Below, one piece after another: positions 1 to 64,000 of a DNA stretch of 64,000 nt. The position numbers and the translations under genes were made by a program. The stretch comes from an uncultured delta proteobacterium (lineage in GTDB: Bacteria > Desulfobacterota > Syntrophia > Syntrophales > Smithellaceae). A model generated the notes under the pieces. That model ran no database searches and was not told the origin of the DNA. It saw nothing but the letters and a program-made list of their open reading frames with translations. Positions within the stretch are counted from its first letter, which is position 1, and the number at the start of each line of letters is the position of its first letter. The stretch is taken from NCBI GenBank assembly GCA_963811325.1, contig CAWEQT010000001.1, positions 1,429,859 to 1,493,858 on the forward strand, written 5' to 3'.

Positions 1-1530
1 AATGCCGCCAAATAATTTTTTATTTTGACCGGCCATGGCATAACCAAGCTTAATTCTGTCCAGCCCCGCGCTCCAGGTATTCTGATCAAATTCCGGCAAA
101 CCAAACTCTTGACGATGAGCGGCATCCAGACCCCACTTGATATTTGTTTCTCCTATCCAGTGACGAATTAAATTAAGATTAAAACCGCTAATTCCGAATT
201 TAGCGCTGATAGCCGGATTTTCCAAGAGAGACAAAACCTCCGCCACGGTAAAACGGCTCGCGACGATACTCAAAAGGGCAAAAAAATCTTTGAAAATGAC
301 GCTGCCGGAAGAAATGCCGCGATCGGCAATAGTATAGGGAATTGCAGGCAGACGTGATTCAAACACGGCTTCAATATAAGGTGTATATGCTTCAATAGAA
401 GGAGTCATAACCAGAATATCTTTAGGCAAAAGCTTACTGTTTTCTTCAAACAGAGAAAGCAGTGTATCATGCAAGGCTTCAACTTCCCGCAATGGACTAT
501 GGCATGAATGAATCTGAATGGATCTGTCATCTCCCGCAATCGTTATTGGCGGCAGGTTATCTTTGCCCCTATCATGCAAATAATAAATATCGGATTGAAT
601 GGCTGTAAGGACATTTTCAGTTTTCGGTTCAACAAACAAATCTTCGCTTTGGGCCGACAGATTGGCAATAAGACGGAAAAAATCTCGTCCGGCCGTTCCC
701 AACGAAGCCAGAAGAGCATTGCCCTTATCCAGATGAAACCATTTTTCTTCGATATTTTCAACTGATGGCGGCATCTGCCGCATTGCCCAGCTTATTTCGC
801 GTTCTGATTTTATATCCGCCCAGAATTCCTGTGAAGGATTTAAATAAAACAAATTAACTTCTATTTGCCGTGAAAGTTCGTGAAATATTTGTAAATGATA
901 ATTTGGCAGATAAGAAATACCGAATATTGTTACCCGTTGCGGCAGGATAGAATCAGATAGCGGCCCGTTTTCAGCCTTTTCCACAAATAGCTGTTGTAGT
1001 CTCGCCTTGTGCATTTTGCTCTGATTCGCGTTAATTTCTAACCAGAGTTGCGCCTGCCATTTTTCCTGTTTGTTGATCTTCCCATTTTCCCAGGCCAAAA
1101 TCATTTCCGGACGGAAAATCAGATACTGGTCATAAAGATTAGCAATCCGCCTCGATAGCTGGTAAAGTTTTAATTGATCCGGTTTCTCGCCTAAATAATT
1201 ACGGACGGTGTCAAAATCTTTTTTACCTTTAAGCGAAGGCAGGATTTCCATTATCTTCCAGGCAAGGACATCCTCTTCATAAAACAAATCGGGCTTGTAT
1301 TCCGGTACAAACGCGCTAAATACTTCTTCAATAAAATTATTGGGAAAAGGGAAACGGCAATTGGCGCAAATACCCATAATTTGCGCCAATTGCAGAGACA
1401 GCCATTTTTCCATGCCCTTGCTTTGTACAATTATTGTTTCAGTCGTGAGCGGCGAGCGCAGAGGCGATTTTAATTTTTCCGCCAATCGCGCCGCTAGAAC
1501 TTCTAATTTATTGCTGACAAAAAGCTTCAT
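1..1530 (-). CDS. recC: Exodeoxyribonuclease V gamma subunit RecC, N-terminal ~510 codons (gene runs off the left edge of the window)
   Basis: The minus-strand frame is open from 1530 to position 1, so it is absent from the ORF track. The ATG is the complement of 1528-1530. The translation MKLFVSNKLEVLAARLAEKLKSPLRSPLTTETIIVQSKGMEKWLSLQLAQ... has the RecC N-terminal pattern. GLDRIKLGYAMAGQ near position 60 matches the conserved RecC GLxRxLLGYAM segment as I recall it. Confidence 0.8.
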   Translation of the reverse strand, partial: MKLFVSNKLEVLAARLAEKLKSPLRSPLTTETIIVQSKGMEKWLSLQLAQIMGICANCRFPFPNNFIEEVFSAFVPEYKPDLFYEEDVLAWKIMEILPSLKGKKDFDTVRNYLGEKPDQLKLYQLSRRIANLYDQYLIFRPEMILAWENGKINKQEKWQAQLWLEINANQSKMHKARLQQLFVEKAENGPLSDSILPQRVTIFGISYLPNYHLQIFHELSRQIEVNLFYLNPSQEFWADIKSEREISWAMRQMPPSVENIEEKWFHLDKGNALLASLGTAGRDFFRLIANLSAQSEDLFVEPKTENVLTAIQSDIYYLHDRGKDNLPPITIAGDDRSIQIHSCHSPLREVEALHDTLLSLFEENSKLLPKDILVMTPSIEAYTPYIEAVFESRLPAIPYTIADRGISSGSVIFKDFFALLSIVASRFTVAEVLSLLENPAISAKFGISGFNLNLIRHWIGETNIKWGLDAAHRQEFGLPEFDQNTWSAGLDRIKLGYAMAGQNKKLFGGI

Positions 1531-1627
1531 TCTCAATTACCCGATTTGTTTTAAAATGTTTAAAATTAATAGCATAATTTTTAAAATATGGTAACAAGGA
1601 GAAAAAATATTTTTCTTTAAGTCAATT

Positions 1628-2572
1628 ATGAAATATTTTATTAATTCAACCGCAGATTATCATCAACACGACTTAAATTCGTTGGGATGGGAACTTACTG
1701 TCTGTAATTCTCTGGAACCAGTCAATAGCCCCTGTCGCCGAGCGCTGACTTCGCCCTATTCTTTTGGTCAACATCTTTATAATTTTCTAAAGGAAATAAT
1801 TCCCTTTGATGAAATCCGGGACATCCTGGAAATAGGCGGCGGCATGGGTTATTTAATGCGCGATCTTCTTGTCTTAAACCCGCAATTGCGGGCACAGATG
1901 ATTGATATTTCCCCTTATCTTCTTGCTAAACAAAAAGAAACACTACAGTCATTTGATGTTGATTTCGAACTTACTGACATTCTGGAGGTTCCATCAAAAG
2001 CATTGTCTGACTTCGATCTGGTTATCATGAACGAAAATCTGGGCGACCTGCCGACTCTTGTAGCCGAGCGAGGGAAGAAAAATAATTCCGCCTCCAATAT
2101 CGCCTGTATTCCGGAAAGATTGGAATGTTTCAATAAGAAATATAATTTGCCGCTGGGATTAAATGAAAATGAACACATCAATATCGGCTCTATAGAAATA
2201 GTGGAAAGACTCTGTTTAGCCGGAATCAAATATATTTATTTAAGCGAACATAGTTGCGAAGCGTTTGTTCCTGAACAGATTAAGCCTTATGTATCCTTTC
2301 GATCTTGCGGCATTCCGGAAATAATTTCTCTGAAAGGCCATAAAGAATTTACTGTTAAATTCTCTTATTTGCAGAAAATTGCTGAAAAGTTAAATTATAA
2401 AACACGACGCGGCGCTTTTGCCGATTTTCTTCCTTTGAATTTTAACGACAAAGTAAAGACCGCACTGAGACTCATAACGCCGTTTAATGATGAGCAGGAA
2501 ATTATCCGTCAGTTTGTTTATGATCTTTACAAATACGAATATTTAATTTTAATCAAGTATGATGAAAAATGA
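1628..2572 (+). CDS. Class I SAM-dependent methyltransferase, MidA/DUF185-like
   Basis: 314-aa ORF. Motif I reads ILEIGGGMGYLMRDLL. The downstream MNENLGDLP resembles the ANEFxDALP motif of the MidA/NDUFAF7 family. No convincing SD lies close to the ATG. Confidence 0.5.
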   Translation: MKYFINSTADYHQHDLNSLGWELTVCNSLEPVNSPCRRALTSPYSFGQHLYNFLKEIIPFDEIRDILEIGGGMGYLMRDLLVLNPQLRAQMIDISPYLLAKQKETLQSFDVDFELTDILEVPSKALSDFDLVIMNENLGDLPTLVAERGKKNNSASNIACIPERLECFNKKYNLPLGLNENEHINIGSIEIVERLCLAGIKYIYLSEHSCEAFVPEQIKPYVSFRSCGIPEIISLKGHKEFTVKFSYLQKIAEKLNYKTRRGAFADFLPLNFNDKVKTALRLITPFNDEQEIIRQFVYDLYKYEYLILIKYDEK

Positions 2573-2885
2573 AAACGAACGACAAATCAAATTGCAAGGG
2601 GAAATAAATTACCTGCATTGCGCAGGTATAGCCGTGGCCTACAGCATGGCGTTAATTTGATTAATTGTCTTGGCCAACGCCGCAATCATGTGTTAACTTC
2701 TTTCTAACCGTTATGGGCTGGAGTCAGCATTTGACATAAACCGCCGGAAAGAGTAGATTACCTTTCATAACGAATTGCCTCGAATAAAACGTTACCGAAG
2801 GAGATAAATAAAAGTGACGGTTGAGAAAGTTTAACGTTAGTTGTTAATTGTAATAACAAAGAAAAAAATATGAGGGGTATCCATC

Positions 2886-3095
2886 ATGTTTGAGGGTTTA
2901 TTAAGACCAATGCATATTTTGGTGATTTTGGGGATAGTTTTGATCATTTTCGGTCCTGGCAAACTTTCTGAGATTGGAAGTTCTCTGGGTAAGTCTATTC
3001 GTGGCTTTAAGAACGCCATGAAAGAGCCGGAAGATGCAATAAAAAACGTTGCGGATAAAGTAAAAAGCGAAATTAAGAATATAGATAAGAAGTAA
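2886..3095 (+). CDS. tatA: Twin-arginine translocase subunit TatA/E
   Basis: 69 aa. An N-terminal TM helix is followed by an amphipathic helix: HILVILGIVLIIFGPGKLSEIGSSLGKSIRGFKNAMKE, the typical TatA signature FG..KL..lG..lG..i+gFK. Confidence 0.85.
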   Translation: MFEGLLRPMHILVILGIVLIIFGPGKLSEIGSSLGKSIRGFKNAMKEPEDAIKNVADKVKSEIKNIDKK

Positions 3096-3239
3096 CAAAG
3101 TCTATAATCATTAACTGTCCGAAACTATATTTGAGATGACAGTGGCCGCTCTGTAACTTCCTGTTATTAATAGGGATCAAATTATCGCAGATAACGATGT
3201 TCAGCTATTTATTGATAGATGATAAAAGGAGATACGTAA

Positions 3240-3881
3240 GTGAAAATTCGCTATAGCTTGTTGATATTCATTTTGTCGGTATTACTAATAATAGCCGGTT
3301 GTGCTGATAATAAAACCATAAACCGCCTCAATGCTAATAAATGGTTTGAAACAGGCCGACAGGCTGGCATCGCTAATCGCTGGAACGAAGCAATAGATGC
3401 ATTTAATAAAGCCATTGAACTCAACCCTAAATATGCAGCAGCCTACTATAACCGTGGGTTTGCTTATGGTAGTCTTAGCAACTACAAACAGGCGATTTCA
3501 GATTACAACAAGACCATTGAGCTAAACCCCAGGCATGCACTTGCCTATTATAACCGTGGAGCCGCTTATTATTATCTTGGCAGCTACAATCAGGCAATTG
3601 CGGATTACGACAAAGCCATTGAACTAAACCTAAAAGATGCAGCGGTATATTATAACCGCGGAGCTGCCTATTATTCTCTTGGCAAACATAATCTGGCAAT
3701 TGAGGATTATAATAAAGCCATTGAACTAAATCCAAAATCTGCAGCGGTATATGTTAACAGGGGAGTTACCTATTATAAACTGGGTAATATGCAACAGGCA
3801 TTAAACGATTACAAGGTAGCTGCAAGATTAGGCGATAAAAATGCACAGGATTATTTAAGAAACAAAGGGATTGTTTGGTAA
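3240..3881 (+). CDS. TPR-repeat lipoprotein
   Basis: GTG start lies 8 nt after AAAGGAG. The signal peptide has a lipobox (LLIIAGC). At least five tandem 34-aa TPR units follow (AIELNPKxAxAYYNRGxAYxxLGxYxxAIxDYxK). Confidence 0.85.
   Translation: MKIRYSLLIFILSVLLIIAGCADNKTINRLNANKWFETGRQAGIANRWNEAIDAFNKAIELNPKYAAAYYNRGFAYGSLSNYKQAISDYNKTIELNPRHALAYYNRGAAYYYLGSYNQAIADYDKAIELNLKDAAVYYNRGAAYYSLGKHNLAIEDYNKAIELNPKSAAVYVNRGVTYYKLGNMQQALNDYKVAARLGDKNAQDYLRNKGIVW
3413..3820 (+). repeat. Four tandem ~102-bp units encoding the TPR motifs
   Basis: The unit cattgaac/gctaaa(c/t)c...tataaccg(t/c)gg... recurs with a 102-nt period. By eye the units are roughly 70-80% identical at the DNA level. The repeat lies entirely inside the CDS. 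Confidence 0.7.
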
Positions 3882-4075
3882 ATCATTTTTTCTCTTGGCA
3901 ATCCTTAATTTTATAAATATTAAAAAATATATATTCGTAAGAGTTTTCAACAAACAGGACAATACTTAATTGGGTTCTGTGGAGTTTTTAAAAAACTCTT
4001 AATGAATGTTTTCAATTATGATTGCGCCTCTCTTGTGGGAATGCGCATCCGGTCAACAGCTCCACTGTTTTTTCT

Positions 4076-4777
4076 CTATTTACCGTTTTTTATCAACATT
4101 GTCGCCGGATCAAGGAGCAAACTGTCTTGCGTGGAATCCGTTGATTTTCCCTTGAGAGATTTAATATACACTTCATCGCCTTTTACCGCCAACTGAACAA
4201 TAACATCGAATAAATCCGCCACGTGCAGAAAAGAAAGAGGCAAGCCGTTTTCCTGCGGCGGTTCATGGCGATGCGTATGGACGGTAAACCAGACGCTCAT
4301 TGAATATTTCCGCGCCAGTTCTTTTAATTGCACGAGCTGTCCGCGGCCCGCATCATCAAATTTAAACCCGTCAATAATTACCATATGCGGCTTGAAAATA
4401 TTCTGTTGCAGTAAATCGGTTAAACGCTCTTCCAGCTTCGGCGCGCTGAAACCTTCCACCTTGAAAGTCATTATAAAACGATAAGGCTGTATTTTTTCCC
4501 AATAATCATTAACTTCAGCAATACCGCAATTCGCGGCAATATCATGAAACAGTTCCTGATACCAGACGTCAACTTTGCTCACCGCATCGTTCAGACTTAC
4601 ATGCAGTACGGAATTTTCGCGCAACATCATATTCAAGGAAACCTGCACAAGCAATGCTGTTTTGCCTACTCCGGCATAAGCCAGAACTGCGCCAAAACCT
4701 CCGTTGGGCAAAATATCCTCGTTTTCATAACCAAGATTGATGAGCGGATTACGATAAATCATTTCTTTTTTTATCAT
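4076..4777 (-). CDS. RecA-superfamily / KaiC-like P-loop ATPase, function unknown
   Basis: 233 aa. Walker A-like LAYAGVGKTALLVQ and Walker B-like hydrophobic strand MVIIDGF are present. The size and layout match a single KaiC/RAD55-type domain. An AAGGA SD lies 7 nt upstream of the ATG. Confidence 0.5.
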   Translation of the reverse strand: MIKKEMIYRNPLINLGYENEDILPNGGFGAVLAYAGVGKTALLVQVSLNMMLRENSVLHVSLNDAVSKVDVWYQELFHDIAANCGIAEVNDYWEKIQPYRFIMTFKVEGFSAPKLEERLTDLLQQNIFKPHMVIIDGFKFDDAGRGQLVQLKELARKYSMSVWFTVHTHRHEPPQENGLPLSFLHVADLFDVIVQLAVKGDEVYIKSLKGKSTDSTQDSLLLDPATMLIKNGK

Positions 4778-4843
4778 GATAATATCCTTATAAGTTAAAT
4801 GAATAACATTTTTTCTCTTTTTACGAACAACGCATCTCGTTAA

Positions 4844-6931
4844 CTAGGCGGCTGATTTCTTATTTTCAGCCGCTTCCAGCGCGATCTTTTCCGCGATTGA
4901 CTGCGGAACCTGCCGGTAAATGGCAAATTCCATTGTGAACTGCGCTTTCCCCTGAGTGGCTGAACGCAGGATGGTTGAAAATCCAAACATTTCCGCCAGC
5001 GGCACCTGCGCTTCGATCACGCACATGACATCTTCATCCTGGGAACCGATAATCATGCCACGGCGCTGATTTAAAAGCCCCATTACCGGACCTTGAAACT
5101 CCACAGGAGTTTCCACAACTACCTTCATTATTGGTTCATGAATAACCGGCTTTGCCCGCAGATATGCTTCCTTGAACGCGCCGCGAGCCGCCGCCTGAAA
5201 GGCCATATCTGAAGAATCCACAGCGTGTGAAGCGCCATCATTAATGACTACCTTAACGCCGGTAACCGGAAACTCCAGCTTCGGCCCCTTGGCCATGCTT
5301 TGCTTAAATCCCTTTTCGCAGGCGGAAATATATTGAGTGGGAATTGCGCCGCCGAAAATTTTATTTTCAAAAATAAATTCGGTATCACTGATTGGCTCAA
5401 GATAACCGGCAATGCGGCCGAACTGACCGGCGCCACCGGTTTGTTTTTTATGGGTATAATTGAAATCGGCGCGCTGTGTAATCGTTTCGCGATAAGCGAC
5501 ACGCGGTTTTCCTGTCGTAACATCAGCGCCATATTCCCGTCGCATTCTTTCCACATAAATATCCAGATGCAGCTCGCCCATGCCTTCAATAATCGTGTCA
5601 TTGGTTTCGGCATCAACAAAAGTTTTAAAAGTCGGATCTTCCTTGGAAAATCTATTCAAAGCTTTGGCCATAGCCAACTGCGATTTGTTGTCTATAGGTA
5701 CGATCGCGAGCGATATGACCGGTTTGGGCACATACATTGAAATCATTGTCAAATTTATTCCCGGAGAGGTGAACGTATCTCCGGAAGAACATTCAATTCC
5801 AAATAATGCACCTATGTACCCGGCTCTCAGATATTCGACATCTTCCATTTGCTCGGCGTGCATTCGCACAACACGGCCAACCTTAACTTTTTTACCATTG
5901 CGAATATTGACAATTGTTGAACCCTTCGCCAGCGTTCCCTGATAAACGCGAATATAGGTTAATTGCCCGTACTGGCCATCTTCCAATTTAAAGACCAAAG
6001 CGACAATTGGTTTTTCCGGATCACTGTCCAGCACAACTATTTCCTCGTTCTTGTCCATATCCATCGCCACATTTTCTATCTCGGAAGGACAGGGCAAAAG
6101 ATAATTTACACCATCGAGCAATGGCTGTATGCCTTTGTTTTTATACGCTGAGCCCATATAAACAGGCGTTATTTCTCTTTCCAATGTACCTTTGCGTAGC
6201 GCCGCGTAAATTAATTCAGAAGTTATTTCGCGTTCATTGAGAATTGCATCCGTCAACTCATCGGAAAATAACGAAGCGGCATCAATCAATTCCTCCCTTT
6301 TCGCTTTGGCTTCTGCCAGAAGGTTTTGCGGAATTTCCGCCTCGCGGACAATTTCACCATTATCGCCATCAAAATAAAGCGCCTTCATGCCAACTAAATC
6401 AACAACACCTTCGGCTTCATTTTCCAGACCAATGGGAATCTGCATGGCCACGGCATTGTGTCCCAGCTTTGTTCTTAACTGGCTGATTACACGTAAAGGA
6501 TTGGCGCCACTGCGGTCGCATTTATTAATAAAGGCGATGCACGGAACTTTATATCTTTTCATCTGCCGGTCAACTGTGATGGATTGCGACTGAACGCCGC
6601 CCACGGAGCATAAAACGAGAATAGCGCCGTCCAGAACACGGAGCGATCTTTCCACTTCTATGGTAAAATCAACATGTCCCGGAGTGTCTATTATATTTAT
6701 CTCATGGCCTTCCCATTCACAATATGTGGCTGCCGAAGCTATGGTAATCCCACGTTCCTTTTCCAGTTCCATGGAATCCATAGTGGCTCCGACGCCATCT
6801 TTTCCCTTTACATCATGAATGGCATGAATTCTTTTCGTATAGTAAAGAATTCTCTCAGTAAGCGTTGTTTTTCCGGAATCTATATGGGCGCTTATACCGA
6901 TGTTGCGTAGTTTTTGATCTTCAATCTTCAT
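4844..6931 (-). CDS. fusA: Elongation factor G (stand-alone paralogue, not in an rpsL-rpsG-fusA-tuf context)
   Basis: 695 aa. G1 is AHIDSGKTT and G3 is [12 protein letters not shown] and full EF-G domains II-V are present ([22 protein letters not shown]). Confidence 0.9.
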
Positions 6932-7164
6932 TACCTTTTCCCTTTTTTCTATTTCTTATATAAAACAGAAAACCCCACACTTGTTAGAATCTCTGCAAGA
7001 TGGGGTATCCACCGTAAATCAGCATTTTTGTGAGGTGGGCTTAATACATGTTGCTTTGCAAGATGTCAAGTTAATATTTCATTACAAGAGTGCTTGTTTC
7101 TTACAGTTAAACGTGCTAATCATAAACGCAGCATAATTATTTGAATTATAAAGGAGTTTTAATT

Positions 7165-8130
7165 TTGGAAGAAATAATGCCCGGTCTGTGCCGGATTATA
7201 ATACCACTGCCCAACAGTCCGCTGAAAGACCTCAACTCGTACGTTATCAAATCCGACGACCGGAACCTGATTATTGACACTGGATTCAACCGCAGTGTCT
7301 GTTTTGAGGCCATGCAGGAAGGTCTGCATGCTCTTGACATTAATTTATCCAAAACAGATTTCATGCTTACCCATATGCATTCTGACCACATCGGGCTTGT
7401 TTCCAGACTGGCTACAGATACCAGCGCCGTCTACTTCAGCAGAATTGACGCCAGAATCTTCGACAGAAACATTAACTGGCAGCCAATGATAGATTACGCG
7501 GTAAGCAACGGCTTCCAACTGGAAGAAATTATGAAGGCCATGAAAAATCACCCCGGAATAAAGTACAGCCCGAAGACAATCCCCGAATTCAGCCTGCTTG
7601 ACGACGGCGACATTATTCAGATCGGCGACTACCGCCTTAAATGCCTGCTGACACCCGGACATACAGAAGGACATATCTGCCTTTACGATGAAAAGAAAAA
7701 AATACTGTTTTCCGGCGACCATGTTCTTTATGACATAACACCGCATATCGAATCATGGTCGTATGAGGTCAATTCTCTTAAAAACTATCTGGAGAGTCTG
7801 GACCAGATCAGAAATTTACCCGTCAACATTGTCCTTCCCGGACACCGCAATTTCTTCATCGATCTTGCGGGAAGAATCGATGAATTAAAAAAACATCATG
7901 AAATTAGAGCTAATGAAGTTCTTGAAGTTTTAGACAAAAAAACAATGAGCGCTTATGATATTGCCGCGGGAATGACCTGGGATATTGATTGTGAAAATTG
8001 GGAGCAATTCCCCATCGCCCAGAAATGGTTTGCCACCGGCGAAGCCATCGCCCATCTGCGCTACCTTGAAGGAGAAGAAAGAATTAAAAGACATAAAGGA
8101 GAGAAAACCGACACCTTCTCGGCGCAATAA
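7165..8130 (+). CDS. MBL-fold metallo-hydrolase with C-terminal winged-helix-like extension
   Basis: HxHxDH motif (THMHSDHIG), plus later TPGHTEGH and a GD motif. The track ORF starts at TTG 7141. The in-frame TTG at 7165 lies 8 nt after AAGGAG (7151-7156) and is the better start. ATG 7177 is an alternative. Confidence 0.8.
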   Translation: MEEIMPGLCRIIIPLPNSPLKDLNSYVIKSDDRNLIIDTGFNRSVCFEAMQEGLHALDINLSKTDFMLTHMHSDHIGLVSRLATDTSAVYFSRIDARIFDRNINWQPMIDYAVSNGFQLEEIMKAMKNHPGIKYSPKTIPEFSLLDDGDIIQIGDYRLKCLLTPGHTEGHICLYDEKKKILFSGDHVLYDITPHIESWSYEVNSLKNYLESLDQIRNLPVNIVLPGHRNFFIDLAGRIDELKKHHEIRANEVLEVLDKKTMSAYDIAAGMTWDIDCENWEQFPIAQKWFATGEAIAHLRYLEGEERIKRHKGEKTDTFSAQ

Positions 8131-8167
8131 AACGGAAAATTAGAATACAAAATCGTCATTTTCGAAT

Positions 8168-11100
8168 CTATTTTGTTTTGCCCCTGAGATAGTCAATCAT
8201 CGGCTGTGTGACCAGCGGCACAACATCAACAATCATGTGCGGCATCAGGTTGTCCATCACTTTAGGCATCAGCTCCGGCATCTGTTCTCGCATGTAATCG
8301 GGCATGGCAATCTGCGCGGTAACTCTTTCGAGCATAACCGGCATGACCTTCGGCATCATCAGAGGCAACAGTATCGGAAATAAAACCGGAAACATGGGTT
8401 TCATTACGGTCAGTGCACCGGGTATTTTCCCCATGGCTTTCATCATCGGCCCCATACCGAAAGGCATAGCGTCAATCAACTGCGGCCACATGGTACCCAT
8501 CAGATTGGCAAAACCCTGTGGTGTCATCAAAGATATAAAAGCATCAAAAACTCCCCATTGGCTGTGCACATCCGGATTGGGATCGGGAAAATCATAACCC
8601 AGTGCGTTTCCGGCAAAGTGCGCCAGATCGACAATCTCCAGCGGCATATTTTTCTTTTTTGCCGTGATGCGCAATTGCACCTGACAGCAAGGACAAAGGG
8701 CAAGAACTTTTTGAGCTCCGTTTTCTATTGCATCATCGAGCCTGGTTTTGCCAATATCGGCGGCGACAGGCGGATCTTTAATCAAGGTCAGCACACTGCC
8801 GCAGCAGTGCCCTTTTTCCCTGTTATGTTCCATTTCCACAAAATTGACATTGGGAATCGCCTTGATCATATCACGCGGTGGTTCATATACACCGGAGGCC
8901 CTTCCGATATGGCAGGAGTCATGCCACGTTACTGTAACCGGTTTCATATTATTCGCTGGAAATACAAATTCACCTGACTTGATTTTCTCGGCAACCACTT
9001 CCGAATAATGTCTGGCTTTTATATTGTATTCTATGCCCAGCTTTTTCGCCCATTCTGGATAAACATTACGCCACATCATATCGCAGGCCGGACATGACGA
9101 AATGACCGTGTCGGCGCCGGAGTGTTTTACCACCTCGATATTTTTCCGCATGACGTCGGCAAAAAGATCCCACTTCCCTGCCACAAGCATCGGCGTGCCG
9201 CAGCAGTTCTCGGGGTTTCCGGCATAAGTAAAATCCACACCCGCTTTATCGAGCAAGCGGACAGCGGCTATGGCAATATCGTACTCCACATAGCTTGCCG
9301 TGCATCCGGCAAAATAAACTGCCGGCGCTTTATGGCCGGGACCATGTTTTTCCTTAAGGTCTTTCGGAAACCACTCTGCCCTGTTTTTGCGGTAACCGGC
9401 CCAGATGTTGCCTTCAGAACGCAGCGCTTCGGCCATCATTTCAAAAGGCGGGAAGGTCATCCGCTTTTCCTGATTAATCAGCTTGCCTCTAAGTTTCATC
9501 CAGGCTGGCTCTATGGGAAGAGCCGCGGAACAACGCAAATTACATAGCTCGCAGGTTGTACAAACAAGGAAAGTATCAATCTGCGCCTGAGTCCATTTCG
9601 CTCTTCCTTCCAAATATTCCCGCAGCCAGTACCATTTGCCTCGCGGACTCTGACTTTCCCAGCCGCGGCCATAAAACTGATCGCATTCTTCCACGCAATA
9701 ACCGCACTGCGAGCAGCTATAGGCGTACCAGACAACATCCGCCGGAATATCATTCAATGGATAACTTTTTCTCTCCCCGATATGCGTGATAACATAATTA
9801 CCGAAGGGCCTGATAAGTGGTTCCATAACGGCGCCGATACTAACGGCGCTGTCCATGACACTGTATCCGATTACTTTTCCGGGATTGAATATGCCCTTGT
9901 CGTCTATTTGATTCTTAAAAGCTTTCATCCTGGCTAAGCGATCTTTACCCAGTACTTTCTTGGCTTTGGACTTAAAGTATAAGCCTGTAGAATAAGCGCG
10001 TCCGCCATTGGATTCGGCAATTTTCATGACAGACAAAGAAAGGCTGAACACAAGATTGTAGCTGAACTTGCGTTGATCGGCGGGAATAAAGCCCAGAATA
10101 ACGACTTCCGGTTTCCCGTCTTTCCCCTTGCGGATAACGGTTCCTTCCTTAACTATTGGCTGGTTGATTTTGTTTTCAATTTCTGCCATAAAACGGCCTA
10201 ACTTCGATAAAGGTATAACAACTTCAGCCGGTACAAGGCTCGGGCCAAGACGTTTTACGACCATGATCTTAAAACGGTTTTTCCATTCATGTTCCGCAAT
10301 GCGTTCGCTGAGTATTTCTCCCTGGCAACGGCGCAATATCTCCGTCAGCTTTTGCATAATTTGGGGCTTATCTTTTTTCCAAAAAGCCAAAGTGGCAATG
10401 TACGCGGCGGGAAGGAGAACCCTTTCTTCTATCGGATGTCCGTTATGTTCCATTAATGGTGAACGGTTTTTCATTTCCGCCATACGCGGGTTGATAAACA
10501 CCAATGACCATAAAGGCAGATCCGCTTTGATTATGTCTTCTACTATCCTTTGAAGGTCATTCGCGTCCGGACATCCGATGGCAACAATCTGCAGATCTCC
10601 TTTCGGCTGTATTTTCATGGTCAGATCAATAATAAAACCTGTTGTTCCTTCAGCATCAGCAATTAAATCCAGATTGGAGGTAATGAAAACACGAATGGAA
10701 CCATCAGGTAGAATTACACGCGCAGAAACTACATTTTCACGAAACCATCCGTATTGATAAGACCCAAAACCGGCACCGCCTTGAGCCAACCATCCGCCTA
10801 TGGTTGAACCGGGATAACTGGACGGATAAAGATTAACGGTGAGTCCATCTTTGGCCAGTGCTGCGTCAACTTTCTCCCATACAGCCCCAGCCTGGCATGT
10901 AACCGTTTGATTCTGCGGATCTATGGACAGGATGTGATTCATCCGGAAGAAATCAACAACGATGCCCTGCTTAACCGGAAGAACACCACCATAACCGGAA
11001 GAAGCTTTTGCCCTCGGCGTTAGAGCAATATTATTCTGCCTTGCCCAATTCACGAGATCAACCAGTTCCTCTTCATTTTGCGGCTGAACAACCGCGTCGG

Positions 11101-11239
11101 GAACCGTTTTACCGATCAGCGGCGCAATCAGGGATGGTATTGCCGCGATATCATGGCTATACAATACACGTTCCATCTCGTTAAAATTAACGCGATTCCC
11201 AAATCTTTTTTCCAGAAATTCTTTGTGCTTCCCGTCCAT
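8168..11239 (-). CDS. FAD-linked oxidase (GlcD-like) fused to a 4Fe-4S and 2x CCG (GlpC/HdrD-like) domain; YdiJ-like architecture, putative 2-hydroxyacid (lactate/glycolate) dehydrogenase
   Basis: 1023 aa. The N-terminal FAD_binding_4-type region contains PRAKASSGYGG. Ferredoxin motifs are CSQCGYCVEEC and CTTCELCNLRC. Two CCG-type Cys motifs are present (FAGC...CCGTP; WHDSCH...CCGS). An AGGGGG SD lies 8 nt before the ATG. It has an unusual Met/Pro-rich C-terminal tail. Confidence 0.8.
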   Translation of the reverse strand: MDGKHKEFLEKRFGNRVNFNEMERVLYSHDIAAIPSLIAPLIGKTVPDAVVQPQNEEELVDLVNWARQNNIALTPRAKASSGYGGVLPVKQGIVVDFFRMNHILSIDPQNQTVTCQAGAVWEKVDAALAKDGLTVNLYPSSYPGSTIGGWLAQGGAGFGSYQYGWFRENVVSARVILPDGSIRVFITSNLDLIADAEGTTGFIIDLTMKIQPKGDLQIVAIGCPDANDLQRIVEDIIKADLPLWSLVFINPRMAEMKNRSPLMEHNGHPIEERVLLPAAYIATLAFWKKDKPQIMQKLTEILRRCQGEILSERIAEHEWKNRFKIMVVKRLGPSLVPAEVVIPLSKLGRFMAEIENKINQPIVKEGTVIRKGKDGKPEVVILGFIPADQRKFSYNLVFSLSLSVMKIAESNGGRAYSTGLYFKSKAKKVLGKDRLARMKAFKNQIDDKGIFNPGKVIGYSVMDSAVSIGAVMEPLIRPFGNYVITHIGERKSYPLNDIPADVVWYAYSCSQCGYCVEECDQFYGRGWESQSPRGKWYWLREYLEGRAKWTQAQIDTFLVCTTCELCNLRCSAALPIEPAWMKLRGKLINQEKRMTFPPFEMMAEALRSEGNIWAGYRKNRAEWFPKDLKEKHGPGHKAPAVYFAGCTASYVEYDIAIAAVRLLDKAGVDFTYAGNPENCCGTPMLVAGKWDLFADVMRKNIEVVKHSGADTVISSCPACDMMWRNVYPEWAKKLGIEYNIKARHYSEVVAEKIKSGEFVFPANNMKPVTVTWHDSCHIGRASGVYEPPRDMIKAIPNVNFVEMEHNREKGHCCGSVLTLIKDPPVAADIGKTRLDDAIENGAQKVLALCPCCQVQLRITAKKKNMPLEIVDLAHFAGNALGYDFPDPNPDVHSQWGVFDAFISLMTPQGFANLMGTMWPQLIDAMPFGMGPMMKAMGKIPGALTVMKPMFPVLFPILLPLMMPKVMPVMLERVTAQIAMPDYMREQMPELMPKVMDNLMPHMIVDVVPLVTQPMIDYLRGKTK

Positions 11240-11322
11240 TGAATAACCCCCTGTTTCTGTACTCTTATCAGGTTATATTAACTTTATATATTCAGTATGT
11301 TTTGATGCGGCATTTCAATTGA

Positions 11323-11344
11323 CGCGGCAGACTGGTCTGCCGCG
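11323..11344. other. Perfect GC-rich palindrome/hairpin between two minus-strand genes
   Basis: cgcggcagac-tg-gtctgccgcg forms 10-nt perfect inverted arms. No U-tract follows on either strand. Confidence 0.4.
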
Positions 11345-11358
11345 CGAATTAACAAAAT

Positions 11359-12579
11359 TTAAAAAGTATACGCCAGTCCCATATCAATGGAATATTGAGA
11401 CATTTCTGTCTCATAATTGGCGATAGCCTGGCCCGCAGGCGGATATCCCGCATTGGAACCGTTAAGTTTTACTGTTGGTGAATACATTCCACCTATATTG
11501 AGCGTCAGATTTTTGGTGATGTTTAGTCCGAGACCCGCTGTAAAGTGTTGCTCCGAAACAGCGGGGAATGCGATATTCTCGAAAGCCCGACCACTATCGA
11601 GCGGCATTTTCCCGTAGTTATACCCGGCCCGTAAGACCAGCATCGAATTAACTGTATACTGAACTCCGAGCTTGTAGACAAACTGGTTAGACCAATCAAG
11701 ATTCCATGGCAGGGCCCCGCTGGAATTTTGATCATACTTGGGCAAGTCCGTTCCATTTGTTTCCGACCAATTTATCCACTCAACATCGAAGCCGATTAAA
11801 AGGTCTTTGATTGGCTTTACGCCAAATCCTACAGTGGCTATTTCCGGCTGATCAAATTCTATCTTATCCTCACCGGAACTGGTGTTAAAGTCAAAATCCT
11901 GGAAATAACTTCTTGTTTCATAAGCAAGTCCGATCTGAATCATATCGATTGGTTTTATCAACACGCCAAATGTAGCCCCGTATCCGAAAGAAGATGCTCC
12001 CATATGAGGCTGTTGATCAGGTAAACCGCTGGCTGCATCAAATTCCATAGTGGCGTACATAATATTAACAACAGCCCCTACAGATATCATATCGTTGATT
12101 TTATAAGAGAGACCCGGCGCAAACCGCATCTGTGAGTAGGATGTATAAGTGACACCGCCGTAAAGATTACTTTTATAATCCACACCCATGCCGGCAACGC
12201 CATAAGCGCCTATGCCGAACTTGATCCTGTCCGTTAATGGAACGATCAATCCAAAAGCCGGAACCGGTGAGGCACCGCGATCAGAATCCATTTTGGCGCC
12301 ATCATTCATAATCGCCCCGGAACCGGCGGCGCCAGTTGCCGTATATGAAACTGAAGGTTTAAAATATGACGCGCCAAAATCAATTCTTCCTGTTAAGAAA
12401 CTCATTCCTGCCGGATTTGTCAAGACCGAAGCGGCATCCAGCGGAACTCCAACACTGACGCCGCCCATGGAATCCTGCACCGGACCGAAGCCGATCATCC
12501 GCATGCCGTTGGTCGCGTAAGCATTACCGGCAATCATGATCACTGCGACAACACTCATTAATGTAATGATTTTTTTCAT
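11359..12579 (-). CDS. Outer-membrane transport protein, FadL/OmpP1/TodX family
   Basis: The signal peptide is MKKIITLMSVVAVIMIAGNAYA. The sequence is Gly/Tyr/aromatic-rich with beta-strand periodicity. The C-terminal ...GLAYTF carries the terminal Phe typical of OM beta-barrels. Start 12579 was chosen because GGAGG-rich sequence lies directly upstream; the track start 12639 adds 20 unlikely residues. Confidence 0.75.
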   Translation of the reverse strand: MKKIITLMSVVAVIMIAGNAYATNGMRMIGFGPVQDSMGGVSVGVPLDAASVLTNPAGMSFLTGRIDFGASYFKPSVSYTATGAAGSGAIMNDGAKMDSDRGASPVPAFGLIVPLTDRIKFGIGAYGVAGMGVDYKSNLYGGVTYTSYSQMRFAPGLSYKINDMISVGAVVNIMYATMEFDAASGLPDQQPHMGASSFGYGATFGVLIKPIDMIQIGLAYETRSYFQDFDFNTSSGEDKIEFDQPEIATVGFGVKPIKDLLIGFDVEWINWSETNGTDLPKYDQNSSGALPWNLDWSNQFVYKLGVQYTVNSMLVLRAGYNYGKMPLDSGRAFENIAFPAVSEQHFTAGLGLNITKNLTLNIGGMYSPTVKLNGSNAGYPPAGQAIANYETEMSQYSIDMGLAYTF

Positions 12580-12728
12580 AACTCTTCCTCCCCCTCTTCT
12601 TTCCTTTAAAATTTTTGATTTATTGATATTATAAGGCATTGTTTCATGAAGACCTCCAACGCCCCCTTCCCTTAAGTAATATTTAGATTACTTCGCCATA
12701 CTTGCCCACATAACGAACAATTAAAAAC

Positions 12729-13109
12729 TTATTTCCTTGGTGCGGTAACTTTGCGTTTTACAGATTTATTGTTCGATATATCATTTGATGCTTCAATCAT
12801 ACGGGAAATTACCCTTTCTCTTACCTGATGTTGTTCCACTAATACTTCCCGCATTAAAGTGCAGGCCTGAATGATTTTGGGATTGGCTATTTTGTACAAT
12901 AATTGTTGCCCTTCACGCCGGGATACAATAACCCCTTTTGATTTCAGCACATTTATATGTTGCGATATATTCACTTTGCTTAAACCCGTTTTGTGCATAA
13001 TTTCATGGGTGGATGTTTCTTTGTCTTTAAGTAAATTAATAATTTCCAGACGTGTCTCATTGGCAAAAACTTTACAAATATCAGCCTGAAGCTTAAAAAT
13101 ATTTTCCAT
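12729..13109 (-). CDS. ArsR/SmtB-family transcriptional regulator
   Basis: The winged-HTH signature is FKVFANETRLEIINLL...THEIMHKTGLSKVNISQHINVLKSKGVIVSRREGQQLLYKI. The ATG at 13109 lies 5 nt after GGAG. Confidence 0.85.
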   Translation of the reverse strand: MENIFKLQADICKVFANETRLEIINLLKDKETSTHEIMHKTGLSKVNISQHINVLKSKGVIVSRREGQQLLYKIANPKIIQACTLMREVLVEQHQVRERVISRMIEASNDISNNKSVKRKVTAPRK

Positions 13110-13416
13110 GTTTACTCCATCAGTGGGCAAAGTATTGGCAGTCATAATAGAATTGCAATATTATCTTCCCTTTTATCTATAGTTTACAAGTTAAGATGTT
13201 TGTATTTTATATAATTTACATTATTATAAATGTCAACATAAAAATAATAAGAAATATATTTCCTGAATTATACTTTAGTTGATAGCCGTTTCTATGTAAT
13301 TTCCCCCTTAAAACAGTAAATTGTTATCCTCAATTGAATTAAGATGTTGCAAATAATGATCATTGGTTATGTTTCCCAAATTGTTTGTCTAAACATTTAA
13401 AAAACAATTATAACTC

Positions 13417-13445
13417 TTGACAAGTAATGAGCATATGCTTATAAT
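13417..13445 (+). promoter_or_regulatory. Consensus sigma70-type promoter (TTGACA-17-TATAAT) with an embedded palindrome AGCATATGCT
   Basis: TTGACA is at 13417-13422, followed by a 17-nt spacer and TATAAT at 13440-13445. This lies 25 nt upstream of the DUF134 gene ATG. The spacer holds the perfect 10-bp palindrome agcatatgct. Confidence 0.6.
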
Positions 13446-13470
13446 AACTTAAAAGGAGTAATTAAATCGA

Positions 13471-13815
13471 ATGCCACGACCTAAATGTCTTCGTAATATC
13501 TGTGGGATCCCTGACAAAAATTATTTCAAGCCAAGGGGTATACCCACAGTTGATCTGGAAGAAGTGGTTTTAACCCTTGATGAATTCGAAGCCGTTCGTC
13601 TGGCTGATTATGAACAATTGTATCAGGAGGAAGCGGCGACCAGTATGAGCATATCCCGCCAGACATTCGGCAGGATAATTGAAAAGGCGCACAAAAAAAT
13701 AGCTGACGTTTTGCTTAACGGCAAAGCATTAAAAATCGAAGGCGGAGAAGTTAATTTGGAAGAAATGAAGCCGCACTGCCGGGCAAAAAGGCACATGGCG
13801 GGAAAAAATAAATAA
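13471..13815 (+). CDS. DUF134/UPF0251-family putative DNA-binding protein
   Basis: MPRPKCLRNI...YFKPRGIP...LTLDEFEAVRLADYEQLYQEEAA..MSISRQTFGRIIEKAHKKIADVL matches the DUF134 pattern, with a sigma-70 region-4-like HTH. Confidence 0.8.
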   Translation: MPRPKCLRNICGIPDKNYFKPRGIPTVDLEEVVLTLDEFEAVRLADYEQLYQEEAATSMSISRQTFGRIIEKAHKKIADVLLNGKALKIEGGEVNLEEMKPHCRAKRHMAGKNK

Positions 13816-13834
13816 TATTTTAAAGGAGAAATTT

Positions 13835-14197
13835 ATGAAAATCGCATTACCGTCAAACCAAAATCAGATTGATGAACACTTTGGACACTGTGAATATTTC
13901 ACTGTATTCACCATTGATGATCAGAAAAAAATTCTGTCGGAGGAAAAGATTTCATCGCCAGCCGGATGTGGCTGCAAATCGAATATCGCCTCTACTCTTG
14001 CTCAGATGGGTGTAAAAATGATGTTAGCGGGAAATATGGGACAAGGCGCCGTAAACGTTCTGAACAATCAGGGCATCGATGTTCTGCGCGGATGTTCGGG
14101 CAATGTTAAAGATATAACCGTAAGCTGGCTCGCTGGTAAACTCAACGATTCCGGTATTTCCTGTAGTCAGCATGAACACGCTTGTCATGAGGACTAG
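13835..14197 (+). CDS. NifB/NifX-family (dinitrogenase Fe-Mo cofactor biosynthesis domain) protein
   Basis: MKIALPS....IDEHFGHCEYFTVFTID is the typical N-terminus of PF02579-type proteins. The 120-aa size fits the family. Confidence 0.75.
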   Translation: MKIALPSNQNQIDEHFGHCEYFTVFTIDDQKKILSEEKISSPAGCGCKSNIASTLAQMGVKMMLAGNMGQGAVNVLNNQGIDVLRGCSGNVKDITVSWLAGKLNDSGISCSQHEHACHED

Positions 14198-14269
14198 TAC
14201 CCGGACTTTAACTGTTTAATTGTGACTCTGTTCAGAGAACTTGCTACTCATCGTTGCAGGATATTTATA

Positions 14270-14899
14270 ATGTGTGGTGCAAAACATGATTTTGATAAAG
14301 ACGCTGCTTCCTGGGATGACAAACCCGGGCGGGTCAAGTTAGTTAAAGATATAGCGAATGCAATAACCAGAGAAATAAATTTGACCCCATCTATGGATGT
14401 TCTGGACTTCGGCTGTGGTACGGGTTTGTTAACCACGCAGTTACAGCCATTTGTTCGCTCCATCACAGGTGTAGACAGCTCTCGGGGAATGTTGGATGTT
14501 CTCAAACGTAAGATTAAAGATCAGAAGTTGAAAAATGTGCAGACTCGTTACCTGGATATTGAGAAAGACGGCATTTTGGAAGGCAGTTATAATATGATTG
14601 CAAGCAGCATGACTTTTCATCACATCAGGAACATCAGGTTTGTTCTGGATCAATTCTACAACATTTTGCTTTCCGCAGGTAATCTTTGCATTGCCGACCT
14701 GGATGTTGATGGCGGTCAGTTTCACGAAAACAATGATGGTGTTTTTCACTCCGGTTTTGACCGGGAAAGTCTGAGCCATGTTATCAAGGAAGCAGGATTT
14801 CAAGATATCAGATGTCAGACGGCAGCCAAAATAACGAAACCGGTTCAAGGTGAAAGAAACAGAGAATTTACAATATTTCTCATTACAGGTTGTAAATGA
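14270..14899 (+). CDS. Class I SAM-dependent methyltransferase
   Basis: Motif I reads VLDFGCGTGLLT, with post-I VDSS and motif II-like DMIASSMTFHH. ATG 14270 is preferred over the GTG 14222 track start. Confidence 0.75.
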   Translation: MCGAKHDFDKDAASWDDKPGRVKLVKDIANAITREINLTPSMDVLDFGCGTGLLTTQLQPFVRSITGVDSSRGMLDVLKRKIKDQKLKNVQTRYLDIEKDGILEGSYNMIASSMTFHHIRNIRFVLDQFYNILLSAGNLCIADLDVDGGQFHENNDGVFHSGFDRESLSHVIKEAGFQDIRCQTAAKITKPVQGERNREFTIFLITGCK

Positions 14900-14945
14900 T
14901 AGAAATATAAACTGTTATTTGCATTCTTGTTGGAGGACATTGGCT

Positions 14946-15437
14946 ATGAACATATGTGATATCATTTATTGGCCCATCGGAATCATCCACAGCGGACATA
15001 AAATCGCGAAAAAAACGCCCATTCAGCCCGTTTATGCAAAAGGTTGCAAAGGACATGTCGAACTGTGTCCCGAGTTTTCTGAAGGTCTGTGTGATCTGAA
15101 TGGTTTTTCACACATTTACTTGATTTATCATTTTCATAAAGAGAGAACCGTCAGTCTGCTTGTTAAGCCCTTTCTTCAAGATGAGGAACATGGAATATTC
15201 GCAACAAGGGCACCCTGCCGTCCCAACGCTATCGGTCTGAGTGTGGTGAAACTGACCGGTATTAAAGGAAATATTCTGTATCTGGATAACGTGGATATTC
15301 TTGATAGCACACCGCTTCTGGATATCAAGCCCTATACGGCCAAGTTCGACCTGCACAATATTAAGAAAAATGGCTGGCAGGACAAGGTGGATAAACAAAC
15401 AGCAACAAAAAGAGGAAAACGAGGGTATCGTTCATAA
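14946..15437 (+). CDS. TrmO/TsaA (YaeB)-family SAM-dependent methyltransferase
   Basis: GIIHSG...PIQP...GFSHIYLIYHFH...GIFATRAPCRPNAIGLSVVKL...LDSTPLLDIKPY are family hallmarks. ATG 14946 lies after GGAGGA. Confidence 0.8.
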   Translation: MNICDIIYWPIGIIHSGHKIAKKTPIQPVYAKGCKGHVELCPEFSEGLCDLNGFSHIYLIYHFHKERTVSLLVKPFLQDEEHGIFATRAPCRPNAIGLSVVKLTGIKGNILYLDNVDILDSTPLLDIKPYTAKFDLHNIKKNGWQDKVDKQTATKRGKRGYRS

Positions 15438-15560
15438 AAATGTCTTTGGATTGCACTCCATGTTTTTCCTTCAGTCAGGGACACGGTCAGAATATCTGCC
15501 TCATTGGATGCAGACTGGAAACTTTTGATGCACAATGTTTTGCAATGGAGAAAATAAAGT

Positions 15561-15818
15561 ATGCCGACCTACGAATATAAATGCAGCCGCTGCGGTCTAT
15601 ATTTTGAGAGACAACAAAGCATAAATGACGCGCCTGTCTCAATTTGTCCCGAATGTCAAGGGGAAGTTCGGCGGCAAATAAGCGGCGGAAGCGGTTTTAT
15701 CATGAAATCAGCAGGTGTCGGTCGACGCGATCAAATGAAGGGCTGTTCCCTCGAAGAAACGGGAAAAACATGCTGTGGCGCGGATAGAAAGTGTGGAGAA
15801 TCACATTGCGGAAATTGA
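15561..15818 (+). CDS. FmdB-family zinc-ribbon protein (CxxC_CxxC_SSSS)
   Basis: MPTYEYKCSRCGLYFERQQSINDAPVSICPECQG is the canonical N-terminal zinc ribbon. The tail is Cys-rich. Confidence 0.75.
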   Translation: MPTYEYKCSRCGLYFERQQSINDAPVSICPECQGEVRRQISGGSGFIMKSAGVGRRDQMKGCSLEETGKTCCGADRKCGESHCGN

Positions 15819-15839
15819 ACAGGAGGATTAAAATATTAA

Positions 15840-16730
15840 ATGGAAATGGAAAAAGATAAAAAGACCTGCGATACATGCAGTGATACCAGTTGTTCCGCTG
15901 CCAAACAACAACAGGGGGAAAGCACAGAAGACTATGCCGACCGACGTAAACTGGAGGCGACATTATGCCGCATCCAGAAAAAAATTGTAGTGCTCTCCGG
16001 TAAAGGAGGCGTCGGTAAAAGCACCGTTGCCATCAATCTGGCCTGTTCTCTAATGCTTTCCGGCCTGCGCGTGGGACTGCTGGATGTGGATATTCACGGT
16101 CCCAGTGTGCCGACCATGCTGGGCTTGGAAAACGAAACTATAACCGGCGGTCCAGACGAAATCTTTCCCGTTGAATTGGGAAATATGAAGGTTATGTCTT
16201 TGGGTTTTCTTTTGCAAAACCCCGATGATGCTATCATCTGGCGGGGACCGATGAAAATGGGTGTCATAAAGCAGTTTCTGACAGATGTACACTGGGGAGG
16301 CCTGGATTATCTCATTGTGGATGCCCCTCCCGGAACCGGAGATGAACCTCTTTCGTTATGCCAGTTGATTCAACCGTTGGATGGAGCGGTGATCGTTACC
16401 ACACCACAGAGGGTAGCCGCAGTTGATGTGCGCAAATCGATAAGCTTTTGCAAACGGGTTGATGTGCCTGTTTTAGGTGTTATTGAAAACATGAGCGGAT
16501 TTGTCTGCCCGAAATGCGGTGAAATCACACAAATTTTACCCGCAGGCGGTGGAAAGATAATTGCCAGGGATATGAATGTACCCTATCTTGGTGCTATTCC
16601 CATAGATCCGGCTATTGCTCAGTCCAGTGACGAGGGCCGCGCATTCATCCATCATTATGCATCAAGTCCGACGGCAAAAATTATGCAGGATATCATCAAT
16701 AGGATTATGGTCTTAAATAAAACAAATTAG
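15840..16730 (+). CDS. mrp: Mrp/NBP35/ApbC-family Fe-S cluster carrier ATPase
   Basis: Deviant Walker A VLSGKGGVGKST is present. The CPKC motif (FVCPKCGE) is characteristic of Mrp/NBP35. The N-terminal leader is Cys-rich (CDTCSDTSC). Confidence 0.85.
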   Translation: MEMEKDKKTCDTCSDTSCSAAKQQQGESTEDYADRRKLEATLCRIQKKIVVLSGKGGVGKSTVAINLACSLMLSGLRVGLLDVDIHGPSVPTMLGLENETITGGPDEIFPVELGNMKVMSLGFLLQNPDDAIIWRGPMKMGVIKQFLTDVHWGGLDYLIVDAPPGTGDEPLSLCQLIQPLDGAVIVTTPQRVAAVDVRKSISFCKRVDVPVLGVIENMSGFVCPKCGEITQILPAGGGKIIARDMNVPYLGAIPIDPAIAQSSDEGRAFIHHYASSPTAKIMQDIINRIMVLNKTN

Positions 16731-16837
16731 TCGGCGCGCCAACGGAACAACAATGGAAACTGATTGCGGACTTTTTGCAGACACGTTACAGGTTGGAGAA
16801 AACGTCTGCTACAACTAAAAAATAAAGAGGAATCATT

Positions 16838-17791
16838 GTGACTCAAACCCAGTTGAGAGCGGTTGATAGGGTTGAGGTGCTGACGTTGCAAGACAACTAC
16901 ATCGAAATGACTGCGATGGACGACAACGCAGTCATTTCACGAGCCATGCCTCTCAAGGCCGGAGAAATCCGTACCTCCGTTTTAGCGGAACATGGTTTTT
17001 CCGCCTTGGTCAAAACCACCATCATCAACAAAACCCATACACTGCTTTTTGATTTTGGTTTTTCCGAAGACGGAGCTGCACAAAACGCCAAAACCCTTGG
17101 TGTCGATATGACCGAAGTCGAAGCTGTGGCGCTTTCGCATGGACATAGCGACCACACAAGTGGCATGGCAAAGCTGGCTGTTTTAATTGGCAGGAAAAAC
17201 GTTCCCTTTGTTACGCATCCGTCTGTATTCAAGTCACCTCGTTATCTGAAATACGGCGAAGAATTCAAAATAAACTTCCCAAAATTTACGCGTGATATGG
17301 TTCAATCCGCAGGACTTACCGTTGTTGAAGCGGAAAACCCATACGCTCTACTGGACAATACCATTTTATTTCTGGGAGAAATTCCGCGTTCAACAGACTT
17401 TGAAAAAGGCTTTTCCATCGCCCATTGTCAAAGAGATGGCAAGGAAGTTTGGGATGCAATTGAAGACGATACGTCCATTGTTATGAATCTGAAAAATAAA
17501 GGCCTGATCATTCTTTCCGGCTGTGCCCACTCGGGCATTGTCAACACAGTATTACACGCAATAGAAATGACTGGTATCAATCAGATTCACGTTGTGATGG
17601 GCGGATTTCACTTGTCCGGTCCATTTTTCGAACCGATTATTGACCGCACTACGCAGGAGCTTCAGAAATTTCATCCAGTCTATATAATTCCAACACATTG
17701 CACAGGCCGCAAAGCAATCATGACTATGGAAAAACAAATGCCTGATCAGTTTATTTTGAATATGGCGGGAACAAAACTCACTTTTACATAA
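16838..17791 (+). CDS. MBL-fold metallo-hydrolase (COG1237-like)
   Basis: LSHGHSDHTSG (HxHxDH variant), GCAHSG and later IPTHCTG are present. The GTG start lies after AAAGAGGA. Confidence 0.75.
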   Translation: MTQTQLRAVDRVEVLTLQDNYIEMTAMDDNAVISRAMPLKAGEIRTSVLAEHGFSALVKTTIINKTHTLLFDFGFSEDGAAQNAKTLGVDMTEVEAVALSHGHSDHTSGMAKLAVLIGRKNVPFVTHPSVFKSPRYLKYGEEFKINFPKFTRDMVQSAGLTVVEAENPYALLDNTILFLGEIPRSTDFEKGFSIAHCQRDGKEVWDAIEDDTSIVMNLKNKGLIILSGCAHSGIVNTVLHAIEMTGINQIHVVMGGFHLSGPFFEPIIDRTTQELQKFHPVYIIPTHCTGRKAIMTMEKQMPDQFILNMAGTKLTFT

Positions 17792-17818
17792 AAGAAGTAC
17801 AATGACGAAGGAGATGAC

Positions 17819-18301
17819 ATGACAGAAAAGGCATTTCAGGATTATTACCCGGACTATTTCAGCCATTGTTACGGTTGCGGCCGACTCAATGAACAGGGCA
17901 TGCAGATCAAAAGCTACTGGGAAGGAGAGGAGACTGTCTGCATCCATGAACCTAAAGATTACCACTCTGCCGTTCCCGGGTATGTGTATGGCGGCCTCAT
18001 CGCCTCGCTGATTGATTGCCACTCCATGGGCACTGCTGCCGCGGCCAAGTACCGTGCCGAAAATCGGGAGATGGGCACTGAACCCGCCCTGCGTTTTATG
18101 ACAGCTTCTCTACAGGTGAATTATTTACGTCCAACGCCATTGGGCGGGCCATTGGAAATCCGCAGCACAGTCAAGGAAATTAAAGGACGTAAGGTTATTG
18201 TGGAATCACGACTTCTTGCCAGCGGGAAAATCTGCGCGACAGGCGAAGTTGTCGCTGTGCAGGTACCCGAACATATGACGCCGGCCAACACAAAAATATA
18301 A
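17819..18301 (+). CDS. PaaI/hotdog-fold thioesterase
   Basis: 160 aa. GYVYGGLIASLIDCHSMG is the typical PaaI-type catalytic region. An N-terminal CxxC-like HCYGCG is present. Confidence 0.7.
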   Translation: MTEKAFQDYYPDYFSHCYGCGRLNEQGMQIKSYWEGEETVCIHEPKDYHSAVPGYVYGGLIASLIDCHSMGTAAAAKYRAENREMGTEPALRFMTASLQVNYLRPTPLGGPLEIRSTVKEIKGRKVIVESRLLASGKICATGEVVAVQVPEHMTPANTKI

Positions 18302-18450
18302 CAGTGGGGCTGAATAAATATCTATTGTGTTTACTTAGATCAATGCAATCGAATTTACAGATTGTTAATTGAAGAAGAGATAAGGTACCACTTGCATGCA
18401 CGAACTATCAAAAAATTGTCCATTTTACTTTTAAACAGGAGAAAAATACT

Positions 18451-20151
18451 ATGACAATGAGAAAAAGAATCGTAATAATCGGCGGATCGGCGGCAGGCCC
18501 CAAAGCTGCAGCAAAGGCCAGACGAATCGATAATGATGCCGAAGTCATTATCTTGCAAAAAGACTCTGATCTTTCCATGGCGTCCTGCGGTTATCCCTAT
18601 TACATCGGCGGATATTTTGATGACCGCAATATGCTTTTGTGTACTCCCACCGGAGTTGTACGAACCCCGATGTTCTATCTAAACGCCAAGGATATCGAGG
18701 CTAAAGTGAACACTGAAGTAACGGTTATTGATCGCAAAAACCATTCAGTCTCGTTTCGTAACCTTACCACAGGAGAAACCGGCACACATACCTATGACAA
18801 ACTAGTTATGGCCACTGGTTCGTATCCGCAGATGCCTCTTGTGCCAGGTCTGGATCTGGATGGTATTACAACATTGCAATCCATGAAAGACGCCGATTTT
18901 ATGCGTAAAGTTCGGGACGAAAAGAAAATCAAGAAAGCCGTCATAGTCGGAGGTGGCTTGATAGGCATTGAAACCTGTGAAGCCCTGCAATTGGCCGGGA
19001 TTGAAATCACAGTTATTGAACTTCTGCCTCAACTGCTCACTTTTCTGGATTGGGAACTGGCGAAACTTGTGGAGAATCACGTACGCAGTAAAGGAGCAAA
19101 TGTAATCACCGATAACGGCATTGCCGAATTTCTGGGCGAAAACGGCAAACTGACGACGGTTAAACTGCAAAATGGTACGGAATTGCCCTGCGAATTGGCT
19201 GTTGTAGCTATTGGTGTTCGTCCTAACGTTAAACTGGCGAAAGAAGCGGGTCTTAAAATCGGCAGGTTGGGCGGCCTAAAAGTTAATAAATATATGCAGA
19301 CATCCGATCCGGACATCTACGCGGTGGGCGACTGTATTGAAACTGTCAATCGCATTACCGGCAAGAAGGTGCTCGCCCCTTATGGTGACTTAGCCAATCT
19401 TCAGGGACGCGTGGCAGGTGAAAATGCCGCTTCGGAAAATTGCGTTACATTCCCTGGAACAATTCAAACCGGCATATGTAAGGTTTTTGATTATGCAGCT
19501 GGCTCTACCGGACTATCCGAAAAGGCAGCGAGAAAATCCGGCCATTCAGATATTATTACCGTGATTAATGCCAGCCCGGATAAGCCCGGATATATGGATG
19601 CGAAACTGATAGTGACCAAACTTGTCGCTGATAAGAAAACAGGTAAAGTGCTCGGTGCGCAATGCATCGGTCCCGGTAATGTCGGGAAGCAAATTGCCCA
19701 GTGGGCCATGGCCATTCATGGGAAATTAACTGTGGAAGATCTAATCAATGCTGATCTACCTTACGCGCCTCCTTTTTCACTGCCTATCGATCACTTTATC
19801 GCCACAGCGCATATAATGCAAAACAAAATGAAAGGCAGGATGAAGGGCATTAGCTGCAAGGAGGTCAAAGAAAAATTATCATCCAAGGAAAAACCTTTTA
19901 TTATCGATGTGCGGGGATCCGATGAATTTGAGCAAATGCGACTCGGTATAGGTGAAACTCTCATTCCATTGGGAGCGCTGCGCAAACGGATCAAGGAACT
20001 GCCTGAAGACAAAAACAGGGAAATCATCTGCTACTGTAAGATTTCACTGCGCGGCTATGAGGCGGCATTGGTACTGGAAGGAAATGGTTGGAAGAATGTG
20101 AAAGTTATGGAAGGCGGCGTCATGGCCTGGCCATATCCGAGGGAAAAATAA
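18451..20151 (+). CDS. CoA-disulfide/persulfide reductase-type FAD-dependent pyridine nucleotide-disulfide oxidoreductase with C-terminal rhodanese domain (CoADR-RHD)
   Basis: The N-terminal dinucleotide fold is IVIIGGSAAGPKAA. The single redox Cys sits in SMASCGYPYY. A second Rossmann fold reads VIVGGGLIGIE. The C-terminal rhodanese has active-site Cys ICYCKISLRG. Confidence 0.85.
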   Translation: MTMRKRIVIIGGSAAGPKAAAKARRIDNDAEVIILQKDSDLSMASCGYPYYIGGYFDDRNMLLCTPTGVVRTPMFYLNAKDIEAKVNTEVTVIDRKNHSVSFRNLTTGETGTHTYDKLVMATGSYPQMPLVPGLDLDGITTLQSMKDADFMRKVRDEKKIKKAVIVGGGLIGIETCEALQLAGIEITVIELLPQLLTFLDWELAKLVENHVRSKGANVITDNGIAEFLGENGKLTTVKLQNGTELPCELAVVAIGVRPNVKLAKEAGLKIGRLGGLKVNKYMQTSDPDIYAVGDCIETVNRITGKKVLAPYGDLANLQGRVAGENAASENCVTFPGTIQTGICKVFDYAAGSTGLSEKAARKSGHSDIITVINASPDKPGYMDAKLIVTKLVADKKTGKVLGAQCIGPGNVGKQIAQWAMAIHGKLTVEDLINADLPYAPPFSLPIDHFIATAHIMQNKMKGRMKGISCKEVKEKLSSKEKPFIIDVRGSDEFEQMRLGIGETLIPLGALRKRIKELPEDKNREIICYCKISLRGYEAALVLEGNGWKNVKVMEGGVMAWPYPREK

Positions 20152-20293
20152 ACACTAAAAAGAAAGGAGGCATTGATGTATGGCTGAGGAAATCAAGGCC
20201 GGATGTGCCAGACCCACAGGCGGACCGGTCGGAGAAAAAATCGACGTCAAAAAAGAAACCAGTCAGCAAACATCGATCAAGGAGGTCAAAACA

Positions 20294-20902
20294 ATGGTTA
20301 CTGTCGGTAAAAAGGCACCGGATTTCACTGCTCCGGCATATCACAAGGGGAAATTTATCTCTGTTCAATTGTCAGAATTTCTTGGCAAATGGGTTGTTTT
20401 ATGTTTCTATCCCGGAGATTTTACATTCGTCTGAGCTACCGAAATCTCGGCGGTCGCCGAGAAATATCCCGAATTTAAAAAACTGGGCGTTGAAGTTTTA
20501 TCCATGAGTGTCGACAGCGTCTTTGTTCATAAAATGTGGAATGACCATGAATTGTCCAAGATGGTCAAAGGCGGGATACCATATCCCATGCTTTCTGACG
20601 GTGGCGGTAAAGTTGGAAGCATCTATGGAGTTTATCTGGAAGAAGCTGGCGTGGAAGCAAGAGGAAGATTTCTGATTGACCCCGACGGTATTATTCAGGG
20701 TTTTGAAGTGCTCACTCCGCCGGTCGGACGTAATGTCAGCGAAACTTTCCGGCAGCTACACGCCTTTCAGCATGTGCGCAACAGCAAAGGAACCGAGGCC
20801 ACACCATCCGGCTGGAAACCGGGCAAACCCACGCTAAAACCAGGTCCCGATTTGGTGGGCAAGGTTTGGGAAGTCTGGAAAACTTCCATGGCTTTTGATT
20901 AA
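20294..20902 (+). CDS. Selenocysteine-containing peroxiredoxin (AhpC/Prx1 family; UGA 20432-20434 read as Sec at the peroxidatic position)
   Basis: Track ORFs 20180..20434 and 20504..20902 are in the same frame. The joined sequence reads [17 protein letters not shown]... versus the universal FYPxDFTFVCPTE. Downstream Prx homology continues ([30 protein letters not shown]). ATG 20294 lies 8 nt after AAGGAGG. A SECIS-like hairpin follows the UGA. Confidence 0.8.
20446..20461 (+). promoter_or_regulatory. Bacterial SECIS-like hairpin (CUCGGC-GGUC-GCCGAG)
   Basis: A 6-bp GC-rich stem with a GGUC loop starts exactly 11 nt after the in-frame UGA. As I recall, the E. coli fdhF minimal SECIS has the same 11-nt spacing and the same GGUC loop sequence. 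Confidence 0.65.
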
Positions 20903-20963
20903 AAATATGAAACAATCGGCGGGCGTTATAAAACTATGCTTCCGTCGACTGCATTAAAACATT

Positions 20964-21644
20964 TTAGTCGCCTTGAGCAAGCTCTTCTATTGCTTTTCTG
21001 TTAAGAATAGTGATCACACGACCATCCACGGCAAGGATTCCGTCGTTGCTCATTTTTCTAAAGGAACGGGAAAGAGCCTCGGGAGTAGCACCAAGAATTT
21101 TGGAAAGCTCTCTATGAGAGATAGTCAATTCCAGTTTATTTTTCTTTTCACCCGCATCATTGCGAAGAGCATGGAGAAGAAAAGCTGAAAGCCGTTCGGG
21201 TACTTCCTTCAATGCCAGAGATTCTATAAGCGTCATGAAATCCTTGAGACGCTGTGAAAGTATCTGAATGATATTGAGAAGCAACGCCGGTTCTTTTTTG
21301 GCAATGGCTTCCATAAACTCTCCGGGGATGATCAATACCGCGCTTTCTTCAATGGCCATGGCACTGGCGGGAAAGGAATCCGTAGCAAAGGCTGTGCACA
21401 AGCCGAAAGGATCACCCTGACCTAAAAGAGATAAAGTCTGCTCCCTGCCTTCGGCAGAACTCTTGGAGAGTTTTAGCTGGCCGGAAATCACGACATAAAA
21501 TGACCGGATCGGATCTGCCTCGCCGATTACTAATTCGCCAGGCTTGAATTTTTTATATATCGCCCGTGATGCCAACAGCTTTAAATTTTCTGCTGATATG
21601 CCTCTAAACAGGGAGACATCTTGTATTTGTTTAATAATGTCCAT
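20964..21644 (-). CDS. Crp/Fnr-family transcriptional regulator
   Basis: The cNMP-binding-type N-terminal domain reads LFRGIS...FKPGELVIGEAD...FYVVISGQLKL. The C-terminal HTH is SHRELSKILGATPEALSRSFRKM, with the E--SR recognition motif. There is no N-terminal Cys cluster. Confidence 0.9.
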   Translation of the reverse strand: MDIIKQIQDVSLFRGISAENLKLLASRAIYKKFKPGELVIGEADPIRSFYVVISGQLKLSKSSAEGREQTLSLLGQGDPFGLCTAFATDSFPASAMAIEESAVLIIPGEFMEAIAKKEPALLLNIIQILSQRLKDFMTLIESLALKEVPERLSAFLLHALRNDAGEKKNKLELTISHRELSKILGATPEALSRSFRKMSNDGILAVDGRVITILNRKAIEELAQGD

Positions 21645-21663
21645 GGTAAATTTTTCTCTTAAG

Positions 21664-21681
21664 CATTGATCTAGATCAATG
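21664..21681. promoter_or_regulatory. Perfect 18-bp palindrome containing an FNR-type box TTGAT-CTAG-ATCAA
   Basis: The sequence is cattgatctagatcaatg. It lies in the divergent crp/fnr-trxA intergenic region. Its centre (21672.5) is ~40 nt upstream of a predicted TSS downstream of a TATAGT -10 element at 21700-21705. Confidence 0.7.
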
Positions 21682-21779
21682 ACATCTTGAAAAATAAAAT
21701 ATAGTTATAGAATTAAAAGAGGAAAACAATTAACACATAGAGAAAAGAAATAAAACAATTTTATCAGGAGGAAAGAAAA

Positions 21780-22115
21780 ATGAGTAAGCAGGAATTAGTA
21801 AAACATGCAGATGATAGTAATTTTGAGACAATGGTTTTAAAGGCCGATAAACCCGTTCTGGTAGATTTCTGGGCTCCGTGGTGTGGACCTTGCCGTGCTA
21901 TTGGTCCAATATTGGAAGAAGTGGCAGACGTTTATGGTGATCGGGTGAATATTGTGAAGGTTAATGTAGATGATAATCCTCAGATATCAGGGAGATACGG
22001 TGTTAGAAGTATTCCCACATTACTGATTATCAAGGATGGAAAGGTAACAGATACCACGGTTGGTTTGGCATCGAAGGACCAATTGACCGATCTTATCAAT
22101 CGGAATCTTAATTAG
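21780..22115 (+). CDS. trxA: Thioredoxin
   Basis: 111 aa with the motif DFWAPWCGPCRAIGP. AGGAGG lies upstream. Confidence 0.9.
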   Translation: MSKQELVKHADDSNFETMVLKADKPVLVDFWAPWCGPCRAIGPILEEVADVYGDRVNIVKVNVDDNPQISGRYGVRSIPTLLIIKDGKVTDTTVGLASKDQLTDLINRNLN

Positions 22116-22135
22116 TTGGAATAAGGTGAATAAAA

Positions 22136-22297
22136 ATGAGTGACATTCTTGTTTTTGTTATTATAATAGCGGTATGGTTTTTCTTGCAGGTATGGCTTTT
22201 ACTCAGGATGGGAGTTTCTACCTGAGTAAAACCTGCCTGTCCGGTCGAGGATAGGAAGAAAAGGAAAGATTTGCCAGAATCTAAAAGTGATCGGTAA
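22136..22297 (+). CDS. Candidate small membrane selenoprotein (53 codons if UGA 22223-22225 is Sec; otherwise a 29-aa membrane peptide ending at 22225)
   Basis: AAGGTGA lies 6 nt before the ATG. The translation is MSDILVFVIIIAVWFFLQVWLLLRMGVST-U-VKPACPVEDRKKRKDLPESKSDR. The frame stays open for 23 codons after the UGA. GGUC lies at +21..24 from the UGA, as in the Prx gene, within an imperfect bulged hairpin. Confidence 0.35.
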
Positions 22298-22344
22298 ACT
22301 TTTAACAAGTTTTAATTGTCTCATTAACCAGAAAGGAGATGTAT

Positions 22345-22578
22345 ATGAAAAAAAATATGGGAACCATCGACAGAACTGTAAGAGTATTGTTGGCCATTGT
22401 TGTTGGTATTCTTTATCTGACTGGTAACATTTCCGGCATGGCGGCGATTATTCTGGGCATACTGGCGGTCGTATTCATTTTGACAAGTGCAATCGGCTTC
22501 TGCCCTCTATATTTCCCCTTTAAAATTTCCACTATCGGTAAAAGCGACGGCATAGAAATAAAAAAATTAAATAATTAA
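22345..22578 (+). CDS. DUF2892 (YgaP-like) small inner-membrane protein
   Basis: MGTIDRTVRVLLAIVVG...LTSAIGFCPLY is the DUF2892 signature. ATG 22345 lies 6 nt after AAAGGAG. Confidence 0.8.
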   Translation: MKKNMGTIDRTVRVLLAIVVGILYLTGNISGMAAIILGILAVVFILTSAIGFCPLYFPFKISTIGKSDGIEIKKLNN

Positions 22579-22609
22579 AATTCAACCATAAAGACTTGAG
22601 AGGGATATA

Positions 22610-22714
22610 ATGGATTCGCGCCAATATGGCAGGTGTTATAAAAAAGCATATGGTCGGCGACTGCGTCATGCCCTGCGAGGATATATTTGCGAAAGTTTTC
22701 ACGAGATAATATGA
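22610..22714 (+). CDS. Possible 34-aa basic peptide (speculative)
   Basis: GAGAGGGA lies 4-5 nt upstream of the ATG. The translation is MDSRQYGRCYKKAYGRRLRHALRGYICESFHEII. It falls below the track length cut-off and matches no family I recognise. Confidence 0.2.
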   Translation: MDSRQYGRCYKKAYGRRLRHALRGYICESFHEII

Positions 22715-22882
22715 TATATTATTAAAAAATATCACTCTTGTGAAATTTTTCTCTCTGAAAAATGTTTTATGGACTTTATAAGAAATTATTATTGAAGTAA
22801 AAGTTCATAATCTCCGATAAAGGTTATCTATGCGTTTAACCTTACTTTGTAAATGGACAATCAAAACATAGAGGTCGAAGGC

Positions 22883-23092
22883 ATGAAAGTTATTGTTGAC
22901 CGTGATTTATGCGAAGGTATCGGAAATTGCGTGGCCATTGCCCCCGGCGTTTTTGCACTGGATAAACAAAACAAAGCAGTTGCAACACATATTGAATCCA
23001 TCAGCCAGGAAAAAATCAGAGAAGCGGCTGAAAGCTGCCCACTGGATGCTATTATTCTTCAGGACGATCAGGGCGAGCAGATTTATCCTTGA
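22883..23092 (+). CDS. Small single-cluster ferredoxin
   Basis: MKVIVDRDLCEGIGNCVAIAPGVFALD...ESCPLDAI has the CxxGxC...C(P) layout of [3Fe-4S]/[4Fe-4S] mono-cluster ferredoxins. ATG 22883 lies after AGAGGTCGAAGG. Confidence 0.8.
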   Translation: MKVIVDRDLCEGIGNCVAIAPGVFALDKQNKAVATHIESISQEKIREAAESCPLDAIILQDDQGEQIYP

Positions 23093-23112
23093 ATTCAAAT
23101 CTTAATCCCTAT

Positions 23113-23128
23113 ATTGACAAATGTCAAT
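23113..23128. promoter_or_regulatory. Perfect palindrome ATTGAC-AAAT-GTCAAT overlapping a -35 element upstream of nifS
   Basis: It has TTGAC-N4-GTCAA symmetry. TTGACA (23114-23119) plus 16 nt plus TATATT (23136-23141) forms a plausible sigma70 promoter. Confidence 0.4.
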
Positions 23129-23229
23129 CCTCACTTATATTATAATAACTATAGAAATAACCTGGATTATTAAAATTTAAATAAAAAGGCGTTTCCCCGC
23201 AATGTCAAATCGAAAGAGAGGTGTTAAAG

Positions 23230-24420
23230 ATGACAAAAGTTTATCTGGACCATTCTGCCGCGGCTCCCTTATTGCCGGAAGTCAGAGGAGCCATGATGCC
23301 GTATCTGGGTATGGATTTTGGCAATCCTTTATCTTTACATGACTGGGGCGATGCTCCCAGAGATGCACTGGAGGAGGCACGGGGGCAAGTGGCGGAGTTA
23401 ATCGGAGCGGCAAATCCTGAGGAAATAATTTTCACCGCCAGCGGAACGGAAAGCAATAACTTTGCCATCAAGGGATTGGCTCTGGCCCAACAAAATAAAG
23501 GAAAGCACATCGTTATCTCAGCGATCGAACATTTCTCAGTAATGAATTCGGCGAGGTTTATGGAAAAGCTGGGATATGAAATCAGCGAGGTACCGGTAGA
23601 CAAAAAAGGTCTGGTAGACCCGGAAAACGTCAGAAAAGCTATTCGTCCTGATACCGTCCTGGTTTCGATTATGCATGCCAACGGCGAGGTTGGAACGATC
23701 CAACCGCTAGCTGAAATATCCGGAATTACCAAAGAAAAGAAAGTGGTATTGCATACCGACGCGGTGGCCACATGCGGTACAATTCCAGTCAATGTAAAAG
23801 AATTGGGCGTCGACGCATTGAGTTTGGCGGGGAATCCGTTTTACGGACCGAAAGGCAGTGCGGCGTTGTGGATCAGGCGGGGCATACGGATACTGCCGCT
23901 TTTGGACGGCGGAATTCAGGAAGGAGGACGCAGAGCAGGAACAGAGGACATTGCGGCGATCATTGGAATGGGTAAAGCCGCCCAAATAGCGGCACGTGAG
24001 GTGGCGGCAAGAGGGTTGAAATTGACACAGATCAGAGATAGTTTAATTAATGGTCTGCCGGCAAAAATTCTGCATGTGGTAGTGACCGGAGATCTGGTAA
24101 AAAGATTGCCCGGACATGCCAGTTTCTGTATTGAATTTATTGAAGGCGAGGCGATGCTGATGCTGTTAAACAGCCAGGGAGTGGCGGTTTCCAGCGGCTC
24201 TTCCTGCACATCAAGAGCACTGAAAGCATCTCATGTCCTGCTGGCAATGGGTTACAACCATGAAATAGCGCAAGGTTCGCTGTTATTTACAATGGGAATT
24301 CAAAATAAGCCAGAGGACATCGACCACGTTCTAAATGTGATGCCGCCTATCGTGGAAAGGCTCAGAGAGATGTCACCCGTTTATTCAAAATTTATTAAAG
24401 CCAATAAAGGAGGTCAGTGA
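23230..24420 (+). CDS. nifS: Cysteine desulfurase, NifS type
   Basis: [18 protein letters not shown], the PLP-Lys region and the active-site loop SSGSSCTS are present. ATG 23230 lies 8 nt after AGAGAGG. Confidence 0.9.
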
Positions 24421-24421
24421 G

Positions 24422-24907
24422 ATGCCGGTATATAGCGAAAAAGTGATGGATCATTTTATGCATCCGCGCAACGTGGGTGAGATCGAAAATGCCGATGGCA
24501 TCGGAGAAGTCGGCAACCCGGTCTGCGGAGATATGATGACTTTTTACATCAAGGTCAAAGACAATCGTCTGGAAGATGTCAAATATAAGACTTTCGGCTG
24601 CGGCGCTGCTATTGCCGTTTCCAGTATGGTGAGTGAAATGGCCAAGGGCGCGACTATAGAAGAAGCTCAAAAAATCACTCCTGAATCAGTCGCCAAGATG
24701 CTGGAAGGCCTGCCTAAACAGAAATTCCATTGCTCGAATCTGGGCGCCCAGGCTTTGAATAAGGCTATTGACGATTATTTAGTTAAAACCGGAAAACTCA
24801 AGGCAGAGGATAGTAAATGCTGTCCGTTCTGTGATCATGAAGATAGTGAAAATGATCCAGTCTGTAAACAGGGATGTCAGGTCAATCTTACGGAAAAAGT
24901 TTCCTGA
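24422..24907 (+). CDS. nifU: NifU/IscU-type Fe-S cluster scaffold with Cys-rich C-terminal extension
   Basis: HFMHPRNVG...NPVCGDMMTFYIKV...FGCGAAIA...HCSNL carry the three scaffold Cys. The tail is CCPFCDH...CKQGC. Confidence 0.85.
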   Translation: MPVYSEKVMDHFMHPRNVGEIENADGIGEVGNPVCGDMMTFYIKVKDNRLEDVKYKTFGCGAAIAVSSMVSEMAKGATIEEAQKITPESVAKMLEGLPKQKFHCSNLGAQALNKAIDDYLVKTGKLKAEDSKCCPFCDHEDSENDPVCKQGCQVNLTEKVS

Positions 24908-24963
24908 TATGAAATGTAATCACCGGAGACAGTTTTATTGTACAGAATGAAGGAGGAATCACT

Positions 24964-25446
24964 ATGGAGGAAAAAGAAAAATTTACTTTGGTATTATTTA
25001 GCGGGGACTTGGATAAAGCCCTGGCAGCCTTTATTCTGGCTACCACAGCCGCCAGCATGGGTATGGAAGTAACCATGTTTTTTACCTTCTGGGGATTGAA
25101 TGTAATTAAACGTAATGAGGGTCCGATAAAAAGCAAGGGACTCATGCGTAAGATGCTGAATATCTTGAACCGGGGCGGGTACAGCCGTTTGAAGTTATCT
25201 AAATTTAACATGTTGGGAATGGGCACATTGATGATGAAAAAGCTGATGAAGGAATCCAAATATCCTTCCATTGATGAATTTATTGAGATGGCGAAAGAGA
25301 TGGGTATTAAAATGGTGCCTTGTTCAACTTCTTGTGGAATCCTGGGCCTGCCTGATGACGCGTTTACCGATGGAGTGATGAGTCAGGCCGGAGCAGCCTT
25401 TTTCCTGGCACAAGCCAGAGAGTCCAGGACAACTCTGTTTATATAA
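24964..25446 (+). CDS. DsrE/DsrF-like family sulfur-relay protein (COG2210 type)
   Basis: FTLVLFSGDLDKALAAFILATTAASMGMEVTMFFTFWGL and the C-terminal VPCSTSCG are typical of this family. Confidence 0.75.
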   Translation: MEEKEKFTLVLFSGDLDKALAAFILATTAASMGMEVTMFFTFWGLNVIKRNEGPIKSKGLMRKMLNILNRGGYSRLKLSKFNMLGMGTLMMKKLMKESKYPSIDEFIEMAKEMGIKMVPCSTSCGILGLPDDAFTDGVMSQAGAAFFLAQARESRTTLFI

Positions 25447-25459
25447 TAAGGAGTAATAT

Positions 25460-25693
25460 ATGCAAGCTGATGAATCATTGGATTGTTTTGGATTGATGTG
25501 TCCGATGCCGATCATAAAAACGGCCCAGGTTTTCAAGAAGATGAAGGTAGGTCAGGTACTGGAAATAGTTGCGACCGATAAGGGCATCAAACAGGATATG
25601 CCGGCATGGTGCAAAACCACTGGAAATGAGTGTCTGGCCATCGAAGATAAAGGCGAAGAAATTAAGGTTTACGTCAAAAAAACAAAAGAATAG
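25460..25693 (+). CDS. tusA: TusA/SirA-family sulfurtransferase
   Basis: LDCFGLMCPMPIIKT is the conserved CPxP active site. The protein is 77 aa. Confidence 0.85.
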   Translation: MQADESLDCFGLMCPMPIIKTAQVFKKMKVGQVLEIVATDKGIKQDMPAWCKTTGNECLAIEDKGEEIKVYVKKTKE

Positions 25694-25873
25694 CGGAGTG
25701 TTCCAGTTTAAAATTGCATTAACACCATTTCTAAACCAAAGCGCTATTTTTATTGGCGGCAAAGTCCGGCGTATGCCTGGGTCGTTGTTGGCTTCCTCAA
25801 CGTATTAACAATACGTCTCGTCACATACGCCTAACCTCCTCAATATCATCTTTGATTTAGAATTGTATAACAT

Positions 25874-25916
25874 AAAAAAAAAGCACTCCAGTATGATTTC
25901 TCATAAACGGAGTGCT
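25874..25916 (-). terminator. Rho-independent terminator of the cold-shock gene
   Basis: On the minus strand the stem AGCACUCC...GGAGUGCU is followed by U9. It lies 24 nt after the csp stop codon. Confidence 0.7.
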
Positions 25917-25939
25917 TAAATTTTCAGTTTTCAACAAAA

Positions 25940-26140
25940 CTAGACGGGTTTGACGTTTTCTGCTTCCTGGCCTTTTTTGCCCTGGACAACATCAAAACTA
26001 ACAAGCTGGCCCTCATTTAGCGTCTTGAAGCCGCTGGCCTGAATTGCACTGAAATGCACAAAAACATCGCCGCCGTCTTCTTTTTCGATGAAGCCGAAAC
26101 CCTTGCGTTCGTTGAACCACTTTACTTTACCTTGTGACAT
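25940..26140 (-). CDS. cspA: Cold-shock protein (CspA family)
   Basis: [33 protein letters not shown] carries the RNP1 and RNP2 motifs. Confidence 0.95.
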
Positions 26141-26311
26141 AATGCTTATCCTCCTTTCTTAGAATTTCCAAAAGTCGAACTAGCACGATGACAGAACTAA
26201 AAAAAACCACCAAGACCCTAAAGTACCTGGTGGCTAACCTATGTGCTTCAAAATGTCTAAATTCAACTCTTTCCTTCGCATCTTTATTTCTAAATAACCG
26301 AAGTTGAAAAC

Positions 26312-26340
26312 ATTCTACGTTAATTGCGGATAAGAGTCAA
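26312..26340 (-). promoter_or_regulatory. Sigma70-type promoter for cspA (TTGACT-17-TAGAAT on the minus strand)
   Basis: The reverse complement of 26335-26340 is TTGACT, and of 26312-26317 is TAGAAT, with a 17-nt spacer. This predicts a ~165-nt 5' leader. Confidence 0.55.
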
Positions 26341-26527
26341 GCTATATTTTTATGGATAATGGTTTGTGCAAACAGTATTGAGAAGACATATTCGGCTTCC
26401 TTATAGAAAACATGAGGTTACAACGTTTTTGGTCATTGAAAAATATTTTTTTGTTTGAAAAATCAAGCGTTTTTACCACCATTACTATGACGTTGTCTTA
26501 TTTAAATAGTAGAACTTGAGAATCACA

Positions 26528-27835
26528 TTATTTAACTCTTTGTTCTTCTCGCTTTAGTTTACGCTTATATATCCAGTTTTGAAAAATTGATTTCGGTTCG
26601 ATACCAAAATAATACGACATCCATAACACGCCCGACTGGAGACTGTCGGAAAGCATACGCAAACGGGATATTCTAAAAGGATATCGTTCACGGATTTTCA
26701 GGGCATCCTCAAAATCCTTCACCACAACAGTTCTGCCGTCCTTTCCTGAAACGACGATTCCTCCTTCGCGCAGAAACCTCAATCTTTTCGCTGATTCTTT
26801 GATATCCGGCCCACAGACAAGCGCGCACTGCCCACACGTGAGTACGTTCGGATCTTTAATAGAAATCCCAAGGTATTTTTTTATAAGACCGGCCTGCACT
26901 TTACGCCGTTCCAGTTCGTCTTGGGGAAGGTCTTCATACCGCTTTACGATCTTCCATTCATCTATCCATTCCTCGGGATGCAATTCACAACCAATGCTGC
27001 GAATGAGTTTATAACGTACTGTTGAATCGCCCACCGATCCCCCTTTTATGAGGAGTTTTTTTCTGATGTTCTCCTTCCCGGGATCAGGCTCCCTTCCCAC
27101 CCAGGAACTTATCCAGTGCCGGCCCCAGCTGGAAAATTTTTTGTCCGGAGACAGACTGTGAAGACCGAAGCAGGAAGCGTTGCATAAATCTATACTCCTG
27201 CGTTTTCCCCGCGGATGAAGTTCGCCATTTAGACTAACGTACTCTTCTTTTTCCATCTCAAACATTTTTGCCGGGCACGCCTTGTCGCAAATAAGACATT
27301 TCCTGCAGTATTGATCGATGAAATATCTCGGCTCAAGCATGGAGTCGCTTTTGAGAACCGCATCGGTCACAACTGTGGAGAGATACACGGCCGCTCCATA
27401 TTCTTTTGTCATGACATTGCCGGACATCCCCTGCCCCCCTATGCCGCTGACAATAGCCCCGAAGCGATGAGAAAAACTCGGATGCGTGGAATAAACATCC
27501 AGAGAACGACGATAGGTGTTATTTGTCGGAACCGCGCGCGCCTTGTGGCCCAGTTTATTCAGATAATCCGCAAGTCGCCCGGCAATATGGTGGATTTTCT
27601 GATTCATAATCAGTTGGTTGGTATTATGAGTAACCGGAGTTTTTTTGGATAAAAAATCATATATGGCATCCACATTCATAGGCATGGCGAAAGATACTAT
27701 GGATTTTGCCCCGCGCATCGTATAGGTAGGATCAAGAGAAGGAGGGCCATCAAATCGTTCAGGGCCGGCTATACCGATTACCCCAACACCCTGATTTTTT
27801 AAAAAACTTCTGATATTTTCTTCTATGCCGCTCAT
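26528..27835 (-). CDS. 4Fe-4S dicluster protein, epoxyqueuosine reductase (QueG)/reductive-dehalogenase-like fold; function uncertain
   Basis: 435 aa. CRKCLICDKACPAKMF and LTCGQCALVCGPD are ferredoxin-type motifs. The N-terminal part resembles the QueG-like domain. Confidence 0.5.
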   Translation of the reverse strand: MSGIEENIRSFLKNQGVGVIGIAGPERFDGPPSLDPTYTMRGAKSIVSFAMPMNVDAIYDFLSKKTPVTHNTNQLIMNQKIHHIAGRLADYLNKLGHKARAVPTNNTYRRSLDVYSTHPSFSHRFGAIVSGIGGQGMSGNVMTKEYGAAVYLSTVVTDAVLKSDSMLEPRYFIDQYCRKCLICDKACPAKMFEMEKEEYVSLNGELHPRGKRRSIDLCNASCFGLHSLSPDKKFSSWGRHWISSWVGREPDPGKENIRKKLLIKGGSVGDSTVRYKLIRSIGCELHPEEWIDEWKIVKRYEDLPQDELERRKVQAGLIKKYLGISIKDPNVLTCGQCALVCGPDIKESAKRLRFLREGGIVVSGKDGRTVVVKDFEDALKIRERYPFRISRLRMLSDSLQSGVLWMSYYFGIEPKSIFQNWIYKRKLKREEQRVK

Positions 27836-27921
27836 AGAAAATCACCTGTCATAAATTTAAATCAATTTGGCCTGCATGATGAAAAAATGGTGTTATGATG
27901 TCCTCATGAAAACATCATATT

Positions 27922-29745
27922 TCAAATCAGATCTTTGCTCAAATCTTTCCCGACAGTGGTGCTCTTCAATTTTAATCCCGACAGAGCCGCCGCTGTAACA
28001 CCCAGATCCGCAATACGGATATGTCTTTCCTGCGTGCCCTTCTTCCCGCCGGGTATCGATATCGCGGCAACAATGGGAAGCGTATCAATCGATCCATGGC
28101 CGCCATTATAGACACGCCACGGAGGAGCCCATGTGGGAGCCTTAATGCCAACATTGGGAATCTGCCCGTTATAGACCGGGATTTGCCAGCCGTTTTTCGC
28201 CAAAATAATGAGATCGGGCCAGATGAGGGTCTTTTCCTTATCAATATCTACATAGTAGTTATGATAGAGTTCACCGGGCAGACACACTTCTGAAACACCG
28301 TTTTTCATATCTGACCGGTCCAGAACCCACCATGGACATTCTTCTTTTCCGGTCTGGGGATTAAGCGTCCTGTGAGTCAATAAAACTTCCTTCGCCTTTG
28401 CGACATTTTCCTTATTTTCCCGCCAGTACAACACCCCGTAGCTGCTCACGCTGAAGGCATACATCTCCTTCTTTTCCGGTATTCCGCCCTTTTCGATTAT
28501 CCCCGCCTTCTTCAGAATACCCACGCAATCAGTGGAGGAAAAATCTTCGGTATAAAGATGATTCGTCGAGGAGTGGTCGCTCAAGAGAATAACATTCGCA
28601 TTATCGAGCACACCCTGTTGCTTCAATCCGTCTATAAGATGTCCGAACTGTATGTCCACATCGCGGATCGCATCCATGATCGCTTCTTTGAAAAGGAGCT
28701 TGTTCCTGCTGCTGACCAGCTGATATTCGGGCTTGTTTTCACATCCACACGGCGGTTCAAACGGCGGATTGACATTGATAAACTCCGACGGATCCCATGC
28801 AGACCCGATGGCATGCCCCGCGTCGTCGCACTGGGCAAGGAGAATATATGCCATCTCGGGCTTTTCACGCTTAAATATTTCCAAAGCTGAATCTACGATC
28901 CATCTGTCATGCGGAAAATGATCGGGAAAATTTTCCATTTGCCAGGTCAGCATGCTGCCTTGACCCGTATAGAGCCGCGTCATGACGCTGTTCGGACTCA
29001 TGGATTTCCCGAAAAATCCGAGATGCCCCGATTCCGGCTCACAGGCCGCATCCGTGTCTGTGTCAGGATGCGCAAAGCTTTCCTTTTGCGGAGCTTTCAA
29101 ATAGTCGGGATATTCAGGACCTGTTACCAGAATATCAATGCCTGATGATGTATTCCCGCTTTCACGGAACATCTCACCCACCCATTCCTTGCCCGTAATG
29201 AACATGGTTTTGGATTCGGGCCACCGCCGCTTCCACGCCCTGAAGAGAGTATCTACTGGCCTGCCTTTGTCATCTCTGACAAAAGACATGTTGGTGCGGG
29301 TGATTACAGCATCTCCATTCTCATCCCATCCAGTGGGTTGTGCCCATACGCCGATAATACCGCTCTGCCCGGAAGATGTTCCTGCCAGCACGTTTAAATG
29401 ATTCATGTCCGTTGCGGCAGGAAGAAATGACTTGGCATTTTTGTACCATAATGAATTTTTAAGGAAGGTGTTGATATTGGGCATCAGCCAGTTGCCTTCG
29501 CTGCCTCCCGGCAGACCCCTGGCATCAAGCCCTAAGTATTTCGGGTGAAGGCCGTCAATGGCAATGAAGATGAGCTTTCGTTGATTATTATTTCCAAGTA
29601 TCGAGGCCATAGCGCTTTTAAATGGAAATAAGCTCCAATTCATTACGGCCATGCCGCTAAGAAATGCAGTAACTTTTTTTAGAAATGATCTCCGGCCTAT
29701 CTGATTCTTTATGAAATTATTACCTTTGATATTATCTTCTCCCAT
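27922..29745 (-). CDS. Tat-exported alkaline-phosphatase-superfamily enzyme (nucleotide pyrophosphatase/phosphodiesterase-like)
   Basis: The twin-arginine signal is GRRSFLKKVTAFLSGMAVM. FIAIDGLHPKY, a Thr-nucleophile-type segment AATDMNHLNVLAGT and LLSDHSS metal-ligand motifs are present. Confidence 0.7.
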   Translation of the reverse strand: MGEDNIKGNNFIKNQIGRRSFLKKVTAFLSGMAVMNWSLFPFKSAMASILGNNNQRKLIFIAIDGLHPKYLGLDARGLPGGSEGNWLMPNINTFLKNSLWYKNAKSFLPAATDMNHLNVLAGTSSGQSGIIGVWAQPTGWDENGDAVITRTNMSFVRDDKGRPVDTLFRAWKRRWPESKTMFITGKEWVGEMFRESGNTSSGIDILVTGPEYPDYLKAPQKESFAHPDTDTDAACEPESGHLGFFGKSMSPNSVMTRLYTGQGSMLTWQMENFPDHFPHDRWIVDSALEIFKREKPEMAYILLAQCDDAGHAIGSAWDPSEFINVNPPFEPPCGCENKPEYQLVSSRNKLLFKEAIMDAIRDVDIQFGHLIDGLKQQGVLDNANVILLSDHSSTNHLYTEDFSSTDCVGILKKAGIIEKGGIPEKKEMYAFSVSSYGVLYWRENKENVAKAKEVLLTHRTLNPQTGKEECPWWVLDRSDMKNGVSEVCLPGELYHNYYVDIDKEKTLIWPDLIILAKNGWQIPVYNGQIPNVGIKAPTWAPPWRVYNGGHGSIDTLPIVAAISIPGGKKGTQERHIRIADLGVTAAALSGLKLKSTTVGKDLSKDLI

Positions 29746-29800
29746 AATTCCTTTACAACCTCCCGTCAGTGAATTCTAAAATGTCTTTTGAGCGCCGCTG

Positions 29801-30730
29801 TCAGGCGTGTTTATTCAGCCAGGCAATTACGTTCTGAAAAACTTCATCACGATTAATCTCATTGAGAGACTCATGCCGCCCGTCTTCGTAGAACTTGAGA
29901 GTCAAATCACTGATGCCCGCGTTTTCCAGCGCGTTATATACCTGATTCACGCCTTTTGTGTTACTACCCACGGGATCTTTCGCGCCAGAGAAGAGATAAA
30001 TGGGCAGATTTTTCGGTATCTTCGCAATATTCTCCTTTTTGTTGATATAGGCAATGCCTCCCAGCATGTCACAGAAAAAACCTGCTGTAAAAACTGCTCC
30101 GCACCATGGATCATTGATGTATTTATCAACCTCGGCGTTATCTCTGGAGAGCCAGTCATATTCAGTCCTGTTGGGTTTGAAAGCGCTGTTGAAAGCGCCG
30201 AATGAGAGCTTGTTCATAATTTCGCTTTTTGCTTTTTTCCCGTGCATGCTGGCGTCCATTTTCGCGATAAAAAGACCTATCTTCCCGATAGCGCCCGGAT
30301 CACCACCCGTGCCGGAAAGAATAAGCCCGGAAAGCTCACTTGCGTAAAGCATGGAATAGTGACGTGAAAGGAACGAACCCATGCTGTGGCCGAAAAGAAA
30401 AAAAGGCTTATTCGGATTTTCTTTTTTTATGATGCCGGTCAGTGTGTGCATATCCTCCACAACTTTTTCCCAGCCATGTTCGTCGGCAAAATAACCGACT
30501 GCATCCTGTGAACCTGCGGTCTTCCCGTGTCCCCTGTGATCATTCGCGTACACGGCATATCCAGCTTTTGTCAACGAGCCGGCAAAACGCTCGTATCGTG
30601 CCGCATGTTCCGCCATTCCATGTGCTACCTGAACGGTGCCCTTAACAGCGGAAGCTTCATCCGGCATCCATCTGTAAGTAAATATCTGAATCCCATCCGA
30701 TGTTTTAAAGGTAAAAGTATCGCTTTTCAT
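29801..30730 (-). CDS. Alpha/beta hydrolase, lysophospholipase/monoacylglycerol-lipase-like
   Basis: HGMAEH, DHRGHGKT and the nucleophile elbow GHSMGS are present. ATG 30730 is preceded by a G-rich SD. Confidence 0.8.
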   Translation of the reverse strand: MKSDTFTFKTSDGIQIFTYRWMPDEASAVKGTVQVAHGMAEHAARYERFAGSLTKAGYAVYANDHRGHGKTAGSQDAVGYFADEHGWEKVVEDMHTLTGIIKKENPNKPFFLFGHSMGSFLSRHYSMLYASELSGLILSGTGGDPGAIGKIGLFIAKMDASMHGKKAKSEIMNKLSFGAFNSAFKPNRTEYDWLSRDNAEVDKYINDPWCGAVFTAGFFCDMLGGIAYINKKENIAKIPKNLPIYLFSGAKDPVGSNTKGVNQVYNALENAGISDLTLKFYEDGRHESLNEINRDEVFQNVIAWLNKHA

Positions 30731-31134
30731 ATTTATCCCCCCACCCTCAGTATGTTCGGGAATTATAAGAAGAACGGATTTGTATGTCAAGGAAACATTG
30801 ACAGCCGAATTGCATCATAAAAAGGTACTTTGACTCATAAAACTCCATGAGCGATCATAAGTGTTCGAGCCGAAAATGAGTTATGTAATCGCCTTAAGCG
30901 AGTCTTAGATTTATTAAAAAACGGCTTTCTGGATAAGCGAAAAGAATATTTGAGCAACACTCTGATGGATAATATATGTGAAATTTTGTTGTTCTGATTT
31001 TTCATATCCATACAACCTTTCGACTGGAAATGAGTGAAGGACAAGGATATAATCCTCATTATAAACAAAATGACAAAATTCAAACTTGACATGCGACGCT
31101 TTTTGAGCGGCGTGCGATACAGGGGCTTTTCAAA

Positions 31135-32085
31135 ATGTTGTTTAAGAAAATGAAAGGACGCAGACTTCTGATATTATTAGCCGGTTGCGTCCTTATTATT
31201 GCGCTTTTCTTGTGTCTTTGGGAATGTAATAGAATGCCGGAGATTGTTGAGCAATTGCATAGCTATAAAGAACTTTCTACACAGTGGCGGAAAATAAAAG
31301 CTTTTAAAAAGAGAAAAGGAGTGGCGCTTGTTGTCCACGGCCTCAATCTGAAACCGGAAAGAATGGACGATATCATCATATGCCTCAACAAGATCGGGAT
31401 AGATGTTTTGAATGTATCGTTGAGAGGCCACGGCAGCAATTACAGGGCAAACAAAAACATTCCGGAGGCCGAGGCCAGGCTCGATTCGTTCAGAACGGTT
31501 GATTATAAATTATGGCTGCAAGAGGTTCGCAACGGCTATGATATAGCAAAGAAAAGGGCCCGGCGGAAGAATGTACCTCTTTATTTCGCAGGTTATTCCC
31601 TGGGAGGACTGCTCGGGTGCGACCTTTTTCTTTCCAATCCTGAAAATTCCTTTGACGGCATGATTCTTTTTGCGCCCGCTCTGAGCGTAAAGACTGAAGC
31701 TTATTTATTGAAGACAATGATGCCTTTCCCGAATCTGGTGATTGACAGCCTTTCTCCGCCTTACTACCGCTCCAATAATGGAACACCTATGGCCGCTTAC
31801 AAAGCTTTATTCGAAGCCATTGATTATTTTGAAAAAAATATAAATCAGCAATTGAACAGGCCGACTCTTCTATTCATAGATGAAGATGATGAATTTATAT
31901 CCGCTGACAGCATCAGAGATATGATCACGAAATACAAACTTGATCAATGGCGGCTTTGCCATGTGCGAAAAGATCCTGAAACAGGTGGCAACATTTCCCA
32001 TCACCTGATTATCGACCCCGATAGTGTGGGAAAGAAAATGTGGAAACAAATCACAGACGGGATTGCCCATAATCTCCGGGAATAA
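31135..32085 (+). CDS. Alpha/beta hydrolase with N-terminal membrane anchor/signal
   Basis: The N-terminal hydrophobic segment is LLILLAGCVLIIALFL. HGLN and the nucleophile elbow GYSLGG are present. Confidence 0.7.
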   Translation: MLFKKMKGRRLLILLAGCVLIIALFLCLWECNRMPEIVEQLHSYKELSTQWRKIKAFKKRKGVALVVHGLNLKPERMDDIIICLNKIGIDVLNVSLRGHGSNYRANKNIPEAEARLDSFRTVDYKLWLQEVRNGYDIAKKRARRKNVPLYFAGYSLGGLLGCDLFLSNPENSFDGMILFAPALSVKTEAYLLKTMMPFPNLVIDSLSPPYYRSNNGTPMAAYKALFEAIDYFEKNINQQLNRPTLLFIDEDDEFISADSIRDMITKYKLDQWRLCHVRKDPETGGNISHHLIIDPDSVGKKMWKQITDGIAHNLRE

Positions 32086-32213
32086 TCTCTGCGCCTCTGT
32101 TCCGGATTATTTCCTGTAGCCCTATTTTTCTGTTTTACCTGGACGTATTTTAATCATAATGTATTGTAACATTTCATTGAATATGGGGCGATGAGGCGCA
32201 CATCCCGTCAACG

Positions 32214-33758
32214 CTAACCTTCTTGCTGTTTCCTTTTCATATATTCCAGCGCGCGTTCGGCGGCATATTTAACTTCTTTTGAATATGACCCGATACCCAG
32301 AATAGATTTTGATTCGGCAATTTCCGAAAGAGTTTTTATCGCCTCAGGCGAACCGATAGCCACAAGAGCTTTGCATATTTTTTCCGTCATGGATACTTGA
32401 TCATTCTTAGCCATCGAGGAAATGCCCTTGAGCATATTCTGCAGATCAGTAACCGCTTCCGTGCATTTTATTTTACCGAGCACTTCAATAATATTAACTC
32501 GCAATTCATGATCTACCAGAAGCAGAACAGACAGGAGCAATTGTCCCCGCATATTTCCTCCGGTCTGGACAATGCTTTTGAAGGCCTCCTTGCGTACCCG
32601 GTTTTCTTTGTGCAGCAAAAGAGGTTTGAGCGTATCGACGCTGGTTTCATTGCCGATATGTCCCAGTACGTAGGCCAGGTTACGCAGGTAATACCATGGG
32701 CCATTCAGATTAATGCTTGTTCTGATGGCTGGTATTGCCGCGGGCCCAATTTCTTCAATAATATGGATAATGTTTATACGTGTTTTGCTGTCGCTGGCCG
32801 TCTTCAGGTCACCGAGTAATTTGTTTATTATAATGTTGCCAAATCCAGCAAATACATGACAAGCTTCATTTTTTTTATTCCTTTCGTTGGTATTGATTTC
32901 TTTAAACAGGATGTTAAAGTTATTATCTGATGCGAGATTTCGGAGAATTTTCAAAGAGACATCCCGCACTTTATCATCTTTTTTTAATGTGCCGTTATTA
33001 ATCTTGCTAAAAACATTTATAATTGAAGCCGCTTCGGCAAAAAATCCATTGCTAATAAAATCCTGCAGAAGTGTTTCCAAACGCTGGCATATTTCTTTGT
33101 ATTCAGTGGTGTACGTTTCTTCATTTTCTATCCATTGGGCTGTCTTTATTGATAATTTTCTGAGCATACCCATTTTTTCTTCGGAAGGAAAAGATTCAAT
33201 GGTTCCTTCCAGCGCTTTTATGCGGGTGAATACTGTTTCCATTCTGGTAATACTTTCAGAAATTTGATCTTCCACATTATCAGGTACTGAAACGATTTCC
33301 TGATCCTTCTCCATGGTAACAAATGCTTTATTATCAGGAGTAGTGTGCCCTGTATTATTTGTCGCCATGAGCATTGTCAGGTCAATTTCATCCTGTGCCG
33401 GTTTCCTGTTTTTCGCAAGAAGGTTTATAGAAATATGTAGTTCTTCCTTTTCCAAGTCTCTATCGAAAGAAAAGCTCTTGAAGTCCAAAACGTGAAGGAT
33501 ATCCAGCAGAGATGAAATGTGAATTGTTTTGTCTTCTTTTTGATCTGAAATATTTTCGCCATAAAGGGCTTTTTTTTCTAATTCCGCAAAGGTCAAAGGC
33601 GCATCCTGCCATAATGAGTCTGCCAGATAAAGATAAAGCGTTTCAATGAAATTCGTAATCGCGGGATTGGCAGAGAGATATTGTTGATCGTTTTTTATTG
33701 CCGAGTGAATATGAACAAGCGCTTCAATCGATTTTAGTTTAAAATCTACGTCTGCCAT
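32214..33758 (-). CDS. HEAT/armadillo-repeat protein
   Basis: 514 aa. The C-terminal half has repeated ~30-aa helical units of the HEAT_2/PBS-lyase type (..RVRKEAFKSIVQTGG.., ..VNIIEVLGKIKCTEAV.., ..KALVAIGSPEAI..). Confidence 0.6.
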   Translation of the reverse strand: MADVDFKLKSIEALVHIHSAIKNDQQYLSANPAITNFIETLYLYLADSLWQDAPLTFAELEKKALYGENISDQKEDKTIHISSLLDILHVLDFKSFSFDRDLEKEELHISINLLAKNRKPAQDEIDLTMLMATNNTGHTTPDNKAFVTMEKDQEIVSVPDNVEDQISESITRMETVFTRIKALEGTIESFPSEEKMGMLRKLSIKTAQWIENEETYTTEYKEICQRLETLLQDFISNGFFAEAASIINVFSKINNGTLKKDDKVRDVSLKILRNLASDNNFNILFKEINTNERNKKNEACHVFAGFGNIIINKLLGDLKTASDSKTRINIIHIIEEIGPAAIPAIRTSINLNGPWYYLRNLAYVLGHIGNETSVDTLKPLLLHKENRVRKEAFKSIVQTGGNMRGQLLLSVLLLVDHELRVNIIEVLGKIKCTEAVTDLQNMLKGISSMAKNDQVSMTEKICKALVAIGSPEAIKTLSEIAESKSILGIGSYSKEVKYAAERALEYMKRKQQEG

Positions 33759-33887
33759 TATTTTCTCACGATAAAAGTGCAGTTCCCGTATTTTTAAGTA
33801 ATTCTAGAAATATTTTATTAGATTGTGATTTTACAATTAATTCGTTTCATCCAACAATCTATATGTAATTATATCATTTTGAGGTAA

Positions 33888-34796
33888 GGAACGCAACCAG
33901 CCAATTTGGTTTGTGCAGAAGATTCTGGCAGTAAACTGAATTTCGATTGCAGGTTCCGTGAAGTATCTTATCCGGAGAGAAAACTGATCAAGCGGTTTGA
34001 AGTTATATAGCCAATTATCGACTCAGACGGCGTTTTTAATCTATGTAAGATAAAGACACACCTGTTTATGAGGATGACCGGGGTAGTTAAAAACAAATTT
34101 GGCGTTATTCCGGGTTTAACCAAGCCCGGCTACCATGCGAAGCTCAACGATACCATTCATTTTGCCGACATGCTGCTGGACCTGGCTCAATATGTTTTGC
34201 CGCGTCTGACTATTATGGACGCGGTTGTGGGAATGGAAGGTAATGGGCCCAATTCGGGCACGCCTAAAAAAGTTGGTTTGCTTATTGCGTCAAACAACCA
34301 ACTGGTGCTGGATATAGTCGCAGGTGAGACCATGGGCTTAAGCAGGGGAAACAACCCTGTCCTTCTGGCTGCGGAACGAAGAGGATTGGATCCGATATAT
34401 ATTAAAGATATAGAAATTATCGGTGAAAGCCTTTCCTGGATAAAAATTCCGGACTATAAATTACCGGCCAATATTTTTGAAGGTGCAGGGATGGGACCGT
34501 TGCCTCTGGTTCAGAATAGGCTGAAATTTCTTTTCAAAGATGCTTTTTCGGCAAAACCGGTTATTAATAAAAAAGCCTGTATCGCCTGCAGGGCATGTTA
34601 TGAAGCATGTCCGGTTAAAGCGATTTCAATACACGAACAAGTAAAGGCCGCGGTTATTGATGAAAAAAAATGCATTCACTGTTATTGCTGTCACGAGATG
34701 TGTCCCGAAAATGCCATGGATCTTTTAAAATATCTTTTTTTCGGGAAATATTTGTATTATACTATATCAAGTTTTCATACCTTCCCAAGGTTCTAA
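33888..34796 (+). pseudogene. Decayed DUF362-ferredoxin gene (N-terminus missing, in-frame TAG at 34008-34010)
   Basis: The frame reads ...FDCRFREVSYPERKLIKRFEVI*PIIDSDGVFNLCKIKTHLFMRMTGVVKNKFGVIPG.... The DUF362 hallmark (K)lKTH...KN.fG spans the track ORF start at 34068. The preceding homologous frame is broken by TAG and begins only at 33888. Two C-terminal CxxCxxCxxxCP motifs are intact. Confidence 0.6.
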
Positions 34797-35058
34797 TATT
34801 GATTTAGCTATCAATCAATTTAAGTTGCGGGATCATAGCTGTGAAAAAGCTGTTACGAACAATGGATTTATAGATTCTTAAGTAGAGCATTAATCTGGCA
34901 GCACCTGAAAAGCGTAATATTTGTTTTGCATGATTTTGATTATTTTTTAAAACTACTAGAATCAACAATAGAGTATTATGATTTGAAGGAGAGACTTGGC
35001 AAATTAATGATCTTTATTTTAAAGCTAGACAACATAAAAGCGAGGGGAAACTTTTTCT

Positions 35059-35262
35059 ATGAGCAATGAAATTGAAGATGATGTTACAGAACTGGAGATG
35101 GAAGATGATGCCTTGGAATTGAAAATGAAAAAGTTAGAGAATGAAGCTGCACGATTGTTAAATCACTCAAATGAACTGCTGCAAGTTCTTAATAAAGGAA
35201 CATTAAAACCAGAAGAAACGAAACAAGAAGAGAGTGAATTAAAAGATATAAGAGAAAAATAA
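35059..35262 (+). CDS. Small acidic coiled-coil protein, unknown function
   Basis: 67 aa and very Glu/Leu-rich. GAGGGGAAA lies upstream. Its end is 9 nt from the next gene. Confidence 0.4.
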   Translation: MSNEIEDDVTELEMEDDALELKMKKLENEAARLLNHSNELLQVLNKGTLKPEETKQEESELKDIREK

Positions 35263-35271
35263 AGTAATCAT

Positions 35272-35835
35272 ATGACAACGGAAAATATCACTGATAGAAT
35301 TCCAACCAGAGCAGAATGCGATGAACTAATGGCAAGATATTCCATGTTGCCGCACATCGTTGCGCACTCACAGAAGGTTATGCGCGTTTCCCTGGCGGTT
35401 ACAGATCATCTGAAAGACGGTGTGTCAGTGAACAGGGATCTTGTGATTGCTGCCGCGTTGCTGCACGACATTACGAAAACAAGGTCGCTTGAAACAAAGG
35501 AACGGCATGCTGCTTCCGGCGGAGTCCTTTTGAGAGAATTGGGATTTCCGCGCATTGCCGAAATTGTGGAGCAGCACATAATCCTTCAGAATCTGAATCT
35601 TGAGGGGAGACTTGAAGAACGGGAGATCGTCTACTATGCCGACAAGCGGGTAATGCACGATACAATCGTGACCATCGATGAACGGGTACATGACTTGATA
35701 CAGCGATATGGCACCGGAGAGGAGATACGCAATCTGATTCTCCAAAACAAGGAACAGGTGCTTACGGTTGAACGGAAGATTGCCGGTTTTATGAAAATTG
35801 ACATCCATCATGCTATACAGAAAATAGTTTTATAA
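35272..35835 (+). CDS. HD-domain (HDIG-type) phosphohydrolase
   Basis: HSQKV...AALLHDITK...YYADK metal-binding motifs are present. Confidence 0.8.
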   Translation: MTTENITDRIPTRAECDELMARYSMLPHIVAHSQKVMRVSLAVTDHLKDGVSVNRDLVIAAALLHDITKTRSLETKERHAASGGVLLRELGFPRIAEIVEQHIILQNLNLEGRLEEREIVYYADKRVMHDTIVTIDERVHDLIQRYGTGEEIRNLILQNKEQVLTVERKIAGFMKIDIHHAIQKIVL

Positions 35836-35923
35836 GACATTGCTTTCTGATAGTCGAGATTTATTAAATGTGTATCGCAAATAACAGCGTTTTTAATAAC
35901 AACTGGCAAGGTGCTTCAACCGG

Positions 35924-36217
35924 ATGATAAATGACGAAATCCTTTTAAGTCAACTCGAAGAACTGGCCCAGAAGCTTGGAATATTAGTTCGTGATGAAAA
36001 TATAAATATGGAGGAATCTTCCAGTACCGGCGGTCTCTGTTTTGTTGAAGGGAAACACATTCTGATTCTTAATTCCAAGGCTACAGTAAAAGAAAAAAAT
36101 CAAGTTATGATCAAAGCGCTGCAGCAGTTTAACCTTGATGAGATTTATATAAAACCAGCTATCCGCGAATTATTGGAAGAATATAAGAAAAGGATACTGC
36201 CGTTAGACAAGTTCTAG
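35924..36217 (+). CDS. Hypothetical protein
   Basis: 97-aa ORF with no motif I recognise. A hairpin and U-tract follow. Confidence 0.4.
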   Translation: MINDEILLSQLEELAQKLGILVRDENINMEESSSTGGLCFVEGKHILILNSKATVKEKNQVMIKALQQFNLDEIYIKPAIRELLEEYKKRILPLDKF

Positions 36218-36237
36218 GTTCTATGTTCCAGATTCGA
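36203..36237 (+). repeat. Copy 1 of a short direct repeat (ttagacaagttcta-gttctatgt...ccagattcga)
   Basis: It spans the stop codon of the 35924..36217 ORF. A second copy lies at 38080..38127, directly after the next gene. Confidence 0.6.
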
Positions 36238-36270
36238 CGTTAAACATAGAACGTCGATAAATGTTTTTTT
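36234..36270 (+). terminator. Putative intrinsic terminator
   Basis: The stem CGACGUU/AACGUCG (9-nt loop) is followed by AUAAAUGUUUUUUU. An alternative 10-bp stem GUUCUAUGUU/AACAUAGAAC overlaps it. Confidence 0.45.
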
Positions 36271-36307
36271 GCATTAACAAGATTATTTTTAACGGATAGC
36301 CCGGCTT

Positions 36308-38083
36308 GTGGATAACAAATATAAATATTTTATCGTAATATTTTTAATGGTTTCTTCTTTTGCTGCTTTTGGTGGCATCTCGGGCAATGGTTTTATTAAT
36401 CTTGATGACGACGAATACATTACCGGAAACAATTATATAAAATCAGATATTAATCCGGAAAGTATTAAATGGGCGTTTACGGCTGTTGTCTGCAGTAACT
36501 GGCATCCCTTGACTTTACTTTCCCATATGCTGGACTGGCGTCTTTTCGGAGAAAACGCTTCCGGCCATCACCTTGTCAGTCTGCTTCTGCATATCGGCGC
36601 TGTTATCTTTTTGTTCCTCTTTTTAAACAGGACAACAAAGAATCTATGGCCTTCTGCTTTTGCCGCGGCTTTTTTCGCCCTCCATCCCCTGCGGGTGGAA
36701 TCCGTGGCCTGGGCAGCCGAGCGCAAAGACGTTTTAAGTATGTTTTTCGGATTAGCAAGTATTTACACTTATGCCCTTTATTCAGAAAATTATAAACTTT
36801 CCCGGTATTTTCTGTGTTTAACGTTATTCGCTCTAAGTTTGATGGCCAAACCCATGCTGGTTTCATTGCCTTTTGTTCTGTTTCTTCTTGATTACTGGCC
36901 GCTGGGTCGTTGGACAAAAGCTTCATCTCCAGCTAATATACAAATATCTGCTAATAAAAAAACGGACAAGAAAAATCACAAACAGCACAAAGTCGGTCAT
37001 ACTAAAGATAAGAAGATTTCCGTATTGCTGACAAGCCGCACACTTTTATTGGAAAAAGCTCCCTTTATTTTTTTAACCATCATTTCGAGCATCGTAACTT
37101 TCTGGGCTCAAAATAAATCCGGTGCGGTTACTTCCACGGAACAGATACCCTTTTTCACACGTATTGCCAATGCGATTATTTCTTATGTATCCTATTTAGG
37201 AAAAACTTTCTGGCCGGTTGATCTGGCCGTATTTTATCCCTATGAGCATTCCTTTTCGTTCTGGCAGGTATCAGCTTCCCTCCTCATCCTGACCGGAGTT
37301 ACTATCGTCGTTATTTATATTATGAAGAAATTGCCTTTTTTATTTGTGGGCTGGTTCTGGTACGTGGGAACTTTAATTCCTGTGATAGGTTTGGTGCAGG
37401 TCGGCTTACAAGCAATGGCTGACCGCTATACCTATCTTCCTTCTATAGGTATTGATTTCATGCTGGCCTGGGGCATCCCGCTTTTGTTTCACCGCAAAAA
37501 CATATACAAAAAGATTTTATTCCCGGCAGGAACAATTGTCCTCGCTATATTGGCAGTATTAACATGGAAACAATGCAGCTACTGGAAAAACGATATCGAG
37601 CTTTTTAATCAGGCCCTACAGGTAACAAAGAATAACGATCTGGCGCATAACAATCGCGGATCTGCTTACGCTGAACTCGGTCAATATCAGCTGGCCATCA
37701 AAGATTTTAATAAGGCCCTTGGCCTAAACCGTAATTATATAAAAGCCTATAATAACAGGGGGATTATTTATGGCAAACTTGGCCAGTATCAACCAGCCAT
37801 TGAGGACTTCAATAAGGCCATTAACCTGAAACGGGATTACGTCGATGCCTACTACAACAGGGGAACTATCTATGGCGAACTCGGCCAATATCAATTGGCA
37901 ATTGAGGACTTCAATAAGGCCATTAACCTGAAACAAAATTATGCTGCCGCCTACAACAATAGGGGGCATTCTTATTTAGTACTGGGCAACGATAAGCTTG
38001 GTTGCCATGATGCGCAAAAAGCATGCGCATTGGGGGGTTGCAAAGTATTGGAATGGGCACAAAGCAATGGACTTTGCCATTAG
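36308..38083 (+). CDS. Polytopic membrane protein of the GT-C/PMT_2 (TMTC-like) glycosyltransferase type with C-terminal TPR repeats
   Basis: 591 aa. The N-terminal segment is NLDDDEYITGNNYI...NWHPLTLLSHMLDWRLFG..HHLVSLLLH, with ~10 hydrophobic segments. At least four C-terminal TPR units follow. GTG start. Confidence 0.65.
   Translation: MDNKYKYFIVIFLMVSSFAAFGGISGNGFINLDDDEYITGNNYIKSDINPESIKWAFTAVVCSNWHPLTLLSHMLDWRLFGENASGHHLVSLLLHIGAVIFLFLFLNRTTKNLWPSAFAAAFFALHPLRVESVAWAAERKDVLSMFFGLASIYTYALYSENYKLSRYFLCLTLFALSLMAKPMLVSLPFVLFLLDYWPLGRWTKASSPANIQISANKKTDKKNHKQHKVGHTKDKKISVLLTSRTLLLEKAPFIFLTIISSIVTFWAQNKSGAVTSTEQIPFFTRIANAIISYVSYLGKTFWPVDLAVFYPYEHSFSFWQVSASLLILTGVTIVVIYIMKKLPFLFVGWFWYVGTLIPVIGLVQVGLQAMADRYTYLPSIGIDFMLAWGIPLLFHRKNIYKKILFPAGTIVLAILAVLTWKQCSYWKNDIELFNQALQVTKNNDLAHNNRGSAYAELGQYQLAIKDFNKALGLNRNYIKAYNNRGIIYGKLGQYQPAIEDFNKAINLKRDYVDAYYNRGTIYGELGQYQLAIEDFNKAINLKQNYAAAYNNRGHSYLVLGNDKLGCHDAQKACALGGCKVLEWAQSNGLCH
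37709..37990 (+). repeat. Tandem 102-bp TPR-coding units
   Basis: attgaggacttcaataaggccattaacctgaaac occurs identically at 37799-37831 and 37901-37933, a 102-nt period. Confidence 0.75.
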
Positions 38084-38127
38084 ACAAGTTCTATGTTCTA
38101 TGTGCAATGTTGAACCCAGAATTTCGA
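38080..38127 (+). repeat. Copy 2 of the short direct repeat (ttagacaagttctatgttctatgt-[12 nt]-ccagaatttcga)
   Basis: It starts at the stop codon of the GT-C/TPR gene. The first 24 nt match copy 1 except for a 1-nt indel. Confidence 0.6.
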
Positions 38128-38402
38128 TTATGGTTGCAACCGGCAATTCCGGCGGTTCGGGCTTCGGCGATTTTGAAAAATTTTCTTGTGCATATTTTAT
38201 TAAATATTTCCTGTGATTCTTGTTTCACCATTTTGTCATTTTATGCTACATTATAAACGATAATCATTTTTGCGATGTTTAGGTTTTTATATGGATACCT
38301 ATAAATAATGTTATACGGCTTCGGAAAACCACCGAAATGGAGTAGGAGTAAAGAAGCAACGAAAGGAGATAAACAATAAAGAAGTCATTTTTATGGATTG
38401 TA

Positions 38403-38657
38403 TTGTTGGCGTTCGTTTTAGTTGTCAATGTGGTGTACGCACAGGCGCCGGTGAGGAATGTGAGCCCAAGACTGCATCCGAATCTTGCAGAGGCACAAGA
38501 GCTGTGCTTTCAAGCCTATCAGAAGATCGAAGCGGCTCAAAAAGCTAACAATGGGGATATGGGTGGTCATGCACTGAGAGCGAAGGAGCTACTCGAGCAG
38601 GTCAATTCTGAGTTGAAACTTGCTGCGGAGGCGGCCAACGTTAACAGGGGCAAGTAG
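38403..38657 (+). CDS. Small secreted helical protein (true start probably upstream at 38376)
   Basis: It has a signal-peptide-like N-terminus with cleavage ...VVYA-QAP. The mature part is Ala/Glu/Lys-rich and helical. The TTG track start has no SD, whereas AGGAG lies 7 nt before in-frame ATA 38376. Confidence 0.5.
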   Translation: MLAFVLVVNVVYAQAPVRNVSPRLHPNLAEAQELCFQAYQKIEAAQKANNGDMGGHALRAKELLEQVNSELKLAAEAANVNRGK

Positions 38658-38886
38658 TCAGCAAATTAGCATAGGTAAGGTGATTGAGAAGTCCGTGCGG
38701 AATCTCACGGCGATAAAGTTTTTGTCCTCACAATGCTGTCGCATAACCGATCGCTTAAGCGATCAGTAGCCAATCGAGAGTCTGAGAAAACTTGTTTCTA
38801 ATTTTTGTTTTGTCCTGGGTATTGAGAACTGGTTTAATGACAAGATGTTGCCGATTTTGGATGGATTTAAAGGGCGAAGGCAGTAT

Positions 38887-39618
38887 ATGAAGGTTTCCCT
38901 GTTCATTCCGTGTACAGTAGACATTATGATGCCGGAAATCGGTGTTGCCGGGCATACGCTGCTTTCCGGACTGGGAGTGCAGACGATATATCACAAAGAG
39001 CAGACGTGTTGCGGACAACCGCTTTTCAATGCGGGTTACTGCGATCAGGCAAAGCGGGTGGCGAAACATTTCATCGAAGTTTTTGGTGAGGATGAATGTG
39101 TCGTAAGCCCCGCGGGCTCCTGTGTCTGCATGGTCAAATTTCATTACCCGGAGCTGCTGAAAGATGAACCTTCCTGGCATTCGCGAGCTTGCGACCTTGC
39201 AGGGAGAATTTATGAGTTGAGCCAGTACATCGTCGATGTCCTTAAAGTGACCGATGTCGGCGCAAAATATACAGGAAAGGTTTCCTACCACGAGTCGTGC
39301 CATATTTTACGGGGGCTTAATATCTCCGACCAGCCCAAAAAGCTTATTGCCGGGGTCGAGGGCGCGCAGTTCGTGGAACTTAACAATTCAACTGCGTGTT
39401 GCGGTTTCGGCGGGGAGTTCGCAATTGGTTATCCCGAGATATCAGAGGCCATGGTCAAGGATAAGGTCACAAACTTTATAAACTCAGGCACAGACATACT
39501 GCTATTGTGTGAACCCGGATGTCTTGCGAATATCAGCGGATATCTGCATCGGAATCATCCGGAAAAGACGGCTATGCATCTGGCAAGTTTTCTGGCAAAA
39601 AACTTAAAGAAGGTCTGA
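38887..39618 (+). CDS. lutA: Lactate utilization protein A (LutA/LldE/YkgE; CCG-domain Fe-S oxidoreductase)
   Basis: MKVSLFIPCTVD...CCGQPLFNAGY...YHESCH...CCGFGG gives two CCG motifs. Confidence 0.85.
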   Translation: MKVSLFIPCTVDIMMPEIGVAGHTLLSGLGVQTIYHKEQTCCGQPLFNAGYCDQAKRVAKHFIEVFGEDECVVSPAGSCVCMVKFHYPELLKDEPSWHSRACDLAGRIYELSQYIVDVLKVTDVGAKYTGKVSYHESCHILRGLNISDQPKKLIAGVEGAQFVELNNSTACCGFGGEFAIGYPEISEAMVKDKVTNFINSGTDILLLCEPGCLANISGYLHRNHPEKTAMHLASFLAKNLKKV

Positions 39619-39619
39619 T

Positions 39620-41092
39620 ATGCACTCACATGTCAAAAAATTCATAGAAACAGCACGGGAAGAATTAAAAAACGAACAGAGCCAAATGTTCCTGATGATG
39701 GTGTCACTTGGCGCTCCCATTTTGCGCCAGATAGGCATGTCTTCCTTTCCCGATACTGTGGCAGCCGAGTCATACTCACGCGCGATTCGGGCTGATGCGA
39801 TTACCAGAATGCCCGAATTACTGGAAGAGTTCGAAAAAAATGCTGTGGCAAAGGGCGCCAATGTGTTGTGGGCTCGAGATGCCGCCGAGGCAAATAATAT
39901 TATTCTGAACATTGCCAATCGCAGGGGCGTTTCTTATGTTATGAAAGGCAAGTCCATGATCACCGAAGAAATCGGGCTCAACGAACACCTTATCAAGAAC
40001 GGTGTTGATGTGTGGGAGACAGACCTCGGCGAGGTGATCACCCAAAATCTTTCTCTCACTCCCTTCCATTTAGTGGGGCCTGCAATCAACGTTCCCCCAG
40101 AGAAAATATCGGAGGCTTTCTTGAAGAAAGGTATTATCAAAAAAGCCTCAACAGATCCGGTTGAACTGGGCAGTGGCGCACGTAAATATTTACGCGACAA
40201 GTTTCGGAATCTGCAAATGGGCATCGTCGGTATCAACATGGCGGTGGCGCAAACCGGCACAATTATAAATGTTGAAAACGAAGGAAACATCCGGCTGATT
40301 AAATCCTCGCCGAAGACATTGGTTGCGATCATGAGCCTGGAAAAAGTGGTTCCTACCATTACAGACGCCATCTACATGACACGAATGCTTACAAGGAACT
40401 GCACAGGACAGAAAATCACCAGCTATGTCTCCATGGACACAGGCCCCAGGAAACCGGATGAACAAGACGGCCCCGAAGAACTATTTATTATTATCCTGGA
40501 TAACGGACGTTCAGCCATTTACAATAATTATCAGACCAGGGAAATCCTCAAGTGCATCCGTTGCGGCGCATGTCTGAATACGTGTCCGATTTATACCAAG
40601 ATAGGCGGCTATCCCTATGGCGCCACCTATTGCGGCCCCATCGGCCAAGTGCTCACACCTATGCTCGCGGGCATCGAGAACACCGCGGATCTTTACCGGG
40701 CATGTACGCTCTGCGGAATGTGTAAAAAAATCTGTCCGGCCGGTATCGACCATCCTTCTCTTCTGCTTTCATACCGTGCCCTGGAAATCGATATAAATAA
40801 ACAGAAAGGAAAGAAGACTTTACAGTCCCGCAGGAATAACGCAATGGCAAATCTGATTTCCTTAGGTATGAGCTATGGATGGTTATGGAATCTCGGTTTA
40901 AAAATTACAAGGCCTCTTATGAACAGTTTAGCTAAAGATGGCTATATCGGGAACATTCCGATGGATGTGCAGGGCTGGTTTGGATGCCGCGATCTACGGG
41001 CTATCCCGGCAAAGACATTCCACGAAACATGGAATGACCTTCAATCCCATCCTGAACTTTCAGGCAATACTTCGAAAAAGGAGGATCCCTGA
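39620..41092 (+). CDS. lutB: Lactate utilization protein B (LutB/LldF/YkgF; LUD domain + 2x[4Fe-4S])
   Basis: 490 aa. CIRCGACLNTCPIY and CTLCGMCKKICPAGI are present. The N-terminal DUF162/LUD region contains VGINMAVAQTGT. Confidence 0.85.
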   Translation: MHSHVKKFIETAREELKNEQSQMFLMMVSLGAPILRQIGMSSFPDTVAAESYSRAIRADAITRMPELLEEFEKNAVAKGANVLWARDAAEANNIILNIANRRGVSYVMKGKSMITEEIGLNEHLIKNGVDVWETDLGEVITQNLSLTPFHLVGPAINVPPEKISEAFLKKGIIKKASTDPVELGSGARKYLRDKFRNLQMGIVGINMAVAQTGTIINVENEGNIRLIKSSPKTLVAIMSLEKVVPTITDAIYMTRMLTRNCTGQKITSYVSMDTGPRKPDEQDGPEELFIIILDNGRSAIYNNYQTREILKCIRCGACLNTCPIYTKIGGYPYGATYCGPIGQVLTPMLAGIENTADLYRACTLCGMCKKICPAGIDHPSLLLSYRALEIDINKQKGKKTLQSRRNNAMANLISLGMSYGWLWNLGLKITRPLMNSLAKDGYIGNIPMDVQGWFGCRDLRAIPAKTFHETWNDLQSHPELSGNTSKKEDP

Positions 41093-41094
41093 AC

Positions 41095-41763
41095 ATGCAG
41101 GCAAGAGAAGAGATACTCGGACGATTGAAATCGGCAGTGAAAAACGAAAACATTGACCGGCCGGCGAAACCAATACTCTCTGAAATTACACTGAAACGTG
41201 AGCAGATGATCCAGCGCTTTCAAAGTGAATTAAGCGCGAAGACTGGGGTCTTATATAAGGCCGGGGACCAGGAAGATGCGCTACGAATCCTGCTGGATAT
41301 TGTAAAAGAGGAAGGGTTGAAATCTTTTGCCGCCTCATCAGAAAAGATTCACGGCGTCGATATTAAGTCCCTTGACTCCAAAAACGGATTTTCCGTAACT
41401 TTCCCGGAGGATCTTGCAGACCGGGAAACCTTGCGTGAAGCCGCATTCGCTGCAGATGCCGGGATTACATCTGCCGATTTTGCGGTTGCCGAAACGGGAA
41501 CTATCGGCATCATCTTCAATCAGAAACACCCCCGGCTTCTCTCCATTGCTCCGCCTCTCCACATTGCCATCATGTCCATAAAAGATCTTTATCCAGTCTA
41601 TGAAAATGTTATGGAGATGGTTTTCAAAAATACGAAAGAAATTCCCAGTCAATTCAGCTTTATCACGGGGCCTAGCGCCACAGCGGACATTCAGGGCATA
41701 GAATTTAAAGGTATGCACGGACCGAAGAAAATATTTGTCATCATGATCATGGATGAATCATGA
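41095..41763 (+). CDS. lutC: Lactate utilization protein C (LutC/LldG/YkgG; LUD domain)
   Basis: 222 aa. GITSADFAVAETGT and TGPSATADI are typical LUD-domain segments. It lies 2 nt after lutB. Confidence 0.85.
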   Translation: MQAREEILGRLKSAVKNENIDRPAKPILSEITLKREQMIQRFQSELSAKTGVLYKAGDQEDALRILLDIVKEEGLKSFAASSEKIHGVDIKSLDSKNGFSVTFPEDLADRETLREAAFAADAGITSADFAVAETGTIGIIFNQKHPRLLSIAPPLHIAIMSIKDLYPVYENVMEMVFKNTKEIPSQFSFITGPSATADIQGIEFKGMHGPKKIFVIMIMDES

Positions 41764-41951
41764 TCATCTGAGTTAGAAGGTTCATGCTCGGAAATTTGTG
41801 AGAATAAGACATGATGGAAAAAATGTCCCATGTGAAATTAGTCATTAATCGAGAACAGATCAAAGCTATCAAGGAAGTTACGATACTTGGGATGGCTCGG
41901 TAGATTGGCATCGGTATTTCGATTTTTATTTAAAGCGAAGGAGGATAAACA

Positions 41952-42770
41952 ATGAAGATATGCCGGATTATATCAATCAGAGATGAAATTTTGTCAGGAA
42001 TTTATAACCCATCCTGCCCTGATGAGGCCATTGTCGTCAAAGGATATCCTTTCGGAACATTGCAGGTAACAGAGCGTAAAGAAAAAATAAAAAGCTTTCT
42101 GCCTCCGATTGAATCATGCGCCATCTTTGCATTAGGATTCAATTACGGAAAACACGCTGTCGAAACAGGCATCAAGATGCCTGAGACACCGGTTGTCTTT
42201 ATGAAGGCACCCTCAAGCACCATCGGCCATGGCGGGACGATTCTCTTGCCTTTGGCTGGGCCGGATAAGGTGGATTATGAGGGGGAACTGGCGATCATCA
42301 TCGGCAAAAAAAGGAAAAACATCCCGGTGTCCCAGGCCATGGACCATATCCTGGGTTACACATGTGCCAACGATGTCAGCGCGAGGGATTGGCAACTTGA
42401 TCAAGCGATGGGGCAGAATGGCCAGTTTGTACGTGGAAAAAGTTTTGACACCTTTTGTCCCCTGGGACCCGCCCTCGTAACCAAAGACTATGTCCCCGAT
42501 CCGAACGATCTTTGCCTCCGCACCATCTTGAACGGCCAGGTTGTCCAGGAGGGCCGGACTGACAACATGATTTTCGATATCCCGACAATTGTCAGCAATC
42601 TGAGCCGGTCCGTAACGTTGCTGCCGGGAACAGTTATCTTGACGGGCACCCCTGAAGGCGTCGGATTTATCAGACAACCGCCCCTATTTTTAAAGGAAGG
42701 TGATAAGGTTACTGTGGAGATTGAGGCTGTCGGCACTCTATCCAATCCAGTAATGTGCGAGCACGATTAG
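41952..42770 (+). CDS. Fumarylacetoacetate hydrolase (FAH) family protein
   Basis: GFNYGKHA...VDYEGELAIIIGK...ANDVSARDWQ...GKSFDTFCPLGP...LTGTPEGVG are canonical FAH-family motifs. Confidence 0.85.
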   Translation: MKICRIISIRDEILSGIYNPSCPDEAIVVKGYPFGTLQVTERKEKIKSFLPPIESCAIFALGFNYGKHAVETGIKMPETPVVFMKAPSSTIGHGGTILLPLAGPDKVDYEGELAIIIGKKRKNIPVSQAMDHILGYTCANDVSARDWQLDQAMGQNGQFVRGKSFDTFCPLGPALVTKDYVPDPNDLCLRTILNGQVVQEGRTDNMIFDIPTIVSNLSRSVTLLPGTVILTGTPEGVGFIRQPPLFLKEGDKVTVEIEAVGTLSNPVMCEHD

Positions 42771-42916
42771 GAAACATAATTAACATAAGGGCGATTTCCC
42801 ATCAATTTTAGGCTCTTATATACACTTGTAGCGGTTCAAAGGAAAGTGGACAGATGAGGTTTTAGAATAAGAGACGGTTTTAGGTTATAATCAATTTATA
42901 GGAAAGGAGAGAGGTT

Positions 42917-43270
42917 ATGATACCTAAGACCAAACAAGACCCTGAATCAGTAGTAAAAGAGATCAAGAGAAATACCCGCCGTAAGTTCAATTCAGAAGAG
43001 AAAATCCGGATCATATTGGAAGGTTTGCGAGGAGAAGACAGCATAGCTAATATCTGTCGCAAAGAAGGTATAGCTCCGGGCATTTACTACAAGTGGAGCA
43101 AAGCATTTCTGGAGGCGGGCAAACGGCAACTCAATGGTGATACCATCCGGGAAGCCAGTAGTAACGAGGTATCAGATCTGCGGAGTGAGAATGAGCAGTT
43201 AAAGCAGTTGGTGGCGGATTTAAGCCTGAAGAACCGTGTTCTTAAAAAAAGTTTGAGTGGTCTGGAGTAA
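42917..43270 (+). CDS. IS3-family transposase OrfA (HTH + leucine zipper)
   Basis: RRKFNSEEKIRIILEGLRGEDSIANICRKEGIAPGIYYKWSKAF is the HTH. The C-terminal coiled coil reads LRSENEQLKQLVADLSLKNRVL. Confidence 0.85.
   Translation: MIPKTKQDPESVVKEIKRNTRRKFNSEEKIRIILEGLRGEDSIANICRKEGIAPGIYYKWSKAFLEAGKRQLNGDTIREASSNEVSDLRSENEQLKQLVADLSLKNRVLKKSLSGLE
43244..43251 (+). other. Probable programmed -1 ribosomal frameshift site (AAAAAAAG) producing an OrfAB transposase
   Basis: The orfB frame has a TAA at 43243-43245 and opens exactly at the A-run. orfA stops at 43270. A -1 slip on AAA-AAA gives ...NRVLKK|KFEWSGVKLERYMRHSQ.... Confidence 0.6.
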
Positions 43271-43272
43271 AG

Positions 43273-44310
43273 TTGGAGCGATATATGCGACACAGCCAGG
43301 CCGAGAAGATGGAAATCATCAGGATTGTGGAAGGCTCGCCACTGAGTGTGCGGCAGACGCTTGCGGAACTCAACATAAACCGCAGCACATTTTACACCTG
43401 GTATAAACGATACTATGAGCATGGTTATGATGGCCTGGCCAACGCATACCATCCGCCCAAACAATTTTGGAATAAGATTCCGCCATGGGAGAAGCAGCTA
43501 GTAGTAAAAACGGCATTGGATCATCCCGAAAAATCATCCAGAGAACTCGCGTGCTATATCACTGATAAAATGGGTTATTATATCTCGGAATCAACGGTTT
43601 ATCGTATTTTAAAAGCCCATGATCTGGTTACCAGTCCGCTCTATACGGTAATAACGGCTTATGAGAAGTTCCCTCAACCGACAAAGGGAGTTAATGAGCT
43701 GTGGCAGACTGATTTCACTTTTTTCAAAGTGATGCGTTGGGGGTGGTATTACTTGTCCACTATTCTGGATGACTACAGCCGCTTTATTCTGGCATGGCGG
43801 TTGTGTGAGGGTATGTCGACCGATGATGTAAAGCTGACCCTCGATGATGCTATTTTATTTACAGGTATAAGGAAAGTAAGGGTTATAAGTAGACCACGGC
43901 TCCTATCCGACAACGGTCCCTGCTATGTTTCAAAAGCTTTAAGTAACTATCTGGAGGAAGAAGGGATCGGCCATACCAGAGGCAAGTCGAATCATCCAAT
44001 GACTCAAGGCAAGATAGAGAGGTACCACCGTTCCATGAAAAATCTCATTCTGCTGGAACATTATTACAGCCCCTCTGATCTTGAGGACCAGATCCGTATT
44101 TTTGTAGATTACTACAACAATTATCGGTACCACGAGGCCTTGGGAAATGTTACGCCTGCGGACGTGTATTATGGACGCGACCGCGAAGTTCTTGAAAGAC
44201 GCAAACAGATTAAGCAGAAAACCATGCTTTTACGAAGAAAGCAAAAAAGTTCTTGGAGACTTGCTGAAATTTCAGGAAAGGTATATATGAGTCCTGAAAC
44301 CATCTCTTAA
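43273..44310 (+). CDS. IS3-family transposase OrfB (rve integrase core, DDE)
   Basis: WQTDFTFF (D), LSDNGPCY (D) and QGKIERYHRSMK (E) are present, with a C-terminal YNNYRYHEALG. It is probably expressed mainly as an OrfAB fusion. Confidence 0.85.
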   Translation: MERYMRHSQAEKMEIIRIVEGSPLSVRQTLAELNINRSTFYTWYKRYYEHGYDGLANAYHPPKQFWNKIPPWEKQLVVKTALDHPEKSSRELACYITDKMGYYISESTVYRILKAHDLVTSPLYTVITAYEKFPQPTKGVNELWQTDFTFFKVMRWGWYYLSTILDDYSRFILAWRLCEGMSTDDVKLTLDDAILFTGIRKVRVISRPRLLSDNGPCYVSKALSNYLEEEGIGHTRGKSNHPMTQGKIERYHRSMKNLILLEHYYSPSDLEDQIRIFVDYYNNYRYHEALGNVTPADVYYGRDREVLERRKQIKQKTMLLRRKQKSSWRLAEISGKVYMSPETIS

Positions 44311-44333
44311 CTTTTAACACAATGTGTCCATAA

Positions 44334-44609
44334 CCATTTGAAGATATACCAGTTGTTCCAAGGGCTAAGCCACCATTTTTGAATTGGGATAATTATGTCA
44401 ACACCTTAACAACGAACTACCTTCATGAAAGTTTTGAGAAGAAAAATACATTGTTAATACGTCCAGATGATATTCAATATTTAATTGTTCCCGATGACGA
44501 CCATATTCTTGAATTGCATGAGCACCTCAAGAAGCTTTATATTCTAGAGGATGCAATACTGGTGACAACTGCGATTATGACGACTGACTGTATATGTGAG
44601 GATGTTTGA
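44334..44609 (+). pseudogene. 5'-truncated ORF abutting the right end of the IS
   Basis: The frame is open from 44334, which is 4 nt after the IS end, and reads PFEDIPVVPRAKPPFLNWDNYV.... The only start the track finds is a TTG at 44379 with no SD. No matching 5' part lies left of the IS. Confidence 0.35.
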
Positions 44610-44750
44610 GGAGAAAGCTCAACAAATAACTAGAGCAACAACATACAAAATCAGCAGGCAAAGCTAGAACAAAAAACCCAACGATAGGTAAAATCAGACT
44701 GAAATAAAGTAATTTAGATTTCTTTCATCAATATTTGAAAGGAGACCAAA

Positions 44751-45122
44751 ATGAAGTCTATATTTTATGTCTTGATATTAAGCATTCTATTAGCAGCGAG
44801 CATCGCATTTTCTACGGATTCCATTTCACCTGAAGACGCAATAAACCACATCGGTCAACAAGCAATTGTATGCGGAACTGTTTCCAGCACGCATTTTTCT
44901 TCTCGAACTAAGGGTCAACCTACTTTTATACACCTTAACAGACTTCATCCAAATCAAATATTTACGATCTTAATTTGGGGATCAGATAGAAGTAAATTCT
45001 CCGGTGCTCCTGAAACTTATTACAACAATAAAAGAATATGCGTATCAGGCAAGATTCAGCAATTTAAAGGAACGCCTGAAATCATAGTGAGAAACGCTAA
45101 TCAAATAAGTGAAGAAAAATGA
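44751..45122 (+). CDS. Secreted OB-fold-like protein
   Basis: The signal peptide is MKSIFYVLILSILLAASIAFS. The mature part has the pattern ..HIGQQAIVCGTVSS......TFIHLN...PNQIFTILIW......Y..KRICVSGKIQQFKGTPEI, which resembles bacterial OB-fold domains. AAAGGAG SD is present. Confidence 0.55.
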   Translation: MKSIFYVLILSILLAASIAFSTDSISPEDAINHIGQQAIVCGTVSSTHFSSRTKGQPTFIHLNRLHPNQIFTILIWGSDRSKFSGAPETYYNNKRICVSGKIQQFKGTPEIIVRNANQISEEK

Positions 45123-45144
45123 GATCATTACTTTTTAAACGAAG

Positions 45145-45215
45145 TTCAGGGTGTAGAATTTAAAGGCATGCACGGGCCGAAGAAAATTTTTGTCATCATT
45201 ATCATGCATGAATGA
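45145..45215 (+). pseudogene. Relic of a lutC 3' end (last ~23 codons + stop) fused to the glycerate kinase start
   Basis: By my alignment, 63 of 71 nt are identical to 41690-41760. It translates VQGVEFKGMHGPKKIFVIIIMHE*, versus lutC IQGIEFKGMHGPKKIFVIMIMDES*. Its TGA overlaps ATG 45212 as ATGA. Confidence 0.7.
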
Positions 45216-46594
45216 ATCATTACAAAAAATTAAAACTGAAGAGGAATGCCGTGAATCCTGTTAAAGACCTGGCTAGTATATACTGGGATGCTGTCCGTGA
45301 GGTTGATCCAACAAGTCTCATTCACTCACGGGTGAAAAAGGACGGCCGGACACTGGTCATTCACGGCCAGGACACAAGGATTTCGGAAGACCTCTTGCGC
45401 TATAAACGGATAATTATCCTCGGCATAGGTAAGGCATCGGCCAGCATGGCATCGGCCATGGAGAGCATTATCGGGAATGATCTATCAAAGGGATTAATCA
45501 TTACAAAATACGGACACGGTCTGAATCTCCGGAAAATTAAAGTCATGGAAGCAGGCCACCCTATCCCCGATGAAAACAGCATGGAAGGCGCCCGCCTACT
45601 TGTACAGATGGCGAGCATCGCTGACGAACACACCCTCATCATTAACCTCATCTCAGGCGGAGGCTCATCCCTGTTCTGCCTGCCCATAGACGGAATCAGC
45701 CTTGAAGACAAGAGGAAGACAACCAGGATTCTGCTTTTATCGGGCGCTGCTATTGATGAGATAAACTGCATCAGGAAACATATCTCAAAAGTAAAGGGCG
45801 GAGGCCTTGCACAGATCGCCCACCCGGCAAGACTCATCAACCTCATTTTATCGGACGTGATAGGCGACAGAATCGACACCATCGCTTCAGGTATTACTGC
45901 CCCTGATCCGACGACATTTAACGACGCCCTATTGATCCTGCAAAAATACCATCTTGAGGATAAGTTGCCAAAGACCGTGATAAATCATCTCCGTCTGGGG
46001 GCACAGGGGAGCGTTCCCGAGACGCTCAAAGCAGGCAACCCGGTATTTGGCAATACCGTGAATATCATCCTGGGCAACAATGCACTCGCATGCAGCGCAG
46101 CTTGCAGGTCTGCGCAGAAACTGGGTTATGACGCATGCATCCTCAACACAACCCTGGCAGGAGAGGCATCTCAGGCAGGAGCATGTTTCTCCCTGCTTGC
46201 AAAAGAAATTGACGCGGACAGATCCGGAAAGGCAAAACCTGCCGCTATCATCACCGGAGGCGAGACTACCGTAACGATTCGGGGAAAAGGAAAGGGTGGA
46301 AGAAACCAGGAGATGGCCCTTGCCTTTGCAAGCCAGTTGCACCGCATATGTCCCGGTTCTCAGAACATCTTCTTCCTCTCCGCAGGCACCGATGGGAGTG
46401 ACGGGCCCACGGACGCGGCAGGCGCCTTTGTTACCGCGGAACTCATGGAGAAGATGAAAGATATTTCAGCCCTGGCCTCAGCTTGCCTGAAAGAAAACGA
46501 TGCATATCATTTCTTTTGGGATACGGGTCATCTTTTCACGACAGGCCCAACCTATACTAATGTGTGCGATATCCAGATCCTTATAGTTGTATGA
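45212..46594 (+). CDS. Glycerate 2-kinase / hydroxypyruvate-reductase-like protein (DUF4147 + MOFRL domains)
   Basis: ILGIGKASASMA..., GHPIPD and the MOFRL segment GGETTVTIRGKGKGGRNQEMALAFA are present. Confidence 0.85.
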   Translation: MNHYKKLKLKRNAVNPVKDLASIYWDAVREVDPTSLIHSRVKKDGRTLVIHGQDTRISEDLLRYKRIIILGIGKASASMASAMESIIGNDLSKGLIITKYGHGLNLRKIKVMEAGHPIPDENSMEGARLLVQMASIADEHTLIINLISGGGSSLFCLPIDGISLEDKRKTTRILLLSGAAIDEINCIRKHISKVKGGGLAQIAHPARLINLILSDVIGDRIDTIASGITAPDPTTFNDALLILQKYHLEDKLPKTVINHLRLGAQGSVPETLKAGNPVFGNTVNIILGNNALACSAACRSAQKLGYDACILNTTLAGEASQAGACFSLLAKEIDADRSGKAKPAAIITGGETTVTIRGKGKGGRNQEMALAFASQLHRICPGSQNIFFLSAGTDGSDGPTDAAGAFVTAELMEKMKDISALASACLKENDAYHFFWDTGHLFTTGPTYTNVCDIQILIVV

Positions 46595-46621
46595 AAAATT
46601 GTCTCATCACAGGAGGTTTTT

Positions 46622-47893
46622 ATGTGCGATACTTTAGGAATCGGTACGGAACTCACTGGATCCGGCATCAGCATTTTTGGAAAGAACTCAGACAGGGAGT
46701 CTGACGAAACCCAGCTAGTCCTTTCAGTGCCGTCAAAGAGTTATCCGGAAAAAGAAGACCTGCAATGCACCTATATTACTATTCCTCAGGCGGGTTCAAC
46801 GTATGCCATGGTCATATCCAAGCCTTTCTGGATATGGGGCGCAGAGATGGGAGTGAACGAAAAGGGCGTGGCCATCGGGAACGAGGCCCTGTTCACCAAG
46901 GTCAAACAGGAAAAAAATCATGGACTCATCGGCATGGATCTTTTACGGCTAGCCCTGGAGAGGGGCGCCGATGCCGAAGAAGCGGCACAGGTTATAATCG
47001 AGCTCCTGAAAAGATACGGGCAGGCAGGACCATGCGGATATCGCGACAAGAAGTTTGAATACATGAACTCGTTCATCATCATGGACAGGCATGCCATAAT
47101 CAAACTGGAGACAGCGGGCAGGGATTATGCGCTCAAGCGTTTCACCGGTCATGCCGTGATTTCAAATGGAATAACCATTGCTAAGGACTGGGACTCATCT
47201 TCGCTGGCAGCGGGAACTGATTTCAGTGCATTGAGCAATCCCTTGATTACATTCTTTTCAGGAAGCGCCTTTCGGAGGGACCGGAATCAGGCTTCCATAC
47301 TCAAGGTAAAAGGCCATATCAGCATAACCGATGTCTTTGCAATGTTTCGGGATCATTACGCTTCTTCGCCTGAAAAGGGATTTAATCGTGATGTCTGCAT
47401 GCATGCGTCTGACCCGTTGATCAGGAAGTCGCAGACAACCGGGTCCATGGTGGTTGAATTGCACCCGGATGACAAGTTCAGGATATTTGTAACCGGAGGT
47501 TCCGCGCCGTGTCTCACTGCATTTAAGCCGTTCATGCCTGCTGCGCCTTTCATAGACATCAGAGATGGCGCCGGATATTACTCTGATCATTCATACTGGT
47601 GGAGACATGAGGTCTATCACATCAGTGCAGTCTTGCGCTATGAAGCCGTCAGACCTCTGGCGCAGGGATACATTCTGGACAAGGAGGCACAATGGACTGC
47701 CCGCCTTCCTGTTTATGAATGGAACGATGCGGGAAAGTTATTGGTTGAAACTTCCCACGGTGCGTTCAGGGAGTCGGAGAGTTGGGAAAAGACTATGATT
47801 GAGCGGATGAGAGAAATGAAAAAAACTTCCCTGGGCCTATCTTCCTTGTTCTGGAAGCGTATGGCCCGGCGTTCAGGAGTCCCTGTGGTATGA
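46622..47893 (+). CDS. Ntn-hydrolase, peptidase C69 (secernin-like dipeptidase) family
   Basis: The N-terminal MCDT places the nucleophile Cys at position 2. FGKNSDRESDETQ resembles the secernin/C69 FGKNSxRPxDE motif. GAEMGVNEKGVAIGNEA is present. Confidence 0.6.
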   Translation: MCDTLGIGTELTGSGISIFGKNSDRESDETQLVLSVPSKSYPEKEDLQCTYITIPQAGSTYAMVISKPFWIWGAEMGVNEKGVAIGNEALFTKVKQEKNHGLIGMDLLRLALERGADAEEAAQVIIELLKRYGQAGPCGYRDKKFEYMNSFIIMDRHAIIKLETAGRDYALKRFTGHAVISNGITIAKDWDSSSLAAGTDFSALSNPLITFFSGSAFRRDRNQASILKVKGHISITDVFAMFRDHYASSPEKGFNRDVCMHASDPLIRKSQTTGSMVVELHPDDKFRIFVTGGSAPCLTAFKPFMPAAPFIDIRDGAGYYSDHSYWWRHEVYHISAVLRYEAVRPLAQGYILDKEAQWTARLPVYEWNDAGKLLVETSHGAFRESESWEKTMIERMREMKKTSLGLSSLFWKRMARRSGVPVV

Positions 47894-47970
47894 TCCACTG
47901 ATGCAATGATTTATTTTCACATGAACGTTGAAAGAAATATTTGAATATAATTTTCATTCAATCAACAAAT

Positions 47971-48006
47971 GGAGTGTTGCCCAAAAGGATATTTGGGCAA
48001 CACTCC
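47971..48006. other. Perfect 15-bp hairpin between convergent genes
   Basis: The arms are ggagtgttgcccaaa-aggata-tttgggcaacactcc. On the plus strand it is followed by A6, and on the minus strand preceded by U6, so it is not a canonical U-tract terminator in either direction. Confidence 0.5.
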
Positions 48007-48063
48007 AAAAAAGACTCGATGGAACGGGGGAGAAAGCTTATAAACCGCTTTTTAAGAACTTGA

Positions 48064-49215
48064 TCAAATTTTAATGTCGCCCGCTTTCATTGTTTTTGTC
48101 GCCACGAATATATTAATAGGAAATTTACTGTGTATTTCCTCTATTTTCTTCAATAGCACCGGATAACCGATCATCTTCGCCAGTGCGAACGGCCCAAAAG
48201 GAGTGCCGCCGACACTGGTCATAGCCAGATCAATCTCTTTCGGATCATCGCACACGCCTTCTTCCAGAAGTCTGGTCGCCTCATTGACCTGAAGCGCTAT
48301 CATATGATTCAGATCATATTCCCTGGTAGCTTTCGAAAGATCGATAACGGGACGTCCCTGTGACCAGTCATAAATCCCCTTCCCGCTTTTTTTACCGAGT
48401 TTGTTCGATTTCAGATACGAAAGTATGGCTTCGGAGGGCTTATAGTCTTCAGAAAGGACCTTGGCAAAATATTCCAGCCCGTGAACAGCAACATCGATCC
48501 CTGTATAATCTGTCAGTTCAAAGGGGGCCATAGGCATATGCGGTTTGAAGACCGCATCAAATTCTTCCGGCGCAGGATGCCCGGCTTCCAGTATCTTGGA
48601 GAGAAGCACCAAGGTCGTTTCATTGATGCGATTGTAAATAAACCCCGGAGAATCTTTCTTCACGATGACGGGAACCTTATTTATTTTTTTCGCAATTGCA
48701 TATCCAACCTGGATGGACTCATCAGAGGTTTTCTTGCCTTTAATGACTTCCACAAGTTTCATAAGGATAGCCGGGTTGAAAAAATGGTAGCCGATAACCT
48801 TTTCCTGCCGGCTGGTAGCTGTGGAAATTTCTGTAATGCTCATTGTGGACGTATTGGAGGCAAGGATAGCATGCCTGGGAGCATACTTGTCCAAATCGGC
48901 AAAGACTTTCTTTTTAATTTCCATATTCTCCGGAACAGCCTCGATAATAAAATCGGCATTTTGGGCCGCCTCTTTAATATCAATTGTGGGAGTCAGACGC
49001 GCCAGGGCGTCATCGTAAGCCTCAGGAGAAAGTTTCCCTCTTTCTTTGAATCTGCCTAAACTGTTTTTGATACCGGCCATGCCGCGATCAACAAATTTCT
49101 GATCAATGTCGAACAGATACACATTGTACCCACCGAGAAGGCAGCATGCGGCAATACCATGTCCCATATCGCCCGCTCCTATTACTGTAATATTTTTCAC
49201 TGTTTCAGCTTGCAT
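48064..49215 (-). CDS. 3-hydroxyacyl-CoA (3-hydroxybutyryl-CoA) dehydrogenase
   Basis: ITVIGAGDMGHGIAA is the NAD fold. SNTSTMSI and HFFNP motifs are present, with duplicated C-terminal dimerisation domains. Confidence 0.85.
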   Translation of the reverse strand: MQAETVKNITVIGAGDMGHGIAACCLLGGYNVYLFDIDQKFVDRGMAGIKNSLGRFKERGKLSPEAYDDALARLTPTIDIKEAAQNADFIIEAVPENMEIKKKVFADLDKYAPRHAILASNTSTMSITEISTATSRQEKVIGYHFFNPAILMKLVEVIKGKKTSDESIQVGYAIAKKINKVPVIVKKDSPGFIYNRINETTLVLLSKILEAGHPAPEEFDAVFKPHMPMAPFELTDYTGIDVAVHGLEYFAKVLSEDYKPSEAILSYLKSNKLGKKSGKGIYDWSQGRPVIDLSKATREYDLNHMIALQVNEATRLLEEGVCDDPKEIDLAMTSVGGTPFGPFALAKMIGYPVLLKKIEEIHSKFPINIFVATKTMKAGDIKI

Positions 49216-49475
49216 TATACTTCTCCTTTTTCTACTAAATTATTTTAATCTAAATAACGTTTCACGATTCTAACAGTTCTTAGTTGGTTATATACTTCAT
49301 TTATATACTTTGATCTATAAATAATATATCCAAGCGGATCTACTTGTTCTCTTATAATTTCTAATTCGTCTGTCTCGGCAACTCTGTCTCTGTTATCTTT
49401 ACGGCCTTAAGTAATTCAAAACCGCCGTGTTCGCTGAGGATGGTTCAACCTTGCAGATTGAACTGAAATATTTTT

Positions 49476-49507
49476 CCCCATTAGAAGTGTTCGCACTTCT
49501 AATGGGG
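49476..49507. other. Perfect 14-bp hairpin capped by a UUCG tetraloop
   Basis: The sequence is ccccattagaagtg-ttcg-cacttctaatgggg, lying in a 418-bp intergenic region. No U-tract follows it. Confidence 0.5.
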
Positions 49508-49563
49508 TCAGCATGATTGCTCCAGCCCAGATCAAAAACAAGCGCCTTTGATTTGGCCAGATC

Positions 49564-49604
49564 AAAAAATAAGGGCGGGTGATTTATGACCACCTGCCCT
49601 TATT
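49564..49604 (-). terminator. Rho-independent terminator of the OmpA-like gene
   Basis: On the minus strand AAUAAGGGCAGGUG-loop-CACCCGCCCUUAUU (one mismatch) is followed by UUUUUGAU. It starts ~30 nt after the stop codon. Confidence 0.6.
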
Positions 49605-49633
49605 CCCGGTTTCTAATCGTTTTTGAAAGCCTG

Positions 49634-50431
49634 TTAATCTTTCGGCAACAGGATAATAGCTATACGGCGGTTTTTTGCCCTGCCTTCAGGTGTCTCGTTA
49701 TCAGCAAGCGGCTGATATTCGCCAAACGCTGTCGATGAAAGAATTTTCGGATCAATCCCCTGTTGCTGCAAATATTTTACGACGTTGATCGCCCGCGCCG
49801 CGGATAGCTCCCAATTGGTCGGATAAACTTTGATCAGTTTGCTGGCGATTGGAACATTATCCGTGTGTCCTTCAATGCGGATATTTTTATCTTTTACATT
49901 TTTTAAAATATCAACGACTCTCTTCAGCACGTCCAGTCCTTCTTTTTTCACCTCAGCTTTACCGGAGTCAAAAAGAATTTTATCAACAACATCCATCGTC
50001 AGTTTTCCCTTAAGTTCCGTAATGGTAATTTGTCCCTGCGCGATTTCTCCTTTCATCTCATGGAGAAGATCTTTGTAAGTATCGCTTTGTTTTTCAACCT
50101 CTTTTGATTTTTCCATTAACTGAGCAACATTATCTTTAATCTTGGTATTTTCAGCTTCCAGATCGGCAACCTTCTGGCGGTTTTCAGCAATATTTTTTGA
50201 CAAATCATCCGTTTTGGCTTGTAAAATTTTATTCAACTCGTCCCGGTCACTGGTTACTTTTGCTATTTGCTTCTTGAGGGAAGCATTATCGTCGGTTAGC
50301 GCAGACACCTGCTTGGACAAAGTGTCCGCTTCATTAACTTTCTCCAGGTATTTGCTTTGCTCGACCATGCAGCCATTGCAGAGTAGAGCCATTATAAAAA
50401 TGCCGAAAAATACAGATGCAGTTCTTTTCAT
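49634..50431 (-). CDS. OmpA/MotB-domain lipoprotein with coiled-coil linker
   Basis: The lipobox is LLCNGC. A long coiled coil follows. The C-terminal OmpA-like domain reads IEGHTDNVPI...NWELSAARA...NRRIAIILLP. Confidence 0.85.
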   Translation of the reverse strand: MKRTASVFFGIFIMALLCNGCMVEQSKYLEKVNEADTLSKQVSALTDDNASLKKQIAKVTSDRDELNKILQAKTDDLSKNIAENRQKVADLEAENTKIKDNVAQLMEKSKEVEKQSDTYKDLLHEMKGEIAQGQITITELKGKLTMDVVDKILFDSGKAEVKKEGLDVLKRVVDILKNVKDKNIRIEGHTDNVPIASKLIKVYPTNWELSAARAINVVKYLQQQGIDPKILSSTAFGEYQPLADNETPEGRAKNRRIAIILLPKD

Positions 50432-50747
50432 AAAATCCTCCTTATTAAATTAGGCAAGTCAATCTTCTTCAAAAAAGATTAATGAACTTTGATAAAACTT
50501 CTCTATCTTTCTCTTGAAAGATAGAGAAGTTTCGTTTGTATGTCAATCGTTTTAAAGATGATCATTACCAAATAAAACATAGCATGGATGGGCAGAATTC
50601 GAAAAAACAACATTAGGGGATAAATCCGTTATTTATTTCACTATTATTGTTTAACGATGACAGTCTTCAGAATTAAGAATACAGCATGTAATCCTCAAAG
50701 ATTCTATTGACGGCTGTGTGTTGGTATTATGCCTTTTAGCTTTTTTG

Positions 50748-51734
50748 TTATTCGGCTCCCACTGCTGCCGGCCAAAGATAATAGAAGCCCGTGCGTAAAT
50801 GCATACTTTCCGGAAGCTCAAGATTGACTAGCGGCAGATTCGATTTTCCCGCTGATACCCCGGCGATGTTGTAATAATTATCTTCAGGAACCTCGACGCG
50901 CCGGTAAACGACAACGCGCGTATCCGCCGCCGGCACATTGGCTATTTTCCCTGCTTCATTGACAGCATCGTCGAGATAACCGATTTTGTCCACAAGCCCC
51001 AGTTTCAGTGCTTCATCCGCTGTAAACACACGCGCCGTTGATACTTCGGCCAGTGATTTTGCATCAAGATGGCGATGCTTCTTCACCAATTGGACAAAAC
51101 GATCACCAAAATCATCCACCATTTTTTGCATAAGTTTTTGTTCTTCTTCGGTGCTTTCCCGAAATGGAGAACCCATATCCTTATCCCGGCCAAACTTTTT
51201 GACATCCACGCCCACGCCGATTTTATCCATCAGGCCAAAAAATTTCGGCCGCAGGAAAATCACGCCTACCGAACCGGTAACCGTTGTCGGATGAGCAATA
51301 ATTTCATCAGCCGGTAGAGAGATATAATAGCCACCCGACGCCGCATAATCCATCATCACAACTGCCACCTTCTTTCCTGTTTTCTCTTTGAAAGATAAAA
51401 TTTCATGATATAAGAAATCGCTGGCAGTAATAGTGCCTCCGGGAGAATTTATTTCCAATAATACCGATTTAACTTTCTCGTCATTTGCCGCCTTGTTCAA
51501 CTGCGCAACAATCAGTTCAATCATGCTGGGCTCTGTTTGAAATAACACCTTATCCGGAGCATCGGAAATTGTGCCGTTGATGGGAATCAGCAGAATTTTA
51601 TTTTTGCCGCTGCCATAAAGCGTGTATTCACGGAGCGGTTCCCGCGATACGTTGAATATATTAAGATTTGGTCCGGAACAGGCTATTATCACCACACAAA
51701 AAATTACAGCTGAAATTAAATTAATTATCCGCAT
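50748..51734 (-). CDS. sppA: Signal peptide peptidase SppA (S49 family, 36K type)
   Basis: INSPGG, AASGGYYIS (Ser nucleophile) and GSVGV are present. ATG 51734 lies 9 nt after GGGAGG. It has an N-terminal anchor. Confidence 0.85.
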   Translation of the reverse strand: MRIINLISAVIFCVVIIACSGPNLNIFNVSREPLREYTLYGSGKNKILLIPINGTISDAPDKVLFQTEPSMIELIVAQLNKAANDEKVKSVLLEINSPGGTITASDFLYHEILSFKEKTGKKVAVVMMDYAASGGYYISLPADEIIAHPTTVTGSVGVIFLRPKFFGLMDKIGVGVDVKKFGRDKDMGSPFRESTEEEQKLMQKMVDDFGDRFVQLVKKHRHLDAKSLAEVSTARVFTADEALKLGLVDKIGYLDDAVNEAGKIANVPAADTRVVVYRRVEVPEDNYYNIAGVSAGKSNLPLVNLELPESMHLRTGFYYLWPAAVGAE

Positions 51735-52028
51735 GCCTTTACCTCCCATTAATTAACCTGCATTCTAACAAACCTTGTCAAGGACGTCAATTATTACCGG
51801 AGCATTATTGTAGCGTTTTAAAAGAAGTGGTGAGAGTCGAATAGAACTCCTAAATATTCTTAATCATTACATTTCCTTATGATGTAATTTTACACACACC
51901 CCCAAATGTACCCCCATAAATAAAAATTTACTTTTGTTGTTTGTATCTCTCTACTGTTTTTTTACTTTGTAATATATTCTAACGTTTAAGTTCAGACGCT
52001 ATCTAAGGCGGTCCCCTGGAGCGAAGGG

Positions 52029-52523
52029 TTATGCTGCCGGTGGTAAACCGGCACGAGCTTTGATCGCAAGTCCCTCAAGCCATAACTGATGAAACTTATA
52101 CATTCGATTGGGCATGAACAGATTGCTTAATCTTGCAAGCAAACCGTGCTGCGATTCTTCAGTGATCACATAACACCCTTGGGCGGATGGCTGCAAAACC
52201 CACGCATTATAAGCGTCTATACCAAAAGCGTGAGCGTCCCACGCAATGCGCTCGCCAGGAACATATTCAAGTACTGTAGAAGTGATGATTACACCAAATG
52301 TCTTCCAGCGAAATCGTGTTCCTTTTTGGAGGCTTGGCCCCGTACCTTCAATGATTTTTATATTTGCGGAATTAGCATACCAAGTTGGCCACAGGATTGC
52401 GCGAGTCAACCATGCCCATACGCGTTCTTGCGGGGCAGCCATATCCAATTCATTTCGAACATGAACGGGACAATTGCGAGGTTGGTAATGATCAGGCCAT
52501 TTAATTTCAAGAGACTTTGTCAT
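52029..52523 (-). CDS. SRPBCC (START/polyketide-cyclase-like) family protein
   Basis: 164 aa with the pattern ...APQERVWAWLTRAILWPTWY...GTRFRWKTFG...EYVPGERIAW. GGAGAGGAG SD is present. Confidence 0.65.
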   Translation of the reverse strand: MTKSLEIKWPDHYQPRNCPVHVRNELDMAAPQERVWAWLTRAILWPTWYANSANIKIIEGTGPSLQKGTRFRWKTFGVIITSTVLEYVPGERIAWDAHAFGIDAYNAWVLQPSAQGCYVITEESQHGLLARLSNLFMPNRMYKFHQLWLEGLAIKARAGLPPAA

Positions 52524-52609
52524 CTTAGCTCCTCTCCCTAACTGAACCTATTGGTTAGATCATTTTTACTTTGAAGATAATTCTTTTTCTGTTTTTTCGC
52601 CACTTCTTT

Positions 52610-53113
52610 CTATCCAGGACAAGTCATATCAGTTTGGCATTGTTTTTCCTTTGTCCTTTCCGCGATCCTTGTCTTACGTCTCCTTTTAGCCTCATGGTTT
52701 CGGCGATTCTCCTCATCTGTTTCTACAATCAGAGGAGGTAGTGGCATGGGACGTCCATTAGTATCAAGGGCAACAAAAGTTAAATAGGCGGATGCCGTAT
52801 GACGTCTGTTACCGGTTATTACATTTTCCGATTCTACCCGAACACCGAGTTCCATTGACGTTTTTCCGACAAAGTTTATAGTGGCCCACAAAGTCACAAG
52901 ATCTCCCACAAAAACGGGATTGTGAAAATCTAGCCGGTCAATAGAGGCTGTAACGACATTACTCCTTGAGTGACGGGCAGCCGCGCAGCCGGCCGCATTA
53001 TCAATAAGCCTCATTATAACACCGCCGTGAACGTTTCCGGCAGGATTTGCATCCTGAGGATTCATAAGTTGCGCCATAATGATTCTGCTCTCGCTGACTT
53101 TCTTACCTTCCAT
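52610..53113 (-). CDS. Acyl-CoA thioesterase (hotdog fold, YciA-like) with basic C-terminal tail
   Basis: QDANPAGNVHGGVIMRLIDNAAG and the VTASIDRLDFHNPV motifs are present. Confidence 0.8.
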   Translation of the reverse strand: MEGKKVSESRIIMAQLMNPQDANPAGNVHGGVIMRLIDNAAGCAAARHSRSNVVTASIDRLDFHNPVFVGDLVTLWATINFVGKTSMELGVRVESENVITGNRRHTASAYLTFVALDTNGRPMPLPPLIVETDEENRRNHEAKRRRKTRIAERTKEKQCQTDMTCPG

Positions 53114-53692
53114 ATTTTTCTCCCTTGTTAAAAATTATTTCTCCGGTTAGTTCAACAAAATGTTCAGTATATTGTTACAAAAAATAATTGAATGATGGTT
53201 AGTTGAGCTTAACATGTTTGGTCTTTCAATGTTCCAATTTCAACAAGAACCTTCCGATCGTCCATTTGTTCTTTCGTTCCGTTATGGAATTTCTATAAAT
53301 CCTCTGGCATTGATTTCCGTCCGGCAATATTGCTCGGAATCATATCAATCAATTTACATCCATACTTTGAGATTTGTTTTGCATGGTATAACTTCCCGAG
53401 CGCTTGATTTTGGCCGCGGTTTAAACGCAGTCGTGTTTTGTTGAGTTAAGATACAATAATACATGGGCAAAAACAATAATGATTAATTGGGAGTTTATTG
53501 GTAGGTAATTGCTACTCTACGACATGCCGACTGGACCGCGGAGGGTTTGCTTGTCAAGCTGTAGTCGTTTTGTTCTCATGACAATTTCCGGGGCGTACTT
53601 TAATCGGAGAGCGAATGCCTTGCACGCCGATTCTCATTTGGCAGATATTTTTGCCCTGTGGTGAGCAAAATATCAAGCATTCTTGTGCTTTA

Positions 53693-54940
53693 TTATTGTG
53701 CCGACAGCGAAAGTAAAAATGATCGCAGATTGGTTTTATTATTTTTTATTCCAAGCTTTAAACGAATATTTTTTCTATGAAAATCGACAGCGGTCGCAGA
53801 TATATTCAACAGTTCCGTTATTTCTTTAGTCGTTTTACCTTCCTTCACCAGACTGGCAATTTGTATTTCACGGGGTGTTAAATCAAAATGTTCCGTAGTC
53901 AGCTTTCGTAAAAATGGTGATATAATATCTTTAAGATGTGCCTCTATGATTTCAAGATGAGTTGCCTGATTTTCATTTAGCCTGAGTCCTTTTAATTTCT
54001 CGATATAAGGCAAAACAAGTTTTTTAACGTTGTCGATAACTTTTTGCTCCATTACATTTTGATCTTCTTCTCTATGCCTGAGCAAAACCCGAAGAGCGGT
54101 ATTTATTTCTTCCAAACTAAGAGTTTTAAGGCGCAACTCATTGTCACTATTTTTCAGTTCCGACTCAGCTTTTTTCCGTTCGGTTATGTCCAGAAAAGAA
54201 ACAATATATTCACCGGTGTTTGATATTGGAGCGGAATTGACAATAACGTCCTTAACTTCGTTGTTGCGGTTGATAAAACGAACTTCCCGATGATCAGATG
54301 TATTACGCGAATGTTTTTTGGGGCTTTTTTTCAATTCTATGGTTTTCTTTTGATCATCAATCTGAATGAAATCTATCCAGCTTTTTTTATTTTCAATCTC
54401 TTTTTTTGCGTATCCTGTGAGTTTTTCAAATTCACGATTCGTTAAAATAATAGTGCCGTCATCTTCAACAATAATCATGGCTGTACCTGTATTATCAAAA
54501 ATAGTCCTGTACTTATTTTCCGATTCTTTTAAAGCATTTTCAGCCCTTTGGCGCTCCTGCCGGTCATTGAGTTCCTCCATGGCTCTTTTGACGGATGGAA
54601 CCAACCTCGCCAGTCTGTTTTTTAATACATAGTCAGTTGCTCCTTTTTTAAGAAGTTCAATAGCCAATTCTTCACCTAACGCGCCGGAGACAAAAATAAA
54701 GGGGATTTCCGGATATTTTTCTCCGGCAATTTTTAATGCCGTTTTTCCATCAAACCCCGGCAGGTTATAGTCAGCCAAAATAATATCCGGTTTAAAACCC
54801 TCCAGTGCACTGATAAAAGCTTGTCGCGCAGCAACTCTTTTAGAGACAAACATGAGGCCTGTCTCCCTTAGTTCGTCTTCCATTAATTCTGCATCTGAGG
54901 CTACATCTTCGAGAATTAATATACGTAATTCTTTATCCAT
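53693..54940 (-). CDS. Response regulator: REC - PAS - LuxR/FixJ-type HTH
   Basis: The REC domain is ILILEDVASDAEL...ILADYNLPGFDG...SGA. A PAS segment follows the coiled coil. The C-terminal TPREIQIASLVKEGKTTKEITELLNISATAVDFHRKNIRLKLG is the HTH. ATG 54940 lies after CAGGAGG. Confidence 0.85.
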   Translation of the reverse strand: MDKELRILILEDVASDAELMEDELRETGLMFVSKRVAARQAFISALEGFKPDIILADYNLPGFDGKTALKIAGEKYPEIPFIFVSGALGEELAIELLKKGATDYVLKNRLARLVPSVKRAMEELNDRQERQRAENALKESENKYRTIFDNTGTAMIIVEDDGTIILTNREFEKLTGYAKKEIENKKSWIDFIQIDDQKKTIELKKSPKKHSRNTSDHREVRFINRNNEVKDVIVNSAPISNTGEYIVSFLDITERKKAESELKNSDNELRLKTLSLEEINTALRVLLRHREEDQNVMEQKVIDNVKKLVLPYIEKLKGLRLNENQATHLEIIEAHLKDIISPFLRKLTTEHFDLTPREIQIASLVKEGKTTKEITELLNISATAVDFHRKNIRLKLGIKNNKTNLRSFLLSLSAQ

Positions 54941-54987
54941 AGTCGCCTCCTGAATTAAAATAATTAATATATAATTCGCAATATTTT

Positions 54988-55434
54988 TTAGATATTGCCT
55001 GTTTGAGGAGCATTTCTGTTCATTATAGCCCAATAGTTAACAATTTGCTTAATATAATCAGAAAACATATCAGCATCCAAAGGTTTTACCAAATAGCTAT
55101 TAGCACCCAGAGCATAACTTTCTATCCGGTCCCGCAATTCATTAGAGGATGTAAAAACAACGGTCGGAATATCTTTTGTTCTTTCGTTAGATTTGAGCTT
55201 TCTTAAAATTTCCAGACCGTTAATCTTCGGAAGTTTTAAATCCAACAGCACCAACCGCGGTTGCATTTTTTCCGTAATAAATTCGCCTGCCGGATTAAAA
55301 AAATAGTCCACGGCTTCCGCTCCGTCTCTGAGTATATGTGCCTTGACATTCATTTTTAATTCTTGAAGAGTATCTAAAATCATCTCCACATCATTACGGT
55401 TATCTTCAACGATAAACACGTTTATACCATCCAT
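54988..55434 (-). CDS. Single-domain CheY-like response regulator
   Basis: VFIVEDNRNDVEM...LVLLDLKLPKINGLE...TSS...YLVKP are the receiver motifs. Confidence 0.85.
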   Translation of the reverse strand: MDGINVFIVEDNRNDVEMILDTLQELKMNVKAHILRDGAEAVDYFFNPAGEFITEKMQPRLVLLDLKLPKINGLEILRKLKSNERTKDIPTVVFTSSNELRDRIESYALGANSYLVKPLDADMFSDYIKQIVNYWAIMNRNAPQTGNI

Positions 55435-55441
55435 ATCCCGA

Positions 55442-58400
55442 TCAGTCCTTCCTTAATAATGTGAAATAAAAGGTCGCACCCTTACCTTCTTCGCTTTGGG
55501 CCCAAACACGGCCGCCATGCCGATGGATTATGCGCTGCACAATAGCCAGACCGACTCCTGTTCCTTCATACTCATCAGCAGCGTGTAAACGCTGAAACAC
55601 TCCAAACAACTTATCATAATAATCCATATTGAAACCTATGCCGTTATCCTTTACATAATAAATATCTTCACAGCCTTGCTTGTAACTACCGGTCTCAATA
55701 CCGGCCTCTTTACTGAGTTTTGTATATTTAACTGCATTGGACAGCAGATTGGAATATACTTGCCTTATTAATGACCGGTCACCACGGCCTCGCTGAATAT
55801 TATTAACTTTTAACACTAGCTTGCGGTCCGGATTAATAATCTGTATCTCTTTCCAGACATCATTGATTAAACCTTCCATATCCAGTATGGTCATGCTGAT
55901 TTCCATGCGACCCAGCCTGGAGAATGAAAGCAAGTCATCAATCATTTTACCCATCATCTGACTACTGCTTCGGATTACATTAAATTTCTCTTTTGTATCT
56001 TCGTTAAAATTATCGCCCTGTCTTTTAAGTATCATCCGCGCATATCCGTCGATAGCCCGCAGCGGAGCACGCAGATCATGGGAAACGGAATAACTGAAGC
56101 TTTCCAGTTCCGTGTTGATGTCTTCCAGTTGCGTGGTGCGCTCCTGAAGCTTAGCCGCCTGATCCGCTAATGCCTCCTCTATCTTGGCGTGCGCGACGCG
56201 TCGTCTGAGATTGGTAATCCCGTAAGCAAGGTCGGTAGCCAACTCCGAAAACAATTTTATTTCATCCTCCTGAAAAGCATCCGGCTCGGCGGAATAGATG
56301 GTCAACGCGCCAAAAGCTCTGCCTTCAGACATTAACGGAAGAGATATTGAAGATGCGTACCCCCTTTTTTTTGCTTCTTCCAGCCATGGACTAAATTGCG
56401 GGTCTATCAACATATTCCGGCAGCCTGTTGGCTTGCCTGTACGTATAGCCGTTCCCGTTGGTCCACGTCCGCGTTCCGTATCCGCCCAGGTAATTTTCAA
56501 TGTTTCGATATATCCTTCTTCAAAACCGGCATAAGCCGCGGGGCGAACAGACTTATCTTCATTATCTTCGGCAAAACCTATCCATACCATAGCATGGCCG
56601 CAGTCTTCCCTGATAACTCGGCATATTTCTTTCATATATGTTGATTCATCATCGGCATGCAGTAGGGCCTGATTGCTGCTGCTCAATGCCATAAACGTCC
56701 GGTTAAGCCGGTGTAAATTTGCTTCTTTTTTCCTGTATTCGGTAATGTCTCGAAAGACCAGGACGACGCCAGTGATATTGCCCTGTTGATCTTTTATGGG
56801 AGCAGCACTATTAGCAATGGCCACTTCCGTTTTGTCGTTACGCACCATGATTGTATGGCTTGACAGACCGACTGTCATCCCGGTTTCCAGCACTCTTTTA
56901 ACAGGGCTTTCCTCTTCCCGGCGGGTTTGTTCATTAATGATATGGAATACTACTTCTATGGGTTTTAATCGCGCTTCTTTAAGTTTCCAGCCGGTTATTT
57001 CTTCGGCCACTGCGTTCATAAAGGTAATCTTTCCTTCAATATCAGCAGCTATTACTGCGTCACCAATGCTGGCCAGTGTGATGGCAAAGTGCTCATCGCT
57101 TTTGTGCAAAGCTTCTTCGGCTTGCTTGTGCAAAGTAACATCGCGTAAGTAGACATCTACTCCGTGAGCAGACGGATAAGCGTGCGTTTCAAACCATTTA
57201 CCGAAAACCGACATAGCTTCGAAATGAATGGGAGTGTTATCGGCTATTGCTTTTTGGAATTGACGGGTAAATTCTCCATTTTTCATTTCCGGAAAGACTT
57301 CCCATAATACTTTACCAATCAGTCCATCCCTGCTCAGACCAAGTAGTTTTTCCATTTTGATATTCATATCGCTGATACGCAATTGCCGATCGTATGCTAT
57401 ATAGGTATCGGCAATTGAATCCAGAATAGAGCTAATCTTCTTTTTTGATTCTAGCAATTCATCTTCCGCAATCTTGCGTTTGGTTATATCCAATCCGTAG
57501 ATTCTGATGCTTTGGAAATCAGCCACAAAACTAAATTCCAGCAGATACCATTTCCCTTTGAAATGCACTTCGCTGCTGAATTCTTTTTCCCTGCCTTGTT
57601 GAAGAGTCCTGATAATTTCCGCCCATCCTTCCAGCAAGGGATGTTCTACGCCTTCCTTCAGGAGACCGGAAAATAATTCTTCTGAGGCGGGGTTGGCAAA
57701 AATAATCTGCGAGGCCATATCCACTTCGATAACCGGATTGGGGTTGAGCATTGGGAATGATGCCATACGCTTGATTGCAGCTTCTATCTTTTTATTTTCG
57801 GAAATATCGCGGCTAAAACTCACAACGCCAATAATTTTTCCCGCTGTGTTCCGCGCCGGGTAAAAATGATGATGGAATATAATGCCCTCCCTCTCATCTT
57901 CATAATCAACAGGCTTTCCCGTATTTACAACTTCCTCGAATACTCGTTGGCGTGACTGCGCCAGATCGGGAGATAAAAAATCTGTCCATTTTTTTCCCAT
58001 AACATCAGAGACAGTAAGATTAAAACGCCGGGCAACCGTATCATTAGCAGCCAGGATATCGCCATTAACCCCAAACATCCAGATCGATTCAGTAGCCGAG
58101 TTTAATAATGTATTCGTATTAAATTGGCTCTCCCGCAGGGCTTTTTCGATCTTTTTCCGCTCCTTTATTTCTTCCAGCAGTTTAGCGGTTCTTTTTTTGA
58201 CTTTGCCTTCCAGCATTTTGTGTGCTTTCCGAAGTTCCTCCTGCGCGGTCTTCCGGGCATTGATTTCCTCAGATTCTTTCAGGACTCTCCGAATCGCAGG
58301 CGCCAGTCTACTGAGGCGGCTTTTCATCACATAATCCTTGGCTCCGGAGGTCAAAGTATCTATTGCCCTGTCTTCACTAATCGCACCGGTAACAAGGATA

Positions 58401-58642
58401 AAAGGGATATCAGGATAGTTTTTTCTGATTTCGGCAAGTGCCAAAGCACCGTTATACTGAGGCAGATCATAGTCGGAAAGGATAAGATCGGGCAATGATT
58501 CTTTGAGAGCGCGGGTAAAATCATTTTCAGTCATGACCCGCTTCAATGTAAAATTGATTCCGGCTTCCCGCAGCTCAAATTCTATCAAATCGGCATCGGC
58601 GGCATTATCTTCCAGAAGAAGGATGTGAATAGTTTTTTCCAT
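55442..58642 (-). CDS. Hybrid sensor histidine kinase: N-terminal REC, multiple PAS, GAF, HisKA, HATPase_c
   Basis: 1066 aa. The REC domain is ILLLEDNAADADL...ILSDYDLPQYNG. The H-box is SYSVSHDLRAPLRAIDGY. N-, G1- and G2-boxes are present (NAVKYT, DNGIGF, GTGVGLAI). Confidence 0.9.
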   Translation of the reverse strand: MEKTIHILLLEDNAADADLIEFELREAGINFTLKRVMTENDFTRALKESLPDLILSDYDLPQYNGALALAEIRKNYPDIPFILVTGAISEDRAIDTLTSGAKDYVMKSRLSRLAPAIRRVLKESEEINARKTAQEELRKAHKMLEGKVKKRTAKLLEEIKERKKIEKALRESQFNTNTLLNSATESIWMFGVNGDILAANDTVARRFNLTVSDVMGKKWTDFLSPDLAQSRQRVFEEVVNTGKPVDYEDEREGIIFHHHFYPARNTAGKIIGVVSFSRDISENKKIEAAIKRMASFPMLNPNPVIEVDMASQIIFANPASEELFSGLLKEGVEHPLLEGWAEIIRTLQQGREKEFSSEVHFKGKWYLLEFSFVADFQSIRIYGLDITKRKIAEDELLESKKKISSILDSIADTYIAYDRQLRISDMNIKMEKLLGLSRDGLIGKVLWEVFPEMKNGEFTRQFQKAIADNTPIHFEAMSVFGKWFETHAYPSAHGVDVYLRDVTLHKQAEEALHKSDEHFAITLASIGDAVIAADIEGKITFMNAVAEEITGWKLKEARLKPIEVVFHIINEQTRREEESPVKRVLETGMTVGLSSHTIMVRNDKTEVAIANSAAPIKDQQGNITGVVLVFRDITEYRKKEANLHRLNRTFMALSSSNQALLHADDESTYMKEICRVIREDCGHAMVWIGFAEDNEDKSVRPAAYAGFEEGYIETLKITWADTERGRGPTGTAIRTGKPTGCRNMLIDPQFSPWLEEAKKRGYASSISLPLMSEGRAFGALTIYSAEPDAFQEDEIKLFSELATDLAYGITNLRRRVAHAKIEEALADQAAKLQERTTQLEDINTELESFSYSVSHDLRAPLRAIDGYARMILKRQGDNFNEDTKEKFNVIRSSSQMMGKMIDDLLSFSRLGRMEISMTILDMEGLINDVWKEIQIINPDRKLVLKVNNIQRGRGDRSLIRQVYSNLLSNAVKYTKLSKEAGIETGSYKQGCEDIYYVKDNGIGFNMDYYDKLFGVFQRLHAADEYEGTGVGLAIVQRIIHRHGGRVWAQSEEGKGATFYFTLLRKD

Positions 58643-58902
58643 AATCTAACTCTTAAATAGTTTATCCATTTATAGATACACTAAAATAAATTAATGCCCA
58701 GTAATTATCAAGAAATTTCAGTAACTGCAGATTAATATCTTTAAGTCTCAATTTTTGCATGCCTTTATTTTCTTTCAGAAACTTCTTTATATAAGCTTTT
58801 TTTCAAGTTGTACTCTTAAATATTTGAAATTTATTTAGTGCTTTATCGCTGAAGCGACTTGTAAAGTGAACATTCTTTAGCGCAAAGATGCTTTATGATC
58901 CT

Positions 58903-59676
58903 CTATTCCTTTTTCAAAGGTCCGAAACCAAACGGTCCAAAGGTGAATTGATAACCAACGTAAACAGACAAATAATTAGGCCCATTAATATCCTGTCCCG
59001 CAGAAAGTAATAAGTGATGGTTTTCGGTAAAGTTGATAATAGCACCGACTGTATATCCGGTAGTGTCATTTCTATCGGTTGTGCCGGCTGTCTCGTAATA
59101 GAGTTCCGCTCCCAATGTAAGATGCTTATTGATATCCCTCGAAAGTTGCCATCCAAACTGCAACCAGTCCTTGTTTCCAAAACCTGGATTAATCCAGTAT
59201 CCTCCGCCGCCATAGGTTGTCCATGACCCAAAACTTTTTTGGAGCCAGATGGGCAGGAAATATTGAGTTCTGCCGTTTCCCAAACCCCTTCCGACATCAC
59301 CGGTTGCAAGTTCAACCAGGGGAAATATTCCTACCTGAGGCATATAGTCAGTTTCTTTTATAAAGCGAAATTTGATTCCCAGCTCCGTATCTCCATATCC
59401 ATATTGAGAAGATTGTCCTTCCGGTTTCTCATAGACAAGGGGAGCAAGCAAATGGATTTGAACATTCGGTATAACGCCATAGTTTATTTCCAGATGTGGA
59501 AGAGTGGAGGAATCCTGATCTCGATCATGCATATATAGCACTGCAAGGTACATCTCCCAGTGCTGATATTCCACCGGTTCCGGATCGTCTGTTAAAAAAG
59601 GCGGACCAGCCTGCGAAATTTGGGGAACAAAAGCGGAAAACAACAAAATGAAAACGAGAATAAAAAAGAATGACAT
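58903..59676 (-). CDS. Outer-membrane beta-barrel protein of the MetA-pathway/phenol-degradation-like transporter family
   Basis: The signal peptide is MSFFFILVFILLFSAFVPQISQA. GPPFLTDDPEPVEYQHWE... and alternating aromatic beta-strand patterns are typical of this family. Confidence 0.6.
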   Translation of the reverse strand: MSFFFILVFILLFSAFVPQISQAGPPFLTDDPEPVEYQHWEMYLAVLYMHDRDQDSSTLPHLEINYGVIPNVQIHLLAPLVYEKPEGQSSQYGYGDTELGIKFRFIKETDYMPQVGIFPLVELATGDVGRGLGNGRTQYFLPIWLQKSFGSWTTYGGGGYWINPGFGNKDWLQFGWQLSRDINKHLTLGAELYYETAGTTDRNDTTGYTVGAIINFTENHHLLLSAGQDINGPNYLSVYVGYQFTFGPFGFGPLKKE

Positions 59677-59907
59677 CACACCTTTTAAATGACCCCATTT
59701 TAAACCGCCACGATATGTTATTAAATTATTCCCGGAGAGATTTACTGATTTCATTGCCAAGACTTAAATAGGATTTCATGGTACCCGGTTGCTCCAAAAT
59801 TTGACCAAAAATGCAAGAATAGTCAGCACGAGATCAAGATGAAGTTATAGCAATTCATTTTTCATTCGATCAAATCTTTGCCATCGCTTTAAGGACAATC
59901 CTTGTCT

Positions 59908-60360
59908 TTAGCTTCTGACAAGCAGAACGGGGCATTTTGCTCTTTTGGCAATCTTATCAACAACACTACCCATCATATTTTTTAGAATTCCGGTTCTCCC
60001 GTGCGAAGCAATCACAATCAGATCAATTTCTTTTTCTTCCTGTTCTTCGAGTATCTTTTCGTAAGGAATGCCTCGTTTTGCATCATATACAATTTCGATA
60101 TCAGAGTTATTGTCAGTGATCTTTTTAACTTCCTGATTGAGCTTATCTAGCGAATTCTCTATACTTTCTTTAATTATTTTCTGGATACTTCCCTCATCTA
60201 AACAATAGTCAATGGCACACTGTTGAAACCCATCATCAATGACATGAATGAGAAAAATCTTTGATTTGTTTTGTCTGGCAATATCTATGGCCTGCTTTAG
60301 TGCATTATTCGAATAAACTGAAAAATCAGTCGGGACTAAAATTTTCTTTGGCGCGAACAT
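59908..60360 (-). CDS. Universal stress protein (UspA family)
   Basis: MFAPKKILVPTDFS...ALKQAIDIA...LIVIASHGRTG...GSV are present. ATG 60360 lies 8 nt after AAGGAGGG. The track start 60540 adds an implausible 60 aa. Confidence 0.85.
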   Translation of the reverse strand: MFAPKKILVPTDFSVYSNNALKQAIDIARQNKSKIFLIHVIDDGFQQCAIDYCLDEGSIQKIIKESIENSLDKLNQEVKKITDNNSDIEIVYDAKRGIPYEKILEEQEEKEIDLIVIASHGRTGILKNMMGSVVDKIAKRAKCPVLLVRS

Positions 60361-60708
60361 AATCATGCCCTCCTTTTCTCTTATAATATATGAGATCACT
60401 AAACTTACAATATGGGTTATTCGATAGGTTAGTAGTAGGATAAACCTATAGCGGATAACGGCCACTATCGTCTGAACTTGTTTGGCTAAGTTGCAGGGTA
60501 AGGCATCTGTAAAGGCGATCGACAGCGTTCTGCGTAACATACTGTTTCGCCAATTAACATAATTTTTGATGATAGATTAGACCTCCGATTATCCTCCTAT
60601 TTGTTCCTTATTGTCATTGACAGATAAATATAATAAGTTTGAATAAATCACCAAATCACCGGTGTTGTCGCAAAGCATTTACAAAAGTTTTAGTGGAGGG
60701 TCTTTTCA

Positions 60709-61509
60709 GTGAACATCATCGTCTGCATAAAACAAGTTCCGGGTACGGCTGAAGTCAAAATAGATCCGGCTGACAACACTCTTATCCGCGAAGATATTCC
60801 CAACATAATTAACCCGTTTGATATGTATGCGATCGAGGAAGGGCTGCTCCTCAAAGAAAGTTTCGGCGGTAAGGTGACCGTCATTTCCATGGGCCCGCCT
60901 CAGGCCATAAATGCACTCAAAGAAGCGATGGGCATGGGCGCAGATGAGGCCGTATTGCTTGCAGACCGCGCCTTTGCCGGTTCTGATTCCTGGGCAACCG
61001 CCTATACACTGAGCCTGGCCATTAAGGTTATTGGCGCATTTGATATCATCCTTTGCGGCAGGCAGGCGATTGACGGAGATACCGGACAAGTTGGCCCCGG
61101 CCTCGCCCGCCAACTGGGCGTCACCCCGTTAACTTATGTTTTTAAAATCCAAAATGTTGATCCTGACCGGAAAATCATCATAGTGGAGAGACTGCTTGAG
61201 GAGGGTCATGAAATTGTGGAAGCAGCTTTACCCGCTCTGCTCACCGTCGTGAAGGATATCAACCAGCCGCGCTCACCCTCTATTGCTAATATACGCCGTT
61301 CCGCCAAACTAAAAACAAGAATAATTACTGCCCGTGATTTAACCGGAGTGGACATGACCAGGCTGGGCCTGGATGGAAGCCCCACAAAGGTCATTAAAAT
61401 GTTCAGCCCGCCGCAACGGGAAGGCATACTGGATATGATTCAGTCTGATACTGTCGAACAGGCGGCAAATCAATTAGTGGACAAAATTCTGGCTAAAAAA
61501 ATTATTTAG
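60709..61509 (+). CDS. etfB: Electron transfer flavoprotein beta subunit
   Basis: MNIIVCIKQVPG...INPFDMYAIEE...ILCGRQAIDGDTGQVG are present. The GTG start lies after GGAGGG. Confidence 0.9.
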   Translation: MNIIVCIKQVPGTAEVKIDPADNTLIREDIPNIINPFDMYAIEEGLLLKESFGGKVTVISMGPPQAINALKEAMGMGADEAVLLADRAFAGSDSWATAYTLSLAIKVIGAFDIILCGRQAIDGDTGQVGPGLARQLGVTPLTYVFKIQNVDPDRKIIIVERLLEEGHEIVEAALPALLTVVKDINQPRSPSIANIRRSAKLKTRIITARDLTGVDMTRLGLDGSPTKVIKMFSPPQREGILDMIQSDTVEQAANQLVDKILAKKII

Positions 61510-61518
61510 AGGAAACCC

Positions 61519-62715
61519 ATGCCCCTTTTAGAAATAGATAAAAGCAAGTGCATCGGCTGTGGAAATTGCATTGATGTCTGTCCTTTCGGAGCGTTATCAC
61601 TGGAAGGTGACACCATTGTTGTTAATGAAAAATGCACAGGTTGCGGGGCGTGCCTTGAGACCTGCCCCGAAATGGCGCTTAGTCTGCCTGCAGGACTGAA
61701 GGCGGGAAATGGGGATATTAACCAATATAGCGGCGTCTGGGTTTGGATAGAACAATACAAGGGACAGATGGGTGATGTTGCCATAGAGATTCTGGGCCAG
61801 GGCCGCAGACTGGCCGATCTGCGTCATACATCCCTTACCGCCTGCGTGCTGGGATATAATGTTGAGCATATAACGAAAGCGGCGATTTCCTACGGGGCGG
61901 ACCGTGTATTTTGGGCTGATGATCCCTCTCTTGCTGATTATCGGACAGCGCCATATGCCGCCACTCTCATTGATCTGGTTCGTCAGTATAGGCCGGAAAT
62001 ATTTTTACTGGGCGCCAGTTCCCGTGGCCGCGATCTGGCCGGATCCGTGGCAACCGATCTTTACACGGGGCTTACAGCAGACTGCACAGGGTTGGACATC
62101 GATCCGGAAAAGGGCCTGTTAATCCAAACCCGCCCGGCTTTTGGCGGCAACATCATGGCGATGATTATCTGTCCCAATCATCGACCGCAAATGGCCACCG
62201 TGCGTCATCGGGTATTTGAGAAGCCGCCTGCTGATTCTCAGCGTCAAGGCGAGGTAGTTGCCATTTCGCCTGCTCTGACCGAAGAGCAGATATCAACTCG
62301 TGTAACGGGCTTTATTGCGGAAATAGATAAAATCAATCTAGCTTACGCGCATATCATAGTTTCCGGCGGACGAGGCGTTAATGGTCCGGAAGGATTTGAA
62401 CCACTTAGAAAACTTGCCGATGTCTTGGGCGGCACGATAGGAGCGTCGCGCTCCGCAGTAGACGCCGGCTGGATATCTTACGCCCATCAGGTAGGACAAA
62501 CAGGCCGCACCGTGCGTCCCGATCTCTATATTGCCTGCGGCATCTCCGGCGCCATACAACATCTGGCCGGCATGAAAACATCGAAGGTAATTGTCGCCAT
62601 AAACAAAAATCCCAACGCGCCCATCTTCAGCGTGGCTCACTACGGAATTGTGGGCGACTTATTTCAGATTGTCCCGGCATTGACCGAGCAGTTTAAAAAG
62701 AGACTGAACAAATAA
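61519..62715 (+). CDS. etfA: Electron transfer flavoprotein alpha subunit with N-terminal 2x[4Fe-4S] ferredoxin domain
   Basis: [15 protein letters not shown] and [15 protein letters not shown] are followed by the EtfA core (...VSGGRGV...[11 protein letters not shown]...QVGQTG...[12 protein letters not shown]). Confidence 0.9.
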
Positions 62716-62908
62716 GAGTGGAGGTAATCTGAAGCATTTTCCTAAAAACACCCGCATGTTTTTCCTCTTCTGCTGCAAGAAAAGAAAATACGTCCTTTGC
62801 CTGGGTTGATTTAAGCCGGCCAGATAACTTGTTGTACAAATCAGCCCCTTGCCTTTCAATGCGCACCGCTACCTCAAGAACATCGGCAAATTTTTTAAAT
62901 TCAAGCAT
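62693..62908 (-). CDS. Short ferritin-like/rubrerythrin-type fragment (possibly truncated)
   Basis: MLEFKKFADVLEVAVRIERQGADLYNKLS....AKDVFSFLAAEEEKHAGVFRKML contains one E...ExxH half-site only. The last 23 nt overlap the convergent etfA 3' end. GGAGG lies 8 nt before ATG 62908. Confidence 0.45.
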   Translation of the reverse strand: MLEFKKFADVLEVAVRIERQGADLYNKLSGRLKSTQAKDVFSFLAAEEEKHAGVFRKMLQITSTLICSVSF

Positions 62909-62978
62909 AATGAATACCTCCTCAGATTTATTCACACACTATGCAGTAAAATACCGACGAACATCTCAATAGCTTGTT

Positions 62979-63590
62979 TTATTTCAACATCTTTTTCAAC
63001 CTATTCCCGGCTTCTTTCCAATTGACAATCTTCCAAAATGCATCGATATATTTTGCTCTTTCATTTTTATAATCGATATAATAAGCATGCTCGAAAACAT
63101 CAATGATCAGCAAAATTCTGAACATCGGATAAACATTCATGTTATGCTTTTCAATTTGCATGATGATCAGTCTTTCTGTTTGACGGCAATAAGTCAGAGC
63201 CGCCCAACCAGAACCCTCAACACTTGATGCGGCCTGGGTAAATTCTTTTTTAAATCTATCCAAACTGCCGAATTCGGCATTGATCTTATTGGCCAGAGTT
63301 TCTTTTGGTTCTGCGTATTTTGCAGGAGGCAATAAATTGCCCCAGAAAAGAGTATGAAGAACATGACCGCCAATGTTGAAGGAAAGTTCCTTGAGTGTTG
63401 ATTTCATATCCAGATCAATCTGCTCCTTACGTGCGTTATCGAGTTTTTCCAGGATGCTGTTTGCGCCCTTAACGTAGGCTTGATGATGTTTCTCTACATG
63501 GATTTTCAATTGTTCTTCGGAAATAAACGGCGCCAAATCGCCATATAGATATGGCGAAGAAGGCATTTTATAAAATTTAGTTTCTTGCAT
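62979..63590 (-). CDS. Fe/Mn-family superoxide dismutase
   Basis: LPYLYGDL...[10 protein letters not shown]...[10 protein letters not shown]...DVFEHAYY are the metal-ligand motifs. Confidence 0.95.
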
Positions 63591-63660
63591 AATGTTGTCC
63601 TCCTTATAATTAATGTTTTTTTATATCAGGCATTTTTAAAATCTTAACAGAATCTCTTCC

Positions 63661-63834
63661 TTATGCCGCGTCTTCAGAATTATGATCGTTATAATCGGAC
63701 GAAGTTGGTAATTCATCCGCGGAACGAGACCTGTCTTCTATAGAAGAATAATCGTCTTTGAGATACCTGCCAACAAGTTGATTGATACGCGATTGCATCT
63801 GCTGCCATTCTTGATCCATTTTTTCTTGATTCAT
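63661..63834 (-). CDS. Small hypothetical acidic protein
   Basis: The ATG at 63834 lies 8 nt after AAGGAG. It is 57 aa with no motif I recognise. Confidence 0.35.
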   Translation of the reverse strand: MNQEKMDQEWQQMQSRINQLVGRYLKDDYSSIEDRSRSADELPTSSDYNDHNSEDAA

Positions 63835-64000
63835 TATGTTCACTCCTTTGAAATAATATTTTATCCTGTTCTCAGTAATTATTTTGAGTTTTTAATATCG
63901 AACATAGGATTCAATAACAATACTGATTAAATGAGAGGATAATAGTAGGCAATGCCTACCATTGTTCTATAAAGATTAACTGAATTATTGAATTGACAGG

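Follow-up and report, generated by a model that had tools for sequence, protein, structure and literature searches.

Nineteen genes with a common thiol, sulfur or Fe-S theme, 18 of them on the plus strand, are packed into 12 kb of a Smithella genome, and the question is whether they are regulated as one. A first-pass annotation had read them as one regulon or super-operon under common control, dealing with Fe-S repair and with reactive sulfur and oxygen species, in which NifS persulfide would feed TusA, DsrE and the rhodanese; we judge this unlikely. The stretch is made up of three separately conserved gene units side by side, not one operon: A for Fe-S carriers, B for persulfide and peroxide defence, and C for Fe-S assembly. 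Our preferred explanation, which we consider probable, is that three separately inherited units are juxtaposed in a Smithella genome, A being ORP-type, B a Crp/Fnr regulon and C housekeeping.

Layout and spacing of the block

Family labels were checked by Pfam and NCBIfam profile searches, with further PDB matches, and all gene calls of the first-pass annotation were reproduced: DUF134, Nitro_FeMo-Co, SAM methyltransferase, TrmO_N, FmdB Zn ribbon, Mrp/ParA, MBL and 4HBT/PaaI in unit A; CoADR plus rhodanese, AhpC-TSA, Crp/Fnr, thioredoxin and a YgaP-like transmembrane protein (DUF2892) in unit B; Fer4_15, NifS, NifU, DrsE_2 and TusA in unit C. The general theme read from them (thiol, persulfide, peroxide, Fe-S) is consistent with this content. 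The borders are also right, because the flanking genes are unrelated (on the 5' side FadL, an FAD/CCG oxidoreductase and ArsR, on the 3' side CspA and a phosphodiesterase), and the sole minus-strand gene is indeed the convergent Crp/Fnr gene. Three starts were corrected against relatives (TrmO 14946, ferredoxin 22883, NifS 23230).

The spacers had been described as very short, which holds for about half of them. In gene order they measure 19, 24, 46, 123, 21, 107, 27, 149 and 28 nt in the first half and, from PrxU–crp onward, 61 (convergent), 135 (divergent), 20, 41, 304, 137, 1, 56 and 13 nt. About six to seven of the 18 listed reach at least 100 nt, which speaks against a single regulon, and several contain elements of a promoter or operator. 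Relatives conserve the elements ahead of CoADR-RHD and in the crp–trxA gap, and the nifS spacer has a strong match to a promoter in this window only (the window being the whole 64-kb stretch analysed). A terminator scan gave no more hits than chance (13 against 13.7 expected), and the transcription units described here are predicted from spacing, matches to promoters and the conserved boxes. In favour of a single regulon, alongside theme and co-directionality, it seems unlikely that chance would bring five or six units of one theme together (an estimate, not a computed value).

The ferredoxin–NifS cassette

The features of unit C are as follows.

22883-25693: unit C, ferredoxin and NifS-NifU-DsrE2-TusA, a free-standing cassette
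22883-23092, plus: small single-cluster ferredoxin (Fer4_15, 51 bits); ORF opens at 22853, conserved start 22883 from alignment
23114-23141, plus: nifS promoter TTGACA-16-TATATT, with an overlapping, non-conserved palindrome TTGACAAATGTCAA
23230-24420, plus: cysteine desulfurase NifS (TIGR03402 469 bits, under the 530.75 cut-off; Aminotran_5 227 bits); ORF opens at 23221
24422-24907, plus: NifU/IscU-type scaffold with Cys-rich tail (TIGR03419 191.7 bits, cut-off 187.9)
24964-25446, plus: DsrE2B-like sulfur carrier (PF13686, 164 bits; PDB 3pnx 1.5e-22, 2qs7 1.6e-20)
25460-25693, plus: TusA-family sulfur carrier, CPMP motif (PF01206, 86 bits)

The order within the cassette recurs among relatives: where there was room to look downstream of NifS, NifU and TusA each followed in 46 of 46 loci and DsrE2 in 27 of 46, and 17 of 39 loci offering room had a ferredoxin 5' of NifS. 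The cassette adjoins unit A or B in none of the 171 related loci (handles prefixed L; 80 NifS-, 84 CoADR- and 7 Crp-anchored), which argues against a single regulon. Matches to TrxA, DUF2892 or the small Sec protein were found near NifS in 0 of 80 loci, and those to Crp (7 loci), CoADR (2) and Prx (1) were at paralog level only (24-29% identity); this NifS sample is dominated by relatives of 70-75% identity, with only two loci close (93% identity). The DUF2892–ferredoxin junction, with its 304-nt spacer, was found in no genome but this one. Since the NifS cassette is independently conserved and never adjacent, the synteny expected outside this strain fails for the latter half of the block but holds for the first.

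The promoter of nifS offers the single regulon a further point in its favour. The window contains two perfect matches to TTGAY-N4-RTCAA (0.69 expected), both inside the block, and one of these FNR-like palindromes lies in the nifS promoter (23114-23127). It is, however, absent in the closest relative (93% NifS identity), and it overlies the core promoter, whereas the trxA and CoADR boxes sit at roughly -40; in L085 the site reads TTTACAAATCCAT. We read unit C as housekeeping, in which NifS-NifU would form a minimal Fe-S assembly pair, with the ferredoxin and a DsrE2-TusA sulfur relay. The clustering of A, B and C by theme could still reflect shared regulation invisible to sequence analysis.

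The Crp/Fnr regulator, the FNR-type boxes and the products of unit B

Unit B combines a regulator with two boxed promoters.

18330-22578: unit B, Crp/Fnr-family regulator and boxed promoters of CoADR-RHD/PrxU and trxA/selenoprotein/DUF2892
18330-18343, unstranded: FNR-type box TTTACTTAGATCAA, differing from TTGAY-N4-RTCAA at one position, 121 nt 5' of the start codon of CoADR-RHD
18451-20151, plus: CoADR-rhodanese fusion, Npsr/CoAPR-type NADH-dependent persulfide reductase (Pyr_redox_2, Pyr_redox_dim, Rhodanese)
20180-20902, plus: selenocysteine peroxiredoxin PrxU; in-frame UGA 20432-20434; SECIS-like hairpin 20445-20462, GGUC loop
20964-21644, minus: Crp/Fnr-family regulator (cNMP_binding and HTH_Crp_2; E--SR recognition helix)
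21666-21679, unstranded: perfect FNR-type box TTGATCTAGATCAA in the divergent crp–trxA promoter region
21780-22115, plus: thioredoxin TrxA (TIGR01068 131 bits, cut-off 97)
22136-22297, plus: candidate selenoprotein of 53 aa with a membrane anchor; UGA 22223-22225; SECIS-like hairpin 22236-22255
22339-22578, plus: DUF2892/YgaP-like two-helix membrane protein (PF11127, 72 bits)

Boxes occupy the same three positions in 7 of 7 Crp-anchored relatives, and in all seven a perfect one lies ~30 nt 5' of crp; trxA and crp diverge in L165-L169, and where trxA has been displaced (L170, L171) a box still precedes it. The CoADR-RHD box of the window is imperfect (TTTAC half-site). Perfect boxes stand between PaaI and DUF302/SLAC1/CoADR in L003, L005, L008, L009, L011, L165, L168, L170 and L171, and a box occurs within 260 nt upstream of CoADR in 15 of 80 loci (~3.8 expected). 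An FNR-type regulator recognising TTGAT-N4-ATCAA seems to govern unit B; we infer the pairing of regulator and box from their adjacency and the E--SR motif. The regulator has one invariant Cys (C83) in an alignment of 10 orthologs, and neither its sequence nor this alignment contains the FNR Fe-S cysteine cluster; its sequence carries no known sensing cofactor site, and its closest PDB relatives are generic ones. The single-regulon idea is thus partly supported: FNR-type boxes stand at crp/trxA and at CoADR-RHD–PrxU, but unit A has a box-free promoter and unit C is independent, so that the block is neither one regulon nor one operon.

Unit B would then be a small regulon of the Crp/Fnr-family protein, one box serving the divergent crp and trxA promoters and the second lying ~120 nt 5' of CoADR-RHD; the inducing signal is a matter of prediction, as are the substrates and the electron route to PrxU, and the products would protect the cytoplasm from peroxide and from oxidised sulfur. 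Characterised persulfide reductases are the top PDB matches of CoADR-RHD (6pfz, 3e-134; 3nta; 8a56), with 3icr also matched, and its catalytic Cys46 and Cys529 are invariant across 16 aligned sequences. The fusion may load sulfane sulfur on its rhodanese cysteine and use NADH to reduce CoA persulfide or polysulfide, releasing H2S, so that a syntroph dependent on CoA thioesters would keep a usable CoA pool. In E. faecalis, CoA persulfide is cleared by CoAPR, and thioesterases increase under sulfide stress (PMC9405070).

The Sec-peroxiredoxin call is confirmed by its in-frame TGA and a score of 418 bits against the equivalog NF040737 (cut-off 270). FTFV-U-ATE and EATPSGW are conserved in eight relatives (the Sec motif also in a ninth, truncated one), and PrxU and eight relatives share the absence of a resolving Cys; this 1-Sec enzyme would clear peroxides and be recycled by TrxA, or by CoA-SH. 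In the FNR-box unit across relatives, CoADR-RHD is repeatedly joined by a peroxiredoxin, of types that are not orthologous (PrxU, 1-Cys Prx, Redoxin), and because these are partners of one kind we read the association as a defence pairing. It could instead be argued that CoADR-RHD is a cytoplasmic NADH:polysulfide reductase of energy metabolism that acts in sulfur respiration or provides an electron sink and is supplied by ORP-like and Psr-like partners, with peroxiredoxin and thioredoxin genes as incidental neighbours. Npsr was first proposed as such a reductase, in a role supporting sulfur respiration (PMC7969121), and a Fer4_11 plus cytochrome b pair adjoins CoADR-RHD in relatives. Such membrane subunits are, however, absent from the window, the coupling to non-orthologous peroxiredoxins is repeated, and the A. 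fulgidus study itself preferred a protective role; we hold this account to be highly improbable.

In some relatives the CoADR-RHD unit includes the Psr-like Fer4_11 and cytochrome b pair, or SLAC1/TauE transporters, for which respiration or anion export fits equally with detoxification.

The call of a small Sec membrane protein is borne out, and its 53-residue selenoprotein gene was previously unlisted: seven orthologs keep the in-frame TGA invariant, with downstream coding conserved, in the motif WLLPR[LM]G[VI]ST-U-xxxACP. Its signal has the same geometry as that of PrxU (UGA, 10 nt, 7-bp stem, GGUC loop), its stem includes one covarying pair, and profile and homology searches returned no family or homolog match. 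DUF2892 comes after trxA-Sec in L165, L166, L168 and L170, and TrxA may also serve both DUF2892 and the juxtamembrane U-x4-C selenoprotein. With two selenoprotein genes inside it, the block might be seen as a chalcogen (selenium, tellurium, sulfite) handling island, supplying or detoxifying selenium for a selenoprotein-rich organism; parts would fall to the TehB-like methyltransferase, to the TehA/SLAC1 or TauE exporters of relatives, to CoADR-RHD as a reductase of seleno-persulfides, to NifS as selenocysteine lyase, and to TusA/YedF-like and DsrE-like carriers. The methyltransferase matches TehB weakly (its L168 ortholog more clearly), SLAC1 or TauE genes lie in the FNR-box-driven CoADR unit of relatives, and TusA scores 44.5 bits for YedF against 49 for TusA. 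Yet selD, selA, selB and yedE are absent from the block, every Se-specific model score falls under its cut-off, the CoADR-RHD homologs of solved structure are sulfur enzymes, and the window itself has neither SLAC1 nor TauE, leaving this quite unlikely in our view.

Unit A, its linkage to unit B and ORP clusters

Unit A precedes the boxed promoter of CoADR-RHD.

13417-18301: unit A, DUF134-NifX-methyltransferase-TrmO-Zn ribbon-Mrp-MBL-PaaI, with its own conserved promoter
13417-13445, plus: sigma-70 promoter TTGACA-17-TATAAT, 12/12 consensus match, palindrome AGCATATGCT in the spacer
13471-13815, plus: DUF134 (UPF0251) predicted DNA-binding protein (PF02001, 91 bits)
13835-14197, plus: NifX-like/orange-protein-type Nitro_FeMo-Co domain protein (PF02579, 79 bits)
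14222-14899, plus: SAM-dependent methyltransferase, weakly TehB-like (Methyltransf_25/23/11; TehB PF03848 25 bits)
14946-15437, plus: TrmO/TsaA-like protein (TIGR00104, 119 bits, cut-off 93); ORF opens at 14850, likely start 14946 giving 163 aa, as in the L170 and L171 orthologs
15561-15818, plus: FmdB-family zinc-ribbon protein (PF09723 58 bits; TIGR02605 62 bits)
15840-16730, plus: Mrp/ApbC-type Fe-S carrier ATPase, MrpORP-like without fused ORP domain (PF10609 339 bits)
16838-17791, plus: MBL-fold hydrolase, 2p4z/TM1679-like (Lactamase_B 29 bits; PDB 2p4z 2e-20, 3h3e 2e-19)
17819-18301, plus: PaaI/4HBT hot-dog thioesterase (PF03061; PDB 2prx 6e-56)

The arrangement CTTGACA...(G)CATATGC...YTATAAT also precedes DUF134 in L001, L004 and L165, and DUF134 orthologs (67-87% identity) head the unit in L001, L004, L165, L167, L168, L170 and L171. 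No FNR box was found in this conserved DUF134...PaaI promoter, where the CATATG palindrome stands instead; that unit A has a conserved, box-free promoter of its own tells against the single regulon. The AGCATATGCT palindrome is a probable operator: unit A would be read from its own strong promoter under a repressor bound at CATATG, perhaps DUF134 itself.

In Smithellaceae, units A and B occur together. Of seven loci, five have unit A genes no more than 10 kb from crp, and in a sixth the distance is 11.6 kb; PaaI orthologs (69-76% identity) stand immediately 5' of the CoADR unit, and the methyltransferase ortholog switches between the units, lying within the DUF134 unit (L168) or 3' of DUF2892 (L165, L170). 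The synteny expected outside this strain therefore holds for the first run, Crp and trxA-Sec-DUF2892, retained in almost identical content and order in L168, L170 and L171, but not for ferredoxin/NifS-NifU-DsrE2-TusA. Unbiased clustering of CoADR-RHD neighbours (80 loci) recovered MinD/Mrp (26), MBL (20), NifX (18), DUF134 (13), radical SAM (11), sigma-54 activator (7), DUF5320 (6) and DUF89 (6), at least one ORP-type neighbour being present in 45 of the 80, from several phyla. These associations, with the conserved operator positions and the linkage of A and B in five to six of seven relatives, already contradict for A and B the idea that the genes are ordinary housekeeping operons, chance neighbours without functional meaning in one metagenome-assembled genome; the DUF2892–ferredoxin junction peculiar to this genome and the fluid gene content of the units among relatives favour that idea, which we nevertheless find very unlikely.

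The juxtaposition of three units thus remains our preferred account, and its best reading is a defence regulon for thiol, CoA-persulfide and peroxide stress that stands beside housekeeping Fe-S assembly but is inherited apart from it. For unit A, every role is predicted. Its MBL hydrolase, presumably COG1237-type, belongs to a family with a member no further than 6 kb from CoADR-RHD in 20 of the 80 loci; identity as an ETHE1/CstB-type persulfide dioxygenase was rejected by sequence search. The Mrp ATPase carries Walker A GKGGVGKS and a CPKC motif and scores 379 bits against MrpORP NF041136, under the cut-off of 450 because the C-terminal domain is missing; it is with that domain (positions 265-365) that the NifX-like protein aligns. 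Compared with the ORP clusters of anaerobes, unit A is a reduced relative, in which MrpORP is split into an Mrp ATPase and a separate NifX-like protein.

Make-up and origins of the block

The block carries the genes that the first-pass annotation had named (ORF listing and profile searches reproduced every label), and 18 of its 19 genes between 13471 and 25693 lie on the plus strand, as that annotation had stated. The "very short spacers" it described hold for about half of the junctions, against seven spacers of at least 100 nt. All of its protein families are already known.

Units of the block (window coordinates)
13417–18301, plus strand: unit A, DUF134, NifX-like, methyltransferase, TrmO-like, zinc ribbon (Zn ribbon), Mrp, MBL hydrolase and PaaI thioesterase genes
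18330–22578, plus strand, crp on minus: unit B, the CoADR–rhodanese fusion (CoADR-RHD) and the Sec-peroxiredoxin PrxU; the Crp/Fnr-family gene (crp); trxA, a 53-aa selenoprotein candidate and DUF2892
22883–25693, plus strand: unit C, ferredoxin, NifS, NifU, DsrE2-type and TusA genes

The bordering genes are all unrelated to the block (FadL, an FAD/CCG oxidoreductase and ArsR upstream; CspA and a phosphodiesterase downstream). The ArsR gene (12729–13145) was rejected as a block regulator: it is not conserved beside the cluster and gave two weak matches only in 84 loci. Comparison with relatives corrected three gene starts (TrmO, 14946; ferredoxin, 22883; NifS, 23230). Total counts from consensus scans for terminators and promoters were at chance level, and only two near-perfect promoters are used here. 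An Rfam scan of 12–27 kb returned no SECIS or riboswitch family, its only match being a sub-threshold cspA 5′-UTR (cspA thermoregulator, 25878–26272, minus strand; 46.9 bits against a gathering score of 78, E = 1.8e-9) that covers the cold-shock gene (25940–26140) and its leader, convergent on tusA. Inspection by eye located a hairpin at ~25882–25925 that resembles a terminator common to tusA and the cold-shock gene.

Loci anchored on NifS (at least 80 from metagenomes, 46 of them with enough sequence downstream of NifS) have NifU and TusA downstream in 46/46 and DsrE2 in 27/46, and ferredoxin precedes NifS in 17 of 39. None of these NifS-anchored loci had TrxA, DUF2892 or the small Sec gene, and their other matches were at paralog level only (24–29% identity; Crp in seven loci, CoADR in two, Prx in one); upstream of a NifS of 93% identity (L085) there are instead a phosphoesterase, a cupredoxin-like gene and a further unannotated ORF. 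The constancy of NifU and TusA, combined with the missing unit B genes, therefore defines ferredoxin/NifS–NifU–(DsrE2)–TusA as a cassette of its own. Within it, nifS and nifU are 1 nt apart and have the features of a minimal NifS–NifU system: NifU scores 191.7 bits with TIGR03419 (NifU_clost; cut-off 187.9) and has its three cluster-ligand cysteines at NPVCGD, FGCGA and HCS, and NifS scores 469 bits with TIGR03402, under the 530.75 cut-off, and 227 bits with Aminotran_5. The relay proteins likewise show the expected CPxP cysteine in TusA (PF01206, 86 bits; MCPMP) and a DsrE2-type fold with a conserved C-terminal Cys (PF13686, 164 bits; VPCSTSC; PDB 3pnx and 2qs7; 80.6 on the NCBIfam DsrE2 equivalog, cut-off 210). 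An exact-sequence look-up of the ferredoxin found no record, probably owing to a differing annotated start. The NifU gene (24422–24907) also encodes a Cys-rich C-terminal tail (CCPFC...C..C) beyond the IscU-like domain, a tail shared with L085.

Seven loci were anchored on crp. The divergent crp<>trxA–Sec(–DUF2892) pair occurs in five, unit A genes lie within 10 kb of crp in five, and the NifS cassette in none. In L168, DUF134–NifX–MT–MBL–CoADR converges on crp as in the window; in L171 a single strand reads crp–DUF134–NifX–TrmO–Mrp–Zn ribbon–MBL–4HBT–DUF302–CoADR, and the arrangement in L165 and L170 resembles these (partial in L167). In HGW-Deltaproteobacteria-12, L007 and L166 overlap on one contig, with 11.6 kb from crp to CoADR. 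In L170 and L171, crp and trxA are separated by an inserted RND efflux operon. The TehB-like methyltransferase ortholog belongs to the DUF134 unit in L168, as in the window, but follows DUF2892 in L165 and L170.

The junction of units B and C is the longest spacer of the block (22579–22882; 304 nt, AT-rich), with no Rfam match and no conserved ORF; its equivalent in L168, L170 and L171 is an RND efflux operon, and it may be a rearrangement scar. Synteny beyond the strain, which the first-pass annotation had taken as its touchstone, extends to the first run together with crp/trx; the half that carries Fe-S assembly and sulfur relay is an independent neighbour. Thematic coherence on one strand should not be equated with an operon.

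The Crp/Fnr regulator and the FNR-type boxes

The Crp/Fnr protein combines a cNMP-type sensor barrel with a C-terminal HTH whose PEALSR helix carries the E--SR recognition motif; with TTGAT-N4-ATCAA sites near its own gene, these features would place it in the FNR-box-binding branch. FNR proper, an O2 sensor, ligates a [4Fe-4S] cluster through an N-terminal Cys cluster and a central Cys, whereas this regulator has a single Cys (C83, invariant in ten orthologs) and is for that reason not an Fe-S FNR.

The 64-kb window has two perfect matches to TTGAY-N4-RTCAA where 0.69 would be expected, both of them inside the block. One, at 21666 (TTGATCTAGATCAA), occupies the crp–trxA intergenic region; in 7/7 relatives a perfect box stands ~30 nt upstream of the crp start codon, and where trxA has been displaced it is still preceded by one. 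A box with one mismatch lies at 18330, 121 nt before CoADR-RHD, and at the equivalent place (after PaaI, before DUF302/SLAC1/CoADR) nine Smithellaceae loci have perfect boxes, usually the sole perfect box in 20 kb. Across 80 loci, a box within 260 nt upstream of CoADR occurs in 15 (two Desulfovibrionaceae included), against ~3.8 expected. The second perfect match, at 23114 over the −35 element of the nifS promoter, was discarded as a third regulon site, being absent in L085 and L086 (93% NifS identity); an FNR-like palindrome at the nifS promoter is absent from all 76 NifS loci scanned.

Unit A appears to be under separate control: four loci conserve the DUF134 promoter (13417–13445), a perfect sigma-70 match whose spacer holds a CATATG palindrome. 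The promoter is kept nearly base for base (CTTGACA...GCATATGC...YTATAAT), unlike the surrounding non-coding DNA.

Copies of the DUF134 promoter in relatives
L001, ~5340–5385
L004, ~9775–9820, minus strand
L165, ~4480–4520

The palindrome is probably an operator inside the promoter, with DUF134 itself as a possible binder. RGCATATGCY was rejected as an operator common to other units, the window having one perfect copy and its 1-mismatch copies lying off promoters.

The single regulon proposed in the first-pass annotation therefore survives in part: the thiol/sulfur theme and a shared FNR-type operator speak for it, several predicted transcription units and three evolutionary origins against it. 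The outcome is a testable regulon with a defined regulator, box consensus and three promoter positions.

Persulfide reductase, peroxiredoxin, small selenoprotein and ORP-type neighbours

CoADR-RHD joins an FAD/NAD(P)H pyridine-nucleotide disulfide oxidoreductase core with dimerisation domain (Pyr_redox_2, 207 bits; Pyr_redox_dim, 66 bits; TIGR03385, 367 bits over residues 6–449) to a rhodanese domain (PF00581, residues 470–560), and its catalytic cysteines, C46 near the N-terminus and C529 in the rhodanese domain, are invariant in alignment A1; both active-site Cys of Npsr/CoAPR are thus present. The solved structures nearest to it belong to persulfide reductases (A. fulgidus Npsr, S. loihica Npsr, E. 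faecalis CoAPR), and homology to 6pfz, 3nta and 8a56 predicts tightly bound CoA and NADH-dependent persulfide/polysulfide reduction. In E. faecalis, where CoAPR clears CoA persulfide (a poison of CoA-dependent enzymes), sulfide stress raises the thioesterases (PMC9405070). These observations give the PaaI neighbour of CoADR-RHD a rationale. The window organism presumably lives on CoA-thioester metabolism, to which the same reasoning would apply. The thioesterase (17819–18301) matches PDB 2prx (6e-56), which we take to be a structural-genomics protein of Shewanella loihica PV-4, where Npsr was first characterised; if so, the thioesterase–Npsr pairing may extend to Shewanella.

The CoADR-RHD clade (L005–L084, 60–85% identity) turns up in MAGs whose labels read Spirochaetota, Bacteroidales, Chromatiaceae, Chloroflexia, Kiritimatiellae and Thermoplasmatota archaea, a spread that suggests frequent horizontal transfer or some mis-binning; one MAG has two copies (L014, L015).

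PrxU scores 418 bits with the NF040737 equivalog (cut-off 270) and has UGA at the peroxidatic position (FTFV-TGA-ATE), followed after 10 nt by a hairpin with a 7-bp stem and GGUC loop that fits the bacterial SECIS model (PMC13188914). In eight relatives the Sec codon is retained and Thr replaces the resolving Cys (EATPSGW); a ninth, truncated relative still shows the Sec motif. With Sec and without a resolving Cys, PrxU is therefore a 1-Sec peroxiredoxin needing an external thiol. A peroxiredoxin-fold gene repeatedly follows CoADR-RHD, and since the types are non-orthologous (PrxU, 1-Cys Prx, Redoxin) their recurrence speaks for a functional pairing. TrxA, encoded in the same proposed regulon, would be the simplest reductant of PrxU; a direct CoADR-RHD or CoA route would also be possible.

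Between trxA and DUF2892 lies a candidate for a second selenoprotein.

The small selenoprotein candidate and its orthologs
Window 22136–22297, plus strand: 53-aa single-helix selenoprotein candidate with in-frame UGA at 22223 and SECIS-like hairpin, always just after trxA
L165 3083–3244, minus strand: ortholog
L166 9345–9506, minus strand: ortholog
L167 9346–9507, minus strand: ortholog
L168 9346–9507, minus strand: ortholog
L169 9292–9471, minus strand: ortholog
L170 3036–3194, minus strand: ortholog

The ORF has a good ribosome-binding site, an N-terminal hydrophobic helix and the hairpin geometry of PrxU. Each of seven orthologs sits immediately after trxA and retains the TGA, the WLLPR[LM]G[VI]ST-U-xxxACP motif and the hairpin, in which one stem pair covaries; a word-based homolog search found nothing, the conservation being seen in the DNA of neighbouring loci. 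Four orthologs, with U replaced by C, gave no Pfam or NCBIfam match even at E ≤ 10, and no Cys-containing homolog was found. In the portion of the 119-family table of a 2026 review (PMC13188914) compared by eye, no family stood out for G[VI]ST-U-xxxAC. We regard the 53-aa ORF as a credible new selenoprotein family, of interest as a candidate outside the Pfam and NCBIfam models. Gene callers overlook the gene or cut it short, to 29 aa in L169 and 47 aa in L170.

The neighbourhood of CoADR-RHD was followed through at least 80 loci from a profile scan (one genome per GTDB species) and four more from metagenome look-ups, against which 20 window proteins were searched by tblastn. Smithellaceae (L003, L005–L011; 70–90% identity) keep the order (TrmO...Zn ribbon...NifU_N–)Mrp–NifX–MBL–PaaI–(SLAC1)–CoADR–PrxU. 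Within 10 kb, Crp, ferredoxin, DsrE2, TusA and DUF2892 were found in 0/84 loci, with one weak match each for TrxA and NifS. Unbiased clustering of every ORF within 6 kb of CoADR-RHD in 80 loci ranked MinD/Mrp/CbiA-Fer4 ATPases first (26), followed by MBL (20), NifX-like (18), DUF134 (13), PaaI and radical SAM (11 each), TrmO-like and NifU_N (8 each), sigma-54 activators (7), and DUF5320, 1-Cys Prx, Fur and DUF89 (6 each). These are the gene types of Desulfovibrio orange-protein (ORP) clusters (PMC6345978, PMC3897727): at least one ORP-type neighbour occurs in 45 of the 80 loci and three or more in 22, with record titles naming Bacteroidales, Chromatiaceae, Geobacter, Chloroflexia, Bdellovibrionota and Desulfovibrionales. 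Any function for the ORP-like unit, MBL, TrmO-like protein and methyltransferase is putative.

A SLAC1/TehA-type or TauE-type anion exporter lies in or near the CoADR unit of several relatives (L003 9028–9978, L168 11429–11797, L170 14486–14854), and the window methyltransferase (14222–14899) is weakly TehB-like. Such a TehA/TehB-like pairing is a hint that sulfite, selenite or tellurite may be handled; as a reading of the whole block, chalcogen handling strikes us as improbable. A Fer4_11 plus Ni_hydr_CYTB cytochrome b pair stands beside CoADR-RHD or trxA–DUF2892 in L001 (6796–8897), L003 (11758–13570) and L166 (7109–8954) and is absent from the window; a respiratory reading of the block we hold to be very improbable.

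A bolder joint reading is tentative, with the odds clearly against it: a single-Cys Crp/Fnr regulator would control an undescribed anaerobe defence regulon made up of a CoADR-RHD/PrxU relay, TrxA with a membrane selenoprotein, and an ORP sulfide link. CoADR-RHD and the resolving-Cys-less PrxU would form one NADH-driven peroxidase/persulfidase relay, the selenenic acid of PrxU being recycled by the rhodanese Cys or bound CoA in the manner of AhpF–AhpC; TrxA would feed a new membrane-anchored U-x4-C selenoprotein family, acting with DUF2892 at the membrane. If true, the recurrent association of CoADR-RHD with ORP-type clusters in several phyla would imply that sulfide/polysulfide chemistry, too, is a task of the ORP system. 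To our knowledge the function of ORP clusters has been open since 2011, and a persulfide reductase adjoining ORP-type genes in so many loci offers a lead. Smithella and its relatives are key syntrophs of anaerobic digesters and oil reservoirs, relying on CoA-thioester chemistry in sulfidic, sometimes oxygen-exposed habitats; we know of essentially no work on how they protect their thiol and CoA pools.

Relation to known systems

In limited literature searches no description was found of an FNR-type regulon like this one, of a persulfide reductase linked to ORP-type clusters, of the nifSU–dsrE–tusA cassette or of the small selenoprotein; for the nifSU–ferredoxin–relay combination only one unrelated paper turned up. 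Unit C resembles the minimal NifS–NifU pair of anaerobes in its NifU_clost equivalog and NifS-like desulfurase, and the TusA–DsrE2/DsrE3 relays of sulfur oxidisers (PMC11094781, PMC4175335) in its TusA CPxP motif and DsrE2B-like fold. It differs in that the relay genes are joined with nifSU and ferredoxin in a single cassette, in non-sulfur-oxidising anaerobes.

CoADR-RHD shares its domain fusion and both catalytic Cys with Npsr of Shewanella loihica and Archaeoglobus fulgidus (6pfz, E = 3e-134), for which the window context (FNR box, Prx partner, ORP-type neighbours) was not found in a limited literature search. The CstR-regulated cst and cst-like operons of Firmicutes (in E. faecalis coaP, which encodes CoAPR, together with RhdA and RhdB) likewise have a CoADR–rhodanese persulfide reductase as core enzyme (matched here through 8a56) and a dedicated transcription factor, with thioesterases induced alongside in E. 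faecalis (PMC9405070). Here, however, the regulator is of the Crp/Fnr family, the host is a strict anaerobe, and a Sec-peroxiredoxin, TrxA, the small selenoprotein and DUF2892 are added; the block has no Trns_repr_metal match (CstR), no SQR-specific match (for the CoADR gene, among the best 25 of 51 NCBIfam families) and, by sequence search of the MBL, no ETHE1/CstB-type persulfide dioxygenase (2p4z and TM1679 only). The L001 cluster includes a CsoR/CstR-family gene.

PrxU shares its NCBIfam equivalog and peroxidatic Sec with PrxU of Eubacterium acidaminophilum, of a family listed as experimentally verified (PMC13188914), and differs in its pairing with CoADR-RHD behind an FNR-type box and in a 38-residue N-terminal extension. 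The order of CoADR-RHD then PrxU is also that of AhpF–AhpC, as a functional analogy only. In AhpF–AhpC type pairs a pyridine-nucleotide disulfide oxidoreductase gene lies directly upstream of the peroxiredoxin gene. The N-terminal thioredoxin-fold domains of AhpF are absent here; electron transfer would fall to the rhodanese domain and bound CoA.

With the Desulfovibrio ORP complex and MrpORP, the window shares an Mrp/NBP35 ATPase and a Nitro_FeMo-Co (Di-Nase) domain. The two halves of MrpORP, fused there, correspond to the window's separate Mrp and NifX-like genes: Mrp (379 bits against a cut-off of 450; CPKC motif present) is without the C-terminal domain, which is encoded apart at 13835–14197. 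Profile searches found no Orp3/Orp4-type CbiA ATPase (2x[4Fe-4S] inserts) or sigma-54 activator in the window, in contrast to L003, L080 and Desulfobulbus/Desulfovibrio loci, and its relatives add Orp3/4-like CbiA-Fer4 ATPases, DUF89, DUF5320, radical SAM and a sigma-54 activator. The window's version has a sigma-70 rather than a sigma-54 promoter, is headed by the DUF134 gene and is followed by CoADR-RHD.

Follow-up and report, generated by a model that had tools for sequence, protein, structure and literature searches.

A prxU gene with an in-frame UGA codon, a covarying downstream hairpin and two probable translation starts in a Smithella/Syntrophales-like bacterium

The prxU locus and its neighbourhood

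Plain ORF calling within the stretch of DNA analysed here (64 kb, referred to as the window in the rest of the paper) yields two ORFs, 20180..20434 and 20504..20902, which the initial annotation had described as one peroxiredoxin gene split at a UGA codon. A frame check agreed with this description: both ORFs lie in the same frame (offset 324, that is, 108 codons), and the TGA at 20432-20434 is the sole stop between them. The same splitting is visible in public databases, where protein clusters contain pieces of such genes measuring 80-83 aa and 123-140 aa that carry names such as 'hypothetical' or 'redoxin domain-containing'.

To score the joined product against NCBIfam, the residue at the TGA was entered as Cys. 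The product starting at 20180 matched the equivalog model NF040737 (peroxi_PrxU) with 418.5 bits, covering profile positions 2 to 233 of 233, and the shorter form starting at 20294 matched it with 396 bits, both above the cut-off of 270; the runner-up model, AhpC, reached 193 bits and stayed under its own cut-off of 272. Pfam analyses revealed an AhpC-TSA domain (130.6 bits) together with 1-cysPrx_C. The annotated prxU of P. acidaminophilum DSM 3953 (WP_084481301.1, NZ_CP007453.1) shares 76.7% identity with the whole short form (100% coverage), and RefSeq labels the equivalent 240-aa frame of that organism prxU. The frame 20180..20902 belongs to the PrxU family, as the precedent named in the initial annotation had led one to expect, and the gene is an ordinary copy of the already known bacterial prxU. 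PrxU of Eubacterium (Peptoclostridium) acidaminophilum, an experimentally characterised protein, is reported to have been described by Soehling et al. (2001, Biol Chem 382:979), and the family has been on record since that year. Homology to the peroxiredoxin (Prx) family and to this prototype suggests that the product would act as a peroxidase. The closest loci are 86-90% identical to the gene of the window and are Smithella/Syntrophales-like, as is the host of the window itself, in contrast to the clostridial host of the prototype. With tblastn, query residues 1-240 were matched in nearly all of 80 loci.

The gene immediately upstream codes for a CoA-disulfide-reductase-like flavoprotein with a rhodanese domain (CoADR-rhodanese), the product of which also gave sub-cut-off matches to the NCBIfam CoADR models. 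Its end lies 28 nt before prxU, no terminator was found between the two genes, and they may be co-transcribed; scans for promoters and terminators returned chance-level results. This upstream neighbour sets the locus apart from that of E. acidaminophilum, whereas a Mrp/NBP35 gene is found nearby in both. Adjacency of CoADR-rhodanese and prxU was observed only in nine of the ten Smithella-group loci closest to the gene (among them L001-L005, L007, L008 and L010). With synteny limited to these closest relatives, a role of the flavoprotein as a dedicated AhpF-like partner is unsupported as a family trait and was rejected, and the earlier proposal that prxU anchors a redox cluster appears weak. 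A thioredoxin gene further downstream encodes a candidate reductant that may be linked to PrxU; a thioredoxin gene occurs near prxU in 2 of 80 loci.

Table 1. Coordinates of the features discussed in the text, given as positions of the window.
Feature	Position	Strand	Description
CoA-disulfide-reductase-like flavoprotein with C-terminal rhodanese domain	18451..20151	+	Pfam Pyr_redox_2, Pyr_redox_dim, Rhodanese; context
AGGAGG Shine-Dalgarno	20165..20170	+	9 nt ahead of ATG 20180, the long-form start
prxU long frame	20180..20902	+	240 codons including predicted Sec85; stop TAA 20900-20902
N-terminal motif (GCxRP)	20201..20237	+	From G8-C9 to residue 19; Cys9 codon TGT 20204-20206
Internal AAGGAGG Shine-Dalgarno	20279..20285	+	In the coding frame, 8 nt ahead of ATG 20294
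ATG of Met39, probable second start	20294..20296	+	Would give the 202-aa short form (Sec47)
Cys75 codon	20402..20404	+	TGT within LCFYPGD; precedes Sec by ten residues
Active site T82-F-V-U85 (TxxU)	20423..20434	+	Predicted Sec codon TGA 20432-20434; peroxidatic Cys column in PDB alignments
SECIS hairpin	20445..20462	+	Stem 20445-20452 with 20455-20462; apical G20453-U20454 invariant; GGUC loop 20452-20455
Arg161 codon	20660..20662	+	RGRF motif; invariant in 121/121 homologues
Thr208 codon	20801..20803	+	C-terminal resolving-Cys position; EATPSGW against EVCPAGW (PDB alignments)
Thioredoxin (WCGPC), candidate reductant	21780..22115	+	Pfam Thioredoxin 110 bits; context

Two candidate translation starts

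The initial annotation had placed the start of the protein at 20294, from which read-through gives 202 residues. This position is plausible as a second start, whereas the family ORF begins at 20180 and is 240 aa long: both the family profile and the RefSeq annotation of the prototype start at the equivalent upstream ATG. At least 65 of the 81 orthologous loci have a Shine-Dalgarno-like core 4-11 nt ahead of the equivalent long start, an underestimate since the wrong Met was taken in some of them. The 38 residues that precede Met39 contain a motif with invariant or nearly invariant amino acids in the 81 loci, whereas the codons specifying them vary freely (Cys by TGT in 42 and TGC in 39, Arg by six codons used 10-17 times each, Gly by all four). 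Invariant residues combined with free synonymous codons indicate that the N-terminal extension is translated. E. acidaminophilum PrxU shares the extension (GCARP at the position of GCxRP) as well as the internal AGGAGG-ATG, and differs in the linker of the arm, which in the window carries the clade-specific TGGPVGE.

The second Shine-Dalgarno sequence is embedded in the coding frame, where selection on synonymous sites can be read directly. The Glu codon at position -4 relative to Met39 is GAG/GAA in 62/2 cases, compared to 471/827 at other sites of these genes (p = 5e-24), and the Lys codon at position -5 is AAG/AAA in 46/1 cases, compared to 647/830 elsewhere in the same genes (p = 2e-15). 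Of 79 loci, 58 contain the 6-mer AGGAGG, most commonly with a spacer of 8 nt. The Met39 codon itself is ATG in 79 of the 81 loci; the two exceptions have GTG (L025) and ATT (L067), and in both of them AAGGAGG and 8 nt still precede the non-ATG codon. The equivalent residue of P. acidaminophilum, Met38, would give a protein of 203 aa by length arithmetic, and the purified E. acidaminophilum PrxU was reportedly published as 203 aa with U47 numbering. The conserved internal AAGGAGG makes the start at 20294 look real and two isoforms likely; 20180 and 20294, each preceded by an AGGAGG Shine-Dalgarno sequence, are probably both used as starts.

Use of only one start is the less probable reading, though one that deserves considerable weight. 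The long form could be made alone, with AAGGAGG serving, for example, as a translational pause; the adoption of the long frame by the NCBIfam profile and by RefSeq and the selection on the N-terminal peptide at the amino-acid level agree with this, whereas the fixation of the synonymous sites of the internal Shine-Dalgarno sequence and the finding that the non-ATG codons at position 39 are alternative starts, GTG or ATT, argue against it. Conversely, the short form could be the only product, as its length coincides with the one reportedly published for the E. acidaminophilum protein and the extension is missing in some relatives (for instance L085 and L087, where stops interrupt the upstream frame); against this stands the N-terminal motif, invariant though its codons vary freely. 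The presence of two conserved starts, the reading that we favour, appears to be the one fresh point that this locus adds to a known family.

The in-frame UGA codon and the hairpin that follows it

PDB peroxiredoxins matched the joined protein at E = 8e-48 when C was substituted for the stop, with DFTFVCPTE of the 2-Cys peroxiredoxins aligning on DFTFV[C]ATE and the substituted residue falling on their peroxidatic Cys. This sustains the earlier claim that the UGA lies exactly at this residue. Related genome loci, 80 in number and drawn from many phyla, all have a stop in frame here. The identity of the codon was read as TGA in 74 of 74 loci, the remaining 6 of the 80 being known only as a translated stop. 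Among the best 120 database homologues, 106 have W, one has G and 11 have Cys at this position. Seven of the Cys homologues were confirmed on DNA as TGC or TGT, whereas homologue P0079, stored with W, has TGA in its DNA; the W and G letters are best read as TGA translated with an alternative code, that is, as gene-caller artefacts on short contigs. Arg161, further downstream, corresponds to the active-site Arg of peroxiredoxins. Sec-containing peroxiredoxins are described as having the TxxU motif that reading the UGA as Sec produces here (PMC1088965, PMC13188914).

The initial annotation had also raised the case of orthologues ending at this codon with no peroxiredoxin homology beyond it. The part of prxU 3' of the TGA instead contains no frameshift and is under strong purifying selection, with pN/pS values of 0.065 and 0.083 in comparisons with the two nearest loci, and the sequence past the TGA is translated.

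A hairpin follows the UGA after a spacer of 11 nt (20435-20445). Its core, CUCGGC-GGUC-GCCGAG at 20446-20461, agrees in coordinates and distance with the one reported initially and lengthens to UCUCGGC/GCCGAGA at 20445-20462. The hairpin appears in the predicted fold, and the energy of the single-sequence fold is in itself unremarkable (-12.2 kcal/mol at z = -1.9, with z values of -1.3 to -1.9 in all). It is the comparison across loci, and not the fold energy, that places the hairpin beyond chance. Over 81 sequences, the helix is paired in 99.4% of cells and five of its pairs vary on both sides; the covariation score of 0.404 was reached by none of 500 shuffled alignments (0.148) and compares with at most 0.113 when the helix is slid, and the three column pairs with the highest mutual information, out of 1275, all belong to the helix. 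The pair 20449/20458, which joins third positions of Ser and Ala codons, occurs as GC (46), AU (24), UA (7) and CG (2), and the loop-closing pair 20452/20455 as AU (41) and GC (38). The apical GU is present in all 81 Sec forms. An intact stem was found in 77 of 81 Sec forms compared to 2 of 9 Cys/Ser forms, and an intact stem with GU in 77 of 81 compared to 1 of 9 (p = 5e-8); in most Cys/Ser homologues the element is thus degraded. L091, in which the codon is TGC, retains a perfect hairpin, consistent with a recent conversion.

A lower helix enclosing the UGA (20426-29 with 20440-43) showed no covariation, behaving like the shuffles, and was rejected. An Rfam scan of the whole window at gathering thresholds gave no match, and a permissive scan of 20380-20540 gave chance matches only (SNORD105 and RAGATH-25, E ~5).

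The 11-nt offset and the GGUC loop had initially been named as defining features of the minimal SECIS of E. coli fdhF, and the actual fdhF sequence confirms it: the TGA is followed by CACGGCCCATC (11 nt) and then by the stem of GGTTGCAGGTCTGCACC with its GGUC loop, the element lies within the coding sequence, and the central G and U of the loop are those recognised by SelB. The fdhF element is described as a 17-nt upper stem-loop located 11 nt from the UGA, with G23/U24 (PMC8659212), and a small apical loop with a conserved G is the criterion given for bacterial SECIS elements (PMC1088965, PMC8659212). Unlike fdhF, prxU has a perfect helix of 7-8 bp that is devoid of the bulged U (U17 in fdhF, a SelB contact), its GU lies one nt nearer the UGA (positions 22-23 instead of 23-24), its loop opens and closes with bases that covary as G:C or A:U, and no paired lower stem is supported. 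The missing bulged U, which E. coli SelB requires, counts against reading the codon as Sec; the bulged U is a peculiarity of the E. coli element that lies outside the general bacterial consensus. E. acidaminophilum prxU has TGA at the same codon, followed by a hairpin of the same position and shape (UUUCAGC-AGUU-GCUGAAA).

The product of prxU is very probably an AhpC/Prx1-type peroxiredoxin with selenocysteine as its peroxidatic residue, inserted at the UGA by means of the SECIS element. Neither a tRNA-Sec (ARAGORN, 0 tRNAs) nor SelA, SelB (wing) or SelD/AIRS domains (Pfam scan of ~50 ORFs) were detected in the 64-kb window; because it contains no sel genes, we infer Sec insertion at 20432-20434 from the sequence features of prxU itself. 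It is highly improbable that the TGA is a true stop, leaving a pseudogene or two small ORFs followed by a decaying remnant of peroxiredoxin homology. The two pieces obtained by plain ORF calling, the storage of such fragments as separate proteins in public collections and the lack of Sec machinery in the window would all suit a stop, yet the same codon recurs in 80 of 80 loci from many phyla, the downstream part is free of frameshifts and constrained, the hairpin covaries at synonymous sites, and a peroxiredoxin severed at its active site would be functionless. Even more remote is the reading of UGA as ordinary Trp or Gly (genetic code 4 or 25), for which the W or G stored in 107 of the best 120 homologues could be invoked were these letters not best explained as artefacts: TGA terminates 13 of the 48 Pfam-supported genes of the window, which follows the standard code, as do the lineages of the homologous loci (Syntrophales, Desulfobacterales, Nitrospirota), catalysis would be lost with Trp or Gly as the peroxidatic residue, and a covarying, GU-tipped hairpin right after the codon would be unexpected for a plain sense codon.

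The window was also scanned for further ORF pairs that share a frame and are separated by one TGA alone, none of which made a convincing second selenoprotein; the pair at 45212-47893 was rejected as two adjacent genes.

Under the selenocysteine reading, a ribosome reaching the UGA would encounter, 11 nt on, a hairpin displaying GU at its tip, which would recruit SelB with Sec-tRNA(Sec) and lead to insertion of Sec as residue 85 of the 240-aa frame or residue 47 of the 202-aa frame. In the conserved PxxxTxxU...R pocket (Pro78, Thr82, Arg161), the selenolate would then reduce a hydroperoxide and be converted to a selenenic acid.

Recycling of the predicted selenocysteine

Typical 2-Cys peroxiredoxins (AhpC/Prx1; PDB 4fh8, 5zte, 1qmv, 1n8j) share with the prxU product their fold family (E 1e-48 to 1e-38), the active-site frame PxDFTFVC/U, the conserved Arg and the C-terminal 1-cysPrx_C region. 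The prxU product differs from them by the predicted Sec in place of the peroxidatic Cys, by Ala instead of Pro after the catalytic residue, by Cys75 where their PDB alignments have Phe, by an added Cys-bearing N-terminal arm and by the loss of the C-terminal resolving Cys (EVCPAGW to EATPSGW). The Prx-like UxxC/UxxU selenoproteins of the thiol:disulfide oxidoreductase type also combine the AhpC-TSA (PF00578) fold with Sec (PMC1088965, PMC13188914); theirs is a thioredoxin-like UxxC, whereas the TxxU of the prxU product marks a true peroxiredoxin selenoprotein family.

The column of Thr208 holds T in 108 homologues, A in 10 and C in 2, and E. acidaminophilum PrxU likewise fits the pattern of Thr or Ala at this position. 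Since the C-terminal resolving Cys has been replaced by Thr208, recycling must use something else. The initial annotation had concluded that the enzyme has Sec and no resolving Cys; the C-terminal Cys is indeed absent, whereas a '1-Sec' enzyme devoid of any resolving Cys is unproven because two other cysteines are conserved, Cys9 in all 105 database homologues that possess the extension and Cys75 in 118 of the 121 homologues in the alignment. The oxidised Sec could be reduced directly by thioredoxin or by a small thiol, or could form a selenenylsulfide with Cys9 of the N-terminal arm or with Cys75.

We consider as a speculative and rather unlikely possibility that the two Shine-Dalgarno-ATG pairs yield two proteins across the widespread PrxU clade, including that of E. 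acidaminophilum, and that these differ in mechanism: the short one would work as a 1-Sec peroxiredoxin, while in the long form Cys9, carried on a flexible arm of ~25 residues, would act as a tethered resolving thiol. Cys9 might in that case replace the lost C-terminal Cys, join the oxidised Sec through an Se-S bond and pass it on to thioredoxin. The AlphaFold model of the Cys-form homologue P0025 has a confident peroxiredoxin core, an arm with pLDDT of ~63-65 and a linker below 50. To our knowledge, neither an N-terminal resolving arm nor a programmed isoform pair has been described for peroxiredoxins, and our literature searches returned no report of either.

Looking for a UGA in frame at the position of a catalytic Cys, with a hairpin behind it, is a valid route to selenoprotein genes that ORF callers split. 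The prxU hairpin provides an unusually clean comparative case of a bacterial SECIS element, with all four Watson-Crick pairs at one stem position, covariation of the loop-closing pair and an invariant GU. The two conserved starts and the Cys-bearing N-terminal arm bear on how a selenocysteine peroxiredoxin that lacks the usual resolving Cys would be recycled.

A predicted selenocysteine peroxiredoxin of the PrxU family

The ORFs 20180..20434 and 20504..20902 lie in one frame and are separated by a single in-frame stop, TGA 20432-20434. Direct reading of the sequence bears out the proposal of the initial annotation that they form one gene split by this codon only; translated from 20294, the read-through product has 202 residues. 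For protein profile and PDB comparisons of this product, the stop was replaced by Cys. The substituted protein matched the Pfam families AhpC-TSA (130.6 bits) and 1-cysPrx_C. Upon alignment of the joined translation to 2-Cys peroxiredoxins from PDB (E = 8e-48), the substituted residue fell on their peroxidatic Cys, as had been claimed for the UGA, and a Thr aligned with their C-terminal resolving Cys. The original finding is correct and well observed.

Against NF040737, the NCBIfam PrxU equivalog (cut-off 270), the protein scored 396 bits when begun at ATG 20294 and 418.5 bits when begun at ATG 20180; it remained below the cut-off of the NCBIfam AhpC model. The prototype prxU was located by tblastn of plasmids on the megaplasmid of Peptoclostridium acidaminophilum DSM 3953 (WP_084481301.1, 240 aa). 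It is 76.7% identical to the window gene across the whole 202-aa form, shares the TGA and carries the hairpin UUUCAGC-AGUU-GCUGAAA at the equivalent site. The NF040737 score and the identity to this annotated prototype uphold the assignment to the known Sec-peroxiredoxins. Prx (TxxU) is counted among the experimentally verified bacterial selenoproteins, with Soehling et al. 2001 cited (reviews PMC13188914, PMC9312934 and PMC1088965). The window gene is thus a member of a known selenoprotein family covered by a curated annotation model, and for this reason its novelty is low.

Scanning genomes at one per species yielded 80 full-length loci. Smithella/Syntrophales contribute the closest (86-90% identity), and further loci stem from Desulfobacterales, Nitrospirota, Spirochaetota, Cloacimonadota, Chloroflexota, Calditrichota and KSB1. 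The Sec codon is an in-frame stop in every one of the 80, and TGA in the 74 of 74 checked by pattern. Among the best 120 database proteins, the residue at this position was Cys in 11, 'W' in 106 and 'G' in one. These W and G letters apparently result from read-through of TGA by gene callers under another code (code 4 or 25, given to short contigs); for the database homologue P0079 (L086:17-634), the DNA has TGA where the stored protein shows W. Metagenome gene callers thereby seem to have rescued the full prxU ORF, so that public protein sets now contain 'DFTFVWATE' pseudo-sequences by the thousand. Purifying selection 3′ of the TGA is strong (pN/pS of 0.065 and 0.083 versus the closest loci), and TGA is an ordinary stop in the host, terminating 13 of 48 Pfam-supported genes in the window. 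Since no tRNA-Sec, SelA, SelB or SelD was found within the 64-kb window, we infer rather than demonstrate that this organism decodes UGA as Sec, on the strength of its SECIS and of the gene being intact and under selection.

Covariation of the SECIS hairpin

The hairpin CUCGGC-GGUC-GCCGAG was read directly at 20446-20461, 11 nt past the TGA, and one extra outer pair extends it to 20445-20462. Because the hairpin alone is statistically unremarkable (z = -1.3 to -1.9), the case for a SECIS rests on comparison with relatives. In an alignment of 81 sequences by 51 nt, 99.4% of the cells of the helix 20445-20452/20455-20462 were paired, with both-sided change at five pairs. Its covariation score was 0.404, compared to 0.148 for shuffles (0/500 reached 0.404) and a maximum of 0.113 with the partner slid, confirming the SECIS-type hairpin initially proposed. 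The strongest case is the pair formed by the third bases of a Ser and an Ala codon (GC 46, AU 24, UA 7, CG 2), a covariation explained neither by protein coding nor by base composition. Pair 20446/20461 is UA in 52, CG in 20 and AU in 5 sequences, AU requiring a Glu-to-Asp change, and the ends of the 'GGUC' loop, 20452 and 20455, covary perfectly (GC 38, AU 41) on either side of an invariant GU. By mutual information, the three pairs rank first (1.42, 1.01 and 1.00 bits) among 1275 column pairs; adjacent columns and pairs using these helix columns aside, the next best reached 0.215. The loop-end covariation implies a putative closing interaction leaving two unpaired bases only, which would be unusual in an unbound hairpin and may correspond to its conformation on SelB. 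This very clean covariation is one of two points of residual interest.

In the actual E. coli fdhF sequence, the TGA is followed after 11 nt by GGTTGCAGGTCTGCACC, which has a GGUC loop, in agreement with the description in PMC8659212, so that the likeness to fdhF in offset and loop stated in the initial annotation holds on the real sequence. However, the PrxU element lacks the bulged U of fdhF, its GU is one base nearer the UGA and, unlike in fdhF, a lower helix has no support.

A perfect stem with GU occurs in 77/81 Sec forms compared to 1/9 homologues with a Cys or Ser codon (p = 5e-8); a second Cys/Ser homologue keeps the stem with AU at the tip, and the remaining ones keep 4-6 of 8 pairs. 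Locus L091:301-912 (P0102) has TGC (Cys), yet a perfect hairpin with a GU tip, as well as the N-terminal extension 5′ of its called start; this suggests that Sec was replaced by Cys recently and that the hairpin is a fossil SECIS. At L087:967-1566 (P0120), the peroxidatic codon is TCA (Ser), one base from TGA, and both Cys75 and the N-terminal extension are missing; either the sequence is in error here or this relative is catalytically dead. In the homologue of Desulfoferula mesophila (AP028679.1, L081:6061-6723), the codon is TGC (Cys) and the hairpin is gone; ~2.3 kb downstream lies a gene for an AIRS/AIRS_C protein, which may be SelD or a different PurM-family enzyme.

Two probable starts and the N-terminal extension

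The family frame starts at ATG 20180, with AGGAGG upstream at 20165-20170, adding 38 residues that the PrxU profile covers (+22 bits). Across 81 loci, the amino acids of the extension motif are invariant while synonymous codons vary freely (Cys TGT 42, TGC 39; Arg in six codons), showing that the extension is translated. In the wider family its core is GCxRP, with Cys in 105/105 sequences having the extension; the stretch from the motif to Met39 is variable and Lys- and Glu-rich, and some relatives (L085, L087) lack the extension altogether.

The start at 20294 used in the initial annotation is not where the family frame begins, but it also looks like a genuine start: AAGGAGG (20279-20285) precedes it by an 8-nt spacer, and the codon is ATG in 79/81 loci, the other two having GTG or ATT. 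This internal AAGGAGG is under synonymous constraint (GAG/GAA 62/2 versus 471/827 elsewhere, p = 5e-24; AAG/AAA 46/1 versus 647/830, p = 2e-15), GGAGG being encoded through differing residues (KEV, QEG, KEA, EEA, TEE). As both starts carry conserved signals and the extension is translated, two isoforms are likely. The prototype shares this arrangement, with a short form of 203 aa, which is reportedly the published length of purified P. acidaminophilum PrxU.

Of the earlier description as a Sec enzyme with no resolving Cys, the loss of the C-terminal resolving Cys stands, but Cys9 and Cys75 (118/121) are conserved besides Sec, leaving the '1-Sec' label unproven. For a Cys-form homologue, AlphaFold modelled the core confidently (mean pLDDT 87.9), but the N-terminal motif at only 63-65 and the linker at <50. 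The dual-start architecture with its conserved N-terminal Cys arm, of which no description was found in the literature searched, is the other point of residual interest.

Genomic setting

That prxU anchors a 'redox cluster' is a weak claim; its neighbours are listed in the table below, and CoADR and prxU lie side by side only among the closest relatives. In distant phyla, a gene for an Mrp/NBP35 P-loop ATPase lies near prxU, often with genes for an MBL-fold hydrolase and a small FeMo-cofactor-family protein; in the prototype, Mrp lies directly downstream of prxU and is 40% identical to the window copy. This linkage is recurrent.

Features of the window and loci with prxU-Mrp linkage
Feature	Position	Strand	Remark
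CoADR-like flavoprotein with rhodanese domain	28 nt upstream of prxU		
Crp/Fnr regulator, thioredoxin, YgaP-like membrane protein, ferredoxin, NifS, NifU, DsrE-like			Other prxU neighbours
Mrp-type linkage	15840-17791		Also L092:3753-4535 and 6360-6606; L004, L005, L015, L033, L034, L051, L066, L077
FAD-oxidase/4Fe-4S/CCG fusion	8168-11239	-	1023 aa
ORF	26528-27835	-	434 aa; no Pfam match at E <= 1e-5 or 1e-6
DUF362 + 4Fe-4S ORF	34068-34796		
LutABC-like CCG/LUD cluster	38845-41763	+	
Transposase/integrase (rve core + HTH domains)	43273-44310		
ORF	44751-45122	+	123 aa; no Pfam match, same thresholds
ORF	46622-47893	+	423 aa; no Pfam match, same thresholds
ORF	58903-59760	-	285 aa; no Pfam match, same thresholds
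EtfB and ferredoxin-fused EtfA	60709-62715	+	
Fe/Mn superoxide dismutase	62979-63590	-	

Of the 200 positions of its profile, the DUF362 ORF matches none before 114; it has neither an in-frame continuation nor a TGA upstream in 33760-34067 and is probably a 5′-truncated gene. The transposase/integrase, flanked by a gene of the fumarylacetoacetate-hydrolase family and one for DUF4147/MOFRL, marks an insertion sequence. The FAD-oxidase fusion, the LutABC-like cluster, the Etf genes and the superoxide dismutase together suit a syntrophic anaerobe that has defences of its own against oxidative stress.

Follow-up and report, generated by a model that had tools for sequence, protein, structure and literature searches.

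We identified a very short gene, encoded directly downstream of a thioredoxin gene, that very probably specifies a genuine selenoprotein in which the UGA at 22223 is decoded as selenocysteine (Sec). This reading draws on comparative sequence evidence, and it is still likely when identity and decoding are taken together with the link to thioredoxin. The gene lies in a stretch of DNA of 64 kb (hereafter the window), to which all coordinates refer. The predicted product belongs to a widespread family that is unnamed in the databases and selenoprotein lists that we examined. Selenium would be inserted at residue 30, next to the membrane.

The gene and its reading frame

The thioredoxin gene trxA (21780..22115, + strand; 111 aa, with the WCGPC motif; Pfam PF00085, E 6.6e-32) is the first gene of a bicistronic unit. 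Its stop codon (TAG, 22113-22115) is separated by 20 nt from the ATG of the small gene (22136), and a Shine-Dalgarno sequence, AAGGTGA, can be read at 22123..22129 (+), 6 nt 5' of this ATG. A purine-rich block is retained at the position of the Shine-Dalgarno sequence in a four-way alignment. We found no convincing terminator after trxA, the sole match being a weak 5-bp stem within the 3' end of trxA itself (22087-22103). Since this candidate is unconvincing, a transcript shared by trxA and the small gene was kept as the default.

The small gene (22136..22297, +) is complete. It consists of 29 codons starting with the ATG (MSDILVFVIIIAVWFFLQVWLLLRMGVST), an in-frame UGA (22223..22225, +) very probably read as Sec at residue 30, and 23 further codons (VKPACPVEDRKKRKDLPESKSDR) that end at TAA (22295-22297), for a predicted product of 53 aa. 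The partner of Sec30 in a U-x4-C arrangement is Cys35, encoded by TGT (22238..22240, +). The end of the frame encodes a basic low-complexity C-terminal tail (RKKRKDLPESKSDR; 22253..22294, +), which varies in sequence and length among orthologues and is always in frame. The Shine-Dalgarno spacing, the ATG, the TGA, the open frame up to the TAA and the U-x4-C arrangement had all been proposed in an initial annotation of this DNA, and our analysis confirmed them. A genome-wide reassignment of UGA to Trp or Gly was ruled out: TGA is the stop codon of 12 of the 36 ORFs in the window that have 200 aa or more and do not overlap. The tails of several orthologues of the small gene themselves terminate in TGA.

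The genome decodes Sec elsewhere. The window encodes a Sec-peroxiredoxin (20180..20902, +) with a UGA (20432-20434) at the peroxidatic position, and its motif, PGDFTFV-U, matches the PxxxTxxU pattern of this family (PMC13188914). This gene provides a reference SECIS within the same genome, i.e., a hairpin at 20445-20462 with 7 bp (+14..+20 / +25..+31), a GGUC loop and a folding energy of -12.2 kcal/mol. The genes selA, selB, selC and selD are absent from the 64-kb window, and no tRNA was found there.

The hairpin downstream of the UGA

The UGA of the small gene is followed by a SECIS-type hairpin (22233..22258, +; RNAfold -12.8 kcal/mol, with z between -2.6 and -2.8). Its upper stem has 7 bp, from C14-G33 through C20-G27 (+14..+20 / +27..+33, i.e., 22236-22242 / 22249-22255), its loop is GGUCGA (22243-22248), and C11-G36 and U12-A35 form lower pairs. 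The bacterial SECIS model specifies a loop of 3-9 nt with a G within its first two positions, an upper stem of 4-16 bp, a distance of 16-37 nt between UGA and loop, and a minimum free energy (MFE) of at most -7.5 kcal/mol (PMC13188914). With a loop of 6 nt, a stem of 7 bp, a spacing of 17 nt and -12.8 kcal/mol, the hairpin of the small gene satisfies this model. The initial annotation had noticed a GGUC at +21..+24, counted from the U of the UGA, an offset identical to that in the Sec-peroxiredoxin, and rightly so. The hairpin that it drew around this loop was in the wrong register, the MFE fold being the 7-bp stem at +14..+33 with the GGUCGA loop. It had also described the hairpin as much weaker than that of the peroxiredoxin; at -12.8 versus -12.2 kcal/mol, with 7 bp in both, the hairpin of the small gene is not the weaker one.

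Taken alone, without comparative data, this hairpin is not significant. The generic bacterial SECIS criteria are satisfied after 76 of the 2,418 TGA triplets in the window (3.1%). When the loop must also start with GGU and the stem have 6 bp or more, four triplets remain (0.17%), including the sites of the small gene and of the peroxiredoxin. The other SECIS-like hairpins in the window are out of frame or meet a stop codon at once. With the comparative evidence, the UGA and hairpin of the small gene go far beyond what chance would be expected to produce.

The initial annotation had suggested an analysis of covariation, and the stem indeed covaries in register. Across the orthologues, 88.9% of the cells were paired in register, versus 32-47% when the register was slid, and 23 cells showed double changes; none of 500 shuffles reached this. 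Compensatory changes occurred at three to four stem pairs, in sequences that are related and in arms that are also coding. The stem pairs 15:32, 18:29 and 19:28 alternate between C-G and U-A, and these switches go hand in hand with Pro-to-Ser and Asp-to-Ser/Gly substitutions in the encoded protein. A crude automatic SECIS parse was passed by 27 of the 39 family sequences, and in most of the others this hairpin is present as well, bulged or in competition with another fold. The consensus hairpin differs from the MFE fold in five of the 39 sequences, and it is weak in one locus (L111). In a divergent TGA clade (L145) the hairpin is kept, with GGU at +21..+23, while its arms differ in sequence. 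No such hairpin is present in the two distant Cys forms that we folded (z of -0.35 and +0.22, versus -2.76 and -2.06 for Sec forms). Rfam matched nothing at the gathering threshold in the whole window, or at E ≤ 10 in 20000-23000. This result is uninformative, since the accepted SECIS of the peroxiredoxin in the same stretch was missed as well.

Orthologues, Cys forms and public records

We found 38 distinct TGA orthologues, all of which have 29 codons, the TGA, and then 17-34 in-frame codons (frame 0). Those adjoining trxA/DUF2892 keep the TGA at codon 30, one of the outcomes that the initial annotation had put forward as a check. The residues that follow, which it had also singled out, are kept together with the frame as U-x-[KR]-x-x-C-[PS] in the 38 distinct sequences. 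None of the 39 distinct sequences departs from Cys at U+5, and both TGT and TGC serve as its codon. Residues flanking the UGA on either side are conserved (G-x-[ST]-T-U-x-[KR]-x-x-C-[PS]), and a second TGA clade reads ILPKLGIST-U-MRDSCQV, with the TGA verified in the DNA of L145. Since the sequences are related, these counts do not represent independent events. Within the family, conservation is highest over the N-terminal 29 residues.

The region downstream of the UGA has the variation expected of a coding sequence. Entropy at codon positions 1, 2 and 3 is 0.66, 0.55 and 0.98, and 32% of the codon differences are synonymous in frame 0, versus 14% and 19% in the two alternative frames. A lack of synonymous-site constraint after the UGA had been named as an argument against the candidate, and the comparison came out in favour of coding. 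Frame +2 is also fairly open past the UGA (median of 17 codons), which we attribute to the purine-rich nature of the region.

By name, the TrxA proteins adjacent to the orthologues belong to Smithellaceae, Smithella or Deltaproteobacteria (HGW-12, HGW-13). The expectation of orthologues among Desulfobacterota relatives was borne out in a narrower form: by these TrxA names the carriers are Syntrophales-like, and not Desulfobacterota in general. In a TrxA scan of the species genomes, no locus exceeded 62% identity (L001-L080), and the small gene was absent from all of them. The sole tblastn match in that scan (L025) was rejected as an out-of-frame overlap with an ORF of 229 aa. Protein-level relatives were found only after aligning the syntenic orthologues, and not from the 53-mer (U replaced by C) alone.

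One locus, L144, has TGT at the Sec codon within the same gene order (DUF134, crp, trxA, small gene, DUF2892). Using its Cys form as the query of a full-library phmmer search, we obtained 73 cluster representatives. Of these, 28 have Cys both at the Sec column and at +5 (T-C-M-S-G-A-C), 24 stop exactly at the Sec column, and 14 show a 'W' there, with TGA in the one case that has readable DNA (L145). Hence, the Cys orthologues that the initial annotation had proposed to look for exist, as one syntenic TGT form and 28 Cys cluster representatives. In public contigs, gene finders call the 29-aa product in many cases and elsewhere place Trp at the Sec site. Selenoprotein discovery has a blind spot for very short ORFs, and the 29 codons before the UGA are at the lower limit of gene finders. 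This would explain why the entries in public data are limited to 'hypothetical' stubs of 29 aa and to products in which Trp takes the Sec position (calls made with a UGA=Trp table).

We found no family match to the small protein in the whole Pfam-A library at E ≤ 1, except for a chance match to PspB. In NCBIfam (release 20), the 53-mer was unmatched at E ≤ 10 and the Cys forms gave only chance matches at E ≤ 1. The comparison of PDB sequences with the family profile also gave only chance matches (E around 1 or above). A 2026 inventory counts 119 prokaryotic selenoprotein families (PMC13188914), and its table includes no single-helix S-T-U-x4-C protein. The initial annotation had called the protein undescribed, and this description holds for Pfam, NCBIfam, the PDB sequences and the 2026 inventory. 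The protein would add one family to the 119, with an architecture (membrane-tethered, lacking a globular fold, U-x4-C) that is unrepresented among them.

Topology, neighbourhood and possible function

A single transmembrane helix is predicted at codons 4-23 (ILVFVIIIAVWFFLQVWLLL; 22145..22204, +), with a Kyte-Doolittle mean over 19 residues of up to 2.85. W14, W20 and L22 are conserved in the family, and at position 23 the copy of the window has Leu in place of the Pro of nearly all relatives. The helix leads into a conserved juxtamembrane motif, W-x5-W-x-L-P-x-x-G-x-x-T-U-x4-C. The mean net charge is -0.8 for the N-terminal flank and +3.7 for the C-terminal one, the latter being the more positive in all 39 sequences. 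From these charges we infer a single-pass protein with its N-terminus outside and its basic tail in the cytoplasm. The predicted proteins of the family have 47-64 aa. The sequence G-I-S-T-C led us to consider a lipoprotein signal peptide, of which the consensus has a basic n-region, an uninterrupted h-region and the lipobox L-[AS]-[GA]-C. By inspection against this consensus the reading was rejected: the N-terminus is M-[SNK]-[DE] with a net charge of -0.8, an Arg or Lys lies six positions before the Cys/Sec, and position -1 is an invariant Thr.

In 36 of the 39 distinct family loci, the gene immediately upstream of the small gene encodes a TrxA homologue. Downstream, the window has a gene for a DUF2892 / YgaP-like TM-domain protein with a GFCPLY motif (22345..22578, +; Pfam PF11127, E 3.9e-20). 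DUF2892 is a frequent, non-obligatory downstream neighbour (10/39 loci), which rules out an obligatory pairing. The initial annotation had tied the small gene to both neighbours; the tie to trxA stands and that to DUF2892 does so only in part. A regulator of the Crp/Fnr family, divergent from trxA in the window (20964..21644, - strand; Pfam cNMP_binding and HTH_Crp_2), adjoins trxA in most family loci. The downstream neighbours are highly varied (DUF2892, YeeE, RND efflux, a two-component system, or nothing). Around the two distant Cys forms whose loci we read, there are genes for ArsR-type HTH, rhodanese, Lactamase_B-rhodanese and rhodanese/YgaP-like-TM fusion proteins, and also Prx, CMD, Trx and ECF sigma/zf-HC2. 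YgaP-like TM proteins are found near both. The window also encodes a CoA-disulfide-reductase/rhodanese fusion, the Sec-peroxiredoxin, NifS/NifU and DsrE/TusA.

Gene neighbourhood, motif and charge suggest how the protein may work. The hairpin at +14..+33 would recruit SelB carrying Sec-tRNA(Sec) to UGA 22223. At the cytoplasmic membrane surface, the Sec30 selenolate would attack an oxidant or a sulfane-sulfur/disulfide substrate, Cys35 would resolve the Sec30 intermediate into a selenenylsulfide, and the co-encoded thioredoxin would reduce this Sec30-Cys35 bond. The conserved helix motif suggests that the protein may dock on a membrane partner, for which a YgaP-like/DUF2892 protein and an efflux/transport system are candidates. 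This could take place in a thiol or reactive-sulfur stress regulon controlled by the divergent Crp-type regulator. We regard the chances that Sec30 and Cys35 form a thioredoxin-recycled redox centre as evenly balanced, and a role specific to reactive sulfur as possible but doubtful. A broader reading is tentative: the protein might be the first prokaryotic single-pass membrane-anchored selenoprotein, convergent with SELENOS/SELENOK, and the Sec branch of a large unnamed [C/U]-x4-C family. Members of this family might serve as thioredoxin-driven redox relays or as selenium-switchable accessory subunits at the cytoplasmic membrane face, acting in reactive-sulfur/thiol-stress defence with YgaP-like/DUF2892 or efflux systems. 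The proposed chemistry can be tested directly, because chemical synthesis of 53 residues with Sec is feasible.

If translation simply ended at the UGA, a 29-residue membrane peptide would be the sole product, the hairpin would be an mRNA element of another kind (for example one that stabilises the transcript, directs its processing or couples it to the next gene), and the open frame would be a by-product of purine content. The 29-aa calls in many public contigs, the better conservation of the first 29 residues, the openness of frame +2 past the UGA and the generic SECIS-like hairpins behind 3% of TGA triplets would all agree with this. It is nevertheless highly improbable, given that the syntenic L144 has TGT and reads through, that the 28 Cys-form representatives align Cys with the UGA and keep the second Cys, and that the Cys at U+5 is invariant with both of its codons in use. 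Codon-position and synonymous patterns also favour frame 0, and the hairpin, which equals the peroxiredoxin SECIS in loop and offset, goes with the TGA forms and is missing in the two distant Cys forms. Bacterial Sec insertion competes with termination, and this established competition might give a genuine selenoprotein two outputs: a full-length redox form made with selenium, and the 29-residue helix (W-x5-W-x-LP-x2-G-x2-T) made without selenium or on termination, as a truncated partner-binding subunit. The UGA, which marks the precise end of the conserved block, would then be a switch responding to selenium status. The helix and juxtamembrane motif are better conserved than the tail, which suggests that partners may be bound without the latter. 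However, the Cys forms, which cannot be switched, are about as common as the Sec forms, which argues that the full-length product is the conserved functional unit. We thus consider a dual output quite unlikely.

The selenoprotein could also be genuine and its U/C-x4-C be a ligand site for soft metals or metalloids (Hg, Cd, Cu(I), As(III), Se/Te species) instead of a redox cycle, with the ion passed to, or sensed for, a neighbouring efflux pump or regulator of the ArsR type. MerT or MerF, with their Cys pairs at the cytoplasmic face, would be the model. RND/MFP/OEP or MacB efflux genes are indeed encoded directly downstream of five Sec forms (L090, L101, L116, L119, L120) and likewise of two Cys forms (L146, L148), and these loci give MFP matches of the CzcB/CusB type. 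Genes for ArsR-family HTH proteins adjoin both distant Cys forms, a TehB-like methyltransferase is encoded downstream in L144, and the known selenoprotein families include MerT-like and metal-binding ones (PMC13188914). Yet the sole near-universal neighbour is thioredoxin, and not a pump or a metal regulator, and MerT, MerF and HMA were unmatched in Pfam at E ≤ 1. Moreover, the ArsR neighbours accompany rhodanese and Lactamase_B-rhodanese genes, a layout that we take to be that of persulfide-sensing and not of metal-sensing operons. A metal site is therefore unlikely. With the small gene, the thioredoxin of syntrophic, methanogenesis-associated Syntrophales gains a conserved partner gene. The protein also offers a tractable handle on the wider [C/U]-x4-C family of small proteins in persulfide/thiol-stress operons.

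The known systems that come closest include the eukaryotic single-pass membrane selenoproteins SELENOS and SELENOK. In line with the predicted layout here, they are small, with one N-terminal TM helix and a flexible, charged cytosolic tail containing Sec. SELENOS forms a Cys-Sec selenenylsulfide that is reduced by the thioredoxin system, and here trxA adjacency provides the corresponding link to thioredoxin. There is no sequence relationship (the SelK/SelS families were unmatched in the whole of Pfam-A at E ≤ 1). Their Sec is near the C-terminus, whereas here it is membrane-adjacent, 7 residues past the helix and in the order U-x4-C, and the SECIS of the small gene is within the coding region, in the bacterial style, unlike theirs. 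The resemblance is at most convergent, and architectural only. The Sec-peroxiredoxin and the Trx-like UxxC/CxxU families (PMC13188914) share with the small gene the in-frame UGA, the bacterial SECIS, the Cys homologues and the redox neighbourhood. They differ from its product, which is small, membrane-anchored, devoid of a thioredoxin fold or globular domain, and has U-x4-C. A Sec variant of MerT, listed as 'putative mercuric transport protein' (PF02411), is among the known selenoproteins (PMC13188914). MerT and MerF are, similarly, small inner-membrane proteins with a Cys (or Sec) pair at the cytoplasmic face. They have two or three helices, whereas the small protein has a single one that lacks a CC pair, is unmatched by the Pfam MerT family, and has no mer genes in its neighbourhood.

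AcrZ, an accessory protein of RND pumps, is another single-helix protein of ~50 aa with a cytoplasmic tail, and efflux genes are found downstream in seven loci of the small gene. It lacks a Cys/Sec pair and has no sequence match to the small protein, whose association with pumps is not general. The YgaP/DUF2892 proteins (PF11127), known from ArsR-regulated sulfur-stress operons, are likewise small and membrane-embedded, and their GFCPLY motif has a conserved Cys close to the membrane face. They recur as neighbours in 10 of the 39 Sec loci, in L144 and in both distant Cys loci, and as a separate two-helix family they are candidate partners of the small protein, not relatives.

A conserved in-frame UGA downstream of trxA

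The small gene (22136-22297, + strand) begins with an ATG at 22136, 20 nt past the TAG stop of trxA (21780-22115, + strand; PF00085, E 6.6e-32), and is preceded by the Shine-Dalgarno sequence AAGGTGA (22123-22129, + strand). It encodes MSDILVFVIIIAVWFFLQVWLLLRMGVST up to the TGA (22223-22225), after which the same frame continues through 23 codons, VKPACPVEDRKKRKDLPESKSDR, to the TAA at 22295-22297. The initial annotation had placed all these elements correctly.

The 53-residue read-through product had no match in Rfam, Pfam or NCBIfam, a single-sequence protein search returned zero candidates, and a scan of species genomes with TrxA found only distant loci, all without the small gene. The productive route was synteny, i.e., the examination of TrxA homologues at 70-87% identity on their contigs. 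Their source names included Deltaproteobacteria HGW-12 and HGW-13, Smithellaceae (by taxonomy look-up a family within Syntrophales) and Smithella. All these contigs showed a divergent crp-family gene and then trxA, followed by a gap of at least some 220 nt, in many cases with a DUF2892 gene past it. The gap of every relative held the same small ORF: 29 codons, a TGA and an in-frame extension with a similar end point. We next built a profile from eight read-through products. It identified 37 further loci in metagenomes, each of which has TGA as codon 30 and stays open beyond it, and in the protein database it matched many 29-aa "hypothetical protein" stubs and one full-length protein, P0121 (70 aa), with Cys at the Sec position. 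Orthologues with TGA or Cys beside trxA, which the initial annotation had proposed to look for, were thus found: codon 30 was TGA in 38 of the 39 distinct nucleotide sequences and TGT in the other.

At the protein level, conservation continued past the UGA. The Cys at U+5 was invariant, with both TGT and TGC codons in use, in the motif U-x-[KR]-x-x-C-[PS]; the tails were variable (17 to 34 codons) but always in frame. Post-UGA entropy was 0.66 at the first codon position, 0.55 at the second and 0.98 at the third. The synonymous-site signal was also present: synonymous codon differences were at 32% in frame 0, compared with 14% and 19% in the two shifted frames. Reassignment of UGA is ruled out, because TGA is the ordinary stop of 12 of the 36 long ORFs in the window. 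Sec is decoded in the neighbouring peroxiredoxin of the same genome; no tRNA was found within the 64-kb window, and the Sec machinery genes lie outside it. Judged from its sequence, the small gene is very probably a genuine selenoprotein gene. The peroxiredoxin itself (20180-20902; TGA 20432-20434; PGDFTFV-U-ATE) is broken up in every public call of the locus, as one gene of 84 aa and another of 132 aa.

The SECIS-type hairpin

RNAfold paired +14..+20 with +27..+33 (counted from the U of the UGA), a stem of 7 bp that closes the loop GGUCGA and has two further pairs below it; the energy is -12.8 kcal/mol (z about -2.7). The hairpin had initially been drawn in a wrong register and taken to be weaker than that of the Sec-peroxiredoxin. 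The latter, which follows the TGA at 20432 (PGDFTFV-U), has a 7-bp stem (+14..+20 / +25..+31), the loop GGUC and an energy of -12.2 kcal/mol, so the supposed weakness disappears, and offset, stem length and loop start are common to both. The small-gene hairpin fits the bacterial SECIS model on every point quoted in a 2026 review: a loop of 3-9 nt with G in its first two positions, a stem of 4-16 bp, spacing of 16-37 nt and MFE at or below -7.5 kcal/mol (PMC13188914). Generic bacterial SECIS criteria were met by 3.1% of the 2418 TGA triplets in the window. Four triplets remained when the loop also had to start with GGU and the stem to reach 6 bp: the small-gene and peroxiredoxin sites, and two that were out of frame or had stops immediately after. 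The hairpin by itself is little proof.

Covariation of the stem followed the RNAfold pairing. In an ungapped alignment of 48 nt starting at the UGA, 88.9% of the helix cells were paired in register, against 32-47% with the 3' arm slid by 1-3 nt; 23 cells had changes on both sides, and the observed values were reached by none of 500 shuffles. RNAalifold returned a core of 6 bp (15-20 / 27-32), three pairs of which showed compensatory changes. One stem switch (GCUGCUC / GAGCAGA) came with coupled residue changes, from Cys-Pro...Asp to Cys-Ser...Ser. Hence, some stem changes force coordinated amino-acid changes, and constraint runs from the structure to the protein as well as the other way round. 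In the loop, G22 never varied and G21 hardly did. The divergent clade of locus L145 (...CQVTGKK...) kept a hairpin with GGU at +21..+23 and other arm sequences (z -2.06). In the distant Cys-form loci L146 and L148, the fold was no stronger than in shuffled sequences (z -0.35 and +0.22), and a GGU-type hairpin loop was absent. In the cases folded, the hairpin tracks the TGA rather than the protein family.

Two relatives may be decaying copies or sequencing errors. Locus L111 (1330-1494) has a weakened hairpin, GVFT in place of GVST and a TrxA match that falls into two parts, and the NCBI protein P0154 (63 aa) resembles a doubly frameshifted copy, with N-terminus and tail in frame and the middle shifted.

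Cys forms, other forms and known families

Locus L144, which encodes P0121, has TGT at the Sec codon and the same neighbours as the Sec loci (DUF134, crp, trxA, small gene, DUF2892). Using P0121 as the phmmer query against the full library, we obtained 73 cluster representatives. Cys occupied the Sec column, with another Cys five residues on, in 28 of them (typically L-P-x-L-G-I-x-T-C-M-S-G-A-C), 24 ended exactly at that column, and 14 had Trp there (P0160, P0162, P0165, P0166, P0174, P0180, P0182, P0184, P0190, P0192, P0200, P0202, P0211 and P0227). For one of these 14, checked at the DNA level (L145 109-273), the codon behind the Trp is TGA, so the call of this gene used a table with UGA=Trp. 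Gly or Arg stands at the column in P0201, P0209 and P0217, which could be real substitutions or calls under other codes; CGA and AGA are each one step from TGA.

Neither Pfam nor NCBIfam release 20 has a model matching the Sec or Cys forms, and PDB holds no related sequence. A 2026 inventory of 119 prokaryotic selenoprotein families has no entry with this motif or architecture (PMC13188914), our literature searches on bacterial small membrane selenoproteins yielded no relevant report, and the public names of family members are only "hypothetical protein" (e.g., MBN2804016.1). Since decoding follows the standard bacterial mechanism, the family is new but its kind is already known. It is a widespread family of very small, membrane-bound selenoproteins, which standard annotation in these records truncates or mistranslates. 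The nearest architectural analogues, although without homology, are the eukaryotic SELENOS and SELENOK, which have one helix and a cytosolic Sec tail. In SELENOS the Se-S bond is reducible by thioredoxin.

Topology, gene neighbourhood and possible function

A strongly hydrophobic helix spans residues 4-23, with Kyte-Doolittle means as high as 2.85. Net charge is about -0.8 at the N-terminus (M-[SNK]-[DE]) and +3.7 over the 21 residues that surround and follow Sec, and each of the 39 sequences has its more positive flank on the C side. The positive-inside rule therefore predicts an outside N-terminus and a U-x4-C centre at the cytoplasmic face, seven residues past the helix. Invariant or near-invariant positions family-wide are W14, W20, L22, P23, G26, T29, C/U30 and C35. 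The conserved helix residues suggest more than a passive anchor, and the helix probably contacts a partner. At codon 23 (22202-22204) the window copy has Leu (WLLLRMG), whereas Pro (WLLPR) is found in 38/38 other distinct sequences and in all aligned Cys-form representatives.

trxA lies immediately upstream in 36 of the 39 distinct loci; of the other three, one has an upstream flank of just 175 nt, not enough for a decision, and two have long flanks that gave no match to TrxA. Family loci without upstream trxA are L125 (2501-4451) and L129 (2501-2650). In L125 the small Sec gene sits between a crp-type gene and a CoA-disulfide-reductase/rhodanese gene very similar to window 18451-20151. The divergent Crp-family regulator is the usual companion of trxA and the small gene. 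Downstream, a DUF2892 gene is present in 10/39 loci; other loci have YeeE/YedE, RND/MFP/OEP efflux, a sensor kinase with a sigma-54 activator, a CoA-disulfide-reductase/rhodanese fusion or convergent genes.

The most economical mechanism would be a selenol/thiol centre tethered to the membrane surface and recycled by thioredoxin. Sec30 would react first, Cys35 would then resolve the intermediate into a selenenylsulfide, and TrxA would reduce it, the protein acting on, or with, a membrane partner under thiol or sulfur stress. We give such a thioredoxin-coupled redox centre an even chance. The unit is surrounded in the window by a CoADR-rhodanese fusion, Sec-Prx, NifS/NifU, DsrE and TusA. The distant Cys forms lie among an ArsR-type HTH, a rhodanese/YgaP-TM fusion, Prx, Lactamase_B-rhodanese, CMD and MacB-type efflux (L146), or rhodanese, DUF2892, Trx, an ECF sigma with zf-HC2 anti-sigma, an ArsR-type HTH and RND efflux (L148), gene sets that we take to be persulfide and reactive-sulfur-stress operons (cst/BigR/YgaVP type). 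A role specific to reactive sulfur is a tentative reading, and the main functional rival, the hand-off of soft metals, seems unlikely. The family, which is tied to thioredoxin in syntrophic bacteria, is readily accessible to chemical synthesis and reporter assays.

Efflux genes (outer-membrane factor, membrane-fusion protein, RND or MacB/ABC) lie directly downstream, i.e., past the small gene or past it and DUF2892, in five Sec-form loci (L090 3905-6336, L101 3435-5336, L116 2788-5161, L119 2817-4289, L120 2778-5140) and both Cys-form loci (L146 5471-8195, L148 4519-8204). This association is recurrent, not universal, and the protein might be a pump accessory. L146 also encodes a 243-aa protein without Pfam domain (4192-4923), which starts 4 nt before the small-gene stop, so that the two genes are likely translationally coupled. 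In L148 the small-gene end has a similar overlap, there with an ArsR-type HTH gene.

Within the small ORF of the window, a promoter-like site (22140-22167; GTGACA, 16-nt spacer, TATAAT; 11/12 matches) could drive the DUF2892 gene; its TATAAT is kept in three aligned relatives, but coincides with Ile codons. The 274-nt gap between the DUF2892 and ferredoxin genes (22579-22852) holds a 34-codon Arg-rich ORF (22610-22714) and several promoter-like sites.
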